From Piromyces finnis finn (lineage: Eukaryota; Fungi; Neocallimastigomycota), in the NCBI GenBank assembly GCA_002104945.1, contig MCFH01000049.1, forward strand, positions 62,001-126,000: a DNA stretch of 64,000 bases, given 5' to 3'. Position numbers and translations under genes: made by a program. How positions within the stretch are numbered: position 1 is the stretch's first letter; each line of letters starts with the position of its first letter. The notes beneath the pieces are model-generated. The model had not been told where the DNA came from, made no database searches, and saw only the letters and a program-made list of their open reading frames with translations. Positions 1 to 64,000 of the stretch are shown piece by piece.

Positions 1-2723
1 ATTAGATATTTGAACATTTTTTAGATTACTAGGCATTGTACTATTTCTATTTCCATTTTCGTAGATTTTTTTTTTGGTTTTTAAATATATTAATACTATT
101 ACTATAATAAGTATTATAATGCATATTGCTATTATAATAATAGTTACAAGTGATGAATCATTATCTCCAGTATTTAATAATGGGTTATTTGATACATTTC
201 TTAATATTTAAATTTAAAGTTATAAATAAAAATTATTATTATTTAATATGCTTATATATATTTTTCCTAAAATATATTTATATTTATATTAATAATAAAG
301 ATTAATTACAATTTTATATCCATCTTCTTTATTTTTTTTGGAATTGAACCACTTAAATTATTGTCTGCTAAATTTCTATTATTTATACCAAAAAAAAATT
401 ATAATAAATATTAAATATTATAGGTTATATTTAATTATACTATAAATATATCTTTATTACAAAGATTTTAAATTAGTTAGATCTCCAAGTTCAGGTGGAA
501 TAGACCCTGTTAATTTATTTTCAGATAATAGTCTATTTTATATAAAAGTAAAATATTAACTATGAAATGGTTGTTACTAGTCTATTATTATTAATATAAA
601 ATAAATTACAATTTTTCCAATTTAGACAATTTTCCTAGCTCAGAAGGAATAGAATCTACTAAATAATTACTAGATAAATCCCTAATAAATCAAATTAAGT
701 TTAATTACAAAACATATAAATATTTTAAATTAATTAAAACAAAAAATATTGATAATTAATAATTACAAGGTTTTTAAATTAGCCAAATTTCCAAGTTCAA
801 TAGGTATGGATCCTATTAAATCATTTGAATCAAGTTCTCTATTTAAAATAAAAATATAATTTGTGTGAAATAATATCAGAATAAAAAAATTTTATATATA
901 ATTATATTATCAAATATCATTTAGAATGTTTATATATAAATAATAATATTTTAATTTATTATTTTTTTTTATATTTACAAATTCTTTAATTTCGATAATT
1001 TTCCTAGTTCTGGAGGTATATGACCGGATAAAGTATTATTAGAAAAATCCCTATTTTATATTTCGTTTTAAAATAATATATTAATTAATAAGTAAAAGAT
1101 AATAATAAATAATAATTATTATTATTTTAATATTAAAACGATTATAATTACATTCTTTCTAATTTCGATAAATTTCCAAGTTCAGGTGGTATTTCACCAC
1201 TTAATTCATTTTGATCAACAACACTTTTACAAATAAAAATAATAAATTTAATAAAAATAATAAACTATTATAAAACAGTTTTTAATTAATTACATTGTTT
1301 TTAAATTTGATAATTTTCCAAATGAAGAAGGAATTGGTCCTGCTATAGAACATCTTGAAAAATACCTATTATAAATAGAATTATAGATAAATTAATAATA
1401 ATAGATTATAATAATACCTTAATACTTTTTTTTTCATTTTTCTTTAATAAATATTTAATAAACATTTACATTTCTTGTAAATTTGATAAATTTCCAAGTT
1501 CAGATGGTATAGTACCATTAATATATTTTCCATGTAAATATCTATTACAGATTAAAATAAAGTATTATTCTTTTTATGAATATTCTACATAATAATATAA
1601 TATAATATAATATTAATAAACAATTTTAATAAATACATATAAAACAATTTTGGTAAATTTCCTAGTTCAGGTGGTATTGTACTAGTTAATTTATCTGCAT
1701 ATATATATCTGTTTAATAATTAGAAATAATAGTAATGTAAGTAAAAAAAACATATTTGAACAATAATAAGAATTATTAATAATTACAAGTATTCTAAATT
1801 TGTTAAATTCCCTAACTCAGGTGGTATGGAACCTCTTATATTATCTCCACATATACTCCTATTTCCAAGTTGTAAATATAAATATTATAAATATTATAAT
1901 AATTTTTTGCCACAAATATCATAATTGTTACATAATTACAAATATGTTAAATTAGTTAAACTTCCAAGTTCAGGTGGTATATAGCTGTTTAAAATTAAAT
2001 TATTAATTAATAAATTAAAATAGGATATAATATTAATGTATAATATATAATAAAATAAATGGTTATTACTTATATTTATCATAAACCACTTCATTAGTTT
2101 CATTGGAATATGCATAATTAATATTTATATTTCTTTTATTTAAAAAAAATAAAAAAAGGTTAAGAATATTAATATTATAAAATATTTATAAAATAATTTA
2201 TTATTAATTATAGTATATTCTATTTTAGATAATTCCAAATTATATTTTATGTTAAGATAAATTGTAATAACATAAAACATTTATTTTATATAATTATCTA
2301 ATTAATATAATAAAATATGTTATTTTAGGAGAAATATTAAATATTATTGAAATTGTTTAAATCTGTTAAGGATTCTGTGGCTTTAACAGATTTATCTTTC
2401 AAAGCATATTTAAAAAACTTATTATAAATTATTTTTCATTATTAATTTTTATAAAGTTAGCAGATAATTTTTCAGCTTGAAATTGAAATTGGATATTTAT
2501 CTAATTTAGAATATCTATATCTTGAAATATATATAAATCATTACATTGTAGTAATATGGTCATTTTTGCATACAATATCTCCATATGTGCAACAATCAAA
2601 TGATGGATCTTTATTTAATAATTTATTTACTACTATACATTCTTTATTAATATCTGTTTGTGCATAAATAAATTTTACTATATAAATGAAATTAATCAAT
2701 AAAAATGATATATTCATTGTCAA
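1..2723 (-). CDS. LRR receptor-like protein 1 (signal peptide, Cys cap, ~11 plant-type LRRs, TM, short tail); multi-exon, 3' end runs off the window
   Basis: Exon 1 (2545-2723) encodes signal peptide plus CxxxNxLL...DCC...C and ends at a GTAA donor. It is followed by ~72-nt GT-AG exons such as LLSENKLTGSIPPELGDLTNLKSL (~455-530). The last exon encodes IIIAICIIILIIVIVLIYLKTKKK. Confidence 0.88.
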
Positions 2724-3274
2724 TTATAATAATAATATTTATTATTTTTTATTATATAAGTTAAAAAAAAGAAAAAAGAAAACAAAGATAAAAAAGATAA
2801 AAAAGAAAAGCTTAAAAAATTTTGTATTTATTATTTTATTAAAAAAGAAAAAAATTTATTTTTACGAACTTTTTTATAATAAATCTTAAAAAAGTAAAAT
2901 TTAAAATTAAAAAAATTGAAAATAAACTATAAATACTAATTAAAGAAATAATTATTATTTATAACAAAGTTTATTACTTTTAGATAGTTGAATATAGATC
3001 ATTTATTAAAAGATAAGCTATTAAAAAATGAATTAAAAAATGACAAATATAAGAAATTAGTATTTATTATTATTATCAAATGTTTATTCTGATTTCTCAT
3101 AATATCTAATTTTAAATTGTTTTTGAGTTCTATTTTTTAAAAATTAAAAAAAAAATATTTAGAGTTTTTTTATTATTACATTTCAACTATATAATAATGC
3201 CCTATACAAATATACATTCTTTATAATAAAATTTTTATTTAATTATTATAATATGAATTATTATTCCTATATTT

Positions 3275-3656
3275 TCATATTAATCTATTTACTGTTATAA
3301 TATTAATCCATATCTTTTTTTTTTTAAATAATATTATATATAAATAAAGCAAATATATATATTATATTTATAGAATCATTACATTTTAGTGATTCGACCA
3401 TCTTTTGTACATGTAACTCCACCTTTTGTACAACAATCAAAGGACGGTTCCTTATTTAATAATTGATTTATTGGAATGCATTTTTCATTAACATCATTTT
3501 GTGCAGAAGTAAATTTTAGTATTATTAAAGTGAAATTAATGAGTAAAATAAATATATTCATTATTTATTTATTATTAATTATTTAAAAAGAGATAAAATG
3601 AAAGAAAATAAATTTAAATAAATATATATGTATGTATGTGTATGTGTGTTAAAAAA

Positions 3657-3687
<31 letters not shown>

Positions 3688-3985
3688 TTTTTGAAAATTC
3701 AATTGTTCATAAACTCTTTTTTATAGTATGAAAAAGATTCTAAAAAGTTTATTAATTTAAATAATTAAAAATATATAAATATAAATGTTATAAAAAATTA
3801 TTTTATTTATTATTATTTTAGATTCTTTTTTTTTTTTTTTAAAAAAGTTATTTACTGGATTCAATAATAAAAACATAATAATAATAATAATAATAATAAT
3901 TAGAGTAATAGTATAATAATGTAAATAAGCTATTATATCATTCTTAAGGAAAATACAATGGATAAAGTAATAAAATCTAATTTTT
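3275..3985. repeat. Near-identical duplication of ~8331-9050 (exon 1 plus upstream region of LRR gene 2)
   Basis: Direct comparison shows differences mainly in homopolymer and microsatellite lengths. Weaker homology continues (4365-4560 vs 9053-9125 and 10440-10590). Confidence 0.92.
3383..3561 (-). pseudogene. Orphan copy of LRR-RLP exon 1 (signal peptide plus Cys cap)
   Basis: Translation is identical to 8432-8614. No LRR exons lie between it and exon 1 of gene 1. Confidence 0.8.
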
Positions 3986-5408
3986 AAAAACTTCAATTAT
4001 TTTTCTGAATTATAAACAATATACACCTTAATAATAAAAAAGAATAATATATTCAAATAATTTTTATAATTTTCATATATTATATATTATTATTAATGAA
4101 TTGAACAAACTTTTTTATATTTAAGAACAATTCATCCACAATCCATAATATTTTTTATATTATAAATAATTAATCCATAATCCAGTGTTCTTTTATTTTA
4201 TCATTTTTGCTAATTCTTTTTCTATTCAAAATATATATGATTTACCAAAATGATAACTTTATTTTTTATATAATTATCCAAAAATATAGATAATTAAATT
4301 CTATTATAAAATTTACATATTTTGATTTATTAAAGAAATATAAATCTAAGCATATTATAAATATTTTATATTTATTAAGATTAATTTAAAAAGAAAAGAA
4401 AATAAGAAATTCTTGTTCTTGTCCTTCGTTACATTTAAATGTATTTTAAATATCCAAAATTTTTAGCTCCACAGAAAAAGTTTAAAAAGAATAAAAGTAT
4501 ATAATTTTCAAAAAACTATATTAGTTTAATTACATTTTTTTATAATTAAATAAAATATCATTCATTCATGTAATAAATAATATTTTATTGTGAACATTTA
4601 TGGACACATAATTTTATTTATTTATATCATATATTTATGATACACGTAACTATCTTATAAAAACATAAACATGTATTAAAAATGTTGTAAACGTAATGTC
4701 TATGTGTTGTATGTTGTAGAGAAAGTTACCTTTTATTTATTTTATTTTATATGGTCACATGACCTTAGCAATGTAACATTTTTTTTTTTAGACTTATTAA
4801 TTTGATTTCACAATTATTTATAGCATTAATAGTATTAGTTGTTAGAAAACCTTGGTTAGATTTTATAGTTGTCGATTTTATTAATTATGGTAATTACATC
4901 TACAATAATCATAATTAATAGAAATTTGAATGAATTTATACTATAAAGTGTTGCTAATTAAATTTTCCAATATATTCTAACAATAATTAAATATAATAAT
5001 TTAAATATTATTAGTAAAAAAAAATAATAACTAAATGTATGATCCATATCATCCTATTATTATTATTACTATTTGATAATTAGTTCTTAAAAACACAATA
5101 ATAATGGATAAATCATATTTAATAATATTTTTTTTTTAATATTAAAATGTCTTTTTATTTTTAATTATGGTATATGACAACAAAAAAAACTATTTAATAT
5201 TTAGTATATAGAGAAAGACAATATTGAATTATTAATAAAAGTAATATTCTTTAAATTTATAATTAATAACAAAAATAAAATTAAATTTAAGGTACACTTT
5301 ATGGTAATATCTTTTTCAGATGATTTTAATAATTTAAATTACAATAAATTTTGAAATATTTATTAATTATTTATATATAAAGTTTTAATATATAATAATT
5401 GAGGAAGT

Positions 5409-8614
<3,206 letters not shown>

Positions 8615-8703
8615 TATTTATTTATTATTAATTATTTAAAAAGAGATAAAATGAAAGAAAATAAATTTAAATAAATATATATGTATGTATGTGTATGTGT
8701 GTT

Positions 8704-8752
<49 letters not shown>

Positions 8753-8935
8753 GAAAATTCAATTGTTCATAAACTCTTTTTTATAGTATGAAAAAGATTC
8801 TAAAAAGTTTATTAATTTAAATAATTAAAAATATATAAATATAAATGTTATAAAAAATTATTTTATTTATTATTATTTTAGATTCTTTTTTTTTTTTTTT
8901 TAAAAAAGTTATTTACTGGATTCAATAATAAAAAC

Positions 8936-8970
<35 letters not shown>

Positions 8971-9125
8971 TAGAGTAATAGTATAATAATGTAAATAAGC
9001 TATTATATCATTCTTAAGGAAAATACAATGGATAAAGTAATAAAATCTAATTTTATATTTATTAAGATTAATTTAAAAAGAAAAGAAAATAAGAAATCCT
9101 TGTTCTTGTCCTTCGTTACATTTAA

Positions 9126-10429
9126 TTTTTTTTTCTTTTTTTAGACTAGGAAGATAATACACTTCTTCTTGTATTTATATATTTAATTTGAAATATTGAT
9201 ATAATAAATAATAAATAAAAATAATAATAATATATATATATATAATGATAAAATATAAAATAAAATAAAATAAAATAAAATAATTATTAAAATTGCATAA
9301 AAGTTGAATGAACTCTGTAATTCGTACTGTGTGGGATTGGTTCCTACCTAATAAATTAAATGAAATAAAAAAGAGAAGTAACATCAGGTATGATAGTGTG
9401 GTGTCCACTAAACTCTCCCATGAGCTCATAATGCTTTCATTCGAAGAAATACTAACATTGAACCCTGTGTACGGAACATTAGGAATGCTCCTTTGCCATA
9501 TCGGTACGACGTCGGCGCTCTTGATTACGTTAGGTGTCTTACTAAACATACCAGAAAATAGTTTCATTGAGCTACTAATGAGGTTTTAATAAGAAAAGCC
9601 GTGAAACCCTCTACATATGGAACATGAGACCCCGATGAACTGGGGAGTACTTTTAATATTTATTTTCATAAGTTTCTTATGTAGTGAGTAAGATTCTTTG
9701 GCCCATGAATAATGAGACATGGGAGGAATAGATCGAATGAGATCTTTAATAGTACAGTTTAACTTTCTCCATTTAACAAAGCATTTCACTTGTTGCGCAG
9801 CACAAATACCAGAAAATATTGGAATCCTCAAGCATACAGGCTAATAAATAAATTTCGTTCAAAAACAAAATCCTTGTTATTCAGACTTTTATTGTGAAAG
9901 CTATCGACACTCCAAAGAACAGCAGTATTGATAAGAGATTGGACTCTGCGAGTTCTATTTTTGTTGGAACCAAGTAATGGAGCATAATAAGAGACTTTAC
10001 TTGAAATATAGGAATGAATAACTATATTATTTTTTAAACCAATAAGAACACAATTGTTGGTAAGAAAGCTCTTGAAAGAGAATAAAGATTTTTGAACTTT
10101 TTTGTACATGTTAGATAGAATAGGAGTCAGAGAAAGAGAAAGATTTTCGTCGAATGGGATTCCAAGATAGGTATAGCAAGAAACCTTTGGAATCGAGTAC
10201 ATACCGATGTAAAATGTTGGGTCTACATAACTAGAGGATCTATTAAAGTTGATAGGTTTAACAACAATAGTTGCACACTTATTTATTCCAAAAGACATTT
10301 CATTTCATTTAAATTAGCCCAATCGAGTACTAGATTAAGCATCTTCTGAAGGTTCTTGTTAAGAGTAATCAGAACAATGTCATCAGCAAAAAGGCCTCCG
10401 CAGCAACGTTTATTTCCTAAACTAACACT
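9126..10429 (-). mobile_element. 5'-truncated, frameshifted non-LTR retrotransposon (LINE) with poly(A) tail and TSD
   Basis: GGLFADDIVLIT motif near 10370-10400 and a CYTYLGIPF ORF. T-run at 9126-9142. Flanks are GTTACATTTAA (9115-9125) and GTTACGTTTAA (10430-10440). The paralogous empty site is at ~4427-4445. Confidence 0.9.
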
Positions 10430-10846
10430 GTTACGTTTAAATGTATTTTAAATTCCAAAATTTTTAGCTTAAAAAAAATAAAAGTTTTACTAAAACTATA
10501 GTGTTAATTAATTAATATATTAGTGTTTAGTATATTTCTAAAAGTTTAATTATGTTATTTTTATAATTAAATAAAATATCATTCATCATTAATATAAAAT
10601 TTAAATATAGCATTAATAATATTAGTTGTTGTATTATTATGATTATTATCATTTTATATCCATTCTTTATAAATATACATATAAATAAATATAAAATAAT
10701 TAAATATTTAAAATTAAAATAGTAAATTCAAAATTTTAATCTAATAAAATATATAAAGTATGTTGGTCATTTTTTTATAATTAACTTTATTTGTTTATAC
10801 TTATTTATATTACATTAAAAATTAATTATTTATAATATATAAATTA

Positions 10847-13800
10847 TTAAAAGGTTTGTTTTAATGAATTATTAGATATTTGTTGTTTACTTCCTGAGCT
10901 ATTATATAATTGTTTACTTCCTGAGCTATTATATACTTGTTTATTTCCTGAACTTTTAGGTAATAATAAAAGTTTACTTTTACTACCACCACTTTCATAA
11001 ATCTTCTTTTTCGTTTTTAAGTATATTAAACCTAATATTGTAATAAGTACTAAAACACATACAACTGCAATACCAATATATGATAGTGATGAACTACTAT
11101 TTTCAGTATTTATTAACGGATTATTTGATACATTTCTTGATATTTAAATTTAAAATTATAAATAAATAAAGTTATTAACTAATATTCTAATATTAGTAAA
11201 AATATATATTTATATTAAAAGTAAATATTAATTACAATTTTATATCCATTTCTTTTATTTTTTTTGGAATTGAACCACTTAAATTATTATTTGCTAAATT
11301 TCTATCATTTATACAAAAGAAAAAAATGATAATTAGTATTTAATATTATATTTATTCTAATTCGTACTATAATAATAATAAAAAATAGTTTAATTACAAT
11401 GTTTTTAAATTTGATAATTTCCCAAGTTCAGGTGGAATAGACCCTGTTAGTTTATTTTCAGATAATATTCTATTTTATATAAAAATAAAATATTAACTAT
11501 AAAATGGTTATTACTTCTTTATTATTAATAATATAGCAATTACAATTTTTCTAATTTAGACAATTTTCCTAATTCAGGAGGAATAGAATCTACTAAATAG
11601 TTACTAGACAAATCCCTAATAAATCAAATTAAATTTAATTTAATTAAAAAAACATAAATATTTTAATTAAAATAAAAACATCTATAATTAATAATTACAA
11701 TGTCTTTAGACTAGCCAAGTTTCCAAGTTCAGGAGGTATAGATCCTATTAAATCATTTGAATCAAGATCTCTATTTTAAATAAAAATGAAATTTGTATGA
11801 AATAATAATAAGTTTATGTGTTAAACATTATATATTAATACTAAAATATATCATTTATAATGTTCATATAAAAATAATAATATTTTAATTTTTTCTTTTT
11901 TTTTTTTTAATATTTACAAATTTTTTAATTTAGATAGTCTTCTAAATTCTAGAGGAATAGAACCAGATAAAGTATTGTTAGTAAGATCACTTTTTCATAT
12001 AAAAAAATATTTATAAAAAATGAACAGTAATTAATGAATATTGAGTTAATAGATATAAACTACTATTTAATAATTTATATCTGCTGTAATTACATTCTTT
12101 CCAATTTTGTTAAATTTCCAAGTTCAGGTGGTATCTCACCACTTAAAGAATTTTGATCTATAACCCTTTTTAAATGAAAAATAATAAATTATTACTACAT
12201 AAGTAACTATCATTAATAGTGTTAATTATATTAGTTTAAATTAATTACATTGTTTTTAAATTTGATAAGTTTCCAAATGAGGAAGGAATTGGACCTGTTA
12301 TACTATTTCTTGTAATAAACCTTTTTTATTAAATAGAAATATATTAATGGTTAAAAATAATACATTTTATCCTTTTATATATAATATTATAAAAATTACA
12401 TTTCTTGTAAACTTGATAAATTTCCAAGTTCTGGTGGTAAATTACCACTTATATTTTTTCCATGTATATACCTATTACATATTAAAAATATGAATTGAAA
12501 TTTGATTAAGTACAACAAACACAAATATTATATTTATTATAATAATATAAATAATTTCAAGCCATTACATATAGGATAATTTTGATAACTTTCCAAGTTC
12601 AGGTGGTATAGTAGTAACTAATTTATCTCCATATATATATCTATTGAAAAGTAAAAAGAATATATAAATATACAAAATATTATAAATATAAAATTATATT
12701 ATTATTAATTACATAAATAATATATAAAATATAAAAAATATAATATTTATAATATAAAATTACAAATATTCTAAATTTGTCAAGTTTCCAAGTTCAGGTG
12801 GAATAATGCCATTTATATCATCACTTCTTATACTCCTATTATCACATAAAAATATAAATATTATTTTTATTTATTTAAAAAATATTACTTTTAATATGTA
12901 TTTTAAATTTTACAAGTATGTTAAATCTGTATAATTTCCAAATCCAGGGGGTATATAGCTATTTAAATGGTATCATAGTTAAAATATTTAGTAAAAAAAA
13001 TATACAAAAAATGTTTTAATATACATTATTTTATGATATAACTAATTGTATAAATAATATAATAATAATGTAATTAATACTTACTGATTTTTATCCTTAA
13101 TTATATTTCCAGCTTCATCAGTATTTGAAAAATTGACATTGATATCGCTTTTTTTTTTAATAAATAAATATAATAAATAAAAAAGAAAGATAAATTAATT
13201 TTCTTTATATTAATATAATAGGAGTAGAATATTTAAAAGTCTAATTCTAAATAGGATAATTTTCCAATTCCATATGAAATAATCCAAATTTAATAAAAAA
13301 AAAGATATATAAGTTATAAATGAAGTGAATATAGTATTTTATTGTGGAAAACATAGTGTTAATTGGATTAATATATTTTAAATTTTTTAGAATAAAGATT
13401 TTAAAAAACTCAATTTTAAAAAACTGAATATTTTTAAATTGATAATTCATTATATTGTCTTTTTTTTTAAAAAAAAAAGTATAATAAATAAATTTTCCTT
13501 TAAAATTGAAATCGACAATTTATTTAACTTTGAATGTTTTAATGTATTTACTTTCATTATAATCGATAATCTATCCCTTTATTGTAAAAAAATTATTAAT
13601 AAACAAAATATATTATATATCTCTAATTATTACATTTTTGTGACACGACCATCGTTTGAACATGTAATTCCACTCTCTTTACAACAATCAAAGGATGGTT
13701 CTCTTTCTAATAATTGATTTATCGGGATGCATTTTTCATTAGCTTGTTCAGCATTAATTTGTTCAGTATTAATTTGTTCAGTATTAATTTGTTCAGTATT

Positions 13801-13941
13801 AATTTGTTCAATATTAGTTTGTCCAGCATTAACTTGTTCAGCATTAATTTGTTCAGTATTACTTTGTGCAGCATTAATTTGTGCATAAGTAAGCTTTAGT
13901 ATTAGTAAAGTGAAATTAAGGAGAAAAATAAGTATTTTCAT
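10847..13941 (-). CDS. LRR receptor-like protein 3 (14 exons; N-terminal NTEQI repeats; tail with YNSSGSKQ repeats)
   Basis: Exon 1 at 13634-13941, same exon layout as genes 1 and 2, stop at 10847-10849 after ...SNNSLKQTF. Confidence 0.88.
13735..13885 (-). repeat. 15-bp coding tandem repeat (N-T/A-E-Q-I pentapeptide, ~9-10 units)
   Basis: Repeated (a)ttaatttgttcagt(a) units translate as QINAAQSNTEQINAEQVNAGQTNIEQINTEQINTEQINTEQINAEQAN. Confidence 0.93.
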
Positions 13942-15329
13942 TATTTGATACTATTTAACATTAAAAAAATTAAAATAGAAATAAAAAAGGTTTAAAAATA
14001 AGAAAAATCTCTCGAAAATTCAGATTAGTTTTTTGTAAGCAATTTTTATAGTAGTTATAAAAATTTAAAAAAGTTTATTAATTTAATTGATCAAAAATAT
14101 AGTATTTTATATTTAATTAAGATTTCTTTCTAAATGATTATTTGTTGAATTAAATAAAAATATATAATATTTTATTCGTATATTTAAATATTATTTTTAT
14201 TTAAGGAAGAAATAATGTTTAATTAAAGTAATTTAAAGATAATTATTAAGGGTAATTAATCTATAAAATTATTATTTTATAGTATTAATTTTTTTTAGGT
14301 ATTGAAAATTTCTAATATCTAATTATTATCAATTTTAATAGATATAATTAATTATATATTTTTTTTATATTTGCATAATATATCCAAATCAAATATTTAT
14401 ATTATAATATATAAAATGGTTATATTACTTTATTTTTTTTAAACTTTCGGTAATTAATACCTTATCATTACTTTTTTATTTTATTTTTTAATAATAATTA
14501 AATATTAATTAGACTTTATTTTTTATCCATAATAATAGGTTGGTTACTTTTTTATAATTAACTTTATTTGATTATAAATACATACATACTATATAAATTA
14601 TCCATTAATTATCATAATTAAAAACATTTTATTGATAATTTAGGCTAATTTTTGAAATAATAAATATTTCCCTATTTTATAATAGACTTTAATCGCCATA
14701 AGAATTTTAATTATAATAAAACGGAATTAATGAAATAATTATTATTATTTATTATTACTTTAAAAAAAATAGTACTTATAAAATACATATTTTATATAAT
14801 AATGACAGCAAAATATAAGTATGCATTAATAAAAATAAAATATAAAGTATAAAAAAAATAATTATAAAAAAGTTTAAATTTGATATTTTAAATATTTACA
14901 AACTAGATTATACAATATTATATATTAATATGATTATACAATTTGATAAAAAGTATCCTAACTGTTAAATCTCTTTTTGACCTAAGCATTTTCTTTTTTT
15001 TTTTTTTTTGTATATGAAAATATGATTTATAATATATTATATTTTTTTTAATTCTTTTATAATGTAATGATAAGAATTAGTTACTTTTCCAATTTTATTT
15101 TCTATTACTTTATATTAAAGTCTAATTATAAGTTCGTTTAATTCTATTATTGTAGATATTTATGTCTGGTCTGCACCATTATTAATTAAATATTTTACCA
15201 TGTCATTGTCTCCTCTATGACATACAATATGTTATAGAGTATTATCTTTATTATATTTATCGACTCACTATCTTTATCAACTAGAGCTTTTTAAGATATT
15301 TTAAACTATCATTTTTATAAAAATATTGT

Positions 15330-15680
15330 AAGAAAAATGAAAATGTTAATCTTGTTAAATATTTAATTGAGGATATAGGATTAAATATCAGTGTTAAGGA
15401 CAACTATGGAAAAACATCTTTACATTATGTATGTATTTAAGAAAATGAAAACATAGTTAACTATTTGATTGAAAATAAAAAAAATAGATATCAATATTCA
15501 AGATAAGTATGGAAAAGCATCATTACATTACACTATGCATGTTACAAAGAAAATAGAAATATAATTAAATATTTAATTGGGAAAGGTGCTAATAAAAATT
15601 TAATAGATGATAATAGATTTACACCATTATTTTATATTCAAAAGAAAATAAAAGAGTGTATTTAATATTTAATTAGAAAA
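15330..15680 (+). pseudogene. Ankyrin-repeat pseudogene fragment (~3 repeats)
   Basis: LVKYLIEDIGLNISVKDNYGKTSLHYVCI*ENENIVNYLIE...DINIQDKYGKASLHY...IKYLIGKGANKNLIDDNRFTPLFY, with a stop and frameshifts. Confidence 0.8.
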
Positions 15681-17873
15681 TTAATAATTATAAAACAAAA
15701 AAGTCAGATAATGAGATGCATTAATAATAGAATATTGTAATACTTTTTTTAAATTTAATGTATAGTGATTTAAAAAATATATATATAATTATAGACATAA
15801 ATAGTTATTTCAATAAATATACAAATAAGAAAATTAAATACACTCTGACCCTTTTATTCTATTAAATAAATTATTGTAATTACATTTTTATTTATGGTGT
15901 ACATTGTATTGTTCTAGTTTATTAAATTTATTAAAATTTTAAAAATAAGTTTTTCTTTTCTATTAAAAAAAAAAAAAATTGTATTCTTCATTTAAAGGAT
16001 ATTTTTATATAAAAAAATGAATATTATGTTAAATATATAAAAAAAATATATATATTATTTGGAATATTAAAAAATTCTTTTTTTTCTGAAAAAGATGAAA
16101 TTAAAATTTTATAAATATAAATAATTTAAAATTTATACCAATATTCCATTAACAAAAATACAGAAATTTAAGTATTTTCATCTTTTAAAAAAGAAAAAAA
16201 AATATAAATACATTATATCACGGACGTATCAAAGAAAAAAGAAAATATTGTTAAATATTTAATATAATAAAACGATTTATTAATAATATACTAATATCTA
16301 AGTATTAAACATAAAAAGAAATTATTGATTTTTATAAATATATAATTTAAAGATAGTAATAATAAAGATTGATGTACATATTGTCTTTGTACAAATAATC
16401 AAAAAAAAATAGATGTTATTTTAAATATATATAAAAAATAAAAACAACAATTCAACTAATGGTAACACCACTTAATTATAGTATAATTATAAATTTAATG
16501 AAATCATTTCTTTTTTAAAAAAATAATAAAGAATTAAAATATAAATTAATATTTTTATATTATATTTAAATGAATTTATTAATTTTATATTATGCTTAAG
16601 ATTAAAAAAATAAAAAAAAAACATGTTTTATTACCATTAATTTATTATGTATTTAATATGATATATATTATAATTATAATACTTTTTTTTATGAATGTTA
16701 GAATACATGGTTTAAATATAAAGTTCAAACACATACACCATCTTTAAGAATTATATTAATTAAAATTTAATAACTCGGTGACACACATAATATAATATAA
16801 ATTATTTGTTTTGTTATTTAAATACCATATAGTTAATCATTTTTTTGTTATTTATAATAAAAACATATAGATATTAATTACAAATACTCATTGACATTAA
16901 TGATAAAAAAAAGGAAATGAATCATTTTTGAATTTTCAATTTAAAGAAATTATTATAAATTATACAGAAAATTAATTAAAAATATTAACTCTGATTTTAA
17001 CCAATAAAATAACATTGAATTGGCATGAGGAATTTAACTATTTATAAAAAAGTAGCCAATAAAATGGCATTTAAATAGCACGCAGCATTTATTTATTTAT
17101 TTATTTATTTTTTATTCATTCATTATAATTAATGTTTTTTAATATTTTATTATTATAAATAATAATACTAATACTAACACTAATACTACTAATACCATTA
17201 CTAATAATAGTAATGATTAGAATAATAATAATTTATCTTTTAATAACAATTTTTAATTATTCTATTGTATTTTATATTCTATTATCTTATATTTAAAATA
17301 TTCATTTATATTCCTATAGATAATGTATTTCTGATATTTTAAGGTTAATTCTTATGAAAATTATAATTATTATACCTTTATAATAATGCTGTCAAAAACA
17401 TGAATAGTTTCACAAAAAGTCATTAATTGATATTCACCAATAATAACATATATTCTGAACATCTGAATGAATAAATAAATATTGGCATTTAACAAGTATA
17501 ATTCCATAAATTAAAAAATCATAAACGTACATGCATTCCTCATTTTATATAAATTTTATTAATACTATTAACCAATTATAATATACTATTTTAACATTGA
17601 TTCTTCATTAAATATAATATACACAATAAATGAAATAAATTCTTTATATAAAAAATAAAATTATATAAATACTGAAAATAAGTATCAATTGTAATTCATA
17701 CCTTCATTCAATAAAATATTAATTCATAGATAATTCTATAATATTTTCTATTATTATATTATTAGCTTTATCATTCATAAAATTAAAACAAAAAAAAATA
17801 ATTTTTATTAATATCAAAAAAAAAAAAAAAAACTAGATTAATATTTTTTTTAATTTAAAAAAAAAAAATCAAT

Positions 17874-19529
17874 ATGGAACCTTTCTCACTTACCGCTGTT
17901 TTTGTAGTTGGTCTTGCTTTTGCATTTTTAGATGCATTTGGAATTGGCGCAAATGATGTATCAAATTCCTTTTCCACTTCAGTTGCATCAAAATCTTTAA
18001 CATTAAAACAAGCATGTATTATTGCAATTTTCACTGAATTCTTCGGTGCCGTTTTACTTGGTTCTCACACAGCTAAAACAATTCGTGATGGTATTATTAA
18101 TTTATCAGAATTCAAAGGAGAACAAGATATTCTTATGGTTGGTATGATGTGTGCTTTAATTGGATCTTCTACTTGGGTTTTAACAGCTACAAAATTTGGT
18201 CTTCCTGTCAGTACTACTCATTCAATTATTGGTGCCACTATTGGTATTGGTATTGCTACTCATGGATTTGGTGTTGTTAATTGGGGATGGGCTGGTAAAG
18301 GTGTTCTCCAAATTATTACTTCATGGTTCTTGAGTCCAGTAGCTGCTGGAATTGTTGGTGCAATCATTTATAATTCTGTTAAATATTTGGTTTTGAAACG
18401 TCGAAATCCATTTAAATCAGGTTTAAGAAATATTCCATTTTATTTCTTTATTACCATAGCTATCATTGTCTTTTTCATTATCTATAAAGGTGCCCCAGGT
18501 TTAAATCTTAGTAAATTAGGATTCCCAACTATTGTTGGAATTACTATTGGATTTTCACTTTTAGCTGCTCTTTTCTCTGTTATTTTTTATGTTCCATGGA
18601 TTAAAAGAATTATTAAGGGAAATGAAGATTTAAGATTTTACCATATTCCATTTATTCATTTCATAGGTGAACGCAAGAAAACAACGATGTCATCTATTGA
18701 AGAAGGATTAAATAACACCAAGGATACATACTATGAAAAAAATATAACTAATGAAATGAATCAATCCGTAGGTGATATTAGTGATTATTATTTAAATTCA
18801 AATAAAACTATCAATAATAATAGCAACTTTAATAATAAAGATGCTGAATTATATAATAACAAACTTAAAAATGAAGAAACCACTGCTTCTAAGAAAATGA
18901 AAATTAGTAAAATTCTTAGTAATGGTATTAATAAAGAAATTGCCGATTATAAGAGTGATGAATTAAAAGGAATGCATGATGCAGCTATACGATATGATGA
19001 TGATACAGAAAAATTATATTCTTTCCTTCAAATATTTACAGCTTCTTTTGCTTCCTTTGCTCACGGTTCTAACGATGTTGCCAATGCTGTTGGACCTTTA
19101 ACTACCATCTATTATATATGGCACACTGGTTCAGATCCAAGTTCAAGTCTTTCTATTCCTATTTGGATTCTTATTATGTGCGCATTAGCAATTAATATTG
19201 GTTTAATTACTTATGGTTATAATGTTATGAGATCACTTGGTAACAAAATTACATTATTAACACCAACTCGTGGATTTTGTGTTGAATTAAGTGCATGTTT
19301 AACTGTCTTATCATGTTCACGTTTATCTCTTCCAGTTTCTACTACTCATTGTATTACAGGTTCTACAACCGCCATTGGATTATGCAATGGTAATACTAAA
19401 AGTGTGAATTGGAAACTTTTAGGCTTTTGCTTTTTCTCATGGTTGCTTACTCTTCCCGTAGCAGGTTTAATTGCTGGTATTATGTTTAAAATTATTTATC
19501 CAATAGTATATTACTATGGTATTTTATAA
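17874..19529 (+). CDS. PHO89: Inorganic phosphate transporter, PiT/PHO4 family (Pho89-like), intronless
   Basis: 551-aa ORF with both family signatures (GIGANDVSNSF and HGSNDVANAVGP), two LPVSTTH motifs and many hydrophobic segments. Confidence 0.95.
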   Translation: MEPFSLTAVFVVGLAFAFLDAFGIGANDVSNSFSTSVASKSLTLKQACIIAIFTEFFGAVLLGSHTAKTIRDGIINLSEFKGEQDILMVGMMCALIGSSTWVLTATKFGLPVSTTHSIIGATIGIGIATHGFGVVNWGWAGKGVLQIITSWFLSPVAAGIVGAIIYNSVKYLVLKRRNPFKSGLRNIPFYFFITIAIIVFFIIYKGAPGLNLSKLGFPTIVGITIGFSLLAALFSVIFYVPWIKRIIKGNEDLRFYHIPFIHFIGERKKTTMSSIEEGLNNTKDTYYEKNITNEMNQSVGDISDYYLNSNKTINNNSNFNNKDAELYNNKLKNEETTASKKMKISKILSNGINKEIADYKSDELKGMHDAAIRYDDDTEKLYSFLQIFTASFASFAHGSNDVANAVGPLTTIYYIWHTGSDPSSSLSIPIWILIMCALAINIGLITYGYNVMRSLGNKITLLTPTRGFCVELSACLTVLSCSRLSLPVSTTHCITGSTTAIGLCNGNTKSVNWKLLGFCFFSWLLTLPVAGLIAGIMFKIIYPIVYYYGIL

Positions 19530-20101
19530 AATCATTAAATAAACTATAATCAAAAAAATAATAATAATATTAATAATAATATAATAATAATAACGTATCG
19601 ACTATCAATATAAAGCTTTTTTACTATTACTTTCTTCATATTTACTTCACACATGAAAGTAAATATATTTAAAAAAAGATATAAATATATCCTATCTTTG
19701 ATAATTTAACATTACAATGTTATACATTAGTATTTATTAATTATTTTCTATAATTAATAAATACTAATATATATAATAATTAATAAAAAATTTTTTGTTA
19801 AAAACAAAAAATAATCTACATTTCCAATTTCTAATATATAAAAATAATAAATATTTTTAAGTTGTAAATAAAAAAAAATATATTTTAAAATAAAATAAAT
19901 AAAATGTTTTGTAGTAATTTTATTTTATTAAATTCATTTTTGTTAATAATTTAATAATCCTATACATCCAAAAAAAAAAAAAGACGTTTATTAACAATAA
20001 AAAAAAAAAAATAGTGTAATATAAAATTCTTTATTACCAATATTTATAATTTATCAAAAATTCATTATAAAAAAAAATTAGTTTTTTAGATAAAACCAAA
20101 A

Positions 20102-20940
20102 ATGAAGTTGGCATTTATATATATTTTATTGATTTTATTAAACAATAAATAAACTTATCAAAAATATTCATGATTCTAAAACAAATGTTTTTGAATTAAT
20201 TGCAATAGTACTTATAATCATTATAATTCCAAGAATTTAAAAAGTATAAAGAAAGATTTAGAAATTTATCAAGTAAAATAAAAAGTGAGAAATACAGTAA
20301 TATTACAACTACTAGTCTAGTTTATGAAGAAAAATACTTCAACTACTTTTCTAACTACAACTGGCAAAGATTCTGATACAAATAATGAAAGTAAATACTA
20401 TGTAACAAAGTGTGACATCTACAATCATAATAATTATAAAAAATGTACAAAATGAAAAGAAGGATTTACTCTTTCTCCAAATTAAAACACTTGTATAAAA
20501 TATGAAGATGGATACTTTGTGTCAGAAAAAAAATGTACAAATATTCTGATAATTGTGGTAAATATTCTTTCCTAACATAATATAAGGAATATGAAAAAAA
20601 TATATATATCTATATATATATATTATTGGAATAGTAGAGTCAATAAATGACTTGAATTTAATTATATTTCAAATAACTATTTTGATAAAGAAGATGGTAA
20701 TGGACAATCAAGTAGTGTAATATTGAAACTTTTACCTATGCATATGGTATGGAAAAAGGTGAACATTCACTTTCTAAACCATCATCATTTATTGATAAAA
20801 GTTCATATGAAATATAAAGTTTTACTTGGAAATATTGTCTACACTGAAGGATTAATTAATTCTAAAAGGAATGAACAATTTAAAATATATTATTTATGTA
20901 AAGTATCAAATAATGCTTATGGAATGGAATTTTGAAATAA
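20102..20940 (+). pseudogene. Decayed secreted Cys-rich protein (furin-like/CXXC repeat remnants)
   Basis: Signal-like start MKLAFIYILLILL then a stop. Later KCDIYNHNNYKKCTK*KEGFTLSPN*NTCIKYEDGYFVSEKKCT...DNCGK, with multiple stops. Confidence 0.45.
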
Positions 20941-21509
20941 TATTAACAAGATATTATAAAGTATTATTATATAATGCTATTTTAATTAATAATATTATGA
21001 GAATTAAAAATTCTTGTAATGAAAATTTATTACTCTTAGTCTTAAACTTTTTAAAATTTTAATTATAGTGATTTTTGATAATTAATGAATAGTTTAGTTT
21101 TACAAAAATTATAGAGAATAGAAATAATAATAATAATAATAATAATTGTTTTCAACAATCTATGTTTTCCCTTTTAAATTATTTATACCAATAATAAAAT
21201 AGAGTTAATATAAATGAAATCCAATCTCTCCATGGTTCATTTTAATTACAGTTAATTTTTTTTTTTTTTTATAATTTTTTACTTTTTATTTTGATTAATT
21301 TATTATTTTTTTATATTTTCTATTTTTTTTCTATGAAAATTGCATTTGTTCAACAACAATGTTTTTATTTTTTTTAGTTTTATATCAATTTGTTATGAAA
21401 AAGGTTTTATTTTTTTCTTTCCGAGATTTACTTTTATATGACATTAACTGTAAAAAAATTCATTTTACAGTCACCTAAATTAGTATTTTGATATTTCGAT
21501 TATTTTGAA

Positions 21510-22333
21510 TGTTTATAAACTGTCTCTTTATTTTTTATAGAAAAATTTTCTTATTCAATGTTTTCAAGAATTCCATCAATGAAATAACAAGTAGAAAAGT
21601 AGAATTCAAACTATTAAATAATAATGTTTATATATTAAAATTATGTATATTGTAAATATAGTTGTATAATTTTTTTTTTTTACTTTATTAATATCTTTTG
21701 AATCCTACTAATATAATTAATACTTACAATAACGAAATTATAAATAAAACAAAGAATTAAACCTCCAAAAAAATATATTTTATTGATATGTTCTTCATTA
21801 TCTATATTCATAAAAGAAATAATTGTAAAAACACCAGAAAAGAAAATTGAAATTCCTACTTGTATAAAAACTATAAATTTAAACCACTTTTTAAAATTTT
21901 TTAAAATTCCTTGTTTTTTCTAATATTAATATTAATAATAGTATAAATAAATAAAATTTTATTAATAAATAATTAAATTCATTTTCATTATTCATGTATA
22001 AAAAAAAAAATGAAATAAATATAATACTCACTCTTATAACACCATAAATAAGAATTAAATGATAAATACTGAAATAAAGAAACATAAAAGATACAGCAAA
22101 TTCTCCAACTTTTTTTCTCTCTGAGATATACAAATTGAAAATTGCATCAACAATAGCGTTACAAATCTTTATAATTTCGATTTAATTAATAAAATTTTTT
22201 TATACTAATTTATTTATTTTATTTTAATTTTTTTTAATTGAATACTACTTACTGCTAATAAAAGAGTGAAAATTATAACAGATATTTTCTTTGTTAGGAA
22301 AGGATAAAAAATACATTTATCTAAAAAACCAAA
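21510..22333 (-). pseudogene. Four-TM Cys-N-terminal family copy A (start codon lost, stops in last exon)
   Basis: Exon 1 reads GFLDKCIFYPFLTKKISV..., with GTAAGT/GTGAGT donors. The last exon reads EFYFSTCYFIDGILENIE*. Confidence 0.75.
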
Positions 22334-23119
22334 TTTTTCTTTCATTGTTTTATTATTATTACTTTAAAATTTTTATATATATAAATAGTTGAATTTTTTT
22401 TTTTTTAAAAATTAAATAATATTGGAAAATTATTTTCTTTTTATACATATTTCAATATTTGTGTAACCCTTCAAATTTTTTCATTTCTATTAAAATTTAA
22501 ATTGGTCATATATTATAATATATTGTTAATTAATCTAATATTAAAACTTTAATAAATATAAAATTTAATTGTGGAATCTTCTTTTTATCCTTTATATAAA
22601 TTTGATGAATAATGTATTAGTATGAGTTTTAAAAACATGTTAATTATATATATTGTATATTTTTAGTATGTCTTTTAAAAACATTATGTTAATTTATAAT
22701 ATAAATAATAAAACATTTAATAATGAAATATGTTGATGTATAATTATACTAACCGTTTAATTATTTTAAATAGGTAATGGATATTTATGTGTTCTATTTT
22801 TTAATTTTATTTTTTATATTTTGCTTTAATTATAGTTTTACACATTTTATTTTCATTTATTTTGTTTTTTTTTTTTTATTGCTAATTAAGAATTTTATAT
22901 TTTATATTTTTTTTTAATTATTTTACATCTCTTCATGTGAATTGGATTAGTTTAACATTTTATTATTTAACAATTGATAGTGAAAGAAATTATTTGATAC
23001 ATATTTTTTGAATATTTATATATATGGTTTGATATCCTATTTTATATATCGTTAACTGTAAAAATAGCCATTTTATAAGAAATTAAATATGTATTTTGAT
23101 ATTTTTTTTTAATTTTTAT

Positions 23120-23690
23120 AAACCATCTTTTTTTTTTTTTCTAACTGAATTTTCTAATTCATAGGATTTAATAAGACTATTAAAAAAATGGATATGTAAT
23201 AATCAATCTATTAAATTAAATATAATAATAGATATATAATTAGGCATATTACATTAATTTTCATTTTTTTTTCATTTCATATTATTATCTTTTTAATTTT
23301 ATTAATAATGCTAATATTTACATGAAATAAACTAATAATTAAACAAGAAATACTAATAATAATAATTATGGTGGTCAAGTCGACATTAATTAACTTTTTT
23401 GTTATATCCCTATTAATCACATATATTAAAGCGAGTAAAGCTATAGCTAAAATTTGAATAATAACGACAACTCTTAAAGATACTTTATTATTTTTTAAAT
23501 GACTTAGATTTTCCTAGTACAATATTTATAATATTTAAAATTCTTTGGAAAAAAATAATTTTTATTTACGTATAGAATTAAACTTACACATTGGAAACTA
23601 AAAATTATGTATATAAAAACACAAATTAATAAATGTTAAAATATTAAAAGTGCATTTGATACATCATCAAAATATTATACCTTATTATTA
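23120..23690 (-). pseudogene. Four-TM family copy B (exons 2-4 recognisable, degenerate)
   Basis: Exon 3 reads ENLSHLKNNKVSLRVVVIIQIL.... The last exon resembles ...SLIKSYELENSVRKK..DGL*. Exon 1 is not recognisable. Confidence 0.6.
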
Positions 23691-24750
23691 ATAAAAAAAC
23701 AATAATGACATGAATTTCTTTTTTTTTTATTTTTAATTTAAATATTATTATTATTAATAAATTTCACATTTATTTACCTTTAATTTACCTATGCTTTTTC
23801 GTTATAATTATTTATTGTAATTAATTATATTTTAGCTAAAGGTACTTTTAAATAATAAATATGTTTCTTCTCCTTCACAGCCTTCCTTTGTAATTTCTAT
23901 ATATAAATTTATGAAAAATTTTTAATAATTTGTGTAACCTCATCATTAATGAAAATAAATCAAATAATCAAACCTTAATAAATATAAAAATATAATGTGG
24001 AATAATCTTTAATTTATTTTTTTATTAAATTTAAATTTGAAGCATAAAAGAAATACCTAATAATAATATAAAATAGGCAGAAGTAGTAGTAGTAGAAATT
24101 GTTGTGTTGGTTGGTTTAGAGAGATATTTATTATTATTTAAAATGTTTTTTGAAAAAGAGCATTGAATATTATATAACAAAAATAATTGATAACAATGTA
24201 GCTTCATTGAAAAAAAAAGGTTTAATTAGTAATAAGATGATATGAAACGACTAATTATACAAATCCATAATAAAAATAATTTTGCATGGTTTACCACTAC
24301 AACAATACATATATAATTTTTTTTACAAGAAAAAACTACATTTATATCATTGAATTATTAGTGTTTCTCTATCAATACATTTCTTGACCATTCGTAATGT
24401 ATAGTATAATAGTGCTCAAATATAATATTCATTTATTGTATGTAAAGAACAAGCATTAACAATATATTTTGTTATATTTTTTTATTTAAAAATCTGATAC
24501 TATGATTATTAAAGGATATTAAAAGAACAAGGAATGCTTTTTTGCTTTTATCAATAATTAATATAATACTTATTTTTAATACTATTTATAATTGTATAAA
24601 AAATATATAATAATGATAATGAATAATATTTATTTTATTTAATATAAAAAAGTTACACAAAGATTAATGAAATTCGTATAAAAAGAAAAAAAAATTCAAA
24701 TTAAATAAAAAGTATTATAAATAAGAAATTATAATAAAAATTATAATGAA

Positions 24751-25510
24751 ATGGGTCTTTTTAGCAAATGTATTCTTTGTCCTTTCTTAACAAAGAAACA
24801 ATCTGTTAAAGTGTGTACTTATATATTACTTGTAAGTATTTTTTTAAGTAAATATGAAAATAAACAAAGAAAAATATAATAGTATGAAATTATGTATTAT
24901 GTTCAATGATATTAAATTAAAAGAAAAAAGGTTTTTTCATGTATTTTTCATCTTTAGTTATGAAATACTTTTTTCTATTTTTATAAATATTTCACTTATA
25001 TTCTTACTTTTAGGAATGAAAGATGTAAGTATATGTATTATTATTTGTTGCATATTTATAAATTTTATTAATTATTGATATTACAATAATTATGGATATT
25101 ATTATTAGAATGATCCTAAACTTTTAAAAAAATTTAAAAAATGGTTTAAAATCATTCTTATCCTTATATTAGCAATTTTCATATTTATTATTGCTTTAAT
25201 TATTTATCTGTATGTCCTTAGTCAAATTAAACTCGACATATATTTTAATTTATTTATAATTATTTTTTTAATTTATTATAGTATTTATGTAAGTAAAACA
25301 ATACATACAATTATATACACATATAATTGCATATGCATAATTCCAATAATTCTAATGTATTGTTATTATTTTTAAAATAAATATTTTTTTATTGTTTTTT
25401 TTTCAATTAACAAGGTTTATTACTACAAATTCACATGTCATTATGTTGATGAACTTATTAAAACTATTGAATTAGAAGAGTCAGCAAGAAAAGAAGAAGA
25501 CGGTATATAA
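24751..25510 (+). CDS. Four-TM family copy C (4 exons)
   Basis: MGLFSKCILCPFLTKKQSVKVCTYILL|gtaagt. The last exon is VYYYKFTCHYVDELIKTIELEESARKEEDGI*. Confidence 0.8.
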
Positions 25511-26394
25511 ATATTCAAAATGTATAAAAATTTTGTTGGTTGTAAAATGATTTTTTTTACAATGAACAAAATATAAAAAATTGGATATTCAACAAGTATC
25601 TATAAAAATAAATAATATAAAAAAAACAATAGTTATAAAATAAATTAAAGTATTGAACAAAATTCAATTATCATAAACAAAATATATGAAAAAAAAAAAA
25701 AGATAATAAAAATTAAAAATAGACAAACAAAAATAATAACTAACTAAAAAAAAAAATAAAATGTAAAATTATAATTAAAATAAAAGTTAAAAAAAGCAAA
25801 AGAAAAAACAAAAACACATAGATATAATATAAATAAACTGTTAAAATAGGTAAAATTCTGTATATTTGTATTTATTTAATGGCTTTGTTTTATGAAAATT
25901 GATATCAATTTATAAAATTTATAGTAGTAATAAATAATAATAATAATAATAATAAAAAGATTTTAATTAATAATTTCTTGTTAAATTATTGTTCTTCTTT
26001 AATTAGTGAAACTATTCCATTCGATTATCCCTATAAATAATTAAATATTATTTATAAAAAATAATAAAAAAAAAATACTATTATCAATTTACACTATATT
26101 TTATATGTGTGCATTTTATTCATTCATTTAATGATAATATTAGAATATCAATCCACAATATTTTGAATGTTCAAGGTAAAAAGTTATTTTAATACTATTA
26201 TTATTATAATTCTATATAAAAAATAAAAATTACATTATTAAACAGAACTTATATTTTATTTTTATTCGAATTTAGAAAATAAAAATAAAATAATTAGGTA
26301 TTATGATTATATATTTTATCTTTTGAATATACTAAAAGATAAAACTAAAAGGTTGGTAAAAATAAAGAAATAATAGTCCAATTAAATATACTTT

Positions 26395-26726
26395 TACATT
26401 TTTATTGAATAGGTAAGAAACGATAAATGATAAATGCTCTTTATATATATATAAAAAACAAGGTTACCTAAGAACATTGAAATTGGTATAAAAAGGAAAA
26501 AAAAAAAAATTCCACTTTCAATTTTTCAATAAAAAAATAAATTTAATGAAAATCAATATTACTATCAATATAATAATAAAATAAATAAATGTAATAAAAA
26601 AAATAAATATATTTTTACCATTAAAACTACTTACAATTAATAAATAAAAACAAATTTTAACATATTTTTTTGCTAAAAAACAATGAATACATGAATAGAT
26701 TTATTCAAAAAAAAAAAAAGAAACAT
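26395..26726 (-). pseudogene. Four-TM family copy X (frameshifted exon 1, decayed exon 2)
   Basis: Exon 1 contains CFLAKKYVKICFYLLI|gtaagt out of frame with the ATG at 26726. Confidence 0.6.
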
Positions 26727-27359
26727 TTTCCTTTTTTTTTTTAGTATTGAAAGTTTTTTTAATTTTCATTTGAGGAAAAAAACAATTTTTTTATTCCGTT
26801 TTTTATTATTCTTCGTGTAACCTTTAAATTTTTCAATTATATTAAAAATCTAAATATCCATATATTAATTTAAAGGAAATAAATTAAATAAACTAACTTT
26901 AATAATTATAAAAAATAATAATAGAAATTCTTATGGTTTTTACTTATTTATTTATTGTACACTGCTACTAGTAAATCATTTTACATAAATATTTATATTT
27001 TGGAATGTAGCACTATTTTGAGATATTAATTTGTTCTTTTGTTTTTTTTTATATATACTAAAAAGGTTCTTTAGATATATTATAATTTTTATTATTATTT
27101 TTTTATGTATCAACTTTAATAGAAAAAGAATAAAAGATTATTCCACAATTCAATTTTATATTTATTAGGGTTTTTCTATTTGATTGATTGATTACCATTA
27201 AATTAATATATGAAAAAATTTGAAATCTTAATAGATATGAAAAAAAATAAGAGGTTACACAAATAATTAAAAAGAATATAAAAGAAAAAAAAATTCCCAT
27301 TTTATTATATTTTAAAAAAAAAAAAAATTCAAATATTTATATAAAAATAAAATAATAAA

Positions 27360-28166
27360 ATGGGCTTTTTTGATAGATGTTTTTGTTTTCCTTTATTAAC
27401 GAAAGAGCAATCTGTTAGAATATGTACATATATATTAATGGTAAGTAGTATTCAATTAAAAATAAAATATTTAAAAATTTAATAATGAAAAAAAATAAAC
27501 CATTACATAAATGTATTAATTAAAAGATATTTAAATAAATATAAAAAAAAAAGGCAGCTAATCTTATTTTGTTACCTGGTAGTATAATTTTATCTGTTCT
27601 TTCAATAATTTCACTTTTAAATTTACTTAAAGGAATGAATAATGCAAGTATTTATATTAAAAATTATTATTTATAAATTATAGTATTGAATACAAATGAT
27701 AATCTATAATTTTTTAAATTATTTTTTATTTATATTATTATTAGAGTGATCCAAAATATTTAATTAAATTTAAATCGTTATTTAAAATTGTAATGGTTTT
27801 ACAAATAATATTTCTATTTATTATTGTTGGATTTTATTGTATTATCCTGAAAGAATTTCCTACAGGAGATAGTTTTTATCGTTTTTTTATATTTACTGGA
27901 TTAGCTTCTTATATAATTTATTTCTTGTCTTTTGTAAGTTTTAATAAATTAATAAAAATGTTAATAATATATATATAATTATATTGATGCTATATATAAA
28001 TATAATATAAATATATAAATATTAAAATATTATTATTATTTTTAAATAAATATATATTTTTTTAATACATAAGTTTGATTACTACAAATTCACAACTCGT
28101 TACGTTGATGAACTTCTTGAAACTCTTAAAGTAGAGAATTCAGCTAGAAAAGAAGAAAGTTTATAA
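27360..28166 (+). CDS. Four-TM family copy D (4 exons)
   Basis: MGFFDRCFCFPLLTKEQSVRICTYILM|gtaagt. The last exon is FDYYKFTTRYVDELLETLKVENSARKEESL*. Confidence 0.82.
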
Positions 28167-28469
28167 ATGTTTTAAAAAATACATAAAAGAATTAATTCAG
28201 TTAGTTGTATAATGATTTATTTTTACAATAACAGAATATAAAAAAAAAATGGATTTTATTCAAAAGATAAATATATCCAGCAAAAAAAAACTTTAATAAC
28301 AATTGTTATAAAAAATTAAAACACTGTTATTGTACTAATTTAATTTTCATAGATAAAAAAAAAAAAAGTTGTAAAAAATTAAAAATAAAAAATATAATAA
28401 AATAACAAGGTATTAAAAAAAAAAAAAAAAAAAAAAGAAATAAAAAATACATAAATAAAAAATTAAATA

Positions 28470-28550
28470 ATTAGAGTTGCGGTTATTTTCTATGTTTAGC
28501 AGATGAAAAAGCTATTAAAATTTGTACCTACTTATTTATTGTAGGTAGTT
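28470..28550 (+). pseudogene. Four-TM family exon-1 remnant
   Basis: SCGYFLCLADEKAIKICTYLFI followed by GTAGGT; no ATG and no downstream exons found. Confidence 0.55.
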
Positions 28551-28587
28551 TATAAATAAAAATATAAGTACTTGATAATGAGAAATC

Positions 28588-28624
<37 letters not shown>

Positions 28625-29184
28625 TCTTTTATTATTTTTTATAAATAATATCTAAATCATTATAATAATAATCGAATAGAATGGTTTCAACAAAAGTAGA
28701 ATAATATTTTGATAAAAAATAAAATAAGTAATTTTTTTTTTCTTCTTCTTCTTTATATATAACCATTTATTGTTGTTACTCTACAATTTTTTAAAACTGA
28801 CTTTGATAATTATAAAATAAAATAAATAAAATAAAATAGAACGATTAAATAAAATAAATATTTAAATATACAAAAAATGTTGAATTATTTTAATAGTTTA
28901 TTGATATTCTAATTTTCCATTTTTTATTTCTTTTTTTAATTTTTTATTTTTTTTAATAATATTTGAGTTTTTTATTATTTTTTTTTATATAATTGAATTA
29001 GTTCAATAATAATGTTTTAATTATTTTTATTTATAACTCATGTTATAATTACTATGAAAAGAGCTTTTAAAAAGAATGTTTTTTTTATCTATTAATGAAT
29101 ATCTAATTTTTTATATTTTAAAAAATGAAACTAAATTTGTATTTTTGATATTTCATTATTTTAAATCTCCATAAACCATTCTCT

Positions 29185-30016
29185 CTAATTTCTAACTGAA
29201 CCTTCTGATTCATAAGCTCTAATAAGTCTATTGAAATAACGCAATGTAGATATACAGTAATCAATCTATTATATTAAAAAAAGTAATTCACACACATATA
29301 GATAGATAATTTTAAATATTAATTTTTTACTTTTTAATTTCATATTAATATCTTTTGAATGTTTTTAATATTATTAATACTTACAAGAACTAAACCAAAA
29401 ACTAAACATGGAATAACAATAACAATAATAGTGATCGCCAAGCTATTATTTATTAAAGTATTGTAAAAATACATCATACATACGATATAGGAACCGGAAA
29501 TAATTGTAATCATAATTTGAATAATACTAATAATTAATGAAAGTACTTTAACTATTTTTAATTGCTTTAGATTATTCTAATAAAATATTAGTAATAAATA
29601 ATTAATATTTCATATTTATAAACAAATAAAATTTTACTATCATAATTTATATATTTGTAGTAAAAAAAAAATACTTTTATATATAAATAATTAAACTTAC
29701 ACTTTTGAAACCATAAAATATATATATATATATAAAAATGGAAGCAATCATTAAAATAAATAATAGATTTACACCATAATCAATAAGATAGATTATTAAA
29801 TAAAAGGCAAAAATAGCATGAATCATCTTTATTTTTTCAATTAAATATTATTTAGTAAATAAATTTTAAATTAATATACTTTCTTTTTTTTTTTTTTGTT
29901 ATAATTAATTGTATTTTTAGTCATTAAATACTTACAAATAATATAAAAGTGAATATTTTAATGTATAGTTCCTTACTTATGCAAGGACAACAAATACATC
30001 TATCAAAAAAGTCCAT
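29185..30016 (-). CDS. Four-TM family copy E (4 exons)
   Basis: MDFFDRCICCPCISKELYIKIFTFILF|gtaagt, open exon 3, last exon IDYCISTLRYFNRLIRAYESEGSVRN*. Confidence 0.78.
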
Positions 30017-30754
30017 TTTCTTTATTTATTTATTATAATTTTATATATTTAATTTTAGTATTTTTCAACAATATTTTTCCAAAACTAATTTGATTTTTGG
30101 TTTTTTATTATTATTTTTAATTGCAGGCAGCTTTTGTTTGCGCTTAATTTATAAACTTTATTAATAAAGCTTATTATCTTATTGGATACAATTTTGGGGA
30201 AAATACTTTTGTATTTATATTGTTTGTGAAAGGTATTAAATTGTGTTAAATCTAATAAACCTCAAATAAATATTTAATTCAACAAGTAACTCTTTGAGTT
30301 TTCTTTATCTAGTCTTCCAAAAAATAATTAGACAATAATCCACAATTCATTTTTATATTTATTAAAGTTTTTATTTTTCATTAAATTACTAATATAATAA
30401 TATGTTCAAGTCACATATTATTTTTATATCATAAGGTCATATAAAGGGAAACAAACTATATAATTAGACTTTAGTATAAATTAAGTAAAAAATATTAAGA
30501 GTTGGTTAATTTAGGTTTATAATTATGTCAACTTTATTAATATATTTTATGATAAAGAACTACTAACGTTACATTCTTCTCAAACTACATATATTTATAC
30601 ATTTACATTGTGGCTTAAATATCTAATCAAATACAATACATACAAATACGTTTCAATACATTTCAATACATTTCAATACATGTGACATAACGTTTCACAT
30701 ATTCTAACAAAAAAAGAGTAAATTAGTCTCCATCTAAGAATATAATAGGTATAA

Positions 30755-31495
30755 AAATTGGGTATAATATATTTGAGTCATTTTAATTAAAGAAAGAAAG
30801 CCACTATCATACTAAAGTATAATAATTGTATTTGACTCCCAAATGGGACACCGAGTCAATTTTTTTTTTTTTTTTTTTTTTTTTAACTTCCGAGTGCATT
30901 TGTCCCATCGATCGGAGTTAGCTCCAATGGTGGTTCTTAGAGAAACGTTGGCTCATTTCTATTGCTAGGTGATTGTAACCCTCCTGGTCTGTCATACTGT
31001 TTCTTCAGCTTCGACGCTCACTTAATCCATGTACATTAGATGCATGTCACCGAGTCAAAGATCAAAATTTTGTCATGGAACAAAATTATGATCTCCATTG
31101 GCTGCGCTGGCCTTCCTGGCCTGTCTTACTGTTTCTTCAGCATTGACGCTCTTAGATGTTGTTTCAAACCTTTTGAATATTGACCATTGTTGGCCAATAA
31201 CAAAAAGCATAATTTTAGTTAAAAGTTCCACTGTTACCGTCAAGAATGGTGTTCCTTCGTAGGTGCCCGATTGAATCTGACACTTGCAAAGTTCTTTCCA
31301 TTCCCTTTTATTGTAGTTGATATTATTAAAATTTCTTCCCCCAAGAAGGAATTTAAATATTTTATTGCACACACTAGAATAATCATATACACATATTAAT
31401 ATTCACCGGATTATTAGAGCTATTACTATTATTAATTAAATTACTATCGAAATTAGAATTATTATCTTCATTATTGCTATTACTTCCATTATTAC

Positions 31496-31564
<69 letters not shown>

Positions 31565-31930
31565 TGGTAGGACTGTTGGAATTACGTTGACTGAAAAAAT
31601 TGAATAACTAAACTATGAAATTGTAATGTTTAATACGGATATCTCTAAATGTTGGACAATCTAATAACCAATGCTTAATACTTTGATCACCACTCTTGCA
31701 ACATGGACAGTAGTTAGGACTGACTGAAAAATATCTTTTCAAAACCTTGTTATTAAGAGCTTTAATAACTGGTTTAAAGAGAAGGATTCTTATCAAATGG
31801 AATATCATGATAAGAGTAGTTGGAATGGATTTTCCTGCAAAGTTAAAATGTTGGATCTTTCTTGTTCTGATTTTCTACTGATTCAGGATGAATCACCATC
31901 GTTGAACTTTTCTAGATGCCAAATTTCATT
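30755..31930 (-). mobile_element. 5'-truncated LINE (ORF2 C-terminus plus 3' UTR), same family as 52050-54740
   Basis: Zinc finger CPCCKSGDQSIKHWLLDC, Asn-rich tract and GTPFLTVTVELL; colinear with 53900-54740. Confidence 0.9.
30860..31047 (-). mobile_element. 5'-truncated copy of the SINE-like element, inserted in the LINE 3' UTR
   Basis: 25-nt poly(A). Perfect 11-bp TSD CACCGAGTCAA at 30849-30859 and 31048-31058. About 5 differences from 40609-40771. Confidence 0.9.
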
Positions 31931-33172
31931 TCATAGTAATATATCCCTTTGATAAAAGTAAATATATTATCAAGTGAAAAATCGTGTATGAATTATCATT
32001 CTTTTTTTTTTTTTTTTTTTGTTGAACTTTAGTACATTGATTATTTCATTAATTATACATGATTATTTATTAATACTTTAAAAATATAATCTTAAAACAA
32101 AAAAAAAAAAAAAAAAAAAAAAATATTAAATATTAATATTTTGTGGGTTTATTAAATATATATACATATATTTACTTTAATTTATTTATTAAAAAAAAAA
32201 AAAAAAACTACACCAACAAATATTTTTTATTCTAATATTTTTCACTGATGTTATTGATATGCCTTTCTTTCTTGACATAAAATTATAAGAGTAATCAAAA
32301 TAATGTAATTATAATAATAATAGTATAACTTTTAGTTTTAATAGAAAATTATTATTAAAGGATTATTTTTTTTTAAAAATATTTTAAATAAATATAATCT
32401 TTTTTTACTATTATTTATTATTACTATGAATTATAAAAATATTTAATTTTTAAAATATAAGATGAATCTATTAAAAATAAATAAAATATTTTAATATATA
32501 CAAAACTTTTTATTTTAATGTTTTGTTAATGTTATATACATATGATTTTTTTAACCTTATCTTTATTCTTTTTATTTTTATTTAATTATTATTTTACAGT
32601 TTTTTTTAATATTTCTCTTTTTTAAATATTTTATTTTTTTATTTTATTTATATTTTTTATGTCTTTTTTTTTTTAATCATGAAAATTAAATTAGTAAGAT
32701 ATTTAATAATAATATCTTATTTGTTTATAGCAATTGATATAAAGCTTTTTTAAAGTATATCATTTATTTATTTACTAATTAAAAATTCAATTTTTTATAT
32801 CTCATTAACTGTAAAAAAAAATCATTTTACAACAAACTATATTAATATTCTGGTATTTCTTTTTAGATATTTATAAACCATCTTCTTCCTTTCTAGCTGA
32901 ATCTTCTAATTCAAGAGTTTTAAGAATTTTATCGACATAATCACAAACAGATATGTAAAAACCAATCTATTAAATATAATTTTTATTTATAAATAATAAT
33001 AAATTACAATAATATACAATGTAAATTTTATTTTATATATATAGCTTCTTTTTTTTATTTATTTATTATTTTTTATAATTTTATTAAGATCATTATTACT
33101 TACGTGAAGGGAAAAAACAATTAAATTTAATGCACCATTAATAAAAAATAATTTATATATGATATCCTCATT

Positions 33173-33954
33173 TGATATAATTTGATAATAATCTTAATTT
33201 TGAATTTTACTTCAAAAAGTGATTATTATATTATATCTTAAGTTATAACTATATAAGTTATATGGATTAGAATTTGAAATTGTTTTTATAAAGATTAATA
33301 AAATTGTTTTATTAAAAACACTAAATTGTTTTATTAGAAACACTCGTTTTTCTAATATTTAAATATTTAAAATTTTATTTAATTAATTATAAAAGTGATT
33401 ATTAAAATTATAATATTTCTTTATTAATAATAATAATAATGATTAAAATAAGAATATTTACATGTATTTATATTTTCTTTTAATTTTAAACTATTTACAT
33501 TAAAACAATAAAATTAATAACTATTTACAATAAAAGTAATTAGAAATAACAATAAAAGAAATAATTAAAAGTTAAAGAATATAAAAAGTTGTTTATTTTA
33601 CAATTAATTAAAGTAATAATTATTTTTAGTATTTTAATAAAAGTGTTTAATTATATTATTTTATAACATGAATTATTATATTTGTTTACTTTTAAAGTGT
33701 AATTTACTAACGAAGTTATTAAACATTTAATTTAACAATTAATTTAACAAAAGTTATATATTTTGATCTCGATTAATTAAAGTTTATTATTTTCTTTCAA
33801 TAATCAAAACATATGCAGTGTTTAGGATTAATTTTATTTAAGAATTTTGGTAAAGTACTTAATTAAACTATAACTTGTTTTAAGTTACTTTTAGGGTTAA
33901 CTTAAAAATCAGGTATAATAATAATTTTATATTTATTAATTTCATTATTTATCA
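33173..33954 (-). repeat. 3' LTR; 33353-33954 is identical to 39627-40228, 33173-33352 is unique
   Basis: 602-bp blocks read identical by eye. Confidence 0.85.
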
Positions 33955-33967
33955 GTTTCTCGGCCTT

Positions 33968-36900
33968 TTAAGAATTAACTTCGTCCCTTGAAGTTAAATT
34001 TTGTTCTGGTAGAACGTAAGGAAAAATATTTTTAATATGTACATTTCTATCAAGTAGTTTTCCTGTATGTGGATCTTCAAGTACAACAGTATTAAATTTT
34101 TGTTTATTAACAACTTTATAAGGACCATAAAAATAAGGATTTAATTTACTTCTTCCTATTAATCTTATCATAACATAATCACCTGGTTTATAAGTTTTCT
34201 TTAAAGCTTTGGATAAACCTATTCTATGTTCCCAATATTGATTAGCATGATTAGAATATTCAGTAGCTTGTTTTACCCATTTTTGATGCCTTAAAAATCT
34301 TCGAAAAATATATTCTTCTTCTGTTTCATTAGGATCTTTATAAATATCAGGAAACATTATTTCTAATGGCCATGTGTCTCTTCTACCATATAATAGTTCG
34401 AAACTACTAAACTTAGTTTTTGAATTTTTGGTGGTTCTAAGTGCCCAAAGTGCAGATGGTAAATATTCATCCCATTCGGATTCATTTTCAATTAAAAGTC
34501 TTAAAGTTTTTCCAATTTCTTTGTTTCTATTTTCAATCATACCATTAGATTGTGGGTGATGAGGAGAAACAAAATGAACCCATGATCCATATAGATCAAT
34601 CATCATTTTAGTAATATCAGACATAAACGAACTTCCATTATCAGTAACAATTATTTCTGGTGGACCGTGTCTTGTTATTACTTCTATTAAAAATTTTATT
34701 ACTTCTTCTGATTTCATATTTGGGATTGCTTTAGCTTCAACCCATTTGGTGAAATAATCAACAAGGGTAATAATATAAGAATTTCCATGTTTAGTAAGTG
34801 GTAATGGACCAACTATATCTAATCCGACTCTAGTAAATGGTTGTTCAATTGGGGTTATATTATCTTCAGTATTTTTAGGTAAAGGCTTAGGTCTACAAAG
34901 TTGACATTTTCTACAGGACTTTACCCACATTCTAACATCATTCCAAATACCAGGCCAATAATAAGATTTTAAAATTCTATTTGTGGTCTTTTCAGCACCT
35001 TCATGACCAACAGAATGAGCACGACTAATAATATCTTTTTTATCTTCATCTTTGTAAATAACTTTAAGATATAATTCATCTTTTTTATAATAAAGAGTAT
35101 TATCAACAACTTGATAATTTTTAGTAAAATATTTTTTTATTCCTTCAGGTAGGTCTAAATCTCTTGGATTAAAATCAGACAAAATTGCATAAGCACAATT
35201 TACTATTTCATCAGAATTTTTAGAAGGTAATCTTGAAAGGGCATCAGCAAAAACATTTTTCTTTCCTTTATCATATTTTAATTCAATTTTATATTTATTA
35301 AATTCTTCAATCCATCTTGCATGTCTACCTTTTGATGGAATATTCTTTTTATAAAATCCCAGTAATGGTTTATGATCAGTAATTAATATGGTAGGATTTT
35401 TATTACTTATAATATATTGACAAAATTGTAGAATTGCATAATAAATAGCTAATCCTTCAAGGTCAGTAACAGAATAATTCTTTTCTGAAGTAGATAAAGT
35501 ACGACTAATACAACAAATTGGATGTTCCAATTTGTCCCCCTCCACCTGTAAGAGTACAGCACCAATGCCATTAGTTGATGCATCAGTACGAATAATAAAT
35601 TCTTTATTAAAATCAGGATAACTTAAAATAGGATCACTTAATAGACATTGTCGGATATCTTCAAAAGCATTATTACATTCTTGTGACCAAATATATTCTT
35701 GGTCTTTCTTTAATAAATTAAAAAGAGAGCTTGCTCTAATAGAAAAATTTTGAATAAATTTGCGGTAGTAACTAGCTAAACCTAGGAATGATCTTAGTTC
35801 ATTAACATTTTTTGGAGCATTCCATAAAGCAATACTTTGAACTTTAGAAGGAACAGTTTTTAATCCGTTAGGTGTAAGTACATGTCCTAGTACTTCTACC
35901 TTTTCTTGAAAGAATTTACATTTTTGTAAATTAAGAGAAAGATTATATTTAGATAATATTTCAAAAACTTGTTGCAAATGATAAAGATGTTCTTCTGGTG
36001 ATTTAGAATAAACAACAATATCATCAATGTAAACAAAAAGACATTTACCAATTAATGGTAAGAGAATCCTATTCATTTCTCGCTGGAAAGTAGCGGGAGC
36101 ATTAGTTAAACCAAATGGCATTACTTTAAAATTATAATTACCAAATTTCGTTGTAAAAGCAGTTTTTTCAATATCATTTGGGTTCATAGGAATTTGGTGA
36201 TAGCCAGAGTATAAATCTAAAGCAGAAAATATTTTTGCACCATTAACAGAAGATATTAATTCATCAATAAAAGGAAGTGCATAAGAATCCTTAATAGTAA
36301 TTTCATTAAGTCTTCTATAATCAATACACATTCTCCATTTACCATTTTTCTTTTGTACAAGTAAAACTGGAAATGACCATGGAGAGTGAGAAGGAGTAAT
36401 TAAACCTTTATCAAGTAATGAAAGAATTTCACTTTTTAAAATATCAGCATGTTCCTTAGATAATTTATAAGGTTTTAATTTTATTGGTTTATTAGTAGTA
36501 GTAATTATAGAATGAGGTTCTAAATCCGCAGTAGTTAATTGAGACATTGATGTAGCCATACAATTTTTATATTTATTTATAATGTGTTCAAATTTTGATT
36601 TAATATTATCAGGTATTGAATTTAAGATTTCTTTTAACGTATCTTGAAATTCTTGGTTTTCTTCTTTTGAAATAATTATAGAATTCATTAAGGGAATATC
36701 ATTAGCATCATTATCATTACTATTGATAATGTTTGTAATTTTCTTTAAACCTTTTTTAGTTTTCTGGTATATATAATCATCATCAGGGTCAATAAATAAA
36801 CGGTATTTCTTTTGAATACCTCTTCCAAAAATTATATCAAAGTATGGATTACTTTGTTCAATAATATAAAATTTTTCTAAAATAGTACAACAATTATTAA

Positions 36901-37822
36901 TATTTATTTTTAAAGTAGTAAAAACATTTGTAGGAACAGTAGTACCATTAGCAATAGTTATATTTTGTTCCTTATCACTTTTTTCAATATTTTTATTTGA
37001 TAGTTTATTAAAACCATTTGTAGTAATGATATTGACATTTGCGCCAGTATCATAAAGAATTTTTAAATATTTTCCATCTATATCACCAATTATTAATGGA
37101 ATATTAGAGTTATTAAAGGAGTACATCACTTTTTCAACTTTAGGTTTACATCCTTGTTCTAATTCTTTTCTAAGCGATGGACTAGCAGAGAGTAATTGAG
37201 AAAGACTTATTTTTGGATATAAATTATTTGCTTCTTTAATTATACTAAATTTATCTTTGGTTTTTAACATTTGTATTTCTGTCATATTTCTTTTTGTAGT
37301 TACCTTGGGTTTGACAAGATTTTTCTTTACTTTTATATTATTAGTTTCATTATTATTTTTAAAAGTTTCTTCATTAGTAGAATTGTTAGAATCATTAATT
37401 TCAATAGGTTGGATATGTTCTTTTGTATTCGTAACTTCTTCTAAAGGTATTTCATTGGTATTATTTTGTTCTTCTTCACTTTCTATTTCTGTTTCTTCAT
37501 TTGGGATTTCTTCCATCTCTTCATCTTTATCTTCACTAATTTTTCTTCTACGAGTATCTCTAATATTCTTCTTTTGTTGTTTTAAATTCCTAATGTTGGG
37601 TTGGTTAAGTATTGAGGGTTTGACAATACTTTTATTATTTGGTGATATTTTATTTTTATCTAGTGTTTTAACATTTATTCTCTTCTTTTGAGCGGCATTT
37701 ATAGAATAATTATTTTCATTAGAGATATTAGAATTTATTTGGGCTTCTTGTACCTTTTGTGAATTGTTTGCAATTTTAGTTTTTATGGGAGATTGCTTAC
37801 TCCCATTATTTAGTTTAAATGA
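33968..37822 (-). CDS. pol: Gypsy Pol (aspartic protease, RT, RNase H, integrase); expressed by -1 frameshift from gag
   Basis: ILYDTGANVN, YIDDIVVY, IRTDAS, HSVGH...CRKC, GLDIVGPL, TDNGSSF, PQSNGMIE and GPY motifs. The frame stays open upstream of the tracked Met (37516) to 37822. Confidence 0.95.
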   Translation of the reverse strand, partial: SFKLNNGSKQSPIKTKIANNSQKVQEAQINSNISNENNYSINAAQKKRINVKTLDKNKISPNNKSIVKPSILNQPNIRNLKQQKKNIRDTRRRKISEDKDEEMEEIPNEETEIESEEEQNNTNEIPLEEVTNTKEHIQPIEINDSNNSTNEETFKNNNETNNIKVKKNLVKPKVTTKRNMTEIQMLKTKDKFSIIKEANNLYPKISLSQLLSASPSLRKELEQGCKPKVEKVMYSFNNSNIPLIIGDIDGKYLKILYDTGANVNIITTNGFNKLSNKNIEKSDKEQNITIANGTTVPTNVFTTLKININNCCTILEKFYIIEQSNPYFDIIFGRGIQKKYRLFIDPDDDYIYQKTKKGLKKITNIINSNDNDANDIPLMNSIIISKEENQEFQDTLKEILNSIPDNIKSKFEHIINKYKNCMATSMSQLTTADLEPHSIITTTNKPIKLKPYKLSKEHADILKSEILSLLDKGLITPSHSPWSFPVLLVQKKNGKWRMCIDYRRLNEITIKDSYALPFIDELISSVNGAKIFSALDLYSGYHQIPMNPNDIEKTAFTTKFGNYNFKVMPFGLTNAPATFQREMNRILLPLIGKCLFVYIDDIVVYSKSPEEHLYHLQQVFEILSKYNLSLNLQKCKFFQEKVEVLGHVLTPNGLKTVPSKVQSIALWNAPKNVNELRSFLGLASYYRKFIQNFSIRASSLFNLLKKDQEYIWSQECNNAFEDIRQCLLSDPILSYPDFNKEFIIRTDASTNGIGAVLLQVEGDKLEHPICCISRTLSTSEKNYSVTDLEGLAIYYAILQFCQYIISNKNPTILITDHKPLLGFYKKNIPSKGRHARWIEEFNKYKIELKYDKGKKNVFADALSRLPSKNSDEIVNCAYAILSDFNPRDLDLPEGIKKYFTKNYQVVDNTLYYKKDELYLKVIYKDEDKKDIISRAHSVGHEGAEKTTNRILKSYYWPGIWNDVRMWVKSCRKCQLCRPKPLPKNTEDNITPIEQPFTRVGLDIVGPLPLTKHGNSYIITLVDYFTKWVEAKAIPNMKSEEVIKFLIEVITRHGPPEIIVTDNGSSFMSDITKMMIDLYGSWVHFVSPHHPQSNGMIENRNKEIGKTLRLLIENESEWDEYLPSALWALRTTKNSKTKFSSFELLYGRRDTWPLEIMFPDIYKDPNETEEEYIFRRFLRHQKWVKQATEYSNHANQYWEHRIGLSKALKKTYKPGDYVMIRLIGRSKLNPYFYGPYKVVNKQKFNTVVLEDPHTGKLLDRNVHIKNIFPYVLPEQNLTSRDEVNS
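37785..37819 (-). other. -1 programmed ribosomal frameshift signal
   Basis: U UUA AAC heptamer in the gag frame, 6-nt spacer, stem ATGGGAG/CTCCCAT with an 8-nt loop. Confidence 0.85.
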
Positions 37823-38778
37823 TTATATTCATCATCTAATTCTGGACAATCATTCGTAGTATGACCTATTCTTTTACAATTTAAACAAACATTAATTTTT
37901 AGGTCAGCAAGCTTTTGAGTTATTTCTTTTAGTTCATCATCATTATTTTGTGGATATTTTAAGGTACTTCTTCTTTGCTCAACATTTTGACTAATATTAT
38001 TAAATCTTGGATAATTATTGTTATTATTATTGTAGTTATTATTTTGAATATTACTATTATAATTATTATTTCTGTAGTTATTAGTATAATTTCTATTATT
38101 ATAATTTTTAAAACTATTTTGGGTGGTATTATTATTATTCATTCGGTTATAACTATTAAAATTATTGGAATATGCTTTATCATTATTTCTTTGAGCATTA
38201 TTATCATTTGGAGATCTTCTAGAATTAATGGAAGTTCTTATTTTTGGTCTATTTTCTTCAACTATATTGAAAATTTTCTCTTTCTTGATAGTAATGTTTC
38301 TGGCTTCTTCTAAACTTTTTGGTTCAGCTTCTAAAAGTGCTTCGTAAGTTTTAGTAAGGTTTCTAAAAGCATTAATATAGTAGGACAATATGATTTCATT
38401 TGACATTTTTAAGTTTGTTTTATTTATTAAAGAGTCAAGTTTAATATTGAATTCAGATACACTTTCATTTTTCTTTATTGTAATAGTAGACAATTCTAAT
38501 AATCTAGAATTCTTTGGTACTGAACCTTTAAAATGACTTTTAAGGTTTTTGATGATGGTATTATAATCATCTGGTGTTTCTTTATTTAATGCATTAACTA
38601 CAATTGTTCTAGCTGTACCTGTAGTTAATGATATAAGGTATTCTAACTTTTCTTGTTCTGGTACCTTATATAAATTACACCAATGTTTGAAAGAAAATTC
38701 CCAATCATCAAATTCAACCTTTGTTGAACCCAAAATAGATATTCTATTAAAGGTAATACCTTTAGTAGTATTATCCAT
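37810..38778 (-). CDS. gag: Gypsy Gag (capsid plus CCHC zinc knuckle)
   Basis: 322-aa ORF upstream of pol with C-terminal CLNCKRIGHTTNDC. Confidence 0.92.
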   Translation of the reverse strand: MDNTTKGITFNRISILGSTKVEFDDWEFSFKHWCNLYKVPEQEKLEYLISLTTGTARTIVVNALNKETPDDYNTIIKNLKSHFKGSVPKNSRLLELSTITIKKNESVSEFNIKLDSLINKTNLKMSNEIILSYYINAFRNLTKTYEALLEAEPKSLEEARNITIKKEKIFNIVEENRPKIRTSINSRRSPNDNNAQRNNDKAYSNNFNSYNRMNNNNTTQNSFKNYNNRNYTNNYRNNNYNSNIQNNNYNNNNNNYPRFNNISQNVEQRRSTLKYPQNNDDELKEITQKLADLKINVCLNCKRIGHTTNDCPELDDEYNHLN

Positions 38779-39349
38779 TATTACTTATTATTTTTATTTT
38801 ATTTTATTTTATTTTATTTTAATATTCTATTTAAAAGTTCAATTTTTATTTATTCTCAATAATTTAGTTATAGGTACAATAATATGTTTTTATTTACAAT
38901 AGTCTTTATTTACAATAATATAATTTTATTTACAGGTATTTTATTTATTACTGTTATTAATAAAATATAATCTTATATAACGTTTATATAATGTAATATA
39001 AAAGGAGTAATTGGTTGTTGTTTGTAAACACTTGTAGACACTTGCTTTAGTTTTATTGTAATTAAGAAGATTTTATTTTTTTTTTGAGAAAATGTTAAGA
39101 ATATATTTTATTTATATTAAGTTATTTATATATTAGTATTGTTAAAAAAAATATTTAATTTAGAGTAGGATGTTTATTTTTATTTCTTTATTATAAAGCC
39201 GAAAATAATATTGATTATGTTATTATAGTACCTTCAGAGTACCCGACAGTTTCGTCACCGTGCCTTTCGACCTCCACTAACTAACCGTCATAAATATTAA
39301 GTGGTGTAATATTTACTTATTAGTTAGCGCTCTACTCCCCCACGATATG

Positions 39350-40228
39350 TGATAAAACTGCACTCTTACTAACTTACTATAAAACACTTTAATTATCTTA
39401 GTAATTAATTAACCGAAAAGATAAACAAAAGTTATTTTTCGCTGAAAATTAACTAAAAAGACAACTCAATATTATTGCTTTTATTATTTAAAATTTATAA
39501 CAATACTTTTAATTTTATTTGACCGATGATTATATTTTATAATTAAATAATTTTTATCTTTAATTTATAAATTATAATTATTAATTTATAATTATAATTT
39601 ATGTATTTCTTTTTCTTTTTTTTTTTTAATATTTAAATATTTAAAATTTTATTTAATTAATTATAAAAGTGATTATTAAAATTATAATATTTCTTTATTA
39701 ATAATAATAATAATGATTAAAATAAGAATATTTACATGTATTTATATTTTCTTTTAATTTTAAACTATTTACATTAAAACAATAAAATTAATAACTATTT
39801 ACAATAAAAGTAATTAGAAATAACAATAAAAGAAATAATTAAAAGTTAAAGAATATAAAAAGTTGTTTATTTTACAATTAATTAAAGTAATAATTATTTT
39901 TAGTATTTTAATAAAAGTGTTTAATTATATTATTTTATAACATGAATTATTATATTTGTTTACTTTTAAAGTGTAATTTACTAACGAAGTTATTAAACAT
40001 TTAATTTAACAATTAATTTAACAAAAGTTATATATTTTGATCTCGATTAATTAAAGTTTATTATTTTCTTTCAATAATCAAAACATATGCAGTGTTTAGG
40101 ATTAATTTTATTTAAGAATTTTGGTAAAGTACTTAATTAAACTATAACTTGTTTTAAGTTACTTTTAGGGTTAACTTAAAAATCAGGTATAATAATAATT
40201 TTATATTTATTAATTTCATTATTTATCA
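39350..40228 (-). repeat. 5' LTR (TGATAAA...TTTATCA terminal inverted repeat)
   Basis: Shares 602 bp with the 3' LTR. The inner boundary is inferred from the terminal inverted repeat and a nearby PBS-like TGGGGGAG. Confidence 0.75.
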
Positions 40229-40237
40229 CATTTTGTG

Positions 40238-40768
40238 TCGTTCCAGTTTTTATCCTGGTTGTTAAGGCGTTTCCTTAGCATACATAAGGCTTCTGATTCG
40301 ACCCCGCAGATGTCAGTGCCTGTGGATTTTCCCACTGGGTTTGCCATGGGTTGGGTTATGATATTCAGGTAAGTATAAATGAACTTTCTAATTTACTACT
40401 ATGATAATAACACTCGTCTAGCCGGCCTGAGAGGGTCTAGTGTACATGGTACATTCCAAATTAGAACTTAATAAGTGGTGACTTAGGCTATGCCAAAAAC
40501 ACATAATATTCCTTAATCAATTTAAGTGTAAACATTAGGGGGCGGTTGACACGTGATCCTCTTGACTATAAGAGGCTTAGCATTGTAGTTGTGAAATATC
40601 GTACAACGACATGCATCTAATGTACATGGATTAAGTGAGCGTCGAAGCTGAAGAAACAGTATGACAGACCAGGAGGGTCACAACCACCTAGCAATAGGAA
40701 TGAGCCAACGTTTCTCTAAGAACCACCATTGGAGCTAACTCTGATCGATGGGAGAAATGCACTCGGAA

Positions 40769-40799
<31 letters not shown>
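40238..40799 (+). mobile_element. SINE-like retroposon: tRNA-like head, unique core, LINE-related block, poly(A)
   Basis: TSD CATTTTGTG (40229-40237 and 40801-40809), 28-nt poly(A), tRNA-spaced D-arm, TTAGCAT loop and GATTCGACCC B-box, second copy at 30860-31047. Confidence 0.78.
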
Positions 40800-40803
<4 letters not shown>

Positions 40804-41989
40804 TTTGTGAAATCACCTTTATATCAATAATAAAAATACTAAAAGCAAATAATGCAATTATAATTGGAATTTGTAAAAGAATAACAAATCTAAAGATAGT
40901 TTTAGCTTTTTTCAATTTTTCTTGATTCTTCAACTTATAATAATGTTAAATTATAATTAAGTAATTTATATTAAAAATTTTTATAATTAGTTTAATTATT
41001 ATAATTTATTACTAATTCGTAAAAGGAAATAACATTACGTTTAATATATATAATTATTATACTTACTTTCTTGACGCTATAAAGAATAGATGAATTTACA
41101 ACAACGTTTATAAATAAAATAACACTAATTATCGTACCTTGAATATTGATATATGAAAAGAAAATTATGGCAGAAAGCATCTTTTTTTTTTTTAATTTAA
41201 TTATTTTAATTTGTAAGATTTCATACATTAAATTCGCAATTATATTATCTATTATTTTTAGAAAAATACTTACAATAATGTAATAAATAAAAAATATAGC
41301 ATATTCCTTTTTTACGAAAGGAAAACAACAACTTATAATGTGAAAGCTCATTTTCCTTTATTATTATTTAATATTATTTTATTGTTATTCTTTTTATTAT
41401 AAATAATTTTATTATTAAATTTTATATCGTTTAATTTTTTTTTTTTAAAATTTCAAAAATTGGAAATTATTTTTTTTTATATGAATTTCATTATTTTGTG
41501 TAACTTTTCAAATTTTTTCTTTTCAATTAAAATTTAAATTGTTCATATATTAATTCATTGGTAATTAATAAAACATAAAAACTTTAATAAATATAAAAAT
41601 GAATTGTAGAATAATCTTTAATTTATTTTTTTATTATTAATTTATAAATGATACATAAAAAATAAATAATAATAATAAAATAATAAGAAATAAATAATAA
41701 TATTTATAACTCATAATAATTAAAATGAATTAATAATACTGGTAAGAATGATAATTTATTATTTATTTTGAAATGTAAAATGAAGAAATTCATTGAAACA
41801 TTAGTTAAAAAGTAATGTTATAAAAGGTTTAATATAAATATTATTAATGATTATTTTTTTTTTATTATACTATATATTTATATTTAATAAATTAAAAGAT
41901 TATTCAACAATTCATTTTTATATTTATTAAGGTTTCTATATTTTTATTAATTACTAATGAATTAAAAAATATAAAATTACACAAGAATA

Positions 41990-42067
41990 ATGAGAATCTA
42001 CATTATTAGTCATATTAAAATTCTTGAATTAAAAAACTCAGCTAGTAAAGAATAAGATGCTTTTTAA
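41990..42067 (+). pseudogene. Four-TM family remnant G (promoter block joined to a decayed last exon)
   Basis: ...HIKILELKNSASKE*DAF*, followed by the family 3'-UTR hairpin at ~42084-42107. Confidence 0.6.
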
Positions 42068-43067
42068 ATAATAACTGAGATGGCTGTAAAATGATTCTTT
42101 TTACAGTTGACTGAATATAAAAAAACGGAATATCAATTAATATGTAAAAATATATATTTTGAAAAAATCGTTATCATAATAATTGTTTTAAATAAATAAA
42201 TAAAAAAAAGTTGAAGAATATTTACTAAACTTCATACATATATATAAAAATAATTAAATTATAAAATATAAAATATGAAAATATTTTATAATTTATAAAA
42301 AAATAAAATTAAAATATCATTAAAAAAACATCATCAAACTATTAAAATAATTAAAGGTTTTATATATTTAATAAATTGTTTGTTTATTTGATAGTTCAGT
42401 TATATAAATACTAACATAATAACATAATATTTATAAAATTTATAGTAAAATAAAAAAATATATTATTTATATTATCATAATAAAAAGCTATAATTTAGTA
42501 ATAATTTTTTGTTATTAAAGCTATTCCATTTGATTATTCTAATGTCATTTTAGTATTATTTCAGTCTTAATTCTATTAAAAAATGGATTAAATTGTAGGT
42601 ATATATTATTCTTAAATTCAAACAAACATAAAATAAGAAAAAATATTATTATTTTAATAATAAAATATAAAAAAACAATAAAATCAATAGAAAATAGAAT
42701 AATATTTAAATTTAAATATATATTTACTTTTTTTTTTAAAAAAAAAAAGTTTAAATTTTTTGCTTTATTTTTACTTTTATTTTTTTAATGTTTTAATTAC
42801 ATTTTTTTTTAATTCTTAACATTTTCTATTTTTATTTCTTATTTATTTATAATATATATTTTGTATAATAGCAATAACAATATTTTAATTTTTATAGTTA
42901 TAATAATTGTTATTAAAAAAGGATTTATTAAAAAATATATATATATTTAATATATATTCAATTCTTTATATTTCATTATCTGTAAAAAAATTCATTTTAC
43001 AACTAATTGAATATGTATTTTGTTATTATTGTATATTTTCAGATATTTATAAACTATTTTTTTTTCA

Positions 43068-43922
43068 TTTCAAACTAAATCTTCCCCTTTTAAAGTTCTA
43101 ATACGTTTATTGATGTAATTCCAAGTAGATATGAAATAAATAATCTATAAAAATAAAAATAAAAATAAAAATATAAATAAAAATAAAAATGATTATTTTT
43201 ATTTATTAAAAATACAATTTATATTAAAATTCTATAATGCATACATGCATACATATACAATTGTTTATTTTATACTATTTCATTTTTTTCATCTCATATT
43301 AATATCATCCTATTTAATTTTATTAATATAAATTAATACTTACATGAGCGATAATAATTAAAAAACTAATAATACCATTGAAAATAAATAATTTAGTTAA
43401 ATTATAATGCATTAAATAATATTTATGTAAATATTCCATTAAATGAGAGAATAAATAGGCTAAGACAATTATACTTAAAATTTCAAAAACAACGATGAGT
43501 GTTAAAGACATTTTATTTCTCTTAAAATCATCAATATTATTTCCCTAATCATAATATTAAATATTTAAATAGTTTATATTTAAATTTTTATAAATAATAT
43601 GTTTCATTATCATAATATATAAATTTATAAAGAAAGATGGAATAATATTATGTATACATAATTATACTTACTTTTTTGATTATATGGATAAAAAATGAAT
43701 TTATACCAATGTCGATAAATAAAGGAATAACTACTAATATTCCTCCAAAACCACATAGTGAAAATAAAATTAAAGAAAAAAATATCTTTTTAAATATATT
43801 ATTTTAATAAAGTGAATTTTCACTAATAAATATTCTTTCATTATTATTTATATTTTAAATTTAAAAGTACTCACAGTAACTAAACAGAATAATCCTTTAT
43901 TAGATGTCTTGACTTCTGCCAT
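43068..43922 (-). pseudogene. Four-TM family copy H (divergent N-terminus, premature stops)
   Basis: MAEVKTSNKGLFCLVT|gtgagt. Exon 3 overlaps tracked ORF 43323-43511. The last exon is IIYFISTWNYINKRIRTLKGEDLV*. Confidence 0.6.
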
Positions 43923-44640
43923 TTTTATTTTTTTATTTCTTTATTTTATATAAAATACTTATTTAAAGTGTTTTAGTATTTTGTTTTTTTTTTTTTTAAA
44001 TTTAATAAAATGGGAAAATTTTTCATTTTTATACCATTTTGATATTTTGTGTAACCGCGAATTTTTCATTTATATTAAATTTTTAGATTTTCCTATATTA
44101 ATTTGTAAGTAATAATCTTTAATTTATTTCATTTATTTTTAATTTATAAATGATAATATTTGTAAATCATAAAATAATAGTGGTAATAATAATACTTTAT
44201 TATTTATTTTATTATTTATAATATTACATATTTTCAAATATTTGTTTATTATTTCTTTTTTTTATAAACTATAAGTATTATTATAAATATTATTATAAAT
44301 ACTATTTTATATTTTATATTAATTTCTTTTTGTTTCAAATCTAAATTTATAATAAAAAAAATAAATTAAAGATTATTCCACATTTCAATTTTATATTTAT
44401 TAAAGTTTTTATGCTTGATTAATTACTTACAAATTAATATATAAAAATCTAAAAATTTAATATAAATGAAAAAATCCGAAATTACACTAAGAATTGAAAA
44501 TAATATAAAATAAAAAAAAAATTCCTATTCTTTTATAATAAAAAAAAAAAAAAAAGCCAAAAATTATAAATAATTATAATTAAAATAATAATAATAATAT
44601 AAATATACAAAAGTAAAAATAGAGAAAGAAATTAAATATA

Positions 44641-45482
44641 ATGGGATTTTTCGATAAATGTTTTTGTTGTTCATGTTTAACAGAGAAACAATCTGTTAAA
44701 ATATGTACTTGGTTATTAGTTGTAAGTATTTATTAACTAATTAAAATTTAAAATTTACAATGTATATTAAATGTAAATTAATATGGAATTTTTTAATAAT
44801 AAAAAAAAAGATAGTTAGTGCTTTTTATGCCTGCTCAGAAATCTATATAATCAATGAAAATAACTTTAACATTTTAAATTTAACATTTTTAATTATTATT
44901 CTTATATTCATTTCTATATATGCACTCTTTCTTTATAAAATTAAAAGCGTAGATATAACTATTTATATTAATAAGTATTATTATTTATTATTACGAATTT
45001 TTGAATTATAGTATTAAAACTTATTATTTATTTATAACTTTTAAAAATAAATTATTTAATTGTTATTCAAATTTTAATTAGGGTAATCCAAAACATTCAA
45101 AACTACTTAAAATAGCTTTAGGAATCATCACTATTATTCAAATTTTAGATTTATCTTATTATATTGTTAAGATAATTAACCATTCTATTGAAGAATCATT
45201 TGATCAAATTGAATTACTATTTATTATTTGGTTTTGTGCATTAGCTTTTATTATTTCTACCCTTCTTGTAAGTATTAATATTATTAATGAAACTAAAAAT
45301 ATATTAATATAAAAAAAAAGAAGGGAGAATTATAATAATACCCACCTTTACTTATCAATATATATATAAATTGTCATTTTCAATAGGTTGATTACTGGAT
45401 ATCTTCTTGTTATTACATTAATAGTCTTGTTAGAACACATGAATTAGAAGATTCAACTAGAAAGAAAGAAAATGGCATATAA
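44641..45482 (+). CDS. Four-TM family copy I (4 exons)
   Basis: MGFFDKCFCCSCLTEKQSVKICTWLLV|gtaagt. The last exon is VDYWISSCYYINSLVRTHELEDSTRKKENGI*. Confidence 0.8.
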
Positions 45483-48400
45483 ATATTTAAAAATATCAAA
45501 ATAATAAATGAAATAATTACAAAATGAACTTTTTTTACAGTTAACGAAATATAAAATTGTCCATTAATTAATATAGTCCTATTTTGAAAAACCTCTTTTC
45601 ATACTATAAATAAAAAATATTTATATGTTTATATAAAATAAATATAATTTTCATGAATATAAAAAATAAAAAAAAAACTATAATAGAAAATATAAAAAAA
45701 CTATTTAAATTAAAAATAAAAACATGTAAGAAATTAAAATACAATATAAAAAAAAAAAAGTATAGATAAAATGTTAACAAACTATTAAAATAATTATATG
45801 TTTTTGTATATTTAAATGTATATTATTATGTATTAAAATGCTATTGTCTATTGTTGAAAAATTCAATTTTCATAGATAAAATAAAAGGTATAAAATATAA
45901 TAAAAATAATTATTTAAAAATAATAAAAATAAACAAAAAGCATGTAAAAAATTAAAATTAAAATAAAAATAAAAAAAAAAAAAGAAGCATCAATAAACCA
46001 TTGAAATAATTAAAGGTTTTGTATATTTAAATTTCATTTATTTTTTCATTTTATTTTAAAATATTAACATAATTTTTTTAAAAAAAAAAAAAAGATTTTA
46101 TTTATTTTAAATATATATATACTAAAGATAAAGTATACAAAAATAATATTTTGTTTTTACAATTTTATTTATTTATTTTTTTTTTTTTTGACAAAGTAAT
46201 ATTCAATCTATTTAATTCTTTTATTTTTTACTATTAAATTTATATTTTTAAATCTATATTTAACCATACAAAAGATATTTATTCTCTTGATAAATTTATT
46301 TTATTTCTCTAATTAAAATATTTAATGATAATATGTTCATTAAATAATAGAATTAATATTAATTGCATTGTTATTGTTTTTTTGTTGCTTTTTAATGATT
46401 CCATATTACTGTATCTTTATTTGAATCCATTAAAAAAAAACAAAAAGAGAGAGAAAAGAGAAATTTATAGTTAAATAAATTTAATTAAAAATATATCCAA
46501 AATTTGTCATTTCATTAATTGAATTTTTTTTTCCTTTTTCTTTTCAAATATAAATGCTTTTTTTTTTGAATGACATATATAATAGCTTTATATGAACATA
46601 TTTATTACAATTTTTTATTTAGTTATTTTTTAAATATTTACGATAACTAATAAACTCAAAGTTCATTATAAAAGTTAAAAAAAAAAAAAAACAAGGTATA
46701 TAAAAAGGTTAAAATTTTAACCTCAATTTTAATAAAAGTTAAATAATTATATATATAATAAAAAAAGGAAAAATTAGAATAATAACAGTAAATGTTTTTT
46801 TATTATTATATAATAATAGTAGAGTAATGATAATAAGAAAATAAAGCTATTTTCAAAGTGTTCATTATTAGAAAAAAAAAAAAAAAACCTTTTAAAAATT
46901 TTGTATCTGAAAATTGTTAATATTATATATAAATTTAAATATTAATAACAACTATTATTATTATTTTAAAGATATTAAAATTACATTTGTTACTTTTGAT
47001 TATACAATAAAACAATAAAATCTATTTTTTTTTTAAAAAAAAAAAAAAAAGGATAGTTTTTCTTTCTTATGGAAAAATGATATACTTGTAAATCATCCTA
47101 TTTAAAGAAATACACTAAATACATATGCAACTTCTTTATATACATAATTTGTGGATTAGTTATAATATAATAAATTAATGCAAATACAAAATGTTATTGT
47201 AATGTAAAATAATGTATTGTAATGTTAATACAAAATTTGCTTCAACTACATACACATTAATGTACAAAATAAAATGTAATACAAATTACATTAATAATCT
47301 ATTCTAATATTACATTAATTTATGTTAAAATACCATTTATTTTAATATTCAATTTTATTATTGAGTAGAGTTTTTTTTTTCAATTTGATATTATCATAAA
47401 AAGGCTAACCAATAAAAAATATATGATTTACTTCCTCTAAATGAAATGTTGCTTGTGTGATGATGTGATGTGAATTGTTTCATATCAACAATACTACACA
47501 AAAATTAATTTACTTTTGAAATTTTATTTTACTAAAAATGAAAAAAAATTAGTTGTTGAAGTTGTGTGTTTAGACATTTTTTTTTTTGTCGTTGTGTTCG
47601 TGCAGTTGTGTACGTGTATTTAAGTGTGGGTTCATTGAAATTTCAATAGAGAAAGTAAAGTGAAAATTCTTACATTATTTATTATTTTTAAAAGTATGTT
47701 TAATAAATTCAGTAGTAAAAAAAGCAAAAAAAGCAAAAAAAAAAAAAAAAATAGAATTTGGTAAGAATAAAAAGAGATAAAGCTTCTATAGAATATTCTA
47801 TTAAATTTTAATAATAAAACTTAAAATTGCCAGAATTAGAACCAGAACTATGACCAGAAGACTACATGAATTATTACCAGAATTATTAATAAAAAATTTT
47901 TTTAAATTTTTTGACTTATTTTGAATTTGTAATGATGCTTTGTATTATTTAAAAAAGGTAGCAATAGGTTTATTCTATTTAAATTATTTTTGTCAGATGT
48001 AGATGATGAAATACTCTTTTAGAAATATTTATTAAAAGAATAAAACTATTTTTAAAAAAATTAATTTTAGGAAGGATTTCCTGTAACATTTTAAAAAATT
48101 AAGCGTTTTTATAGAATAATTAAGAATTTTCATTTTTTCATAAAGATTATTCCAATGATTCCTTTATAAAAATTTTCCCTAAAATATGATATTCTTAGAA
48201 GGAATTAGGCCACGTTTTTATAAGAATATAAAAATGAAAGAAACACAAAAAATTATAAAAAAAAAATAGTTTTTCTTTTGAAATATGAAAATTACAAAAA
48301 AGAACCATTTCATTAAACTATTTATTTACTTTTATAGTTATTTATTTATTTATTTTTATAGTTATTTATTTACATATTCATTTACTTATTTTTATTTTAA

Positions 48401-49181
48401 GAAGCTTCAGCATTGGTTAATGTAAAAAAATCCCCTATTTTTATAAAACAATTTTTAATAATTAATTAGAACTGTAACTTAAATTTTGTATACAACGATT
48501 GTGTAACATAAGTACAAATTCTATTGGATCACTAATTTACGGATAAAATCAAAATTTACTTTGTTTTGTTTCATTTTTTAGATGTCAAAATTTAAGTATA
48601 AAAATGAAAAGATACTGTTAAAGTATTATTTTTTTTTTATTTCTATTATATTCAAAATAAAAGTGAGTTTTACCATAAAATCAAATTTTTGGTTTATATA
48701 AAAATTAGAATAAAATTTTTGTATCTTTTAATCTTTTCATTTCATTATTGAAATATATAATTTATTTTAAAAATCAAAAAAAAAAAGAAAATGTTTCCAG
48801 TAAAATGATACACCATATTAAATTAATTTTTGATAGAAAAAAGAATTTTTCTAAAATAAATTAATTAAAAAAAAAGAAAGAAATTAAATGGTTGGTTACT
48901 GAAAATAATTAAATTTTTAATTCATTTTTTTTATATTTTAAATTAATTTATTCATTAATTACAAATAAATTAATATATGAATTTTTAGATTTTTAATTTA
49001 AATAAAAAACATGGTGACACAAGACAACTGAAATTTGTATAAAAAAAAATTGTTTTTCTGACCTTTTTTGGTACTTCAAATAAACATTAGTAATAAAAAA
49101 AAGATAATTACTAAAAGAAATAAAAGAAAAATAAAATTAAAGAAATATCAAAGAAAATTAAAAATATATAAAAATTACAAA

Positions 49182-50161
49182 ATGGGTTTTTTCGATAAAT
49201 GTATTTGTTGTCCTTGCTTAAGTAAGGAACAATCTGTTAAAGTTTGCACTTATGTTTTCACTGTAAGTAGTTTTTTTTTTTTTTTTTTTTAACTAGAAAC
49301 AATTTTAAAGTAAAAAAAAATATTGTTATTATGATGCATATTTACTAATTAAATGATATTTTAATAATTTAAAAAAAAGGCACTTGAAATTCTTAGTTTC
49401 ATTATTAGCATTGGAAATGGAAGTTTTCGTCAAGTAATTTCATCTCTTTTATCAATTGCTGTCATTGCCTCGTTTATTTATTTACTTTATGCAATGAAAA
49501 CTGTAAGCATATAAAAATAAATTATTACTTTTGTATTTATTTATTTTTAAAAATTAATTGTAATATTATTGATATTATTATGGTTAGGGTAACCCGAAAT
49601 ATTTAAACCAAATTAAATTAATTTTTGGAATCGTCCTTGCCCTAGAAGTTTTAAACTTTATTATATATATTTTTGCTGCTATTATTTTGTTCTTCAAGGC
49701 TGGTAATAGGATTGTTCAATTAAATTATGCAGGTAATGATTTTAAAAATTTTTTTAAATCATCAAAGGAATTAGAAACAGAAATTAGAACATACGCTGCT
49801 TTAAAAATTATTGGTTATCTTGTTGGAGTTTTCCTTGTTGTAAGTATTGAGAACATTAATTATATTAAAAAATTAAAAGAATAGTTGGAAATAAGGAAAT
49901 AAATATATTAAACAATATGAAACAATTTTCTAAAGTATAACAAAAACTAATATATTATTATTTTTTTAAATAAAAAAATATCTTTTCATTTAATAGGTTA
50001 ACTATTATTTATCCACCATTAATTATATTAATGAACTTCTTAAAACCCTTGAAGTAGAAAATTCTGCTAGAAAAGAAGAAAGTGGAATTAAGGAAGAAAC
50101 TACAAAAAAAGAAGAAACTATTAAAAAAGAAGAAACTACTGAAAAGGATATAACTGCTTAA
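49182..50161 (+). CDS. Four-TM family copy J (4 exons, KEET-repeat tail)
   Basis: MGFFDKCICCPCLSKEQSVKVCTYVFT|gtaagt. The last exon ends ...RKEESGIKEETTKKEETIKKEETTEKDITA*. Confidence 0.85.
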
Positions 50162-50290
50162 AAAGAAGAAAGTGCAAAGAAAGACAAAATATTAAAAGAT
50201 GCTCTAATCAATAAAACAATTTTATTATTTAAACATAAAAAAAATCATATTATTAATTAAAATATAATTCATATAATTATAAACAAAACA

Positions 50291-50530
50291 TAGCTATAAT
50301 CTATAGTGATTAATAACCTCATAAATATTATAATTATTAAAAAAAGTTATAATCTATAGTGATTAATAACCTCATAAATATTATAATTATTAAAATAGCT
50401 ATAATCTATAGTGATTAATAACCTCATAAATATTATAATTATTAAAATAGCTATAATCTATAGTGATTAATAACCTCATAAATATTATATTATTATTAAA
50501 AAAAGTTATAATCTATAGTGATTATAAACA
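50291..50530. repeat. Minisatellite, 52-55-bp unit, ~4.5 copies plus degenerate copies to ~50690
   Basis: Unit core (GC/GT)TATAATCTATAGTGATTAATAACCTCATAAATATTATAATTATTAAAA. Confidence 0.92.
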
Positions 50531-52049
50531 TAACATAGTTATTATGCTTTTAATGTAAAAGCATCGTAAAATATTATATTATCAAAAAAAGCTATAATCT
50601 ATAAAACGATTATAAACAATTATTATATTTTTATTAAAATAGCTATAATCTATTATGATTATAAGCAATCATAAAATATTATTATTAAAACATAGTTATT
50701 ATGCTTTTAATGTAAAAGCATCTTTAAATATTTTAAAAAAAACTTTTACGAAAAACCTTTTATTATTAATATCATTTTAAAATATAATTTTTAAAAATTA
50801 AAATAAAAAATTAAATATAAAATAATATTGTAATTCTTTTTTTTTTTTTTGGTGCATGTGACTTGTAATCAAAAAGAAATATTAATATTATTGTTATATT
50901 TTTATTGTTTTGAAATATAGATAAAAGGTCATTTATTTATTATATCTCTTTAAATATTAACATTTTAATAATGTATGTCTCCTATGTATGATAGGATGTT
51001 TTTTTTTTTTTTTTTTTTTTTTTTTTGACTCTTGGTAAGGTGCCTTCATTTATCAAAATATAATAAATAAATATATAATTAAAATAACATTATTATACAC
51101 AGTAACATTTATAAGATATATGTATTGAATTGCAATCCTTTTATATTATAAAAATATAAAAAGTTTATTCATTTTTTTTTTTTTTTTTATGAATATAGAA
51201 AAACTTATCATTATTATCAATATATAAAAAAATTATATATTATTAAATAAGAAAAAGAAATCATATATATTACATATATCTAATATCTAATATAATTAAA
51301 AATAAAATATAATAATCAAAAGAATTAATAGTATAAAATATAAATGTATTTACGAAATAAGATAGGTAGATAAATCTTGTTAAATTAGACATTTTTTTTT
51401 TTATATCAAATATTTTGTTTTTAATTTTTAACCCAATATATAAAATAAAAGCATGAAAGTAGTTATAAATATATGTACTAATTGTTGAGTATTTTTAAAT
51501 CTAATGATTATACTTTAGTATAATAGTGGTGGCTTTCTTACTTTAATTAAAATGACTAGAATACATTATACCCAATTTTTATTCATTTGTGTTGATTTAA
51601 CTTGGGAAGGTACCTTCATTTATTTAATAAATAAAGTTTCTCAAAGGGGCTCTACTCATGCTCATGGTACTTGAGAGAGTAGAAAAAAAATCCAAGTATT
51701 GCGCAATGGATACTTGGTTAGTCTTTAAAGCAAAATTATAAGGACTAAGCTCATGGTACTGAGCGATTAAAAAACATTTATCCATCGAATTTAAGTTTTT
51801 GATGGATAAGTTGAATTGTTTGGTATTCAGGTAAGTTTGTATAGTATTTAATTTAATTAGAAGAGTAATACATTTTGTTGCTGTATTTTTTCTTTTATTC
51901 ATGTATTCATGGAGTACTACTCTTTTCTTGTAAGAATCCAATGTATTCAACTTTAGGATTTGCATTGTATTTTTATATTCATGTAGCTATTGTTGTATTA
52001 TTTCTTGTAAGAGACTGATTCACTCTACATCATGTAAAAATACTATTCA

Positions 52050-54740
52050 CAAGCTTTCTGGTGTCGACATTCTTGATTTGGAGCATTGGTATGAAGAACC
52101 AATGAATAAACGTTTTTCACTTCCTATGCTTGATGAGTGGGATATCAACCAAGATATTAGTATTGATGAGGTCAAGTCGGCTATCCTCTCTACTCCAAAT
52201 TATAAAGCATCAGGTCCAGATGGTATTCCAATTGAATTTTTACCAAGCATTAATTCCATCAAGTAATGATTCTAATAATGCTACAGATAATAATTCTTCC
52301 GGTAATACCACTTCAGATAATGATGCTCATGGTTTAAATTTTATCCTTAAATTACTCAACCGTATTTGGGATGGAGACTTCCCCAGCTCATGGAATGAAT
52401 CCAGTATTGTTTCTATTCCTAAGAAGGGAGATTTGACAGATTGTGATTGTGATGTGATAACTATCGAGGTTTATCACTTATCAATAATGGTATTAAGTTG
52501 ATTTCAAAAATTGTCACCACTAGAATCAATTTGGTTTTCGAAAAAAGAGAGTATCAGTCTTTTCATTTCAATCCAAGAAATATGTCGTAGACGTCAATTA
52601 GATAATAAAGAGACATATTTGGCCTTTTTTAAATCTCAGGAAAGCATACGATTCAGTCCCAATTGGTAATATTCTCCATAAATTAGATTGTTTAGGTGTT
52701 TAGGAATCCGAGGGGTAAGAGTTTACAATTTATCAAAAAATTTATATTTAACATCTAAGGCTAATGTCAAATTAGATGAACAATTCTCGAAATCTTTTGA
52801 TGTGAAGAAAGGAGTCCGCCGGGGTTGCCCACTTTCACCCATTCTCTTTAATCTCTTTATTAATGATATATTTAGAAAGTGCGAAGATCTTGGAGTCAGT
52901 TTAGGTGACGCTCGATGCTGTGGTGGACGTTTTGCAGATGATATAGTTATTTGTGCTCCAACAAGAGGATGCTTAAAAAAGATGCTTAGAAGAGTTAATG
53001 AATGGGCATTGTATAATGAAATGAAATTTGGTATCCAGAAATGTTCAACGATGGTGATTCGTCCTGAATCTATAGAAAATCAGAACATGAAGGAACCAAC
53101 ATTTTACTTAGCAGGACAACCCATTCCAACTACTGACTGCTACACTTATATTGGTGTTCCATTGGATAAGAATCTGTCCCTTAAACCAGTTATTAAAACT
53201 CTTAATAATAAAGTTTTGAAAGGACTCTTTTCAGTCAGTAAATTCTTAAAAAAATCCTAATATTCCTATTCCTTTCGAAAAAGCTAGTACTTAACTCACA
53301 AGTGATTAAGCAGAGTTTCAATACTTAACTCACAAGTGATTAGCAGAGTTTCAATACTTTGCACCATTACTTGGATCCAACAAAGCTAGGTCTAGGATTG
53401 CTCAGAAGCATGTTAACAAAGGAGTACGATGGGTTGCCGGAGTTCATAAAGCTGTATCGTTTATATCTTTATACTCTATCTCAAAAGATTTGAATATTCC
53501 TCCATTGTCAGCCAAATGTGCTTTAGCTCAGGTTAGATGTTTTAACAAATGGAAAAACTCAAATTGTATTATCTCACACCTTGTCAATTACATTCCTAAA
53601 TTTAGAAAATACACGTGGTGCAAATTAAGTAGGACACTTGATAAAAAACTAAAGAAGCATGGAGATGTTAAAGCAATTAAAAACTTTTATTGGAAAGATC
53701 TCAAAGGGAATTCAATCAAAGCGCAATATTATGATGATAATAAATTTATTGAAACTAAAGATTTTATTAAATTATGTTATGAATACCCAGAGTTTGCCTA
53801 TGGTTTCTACTGGCTATTGAAAGCAAGAAGCGGATACAAGTTGGATGCTAGAGTTGCCAAAGCTGCCAAATTTGTTGATCCAGTTTGTCCTAACTACTGT
53901 CTATGTTGCAAGTGTGGAGATCAAAGTATTAAACATTGGTTATTAGATTGTCCAACATTTAGAGATATCCGTATTAAACATTATGATTCCATAGTCCAGC
54001 TATTAAATTTTTTCAGTCAACGTAATTCCAACAGTCCTATCAATAATATAGAAAATATTAATAAAAGTAGAGATAGCAATAACATTAATAGTAATAGTAA
54101 CAATAGTACTAATAACAATAACAATAGTAATAGTAACATTAGTAATAATAACAATAGTAATAGTAACAATGGTAATAATAACAATAATAGTAGTAGAAAT
54201 AATAATATTAGTAATGATAGCAATAGTGAAGATAATAATTCTAATTTAGATAGTAATTTAGTTAATAATAGTAATAGTTCTAATAATCCGGTGAATATTA
54301 ATGTGTATAATTATTCTAGTGTGTGCAGTAAAATATTTAAATTCCTTCTTGGGGGAAGAAGTTTTAACAATATCAATTACAATTCAAGGGAATGGAAAGA
54401 ACTTTGTAAGCGTCAGATTCAATCTGGTACTAACGAAGGAACACCATTCTTGACGGTAACCACGGAACTTCTAACCAAAATCATGCCTTTTGTTATTGGC
54501 CAGCAATGGTCAACAAAAGGTTTGAAACAACAGCCAAGAGCATCAATGCTGAAGAAACAGTAAGACAGGCCAGGAGGGCCAGCGCAACCAATGGAGATCA
54601 TAATTTTGTCCCATGACAAAATTTTGATCTTTGGCTCGCTCGATGTCCCATTGAAAGTCAAATACAATTATTATACTTTGTATAATACTTTAATTATAGT
54701 TATTAGATTACATTATACCCAATTTTTATTCATTTGTGTT
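52050..54740 (+). mobile_element. Non-LTR retrotransposon (LINE) ORF2, frameshifted and 5'-incomplete
   Basis: KASGPDGIPIEF, IVSIPKKGD, GVRRGCPLSPILFNLFIND, FADDIVI, CYTYIGVPL and zinc finger CLCCKCGDQSIKHWLLDC, spread across several frames. Confidence 0.93.
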
Positions 54741-55536
54741 TATTTAAACCTATTTTTTAATTTTTATTTTTATTTTTATTTTTAATTTTTATATTACATG
54801 TATTATAATTTTAATTAAATTAATAATAAAATTTAAAAATAGTTGATGTCGTTAAAAAAAAAGAAAAATTAGCTTAGAAGGTACACATTGCTGTGAAAGC
54901 CTATACTTATTAGAAAAAAAAAAAAGAGTAAATAATTGAAATAAATTTTTGTATCAATAAATATTATAAATATTATAAATATTCAATGATGATGATTCGT
55001 CCAGAAACTGAAGCATTCCAGAACAAGAAAGATCCAACATTTTATTTTGTTGGTAAAACCCATCTTTCAACTATCAATTATTACATTTATTACATTTATC
55101 TCCTCCTATCTCTTTTTACTATTCAATAAGAATTTTTCATCTTTTTTTTAAAAACAATATCTTTTTAATATTTTAAAAAAAAAGTTCATCTTCCGTCAAT
55201 TTTAATTTTTAAGGGGATCAAAAAAAAAAAAAAATTTTCAATATAAATTAATTAAAAAATTAAAGGATTGGCTATATTAAGTTACTAAACCATCAGTTGA
55301 AATTTTTATATTTATTAAAGTTTATTTACACATTGATTAAATAAATTAATAGATTAAAGTTAATTTAAGTGAAAAAAAAATTACACAAAGGGATATCAAA
55401 AAAAAAAAGTATAAAAAGGAAATAATTTTTTAAAAGTTAAAAATTCACTAAAATAAAAAGATAAAAAAAAAAAAAAACATAAACTAAAAACAATAAAATT
55501 TAAAAAAAAATAAAATTAAAAGAAAAAAATTACAAA

Positions 55537-56416
55537 ATGGGTTTTTTCGATAAATGTATTTGTTGTCCTTGCTTAAGTAAGAAACAATCTGTTAAAGTTT
55601 GCGCTTACATATTAATTGTAAGTAGTTTTTTTTTAACTAGAAACATTTTTAAAGTAAAAAAAAAAAAAATATTGTTATTATGATGCATATTTACTAATTA
55701 AATGATATTTTAATAATTTAAAAAAAAGGCAGTTGAAATTCTTAGTTGTTTATCAATTAATGGTGAATATAGTAATTATAGATATAATAATACATTATCA
55801 GTTATTATATCAATTGCTATTATAGGCACACTTATTTTCTTACTTTATGGAATGCAAACCGTAGGTTTATAAAAATGAACTATTATTAATGTATTTATTT
55901 TATAATTAATAATATTTTTATTATTAATTCTTTTTATAGAACAATCCAAAATACTTAAGCCAATTTAAATTAGTTTTCGGAATTGTTCTTGCCTTTCAAC
56001 TTATACACGATGCTATAATAATGTTCGGTTTAGTATTATTATATACTGGTGCCAATAGTGTTGATTCAAATATGTTTGAAGATGAAATGATGAATGCCAA
56101 CACTGAAACCATAAAAAGTACATTTAAAACAGTAGTAGTCTCTTTTATGATTTTTGTAATTATTGATGCTTTCGTTTTTGTAAGTATTGAAAATAACAAT
56201 AGAATTAAAAAAAAATAAGATAATAAATTAAACTATATAAAACTATTCTTTAAAACTAATGTATTGTCATTTTTGAAATAAAAAAAATATATTTTCATTT
56301 AATAGATTGATTATTACTTTTCCACTAAAAATTACATTAACGAACTTCTTGAAACCATTGAATCTGAAGACTATGTCAGAAAGGAAGAAAGTGGTGTTAA
56401 GGGAGAAAATAATTAA
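55537..56416 (+). CDS. Four-TM family copy K (4 exons)
   Basis: MGFFDKCICCPCLSKKQSVKVCAYILI|gtaagt. The last exon is IDYYFSTKNYINELLETIESEDYVRKEESGVKGENN*. Confidence 0.85.
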
Positions 56417-56765
56417 TAATTTTATTAAACGATGCGCTAATCATTAAAACAATTATCCTATTTAAACATAAAAAAATTTTATATAATCATTAAAATTGGC
56501 AATAATGATTATTTAAAAATCATAATTATATTTTTAATATAAAGCATTATAAAATATTATAAAAAAAATTTTTTTTTTGCGAAAAACCTTTTTTATTCCT
56601 TAATAATAATTTAAGATATAATTTTTAAAATAGAAATAAATTAAAAAAGAAACAAAAAAACTAAATAGAATTAAAAAAAAAAAAAATTGAATTAAAAATA
56701 AAATAAAAAAATTAAATATATATTATGTAACACCTTTTTTAGTTTTTTATTGTGTAAACAAGAAG

Positions 56766-56841
<76 letters not shown>

Positions 56842-58241
56842 TTTATTTTTGAAATGATATGATATGATAATCTTTTTGTAATAATAATGTTAGCTAAATG
56901 GCGCTTTATATTTTTTAAACATCTTCCAATTAAGAATATTTAACTAAATCATCATTCTAAAAATACATACTTTTTATAAAAAGATCAGCAGCATCACCAT
57001 AGGTCTATTTTTAGTACATTCTCTACAAATAAATAAAACGTTTATTATCTAATAGTTTTTTTTTCTTTTTTCTTTTTGTAATATTCTCTTTATTCAAAAT
57101 TTAGATGTTTCACATCATGTTCTTCAAATTTTAATTTATGTTTTCACTAAAATTAAAGATTTATAGATGATTCTTTTATTGTTTGTGTTTATTAGATTTT
57201 CTTTTTTTTCTTTTTTACCAAATCAAAAATAGTTTGTGGATAAAATAAAGTATGGAGACATAATAAATAAAGTTCCTAGTAAGTTTTTTATTATTTTATT
57301 ATTTCATATTTATTTATTTATTATTTTCTTCTGTGATGTATCAACATAATCATTTTAACTTGAAATTCACCTATTCTAGAACCACCGTTATAGTTTGAAA
57401 TTATCCAAATACATAATATAATTACATTAACTTTTATCTAATACAATAATACAATACAATTAGTACATTAATACATTTAATATTAAATACATTTAATAAT
57501 ACAATACATTTTATGTTCTAACCTTTATGTTATATTAAAATTATAGTAAAATATAATATATATATAAATAATTATAAAAAGTATCATTTTCATTGTTTTT
57601 TTCATTATTATGAGTTTTTTATTTAATTATACTTTAATACTAATTTTTGTATAAATAATAGAAATATGATTAATATAATTAAATTATTATTAAATAATAT
57701 ATCTAAAAATCTATATATTATTTAATAGAATCAAATTGTTTTGATATATATTTGTTTTTCAATCCTATCATGAATAACACTCTTTTCTAAATTTTTTTTT
57801 CTTTTCTAATGTACATTTAAATAATTATTATCTTAGAAATCAATTAGTAAATAAAGATTTTTTTCCAAAATCTGATAAGATTAATATAAATAAAAGTGAT
57901 ACTGATAGAGAAATTACACTTGCTCGCTAGTTTATATTTATTTATATATCCATTATACAATAAATAGAAATGAAATAATATAATAATATATATAAATTAG
58001 ATAAAGATTATTCACAGAGGTTTGATATTATAATATGGATTGGAATAATAATAAAAATTTAACAGAATGGGAATAGGGTAATTTTTATAATCAACAATAT
58101 ATGGATGAATCATTAAAACTTTACGAAAGTCAACATTTCCTAGAATTCATCCTAATGAGATTTTTTTGATATGTATACATTATTAAATTGATTATCTTGT
58201 AGGTATTTTTAAATTATTAGATAATTAAATTTAGGAATAAG

Positions 58242-58287
58242 ATGTAAATACAAGTCGTAGATCTCGATCTACGACTTGTATTTACAT
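58242..58287. repeat. Perfect 22-bp inverted repeat with a 2-nt loop
   Basis: ATGTAAATACAAGTCGTAGATC-TC-GATCTACGACTTGTATTTACAT. Confidence 0.97.
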
Positions 58288-60046
58288 GATAACTCTAATG
58301 AATTTTATTTAGTTCATGATAAATGGCTATTACTACCTATAATATAAGGTAAACTTTTATAAATTGAATAAATACAAAAAAAAAAAAAGGTATTTTCATC
58401 TAAAAAAAAAAAAAAAATTAAATGAACCATATAATTATAAATTATGGATAATACATTATATTTTTCAAGTATTTACAATTTTTTAAGCTCAAGATTAGTA
58501 AGTTCTAGTTATAAAAAATAGTTATTACTTCTTAAAGGAAAACTTCTATCAAGATTATCCTTATAAAAATAATAAACTAATTAGATAAAAAAAATTATTT
58601 TAAAAACTAAGTAAAATATGTCTGTGAAAATTAATATTAAAAAAAATAACATTTTTTATAATATATTACCTAATATATAGTATATAAAACATATAGTATT
58701 ATGTTTTTGTGTTAAATATTATCTTTCTTTCTCACTAAACTATTTAAAAAAATGTCTATAAATTTGAATTATCAAAAAAAAAAAAAAAGTTCAACTTAAT
58801 AAGAGGTTACTTTTTATTAATTTTATAATTAATAAAGTTTTTTTAAAATAAAGTTACACAAAAATTTTTAATTAAAATTTATTTTTTATTATTTAATAAA
58901 CTTTTTATTTTTAAATTAAAATTAATTTAATTAGTATTGTTTAGGCGATAGTGAAATTAAAAAAAAAAGTTTTAGGATGGATGAAGAGGAAATGTTTTTT
59001 TTATTATTATTATAAAATATAAAACTAAAAAATATTAATAATCTTTTTGAGTATTTTTGCCTTAATTCCTTGCAGAGGTAAAATTTCTTCTGGCTAAAGT
59101 TTCTGGCTAAAACCGTCTAAAATCTAGGATATATATTAATTAATCTATTAACTAAATTATAATAACAGTAATAATAGTAATACTAATGAAATTAAAAGGA
59201 TGCTATTTACTTAATGAATATAATATAAATTCATATTAAAAGATAATCATATTATTATTAAATAAAAGTAAGATATTGAAATAATTTAAATAACAATAAT
59301 AATAATAAAGCTAAAGTATAAATAATCTTTATAAAAACGCTAAATAAAATAGAAAAATGAATTAGAATATATAAATACTCTTTTTTTTATTTATATATTG
59401 AAATATATAATAAAATGTATATACCATTATCATACATTTTATTATAATATTATATATTTAAAGCCGAAATACCTTTTTTTTTTATTCTTTCCTTCATAAC
59501 TTTTATTAAATAATAATGTATCGTTTTTTTGTCATTTTTATAAATTCTAATTAATTTTTACTAAAGTGGGGAATTTGTAATATTTATATTTTACCCACAA
59601 AAAGCATAAAAATTATTGAATTTTTACCAGAAATCCTTGGTAAAATTCATTTATTATTTATTTATAATTTAATTATGGAATATTTTTAAAAGATTTAATT
59701 TATTTTTTTAATTTATTTTAAATTAATTTTTTAATTAATTAAAAATTTAATTCATTTGTGTAACTATGAATATGTTATCAAATTTTTATTATAAAAAGAA
59801 AGATAAATTAGTTTTTTTTTATCTTTTAAGTTATCTGTCAATTTCAAAAAAAAAAAAAAAAAAAGAATTTATTGGGAAAGAAAGAAGGAAAGAAGGAAAT
59901 TACAAAGGAAAGGAAAAGAATTAAAAAATGTTTTGTTAATAAAACTTTGGAATAATTTAAAAAAAAATAATATAATATACAAATAAAATAAAAAAAAAAA
60001 ATAGGAAATATATAAAAACAAAAAATATATATAATGAAAATTCAAA

Positions 60047-60515
60047 ATGTTTTTATATGATAAATGTTGGCACTGTTGTTGCTTATCTAAAGAAGCTTCA
60101 GTTAAATTTTGTACATGGTTGTATCTTGTAAGTATAGCTATTTTTTTAATAAAAAGAAATAAATAATTTATTAGAAAAAAAATATAATCTTGAAATATAA
60201 AATTGAAATAAAAAAAAAACAATTTTTTTTTTTTATATTAATTATATTATATTTCTATTATTCTTACCTATCTAGATTTTTGATATTTTATATATGATAC
60301 ACCATTTAATGTTTATAAAAAATGGTGATTTTAGTGTTTATGTTTTATTTTTTATAACTTTTATTGCCATTCTATCCCTCATATTTTTACTTTGTGGGTT
60401 AAAAAAGGTAAGTACTCATTTTTGAAATTTTTTTTTTTTTTTTTTTTTTATAATAAATGACTTTATTAGATAAAAGAAAAAACTATATTTTTAAATGTCT
60501 TTAAAATAATTCAAC

Positions 60516-60559
<44 letters not shown>

Positions 60560-61114
60560 TAGGGAAAAATATCCTTTTTGACACAATTTAATTGGATATT
60601 TGGGGCTTATACTATTATCATAGTATTTAATTGTATTGCTTGGTGTATCATCTATGGATATATGTTTAAAGATTCTGGTAATCATGATTTCATAGAGGAA
60701 GCTCGACAAAGAATAATGAAATATAACCATAATAAAAATATATCTGATGAAGAAATTACTAAAAATATTAAATTTATTTCTATTAGTGGAATCATTATTC
60801 ATTGTGTTATATTTTTCATTACTGTAAATATTATCAATATATATATATATAATAAATTAAAAAATGAAAGAATAACTTTTTCTTTTTTGTATATACACTA
60901 ATTTTTATTTAATTCTTTTATTTATTTCATTAAAAATTTTATACTTTTTATTTATTGTTTTATTCAAATATTTAAAGATTATTTATTTCTTTTCGACATT
61001 TTATTATATAAAAAGTATAAATCAAAAAAGTAATGAAGAATTGGAGTCTAGAAAATTAGAATGTTTTAAAAAAGTATTAAAAACTATTCCCAATAATAAT
61101 AAAAATAAGAGTGA

Positions 61115-61145
<31 letters not shown>

Positions 61146-61223
61146 CATAACAATAATAAAGGCAGCAATAATAATACTTATAAAAACAATTCCAAGGATA
61201 ATGGACAGATTCTTCTTGTTTAA
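60047..61223 (+). CDS. Four-TM family copy L (4 exons; long second loop, Asn-rich C-terminal extension)
   Basis: MFLYDKCWHCCCLSKEASVKFCTWLYL|gtaagt. Exon 3 overlaps ORF 60578-60901. The last exon IIYFFSTFYYIKS... continues into ORF 61041-61223. Confidence 0.78.
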
Positions 61224-61775
61224 GAAAGATAAAAATAAACAGTAATATTAAAATTTAAAGATAAATAATAAACTTTTGCTATTTATATATTGAATATATA
61301 TATAGTTAATATCAAATAAGCTATATAAAAAAAAAGGGAGTGAAATCAATTAATACTTAATAATAATTAAATCTATTAATATTATTAATAATAATTTATC
61401 ATATAATTTGATTCTATAATACCAATGAAACCCGTTCTATTTATACCTATATATACATTATTTAAATTATATAAAATATCTATATCTTAAAAATATATAT
61501 TTTAAAATATTCTTACGGAAAAATATCTTATAAATAATACATATAAATATATATAATATAATATCCATATAATTCAAAACATATAAATAATAGAAAAAAA
61601 ATTACATATAGAGTAATTAAAAACAAAAAAAAAATAATTTTTTCAAAGAAGATGAATATATATTCGATTAAAAACATTTTAAATGTCAAACAAAGAACTT
61701 TTTATAAAGAAAAAGTTTTAACAAAAAAAAGTTAAAAAAAAAAAGAAAGAAAAAAAAAATAAAAATAAAAAAAAA

Positions 61776-62321
61776 ATGAAAATATTCAATATTTTATTTT
61801 CTTCTATTGTTTTACTTTTCTTTATTCAATGGAATGCTGTTACTGCTAAATCCGTTCCATTAGTTGTAGACAATGACTATAATTTTGAATTTGGTCATGA
61901 AGGAAAATGCTATTATAACAATGGAGGTAATAATAACTGGGGTAATACAAAATATCATTACTTTAGTAGATGTAATTACAATAAATCAAAAAGTGCCATT
62001 TATTGTGATTTTAAAGAAAAGGCTTATCAAAAATATTATTTAAAGGTTTTTGTTGAATCAAAATCTGACCCACAAAATGTTTATCATAGAGGTTCTCATT
62101 GTGTACCTTATCAATTTCAACACTATTTCAGAAGTTGGCAACAAGGAAAGGAATATGATGCTATTGTCAGAACTAATAGTATAATGACTATTAAATCTGA
62201 TTTAACATTATATTATGTTAATTCTGACAATTACAACTATTTTGTTTTCAATTGTAATTATGAAAATACTCAAGGTGATGTTAAATTGAAATATACAAAG
62301 GCTCACATTAAAAAATATTAA
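61776..62321 (+). CDS. Small secreted Tyr/Cys-containing protein of unknown function, intronless
   Basis: 181-aa ORF, A-rich context before the ATG, signal peptide MKIFNILFSSIVLLFFIQWNAVTA, protein-like composition. Confidence 0.8.
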   Translation: MKIFNILFSSIVLLFFIQWNAVTAKSVPLVVDNDYNFEFGHEGKCYYNNGGNNNWGNTKYHYFSRCNYNKSKSAIYCDFKEKAYQKYYLKVFVESKSDPQNVYHRGSHCVPYQFQHYFRSWQQGKEYDAIVRTNSIMTIKSDLTLYYVNSDNYNYFVFNCNYENTQGDVKLKYTKAHIKKY

Positions 62322-62384
62322 AGTAAATTCTATTTTTTTTATATAAATAATTATAATAATAATAAAAAAGAAATAAAAAAAAAT

Positions 62385-62665
62385 AAATAAATAAATAAAT
62401 AAGTAAATAAATAAATAAGTAAATAAATAAGTAAATAAATAAATAAGTAAATAAATAAGTAAATAAATAAATAAGTAAATAAATAAGTAAATAAATAAAT
62501 AAGTAAATAAATAAGTAAATAAATAAATAAGTAAATAAATAAATAAGTAAATAAATAAATAAGTAAATAAATAAATAAGTAAATAAATAAATAAGTAAAT
62601 AAATAAGTAAATAAATAAATAAGTAAATAAATAAATAAGTAAATAAATAAGTAAATAAATAAATA
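62385..62665. repeat. Compound (TAAA)n/TAAG microsatellite
   Basis: Repeated AAATAAATAAGT-like units. Confidence 0.95.
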
Positions 62666-63379
62666 AAAAGAAAATCTAAAATATCATTTCATAAATGAAT
62701 AATAAATAAATGTTCATTTTAATAGATTAATAGAAATGTTTTTTTTATTTAAAATATTTTAAATTTATATAAATTATTTTACAATTCAAAACTCAAAAAT
62801 GAAAATTCATAATGTCAACTATGCCAATAGTTATATTTTTGATGTTTAAAATATATAAAATGTATTGTAAATTCATTTTTATTCATTATTATTTTAAGAC
62901 ATACTATCTTTATGCATAAATATGATAAAAACACTCCTTTTCTTCCTATTAAATAAAGTAGTAAAATTCTTAAAAAAAAAAAAGATTATTGTATTAAAGA
63001 TATATATAATATAGAAACTAATAAAATAAATAAATGTTTAAATACTCTATTTACAGCATTTAAAAAGGGAAATTAAATATTATATACATTCTATGCGTAT
63101 TCTAAATATTTTAATATTAAATAATTGTATAACAAAAGATAAAATAGTAGGTTCAAGGTATTTAAACAATAATTATACTCTTTTTTTTTATTTTATTATT
63201 ATTTTTTTTTTTAAATATATTTTGTGATATAGTATGGGTTTTATGAATAATTATATTAATTTCATAAAATAGGCACACATACATATATACATACATCTAT
63301 ACATATATGCATACATATATCTTTGGGTGGTTTTTAAGTTAAAAAAAAATTTGTATTGTTGCCTTTGAATTCATCTATT

Positions 63380-64000
63380 CTATTCTATAATTTTAATTTT
63401 GTATTCCATATAGTTTTTTTTGAAGTCTAAATAAATTTCTATTACATGTATCTCTTGCTTCATCAATGATTTCTGGACACTGACAATGTGGTGTAATTAA
63501 TGGATCATCGGGACAATAAGTCACCGGCCAATGGGTATATCCTATATTTTTAAAGAAATGTATTTTATCAGGTTCTAGAAATAAAGATGCCTTGAATAGT
63601 ATAAAAATAAGTAATAAAGGTCAATTGTGCGTAATAATACTAATATTGATAAAATTGTAATTTGATGAATAGGTTTATATATATATATATACAGTATTAT
63701 AATAATAAAATAAATAGTTACAGCTATTGAATGTATAGGGGCATCACCCCATCTTTCATAATAAATGCCACCTTTTTCATCTAAAAATTTGAAAAAAGTT
63801 TCATATTTTTCACTTCTAAAGAAACGCATATCGGCTATTTCAAAATTACTCCAAAAATGACATAAATTCCATGTTTTACCATTATCATGACTTAGGAAAT
63901 CAAGAGAATTTGGATTAGCAATGTATTGTGGATATTTTCTCATAAATTCTTTGACTGTTTCCCATAGATGAGGAACAGTAGATTTTAATTCTATTAATGA
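63380..64000 (-). CDS. GT15 alpha-1,2-mannosyltransferase (Kre2/Ktr family), 3' portion with one intron; 5' end outside the window
   Basis: WNLCHFWSNFEIADMRFFRS...GGIYYERWGDAPIHSIA, intron, then ASLFLEPDKIHFFKNIGYTHWPVTYCP...CQC...*. Confidence 0.92.

Follow-up and report, generated by a model that had tools for sequence, protein, structure and literature searches.

A hairpin-and-box island conserved 3' of the stop codon in a tandem four-TM gene family of Piromyces finnis

The poly(A) signal of yeasts and other fungi consists of a UA-repeat efficiency element bound by Hrp1, an A-rich positioning element and U-rich flanks, and the upstream UGUA element belongs to cleavage factor I (CFIm25 in animals and Rbp35/CfI25 in Magnaporthe oryzae). 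The histone 3' signal begins with a stem-loop, whose 6-bp stem contains G-C pairs, whose loop is U-rich and 4 nt long and whose flanks are A/C-rich. A purine-rich downstream element that pairs with U7 completes it; we know of neither SLBP nor U7 in fungi. The PUF/Pumilio response element reads UGUANAUA, with 9- and 10-nt variants, the SRE has a CNGG loop and the CDE a tri-loop, and SECIS displays an AUGA...GA quartet in a long two-helix stem-loop and accompanies genes that have a UGA in frame. To our knowledge, almost nothing is known about mRNA 3'-end definition or mRNA regulation in the anaerobic gut fungi, in which non-coding DNA is about 85% A+T.

The window analysed here, a stretch of 64,000 nt from P. 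finnis, contains 11 paralogues (c1–c11) of a four-TM gene family, eight of which carry a shared island of 38–39 nt 3' of the stop codon. The host genes form an orphan family in a tandem array, and relatives of the protein family outside P. finnis were not found. A search of the host proteins for MARVEL (Pfam PF01284) gave no match at E ≤ 1, and the UniProt label 'MARVEL domain-containing' carried by c10 and c11 was not reproduced by the Pfam search. Judged from sequence, the island is probably a family-private cis-element of the proximal 3' flank of the c1–c9 subclade, and, since the same island is kept after the stop in eight tandem copies, it probably represents a family-private mRNA 3'-end signal.

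The island and its copies

The features are as follows.

c1 island: 21433–21470, minus strand; hairpin 21448–21470 with C-G closing pair and loop UGAAUUU, linker, AUAUAAA
c2 island: 23041–23078, minus strand; hairpin site 23056–23078 with broken 5' arm (UAUAAAA), 3' arm and AUAUAAA intact
c3 island: 25540–25577, plus strand; hairpin 25540–25562 with U-A closing pair and loop UGAUUUU, linker, AUAUAAA
c4 island: 28205–28242, plus strand; weakened hairpin 28205–28228 (UGUAUAA, 8-nt loop)
c5 residual AUAUAAAAAA box: 29107–29116, minus strand; 5' arm and loop of the hairpin missing in alignments
c6 island: 32794–32832, minus strand; hairpin 32809–32832 with U-G closing pair and 8-nt loop, linker, AUAUAAA
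c7 island: 42084–42121, plus strand; hairpin 42084–42106 with C-G closing pair and loop UGAUUCU, linker, AUAUAAA
c8 island: 42965–43002, minus strand; hairpin 42980–43002 with U-G closing pair and loop UGAAUUU, linker, AUAUAAA
c9 island: 45517–45555, plus strand; hairpin site 45517–45540 with broken 5' arm (UACAAAA), 3' arm and AUAUAAA intact

The island lies in gene orientation in all eight copies (c1–c4 and c6–c9), with its hairpin 29–83 nt from each copy's own stop (30 nt in c3). The longest distances belong to c1, whose island is located 83 nt 3' of a premature stop, and to c8, which also has a premature stop. The arms UGUAAAA and UUUUACA form 7 bp plus a closing pair (C-G in c1 and c7, U-A in c3 and c4, U-G in c2, c6, c8 and c9) that enclose the loop UGAWUYU. 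On the 3' side come a linker of 8 nt and then the AUAUAAA box, which is invariant, and the conserved unit is therefore larger than the hairpin, extending through the linker to ATATAAA in eight of eight copies. In c4 a linker shorter by one base offsets an additional base in the loop, and the island length stays at 38 nt. The hairpin is perfect in five copies and broken without compensation in three; the box occurs without the hairpin in c5, and neither is present in c10 and c11. The initial annotation had placed the hairpin at six sites, the coordinates of which agree with c1, c3, c4, c6, c7 and c8. It had described the hairpin as degenerate in copies B and I, which correspond to c2 and c9, and as absent in E, J and K, which correspond to c5 (hairpin deleted, box kept), c10 and c11; the three closing pairs that it listed are all found across the eight copies.

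Four of the host genes are annotated, namely c4 (ORX43911), c5 (ORX43912), c8 (ORX43913) and c9 (ORX43914), with c4 and c9 intact. The coding region of c6 is interrupted by a SINE and a Gypsy insertion, c7 is a 3' fragment only with a degenerate exon 4, and a search for exons 1 and 2 of c2 found neither.

With at most one mismatch allowed, the pattern TGTAAAA-N7-TTTTACA is found five times in the window (0.58 expected), and none of 100 shuffles reaches five. The window contains 0.83 perfect 8-bp hairpins per kb when at least one G-C pair is required, so that only ∼0.03 would be expected in 38 nt; a chance origin of the hairpin is unlikely. In the 56.5 Mb genome the exact pattern occurs seven times, five times in this cluster and twice at unrelated sites. 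A covariance model, with which 150 of about 82,000 candidates were scored, matched only the eight islands, including that of c4, which reached 43.4 bits although it was outside the training set. Neither the exact pattern nor the covariance model, over these same ranges, yielded a second gene family with the whole island. The half-island UUUUACA-N8-10-AUAUAAA is not enriched, with 179 occurrences genome-wide versus 223 for the reversed control. A MITE or dispersed repeat with terminal inverted repeats was considered and rejected, as the islands found by the exact pattern and among the 150 scored candidates are confined to one gene family.

Conservation against flanks and introns

Over the 28 pairs formed by the eight copies, the identity of the island is 0.82, compared with 0.55 for the null (z 4.7), and the best real 20-column window reaches 0.75 versus a shuffled-alignment maximum of 0.59. 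Identity is at the null level in the spacer between stop and hairpin (0.48, z 1.0), in the 70 nt that follow the island (0.61, z 0.8) and in the interior of intron 3 (z −1.6 to 2.7). Because the spacers and the intron 3 interior are at the level of the shuffles, the island reflects constraint and not a young age of the paralogues, and the conservation beyond drifting AT-rich surroundings that was claimed in the initial annotation is thus borne out. The transmembrane coding exons have drifted to 17–27% amino-acid identity. The length of the island is constant at 38–39 nt while the adjacent spacer ranges from 29 to 83 nt.

Within the island, the 3' arm UUUUACA and the AUAUAAA box are identical in eight of eight copies, whereas variation amounts to ∼20% in the loop and linker, and three copies have an altered 5' arm. 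The loop starts with UGA in seven of eight copies. Retention of the AUAUAAAAAA box in c5 despite the deletion of its hairpin indicates that the box is separable from the hairpin.

Residual similarity between paralogues, or short-tract gene conversion containing a palindrome, would leave the island with no present function, which we regard as unlikely. The promoter, the 5' end of intron 3 and the distal 3' flank of the units hold further shared non-coding islands, indicating that patchy similarity is general there, and weaker conserved islands persist downstream to ∼+400 nt. A perfect hairpin also survives in the fragment c7 and the disrupted c6, and the fold z-scores reported below trace to one ancestral hairpin and not to independent events. 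Such a history fits poorly, however, with two heptamers invariant in eight of eight copies and with 38 nt free of indels next to spacers whose lengths diverge by as much as 54 nt. In every pair the island stands out from fully randomised flanks and intron interiors, unlike a conversion tract.

Folding and covariation

The five perfect copies have fold energies of −4.7 to −13.1 kcal/mol and z-scores of −1.2 to −4.75, with the most stable hairpin in c3 (−13.1 kcal/mol, z −4.75, extended by an outer helix), followed by c1 (−10.4 kcal/mol, z −3.8, 11-bp stem), c7 (−9.3 kcal/mol, z −2.9), c8 (−6.5 kcal/mol, z −2.2) and c6 (−4.7 kcal/mol). The weakened hairpin of c4 folds with −5.8 kcal/mol (z −1.6) and the broken sites of c2 and c9 with −1.2 kcal/mol (z 0.13) and −0.4 kcal/mol (z 0.66), respectively. 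Pairing in register amounts to 88%, compared with 30–68% when the partner columns are slid.

In the seven-sequence alignment, the covariation score is 0.167 versus a shuffled mean of 0.171, with 268 of 500 shuffles reaching 0.167, and 88.1% of the cells are paired versus 88.9% in the shuffles. The RNAalifold covariation term is +0.27, with no compensatory pairs, and the outer helix (71.4% paired versus 74.5% shuffled) likewise lacks covariation. The C-G and U-A closing pairs are each a single transition from U-G, and a transition on either side of G-U always gives a Watson–Crick pair. A structured RNA backed by covariation, as proposed in the initial annotation, is not supported.

As suggested in the initial annotation, the island could contain a protein-bound regulatory hairpin of the 3' UTR, which would act on mRNA stability, on translation or on localisation, separately from 3'-end formation. 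An RNA-binding protein specific for both sequence and shape would read the UGA loop on the AU stem and co-regulate the paralogues. This reading is possible but on the doubtful side, and its likelihood is nearly equal to that of the composite 3'-end signal discussed below. It agrees with the conserved 8–11 bp stem, the UGA loop start, the in-register pairing, the absence of indels and the restriction to one gene family, as a dedicated regulon would be. Against it, covariation is lacking and all four stem substitutions (in c2, c4 and c9) fall in the 5' arm, uncompensated, while the 3' arm is invariant, a pattern that points to a constraint on linear sequence. The fold is also broken or weakened in the intact annotated genes c4 and c9, and the conserved unit reaches past the hairpin to AUAUAAA.

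The hairpin matches neither a known class of RBP hairpin nor, in the region searched, an Rfam family. Like the Smaug/Vts1 SRE, the Roquin CDE and the AU-rich localisation stem-loops, it is a small stem-loop with a conserved loop start, but its loop UGAWUYU of 7–8 nt fits none of them. Rfam 15 gave no match at E ≤ 10 for 41900–43200 on both strands, a region that spans the islands of c7 and c8 with adjoining sequence, in line with the earlier remark that no named element was recognised. A PUF element has a similar UGUA core, 3'-UTR location (if the island is transcribed) and set of co-regulated mRNAs; it was rejected, as the perfect copies read UGUAAAAUGA, with no AUA/UA at positions 6–8, 7–9 or 9–10.

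A still bolder proposal, and a rather improbable one, is that a dedicated system of post-transcriptional control for a fast-evolving, species-restricted membrane-protein family recognises the island. If true, it could provide, for example, coordinated decay or the expression of only some copies at once, and the hairpin and box would parallel the histone stem-loop and downstream element, having evolved independently in an early-branching fungus. The likeness to the histone signal (a hairpin soon after the stop, a multigene family and a second box at fixed spacing) is one of layout only. A histone 3' stem-loop as such was rejected, since the AU stem of the island measures 7–8 bp and contains a single G-C pair, and its loop has 7–8 nt.

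A composite 3'-end signal and its alternatives

The sequence of the island, its exclusivity, its conservation above the neutral background, the absence of indels within it and its potential to fold are established directly. Our preferred reading, held tentatively and at somewhat less than even chances, is that the island may be a composite mRNA 3'-end signal made up of a UA/A-rich poly(A) box and an upstream hairpin. The AUAUAAA(AAA) box would supply the UA repeat and the A-rich stretch of a poly(A) signal of the yeast type, and the AU-rich hairpin, 8 nt upstream at fixed spacing, would be an auxiliary upstream element that carries UGUA and a U-tract and acts by binding factors or by fixing the geometry. 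Cleavage would occur ∼10–30 nt past the box, placing the hairpin inside a 3' UTR of roughly 100 nt. We infer that the island is transcribed and followed by such a cleavage site, that factors bind to it and that the fold itself matters, beyond its two linear halves.

Fungal poly(A) signals contain UA repeats, then an A-rich element, together with stretches rich in U, and in mammals UGUA is known to serve as an upstream element (PMC12667328). The island resembles the former in its position a few tens of nucleotides 3' of the stop and in the AUAUAAA(AAA) box, which joins a UA repeat to an A-run, with a U-tract just upstream. A UA-rich and then A-rich sequence 3' of the stop is found in the eight islands and in the c5 box, although such a box is weakly specific because the genome is ∼85% A+T and these stretches are everywhere. 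Yeast and fungal signals are degenerate and variably spaced, whereas the island is fixed over 38 nt, more than a poly(A) signal of the usual kind would be expected to require, and includes a hairpin. The half-island is not general genome-wide and, in the searches described above, no other gene family uses the island. Two further observations stand against the composite signal: the conserved islands to ∼+400 nt exceed the predicted 3' end, and hairpin integrity is independent of gene integrity, being perfect in c6 and c7 and broken or weakened in the annotated c4 and c9. As in the cleavage factor I system, UGUA is located upstream of the A-rich box in six of eight copies, but no other part of the island is less conserved, and it is lost in c2 and c9. 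The AAAAUGA that follows it is kept in most copies. In the window, TGTAAAAT is not enriched (16 found versus 22.5 expected).

The islands extending to ∼+400 nt could alternatively belong to a separate transcript if the element acted at the DNA level, its inverted repeat being a dimeric factor site beside a TATA-like box (ATATAAAAAA). The two could serve as a promoter for downstream sequence, as a site of termination or pausing, or as an insulator where genes lie close together, some of them convergent. The presumed TATA box of the family's promoters likewise takes the form ATATAAAA, and tail-to-tail gene pairs are only ∼1 kb apart. We nonetheless consider this very unlikely, as the half-sites are conserved unequally and the asymmetric loop and linker are conserved in one orientation. 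An nhmmer profile of the real 5' regions of the family had no match at any island, and Rfam detected no RNA gene downstream (41900–43200 searched).

Splicing or coding information is hardly credible as an explanation. In the splicing version, the donor-like GUAAAA and the acceptor-like UUUUACAG would delimit an intron of the 3' UTR or else serve an alternative last exon; in the coding version, a mini-ORF of 6–9 codons would run from an AUG in the loop to the UAA in the box. AAAAUG is indeed retained in eight of eight copies, a nine-codon ORF terminates exactly at AUA-UAA in five copies, and the +1 and −1 indels of c4 restore the mini-ORF frame; a branch-point-like ACUAAU followed by UUUUCAUAG is located ∼130 nt downstream in several copies. 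However, the confirmed donors of the family are all GUAAGT, GU is missing in c2 and c9 and AG in c3 and c4, and an intron of 21 nt is too short. At an estimated ∼10% stop codons per triplet for this composition a nine-codon ORF is unremarkable, and the mini-ORF is truncated in c6, c7 and c9 and lacks third-position bias.

Being fixed amid drifting introns, spacers and exons, the 38-nt island is a small and clean target for reporter and 3'-end-mapping work, and it could possibly be used as a terminator or UTR part in the genetic tools under development for gut fungi. Its wider importance is limited by its occurrence in a single family of a single species, by the putative status of its transcript and by the lack of covariation.

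A SECIS element was also rejected: an AUGA does occur where stem and loop meet, but the helix is single and short and there was no Rfam SECIS match in 41900–43200. Among the host genes, UGA occurs in c8 only, where it replaces an Arg codon in the decayed tail.

Copies of the four-TM gene

The window (C177:62001–126000, in an assembly of 56.46 Mb and 232 contigs) has a G+C content of 14–34% in 2 kb windows and encodes proteins that NCBI lists under Piromyces finnis. Eleven copies (c1–c11, copies A–K of the initial annotation) of a small four-exon gene, the four-TM family, lie at 21–57 kb; they were placed by six-frame reading and by tblastn searches based on the annotated models, the exons being searched individually. 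Six of the copies are annotated (ORX43911 to ORX43916, corresponding to c4, c5, c8, c9, c10 and c11, respectively).

Copies of the four-TM gene, all placed by tblastn and six-frame reading
c1, 22406–21258, minus strand
c2, 23761–23001, minus strand; exons 1 and 2 not recognisable
c3, 24751–25750, plus strand
c4, 27360–28419, plus strand; annotated
c5, 30078–28933, minus strand; annotated
c6, 33705–32619, minus strand; split gene
c7, about 41900–42298, plus strand; 3′ fragment only
c8, 43922–42791, minus strand; annotated
c9, 44641–45716, plus strand; annotated
c10, 49182–50300, plus strand; annotated
c11, 55537–56700, plus strand; annotated

In c6 a single gene is interrupted within exon 3 by a SINE (40238–40799) and a Gypsy element (33173–40228); exons 1, 2 and 3a run from 41351 down to about 40800 on the minus strand, beyond the insertions, and another part lies at 33172–32874 on the same strand. 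Two of the four membrane spans are encoded in exon 3, where protein identity between copies is only 17–27%; exon 1, the acidic C-terminal tail and a number of non-coding islands have diverged far less across the cluster. The deposited 120-residue models ORX43911 (c4, 27360–28166) and ORX43914 (c9, 44641–45482) pass straight from exon 1 to exon 3; the sequence between these exons contains open reading pieces resembling exon 2 of other copies, and one exon may have been skipped in both models. In exon 1 of c3 (24773–24797) and c9 (44676–44700), perfect 8 bp inverted repeats with a 9 nt loop overlie codons of the conserved ...LTK(K/E)QSVK... stretch.

The family has no match in Pfam. Word searches, one using exon 3 of c3 and one using the c11 protein, returned matches in the P. 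finnis genome only, and an exhaustive exon 4 profile search of 1.84 billion representative proteins returned eight proteins, all from P. finnis, so that these searches gave no relative outside the species. The contig of the window carries distant family members upstream of it (C177:21–33 kb; loci L017 and L021–L023), with near-identical duplicates at 19–22 kb of C75 (L018 and L019), a short contig that is possibly an alternative haplotype. The searched collections hold no orthologues, which leaves no orthologous 3′ flank for comparison; the evidence below is drawn entirely from eight related copies within a single genome.

A conserved island after the stop codon

Alignment of the sequences following the stop codon shows a conserved unit that exceeds the hairpin. 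This island consists, in order, of a closing base, UGUAAAA, the loop UGAWUYU, UUUUACA, a closing base, an 8 nt linker (consensus UUAAYGAA) and an AUAUAAA box that is usually followed by more A. It occurs in eight copies (c1–c4 and c6–c9), with a length of 38 nt in six and 39 nt in two; the c4 island is still 38 nt long, its loop having one base more and its linker one base fewer. The inverted repeat is present at every site named in the initial annotation, and its reported absence from c5, c10 and c11 is borne out: c5 lacks the 5′ arm and loop and keeps AUAUAAAAAA at 29107–29116, while c10 and c11 contain nothing comparable. Neither the island nor anything comparable was found in the distant members (L017–L019 and L021–L023), and a proposed homology between its 3′ half and the 3′-flanking sequence of a distant paralogue (L019/L021) was not significant and was rejected.

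With at most one mismatch, the hairpin pattern matches five times in the window, compared with 0.58 expected. Requiring an exact match, with a loop that begins UGA, leaves seven sites genome-wide; five of them are in the cluster, and the remaining two lack both an upstream family gene and a shared flank. When seven copies were used to build a covariance model, it recovered those seven and c4, with no site beyond the eight islands, among the 150 of about 82 000 first-look candidates that were scored. A pattern scan of metagenomes gave three chance matches only, in unrelated contigs of 30–44% GC. Going by the genome-wide pattern count and the 150 scored candidates, the island is not a dispersed repeat.

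The mean pairwise identity of the island over 28 pairs is 0.82 (null 0.55, z = 4.7). The corresponding value for the stop-to-hairpin spacer is 0.48 (null 0.44, z = 1.0); for the 70 nt that follow the island it is 0.61 (null 0.58, z = 0.8). The island is the strongest conserved block of the 3′ flank; conservation no higher than that of the flanks, which the initial annotation had named as evidence against its proposal, was thus not observed. Intron 3 past its first 45 nt is indistinguishable from shuffled sequence. Since the spacers and intron 3 are at shuffle level and exon 3 is so diverged, neutral sequence between the copies is saturated and the island reflects constraint, and residual similarity without function is an unlikely explanation of it. 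A scan for shared 14-mers with two mismatches gave a control equal to the real data at this base composition.

Fold, sequence constraint and candidate role

The five copies with perfect hairpins (c1, c3, c6, c7 and c8) fold at −4.7 to −13.1 kcal/mol (z of −1.2 to −4.75), and the flanks of c1, c3 and c7 extend the stem to 9–11 bp or add an outer helix. In the window, the density of perfect 8 bp hairpins with at least one G–C pair is 0.83 per kb, and the probability of such a hairpin inside a 38 nt island by chance is about 0.03, counted as one ancestral event and not five. The covariation described in the initial annotation is absent: column shuffles give an equal covariation score and an equal percentage of paired cells, RNAalifold gives zero compensatory pairs with a slightly unfavourable covariation term, and the outer helix alone likewise shows no covariation. 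The three types of closing pair are U–G and one transition on either side, a variation that needs no selection because any transition of a G–U pair gives a Watson–Crick pair. The U–A closing pair is common to c3 and c4, the exon 4 peptides of which are alike, and we infer that it may be a single event. The only position with G–C, G–U and A–U also shows the non-pair A–C twice, as independence predicts.

Four substitutions are found in the 5′ arm (c2, c4 and c9), none of them compensated; the 3′ arm and AUAUAAA have zero in all eight copies, and about one cell in five varies in the loop and linker. The fold is mostly or wholly lost in c4 and c9, which are intact annotated genes, and is perfectly kept in the fragment c7 and the transposon-split c6. 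An RNA fold is plausible from the sequences, and a linear-sequence constraint, chiefly on the 3′ half, fits the data at least as well. The initial reading of the island as a protein-bound regulatory hairpin is partly supported: it retains an element that is conserved, foldable and unnamed and loses its covariation; it is a possible reading that we place close behind the one preferred below. A DNA-level site with a TATA-like box is improbable, more so than functionless similarity.

Rfam gave no match, consistent with the earlier statement that no named element was recognised. The UGUA of the island does not continue as a PUF site and the hairpin belongs to none of the histone, SECIS, SRE and CDE types; SECIS, C/D box and PUF readings were rejected. 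The nearest analogy in layout is the histone 3′ signal (a hairpin and a second box at a fixed distance, early after the stop codon, in a multigene family), but the island has none of the defining features of that signal. Literature searches turned up no account of 3′ signals in anaerobic fungi. We file the island as a new, family-private 3′-UTR/3′-end cis-element.

The early post-stop position, fixed orientation, lack of indels and separable invariant UA/A-rich box suggest a compact binding site for a protein or complex at the mRNA 3′ end. Fungal poly(A) signals combine a UA repeat with an A-rich element and stretches rich in U, and in mammals UGUA is known to act as an upstream enhancer (PMC12667328). 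The island holds UA-repeat, A-rich, U-rich and UGUA parts in the expected order, which leads us to favour, tentatively and at less than even confidence, a composite 3′-end signal in which the hairpin would be an auxiliary upstream part. However, A/U-rich signals come cheaply in such a genome, genome-wide counts show no enrichment of the half-island (179 versus 223 in the control) and weaker conservation runs past the predicted end. A search for transcript contigs encoding four annotated family proteins returned none, and a sequencing-run search gave four runs with 5–17% of the words, none recorded as RNA.

The least probable of the readings considered, and a very doubtful one, is a splice-site or mini-ORF element. 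AAAAUG is retained in all eight copies, nine codons end exactly in AUA-UAA in five of them and the two indels of c4 restore the frame, but nine open codons in a row are unremarkable at such a composition and three copies truncate it.

Other shared blocks and relics

Further non-coding blocks are shared at the first 42–47 nt of intron 3, over about 200 nt of promoter and, more weakly, to about +400 nt. The intron 3 block, in which the self-complementary word TATTAATA recurs, spans GTAAGTATTAATA to GATATTAATA, is open in the exon 3 reading frame for about 14 codons and is lost in c3 and c4. Promoter islands common to most copies comprise GTTACACAAA, followed about 10–20 nt on by a TATA-like (G/A)TATAAAA, with a longer block, TTATTCCACAATT...TATATTTATTAAAG, about 100 nt upstream. 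The 3′-flank island as a decayed family core promoter was rejected, the likeness being visual only (TTACA, TAATGAAAT, TATAAAA) with no nhmmer match. The weaker 3′-flank islands include the palindromic AACAATTGTTATAAA, ACTAATTTAATTTTCAT, which resembles a branch point and acceptor, and, at about +330 to +390, AAACTATTAAAATAATT with GTTTTGTATATTT after it. Extra 5′ fragments were detected with a profile of the 5′ regions of the family.

Shared blocks and relics around the copies
Intron 3 start block (identity 0.76–0.82): c1 21686–21727 (minus), c5 29343–29384 (minus), c8 43297–43343 (minus), c9 45268–45309 (plus)
Promoter islands (alignment): c4 27254–27283, c1 22439–22467 (minus), c3 24652–24683, c6 41475–41504 (minus)
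Weaker 3′-flank islands: c4 28298–28312 and 28334–28350, c6 32679–32695 (minus), c9 45779–45795, c5 28883–28899 (minus), c7 42336–42352
26603–26965, minus strand: promoter and exon 1 relic (5′-region profile, E = 4.5e-17)
28458–28601, plus strand: exon 1 relic 300 nt past c4 (5′-region profile, E = 3.5e-8)
59990–60179, plus strand: exon 1 relic at 60 kb (5′-region profile, E = 4e-8)
41873–41995, plus strand: promoter piece adjoining c7 (5′-region profile)

The tail-to-tail pairs c4/c5 (28167–29186) and c7/c8 (42056–43071) have stop-to-stop distances of 1020 and 1019 nt. A recent segmental duplication behind these equal spacers was rejected. The similarity itself is real: the spacers align with an identity of about 0.70 and z of about 8–9 in both orientations.

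Follow-up and report, generated by a model that had tools for sequence, protein, structure and literature searches.

An array of four-helix membrane protein genes in the gut fungus Piromyces finnis, probably clade-restricted and shaped by birth-and-death evolution

In a 64,000-nucleotide stretch of the Piromyces finnis genome (contig MCFH01000049.1, forward-strand positions 62,001 to 126,000; hereafter the window), a sequence-only reading had pointed to about 14 copies of an uncharacterised four-transmembrane (four-TM) protein, raising the question of what this family is and how its array evolves. By means of exon-wise tblastn with the copy c49182, combined with tracing of frames and splice sites, we located 13 copies or remnants at 21,482-61,220 of the window (Table 1); the array thus stood, but the exact figure did not. 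Exon tracing also bore out the proposed four-exon layout, Cys-rich N-terminus, four TM segments, and C-terminal motif. More specifically, the genes share four exons, with phase-0 introns (GTAAGT...AG) at corresponding sites, and their products (145-239 aa) carry an N-terminal Cys cluster, four hydrophobic segments, and a conserved C-terminal helix/motif. A degenerate exon-1 pattern matched 7 times versus 0.41 expected by chance, and none of the shuffles reached 7. As had been anticipated, ORF lists overlook these genes because of their introns. Three findings exclude an origin from a TE or a chance ORF: intron positions are conserved, the end regions are under purifying selection, and relatives occur in another genus. 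The family is real, if only moderately surprising.

Table 1. Family copies, remnants, and transposable elements traced in the window (positions are those of the window)
Feature	Span	Strand	Exons or parts	State	Public model
c22330	21551..22345	-	22345-22253, 22166-22032, 21919-21728, 21610-21554	Decayed, doubtful	
c23193	23119..23760	-	Exons 1 and 2 with stops; exon 3 23513-23322 open; exon 4 about 23210-23119, frameshifted	Pseudogene	
c24751	24751..25510	+	24751-24831, about 24924-25024, 25109-25288, 25415-25507	Probable pseudogene, frameshift in exon 2	
c27360	27360..28166	+	27360-27440, 27554-27643 (short; GC donor for GT), 27745-27933, 28074-28163	Doubtful, 150 aa	P0006
Lone exon-1 fragment	28493..28537	+		No start codon	
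c30016	29185..30016	-	30016-29936, 29826-29701, 29576-29385, 29265-29188	Intact, 159 aa, early tail end	P0008
TE-split copy (c41351/32966)	32874..41351	-	41351-41274, 41180-41067, 3a 40927-~40805, 3b ~33193-33104, 4 32966-32874	Split by TEs	
LTR retrotransposon inside TE-split copy	33968..38778	-	gag ORF 37810-38778; pol ORF 33968-37516		
Lone exon-4 fragment	41999..42110	+		Conserved 3' flank element retained	
c43	43070..43922	-	43922-43875, 43785-43672, 43544-43344, 43144-43073	Divergent, doubtful, without Cys cluster, 145 aa	P0009
c44641	44641..45482	+	44641-44721, 44811-44948, 45082-45267, 45387-45479	Intact by traced model, 166 aa	P0001
c49182	49182..50161	+	49182-49262, 49380-49502, 49588-49839, 49997-50158, then stop codon	Reference, intact, 206 aa	P0003
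Non-LTR retrotransposon remnant, between c49182 and c55537	51600..54700	+	Reverse-transcriptase-like ORFs	Read by eye	
c55537	55537..56416	+	55537-55617, 55729-55860, 55940-56179, 56306-56413	Intact, 187 aa	P0002
c60047	60047..61223	+	60047-60127, 60276-60407, 60563-60823, 60978-61220	Intact, divergent, 239 aa, Asn-rich tail	P0007

Five copies are cleanly intact (c49182, c55537, c44641, c60047, and c30016), each with its four exons, splice sites, and open frames preserved at an identity as low as about 30%, and two or three others are doubtful (c27360, c43, and c22330), so that the earlier estimate of about seven intact copies is fair as an upper figure. At least 6 of the 13 units are broken or fragmentary. 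The pseudogenes, remnants, and TE disruption that had been described were thus recovered as frameshifted, truncated, and fragmentary copies plus one TE-split copy, in which a SINE and an LTR retrotransposon lie between exons 3a and 3b (about 33,173-40,800). In c24751, the acceptor and donor of exon 2 are in different frames; in c22330, exon 1 encodes a single Cys and the exon 4 stop precedes the acidic tail motif. The assembly is long-read based, and given the homopolymer frameshifts in c24751 and c23193, some of these 'pseudogenes' could be sequencing errors. An element in the 3' flank is conserved across copies.

Nine public P. finnis gene models belong to the family, labelled hypothetical or automatically named as MARVEL proteins. 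The four-exon models P0002, P0003, P0007, P0008, and P0009 match five of our traced models in residue count (the doubtful c43 included), P0003 being identical to the c49182 translation letter for letter, and two further models (P0001 and P0006) appear to skip exon 2. UniRef, by way of the PROSITE MARVEL profile, applies the automatic name 'MARVEL domain-containing protein' to P0002, P0003, and P0004, and not to P0005, P0007, P0008, or P0009. Caution is advised with both kinds of public label.

Exon 3 returned only 2 matches as a genome probe; as it is too divergent for this use, the exon-4 motif profile was chosen for exhaustive search. The P. finnis genome was found to hold 18 units, namely the 13 of this array plus 4 that lie at 22-32 kb on this contig and a singleton on a different one (C150). 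A profile of the C-terminal motif yielded only 11 true matches among 1.84 billion protein representatives. Outside P. finnis, this profile and word searches identified only one Neocallimastix lanati protein (P0013) and a few metagenome proteins, and both end motifs are present in P0013 and in the metagenome proteins P0015 and P0011. The latter two are uninterrupted ORFs, collinear across all three exon junctions; the P0011 model lacks the N-terminus, and P0015 is the nearest relative of c60047. Low-complexity words saturated the word-index searches, which failed to recover even query members; a word search with P0013 and two metagenome scans for the family returned no matches, and a literature search found no publication on it. 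Judging by these sequence searches, the family is restricted to anaerobic gut fungi (Neocallimastigomycota).

Hydropathy analysis showed four hydrophobic peaks in every member. An AlphaFold model built on an alignment of only 8 sequences (mean pLDDT, 79; pTM, 0.65) placed helices at residues 15-38, 43-68, 71-104, and 127-180; it gives a generic four-helix membrane bundle that does not separate tetraspanin, MARVEL, and CD20 folds. The N-terminus and the TM2-TM3 loop are rich in Lys, and loop 2 is acidic. At least one N-x-S/T sequon lies in loop 1 or 2 of all seven complete members with a Cys-cluster N-terminus, though an Asn-rich proteome will contain many sequons by chance alone; the N-terminally incomplete P0011 model has none. 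From the positive-inside charge pattern and the loop sequons, we infer that both termini are probably cytosolic, which would place the Cys cluster in the cytosol directly before TM1, a position that fits S-acylation. N-myristoylation at Gly2 is unlikely, as the usual consensus does not accommodate Phe at position 3. By eye, the length of loop 2 varies between almost nothing and about 30 residues, and no member has a cysteine in it. Three C-terminal residues (Y155, T159, and Y162) are invariant. Only a few copies have an NPxY sorting motif between TM2 and TM3, and it was dropped as a family feature.

Searches for a known family returned little. No Pfam family reached threshold in 11 family proteins, consistent with the earlier view of an uncharacterised four-TM family. 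The only near-full-length weak Pfam alignment was to DUF7807 (PF25093), in P0003 alone (1 of 11; 15.6 bits, E of 0.013, below the 27-bit cut-off), and the DUF7807 model drew a blank against the P. finnis genome. Glam1 (PF10912), tetraspanins (PF00335), and MS4A/CD20 were absent from the Pfam matches. A PDB sequence search gave only noise (E≥0.02), and Foldseek against the PDB with the AlphaFold model found nothing at E≤0.001; neither the Pfam search nor Foldseek on the predicted structure thus assigned the family to a characterised one. A wide structural search retrieved generic helical bundles only, with CD20 (6vja_C) at Z 7.5 within this background. The likeness to LAPTM/DUF4728 suggested earlier was seen only among weaker protein-language-model neighbors (0.83-0.85); neither LAPTM/Mtp (PF03821) nor DUF4728 (PF15860) matched at E≤10 in the 11 proteins, and the C-terminal tails contain no PY motifs and no clear YxxPhi sorting motifs.

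We also weighed whether these proteins are true but very divergent members of the MARVEL superfamily (MAL, physins, occludin, and fungal Nce102), with a role in cholesterol- or sphingolipid-rich domains. The UniRef name is in keeping with this, as are the four helices seen by hydropathy and in the AlphaFold model, with ends that would be cytosolic in the orientation proposed above. The nearest language-model neighbors are likewise nematode four-TM families auto-named MARVEL (0.89-0.91, with 185-194 shared features), but the atlas's own self-check rated the top family as probably wrong, with 3 of 10 best matches in agreement. Moreover, PF01284 had no match at E≤10 in any of the 11 family proteins, and an exon-wise search of the P. 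finnis genome with the Pfam MARVEL model, a weak test, was blank. Synaptophysin (9bra_s) came 29th in the structural search, with a Z of 7.6 and an rmsd of 5.5 over 147 residues; designed bundles, Kei1, and tetraspanins were placed above it, and its score lies within the background of generic helical bundles. We consider true MARVEL membership rather unlikely.

On balance, and with moderate confidence, we favor a lineage-restricted, probably S-acylated tetraspan scaffold that evolves by birth-and-death, the topology, acylation, and scaffold role being the inferred parts, whereas gene structure, copy states, the four helices, the pattern of conservation, and the narrow taxonomic range come directly from the analysis. 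The four or five cysteines just ahead of helix 1 would most likely carry S-acyl (palmitoyl) groups that hold the N-terminus against the inner leaflet. A conserved cytosolic helix would continue from helix 4, with its invariant residues at i, i+4, and i+7 and on, or close to, a single face. Constraint is seen in both cytosolic ends and in the short loop between TM2 and TM3, which probably interact with a conserved partner inside the cell or with another subunit; the outer helix halves and the two exoplasmic loops may vary freely in both sequence and length. Such a protein would act as a MARVEL-type or tetraspan-like scaffold for membrane patches or vesicle traffic rather than as an enzyme or channel, and the P. 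finnis locus has probably grown through tandem and inverted duplications together with patchy gene conversion, decay, and the insertion of TEs.

Comparison of c49182 with c55537 bears on how this locus evolves. In this single, nearly saturated pair, dN/dS was 0.13/0.55 (about 0.25) for the cytosolic parts and 0.83/0.70 (about 1.2) for the outer parts. Purifying selection acts on the cytosolic parts; the rate in the outer half is close to neutral, and its ratio of ~1.2 is compatible with relaxed constraint or with diversifying selection. The two copies hardly differ in exon 1 and intron 1, and the 99% identity of intron 1 versus 56% in exon 3 is indicative of a gene-conversion tract. The birth-and-death mode proposed by the sequence-only reading is supported by the mix of intact copies, pseudogenes, remnants, and a TE-split copy. 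Its rapid turnover is not: dS in this closest pair is 0.5-0.9 outside the conversion tract, a 12-protein tree was unresolved and star-like with very long branches, and one copy paired with another organism's protein, so that many of the duplications may be ancient.

The same data could be taken to describe a variable surface-recognition family, in which exoplasmic loops diversify against host, bacterial, or fungal ligands and the conserved cytosolic helix relays a signal. The outer-half dN/dS of about 1.2 versus 0.24 on the cytosolic side is what such a family might show, but, coming from one saturated pair, it is indistinguishable from neutrality. Exon 3 of the closest pair (56%) is less alike than its flanking introns (71-79%), yet intron likeness may stem from gene conversion and 88% A+T. 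Loop 2 is widely variable in length, but a binding surface would be expected to need longer loops. Finally, this is a clustered multi-copy locus with pseudogenes, and family members lie to either side of an LRR gene array of this contig; what separates the four-TM array from the LRR array, however, is a large multi-pass transporter-like gene, and any tie to the LRR genes, or to interaction with a host or microbes, is speculative. We regard a recognition family as distinctly unlikely, and very unlikely its fuller version, a polymorphic system of palmitoylated tetraspans whose glycosylated loops diversify under selection (zoospore attachment, self/non-self, or microbe recognition) and whose cytosolic helix and family-specific 3'-UTR hairpin would feed common signalling and common post-transcriptional control. 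That most copies are functionless, with one or two ancestral genes kept (e.g., the C150 singleton and c60047) in a segmental duplication decaying within a TE-rich, recombination-prone region, would suit the broken units, the neutral outer half, the TEs within and between copies, and the long-branched star-like tree, but is most improbable given the five complete copies, the constraint on the cytosolic parts, and the end motifs and 3' flank element conserved across copies.

Anaerobic gut fungi are important degraders of plant fibre, and their cell-surface and membrane biology is almost unknown. A clade-restricted family with clear signature motifs and a constrained cytosolic versus variable outer face would offer a tractable entry point for studies of localisation, acylation, and life-cycle expression. 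If the outer-loop variation is adaptive, this would be among the first candidate recognition loci in the phylum; if not, it would illustrate cleanly how birth-and-death and gene conversion proceed together in a genome of extreme AT content.

Among known systems, nematode Glam1 and DUF7807 are four-TM families and the closest by language-model features, but they are animal families, themselves uncharacterised, and the DUF7807 score is sub-threshold. LAPTM/Mtp and DUF4728 proteins are of similar size, with four helices and a cytosolic tail; the gut-fungus tails differ in carrying neither PY nor clear YxxPhi motifs, and the Pfam match is missing. Tetraspanins and MS4A/CD20 are four-pass proteins often S-acylated on juxtamembrane cysteines (structural Z 7.5-8.8, no better than designed helical bundles), with no sequence similarity to the family. 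Tetraspanins possess a large loop 2 (EC2) with a CCG motif and disulphide-bonded cysteines, whereas that of the gut-fungus family is short, Cys-free, and lacks CCG; MS4A genes, in turn, also form tandem arrays with variable outer loops. MARVEL proteins (MAL, synaptophysin, occludin, CMTM, and fungal Nce102/Fhn1) bear neither an N-terminal Cys cluster nor the C-terminal helix motif, and the gut-fungus family, unlike them, is without a Pfam MARVEL match, clade-restricted, and housed at one tandem locus; what the two share is small size, four helices, cytosolic ends (as proposed here), and freedom from catalytic motifs.

The array encodes an uncharacterised, clade-restricted family of tetraspan proteins that evolves by birth and death in one locus. 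The window is extremely AT-rich (13-34% G+C per 2-kb bin), and a degenerate exon-1 pattern matched it 7 times, versus 0.41 matches expected by chance. We built the copy inventory by running tblastn exon by exon and by systematically following open frames and their splice acceptors and donors, which yielded 13 family units on both strands; the array called by the sequence-only reading thus stands, its figure of ~14 copies does not, and its motifs, exon count, intact fraction, and transposon disruption proved correct. Copy c49182 has four exons, three phase-0 GTAAGT...AG introns, and a product of 206 aa; an A/T-rich tandem repeat lies directly 3' of it. Five copies are cleanly intact (c49182, c55537, c44641, c60047, and c30016), and three are doubtful (i.e., c27360, with a short exon 2 whose donor is GC, not GT; c43, lacking the Cys cluster; and c22330, which stops early and whose Cys motif has decayed). 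The remainder comprise two pseudogenes (c24751 and c23193), two lone exon fragments, and one copy interrupted within exon 3 by a SINE and an LTR retrotransposon.

Exons were used singly as search queries, and the joined reading was a local frame check of c49182 alone. An exon-4 profile search recovered full-length public proteins, and all whole-protein analyses were run on public database entries. P0003 equals the c49182 translation letter for letter, and P0002 (c55537), P0003, P0007 (c60047), P0008 (c30016), and P0009 (c43) have the same residue counts as the four-exon models traced here. Two public models of 120 aa each, P0001 (c44641) and P0006 (c27360), skip exon 2 and therefore lose one helix, reflecting either mis-annotation or nonuse of exon 2 in these copies. 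The spliced models, the matching public proteins, and the four hydropathy peaks found in every member demonstrate that the proposed four-TM family is real.

An AlphaFold model (pLDDT 79, pTM 0.65) places helices at residues 15-38, 43-68, 71-104, and 127-180, the last extending out of the membrane into the conserved tail. Lys residues cluster at the N-terminus and in the loop joining TM2 to TM3, loop 2 has an acidic composition, and N-x-S/T sequons occur in loop 1 or 2 of all seven complete members with a Cys-cluster N-terminus; together, these features suggest that both protein ends are cytosolic. Four or five Cys directly precede helix 1 on this putative cytosolic side, the usual setting for S-acylation, and the cluster may accordingly be acylated. 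Conservation is strongest across exon 1, residues 1-30 of exon 4, and the loop between TM2 and TM3, and Y155, T159, and Y162 (spacing i, i+4, i+7) are invariant.

We searched the genome (56.46 Mb, 232 contigs) with exon 4, exon 1, and whole-protein probes, and matches were confined to the window (C177:62001-126000), an upstream stretch of the same contig (C177:22-32 kb), and a singleton on contig C150, plus a duplicate on the 22-kb contig C75. Of ~18 units in total, 17 lie inside one 100-kb region. The four upstream units (three complete, one remnant), two of which correspond to public proteins P0005 and P0004, sit beyond the LRR gene array relative to the window array. The singleton, with four exon-like blocks and an N-terminal Cys cluster, is the only copy found outside C177 and its haplotig; the C75 end, whose exon matches are identical, is probably an unmerged haplotype or assembly duplicate. 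Family members thus flank the LRR array, and a large multi-pass transporter-like gene stands between the LRR genes and the array. A role for the locus in host or microbe interaction is speculative. Three neighbouring ORFs in the window are listed in the table.

Coordinates of the family units and neighbouring features (window positions unless a contig or stretch is named)
Feature	Position	Strand	Remarks
Array	21,482-61,220	both	
Split copy, exons 1 to 3a	41,351-40,805		
Split copy, exons 3b to 4	33,193-32,874		
c44641 exon 2	44811-44948		
c27360 exon 2	27554-27643		
Upstream units	C177:22265-31684		L014:4265-5212; L019:624-1509, 2054-3009, 3619-3684
Singleton	C150:18682-19560		L027:82-962
C75 end	C75:~2000-22186	reversed	mirrors C177:~28-48 kb (L017, L023, L024)
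3' flank element	25530-25590	+	
3' flank element	32790-32850	-	
3' flank element	21445-21505	-	
3' flank element	42085-42110	+	
Tandem repeat	50240-50700		unit ~50-60 bp, ~8 copies
ORF between LRR and four-TM arrays	17874-19529	+	intronless, 551 aa, multi-pass membrane; PiT/PHO4-type phosphate transporter likeness by eye
ORF	61776-62321	+	181 aa, signal-peptide-like start, several Cys; 0 Pfam matches at E<=10
ORF fragment	63575-63943	-	by eye like fungal alpha-1,2-mannosyltransferase (GT15, Ktr/Mnt type)

Beyond the anaerobic gut fungus P. finnis, a 31-column C-terminal profile run against 1.84 billion representative proteins gave 12 matches at E<=0.001, i.e., nine P. finnis proteins, a cluster that contains P0013 from Neocallimastix lanati, P0011 from a metagenome, and a repeat protein rejected as spurious. 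Searching by words also recovered P0015, a full-length relative of 188 aa from a metagenome, and one fragment. Both P0015 and P0011 lie on contigs of 1-2 kb as unbroken reading frames that align without gaps over all three exon junctions; derivation from cDNA would be the simplest explanation and would support the splice model indirectly. The sole resolved grouping in the tree joins c60047 with P0015 (support 84/91), and P0015 has c60047 exon 3 as its best genomic match. Given this agreement, at least part of the paralogy seems to predate the species.

Compared segment by segment, the closest pair (c49182 versus c55537) shares 91% identity in exon 1, 99% in intron 1, 67% in exon 2, 71% in intron 2, 56% in exon 3, 79% in intron 3, and 77% in the exon 4 core, a profile in which gene conversion has clearly homogenised the 5' end. 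Nei-Gojobori dN/dS was 0.13/0.55 for cytosolic-side codons and, for outer helix halves and loops, 0.83/0.70, a value that in one near-saturated pair is compatible with relaxed and diversifying selection alike. These values indicate that the inner side is constrained and the outer side neutral or slightly faster in this single pair.

A conserved element of ~60 nt, of which the table gives four examples, follows the stop codons by ~40-110 nt in 8-9 of 11 copies, is retained even by one lone exon-4 fragment, and is absent from c49182 and c55537. It contains a 7-9 bp A/U-rich hairpin closed by a C-G, U-G, or U-A pair, with mixed folding z-scores (-4.5, -2.3, +0.2, +1.2). A whole-genome pattern search located it solely within the family locus (4 matches; control, 0).

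Most likely, the protein serves as a membrane scaffold that is S-acylated and keeps a conserved face towards the cytosol. Among 11 family proteins, no Pfam family reached its own threshold; the best and sole near-full-length alignment, to DUF7807 (E 0.013, one protein), fell below it. A PDB sequence search returned only noise and Foldseek no match, and an exhaustive structural search gave Z 7.5-10.6, below the stated background for helical bundles, matching designed bundles, Kei1, tetraspanins, sarcospan, synaptophysin, and CD20 alike. The closest language-model neighbours were clusters of nematode Glam1 and DUF7807 proteins that carry MARVEL as an automatic name (0.89-0.91), although the tool itself warns that its first-ranked family is probably incorrect. 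The LAPTM/DUF4728 likeness suggested earlier is echoed by the next neighbours, LAPTM4B and DUF4728 (0.83-0.85), but not by Pfam, where MARVEL, tetraspanin, LAPTM/Mtp, DUF4728, and CD20 are all absent from matches at E<=10 for the 11 proteins. Three members carry the UniRef name 'MARVEL domain-containing'; we treat this label as architectural resemblance rather than demonstrated membership.
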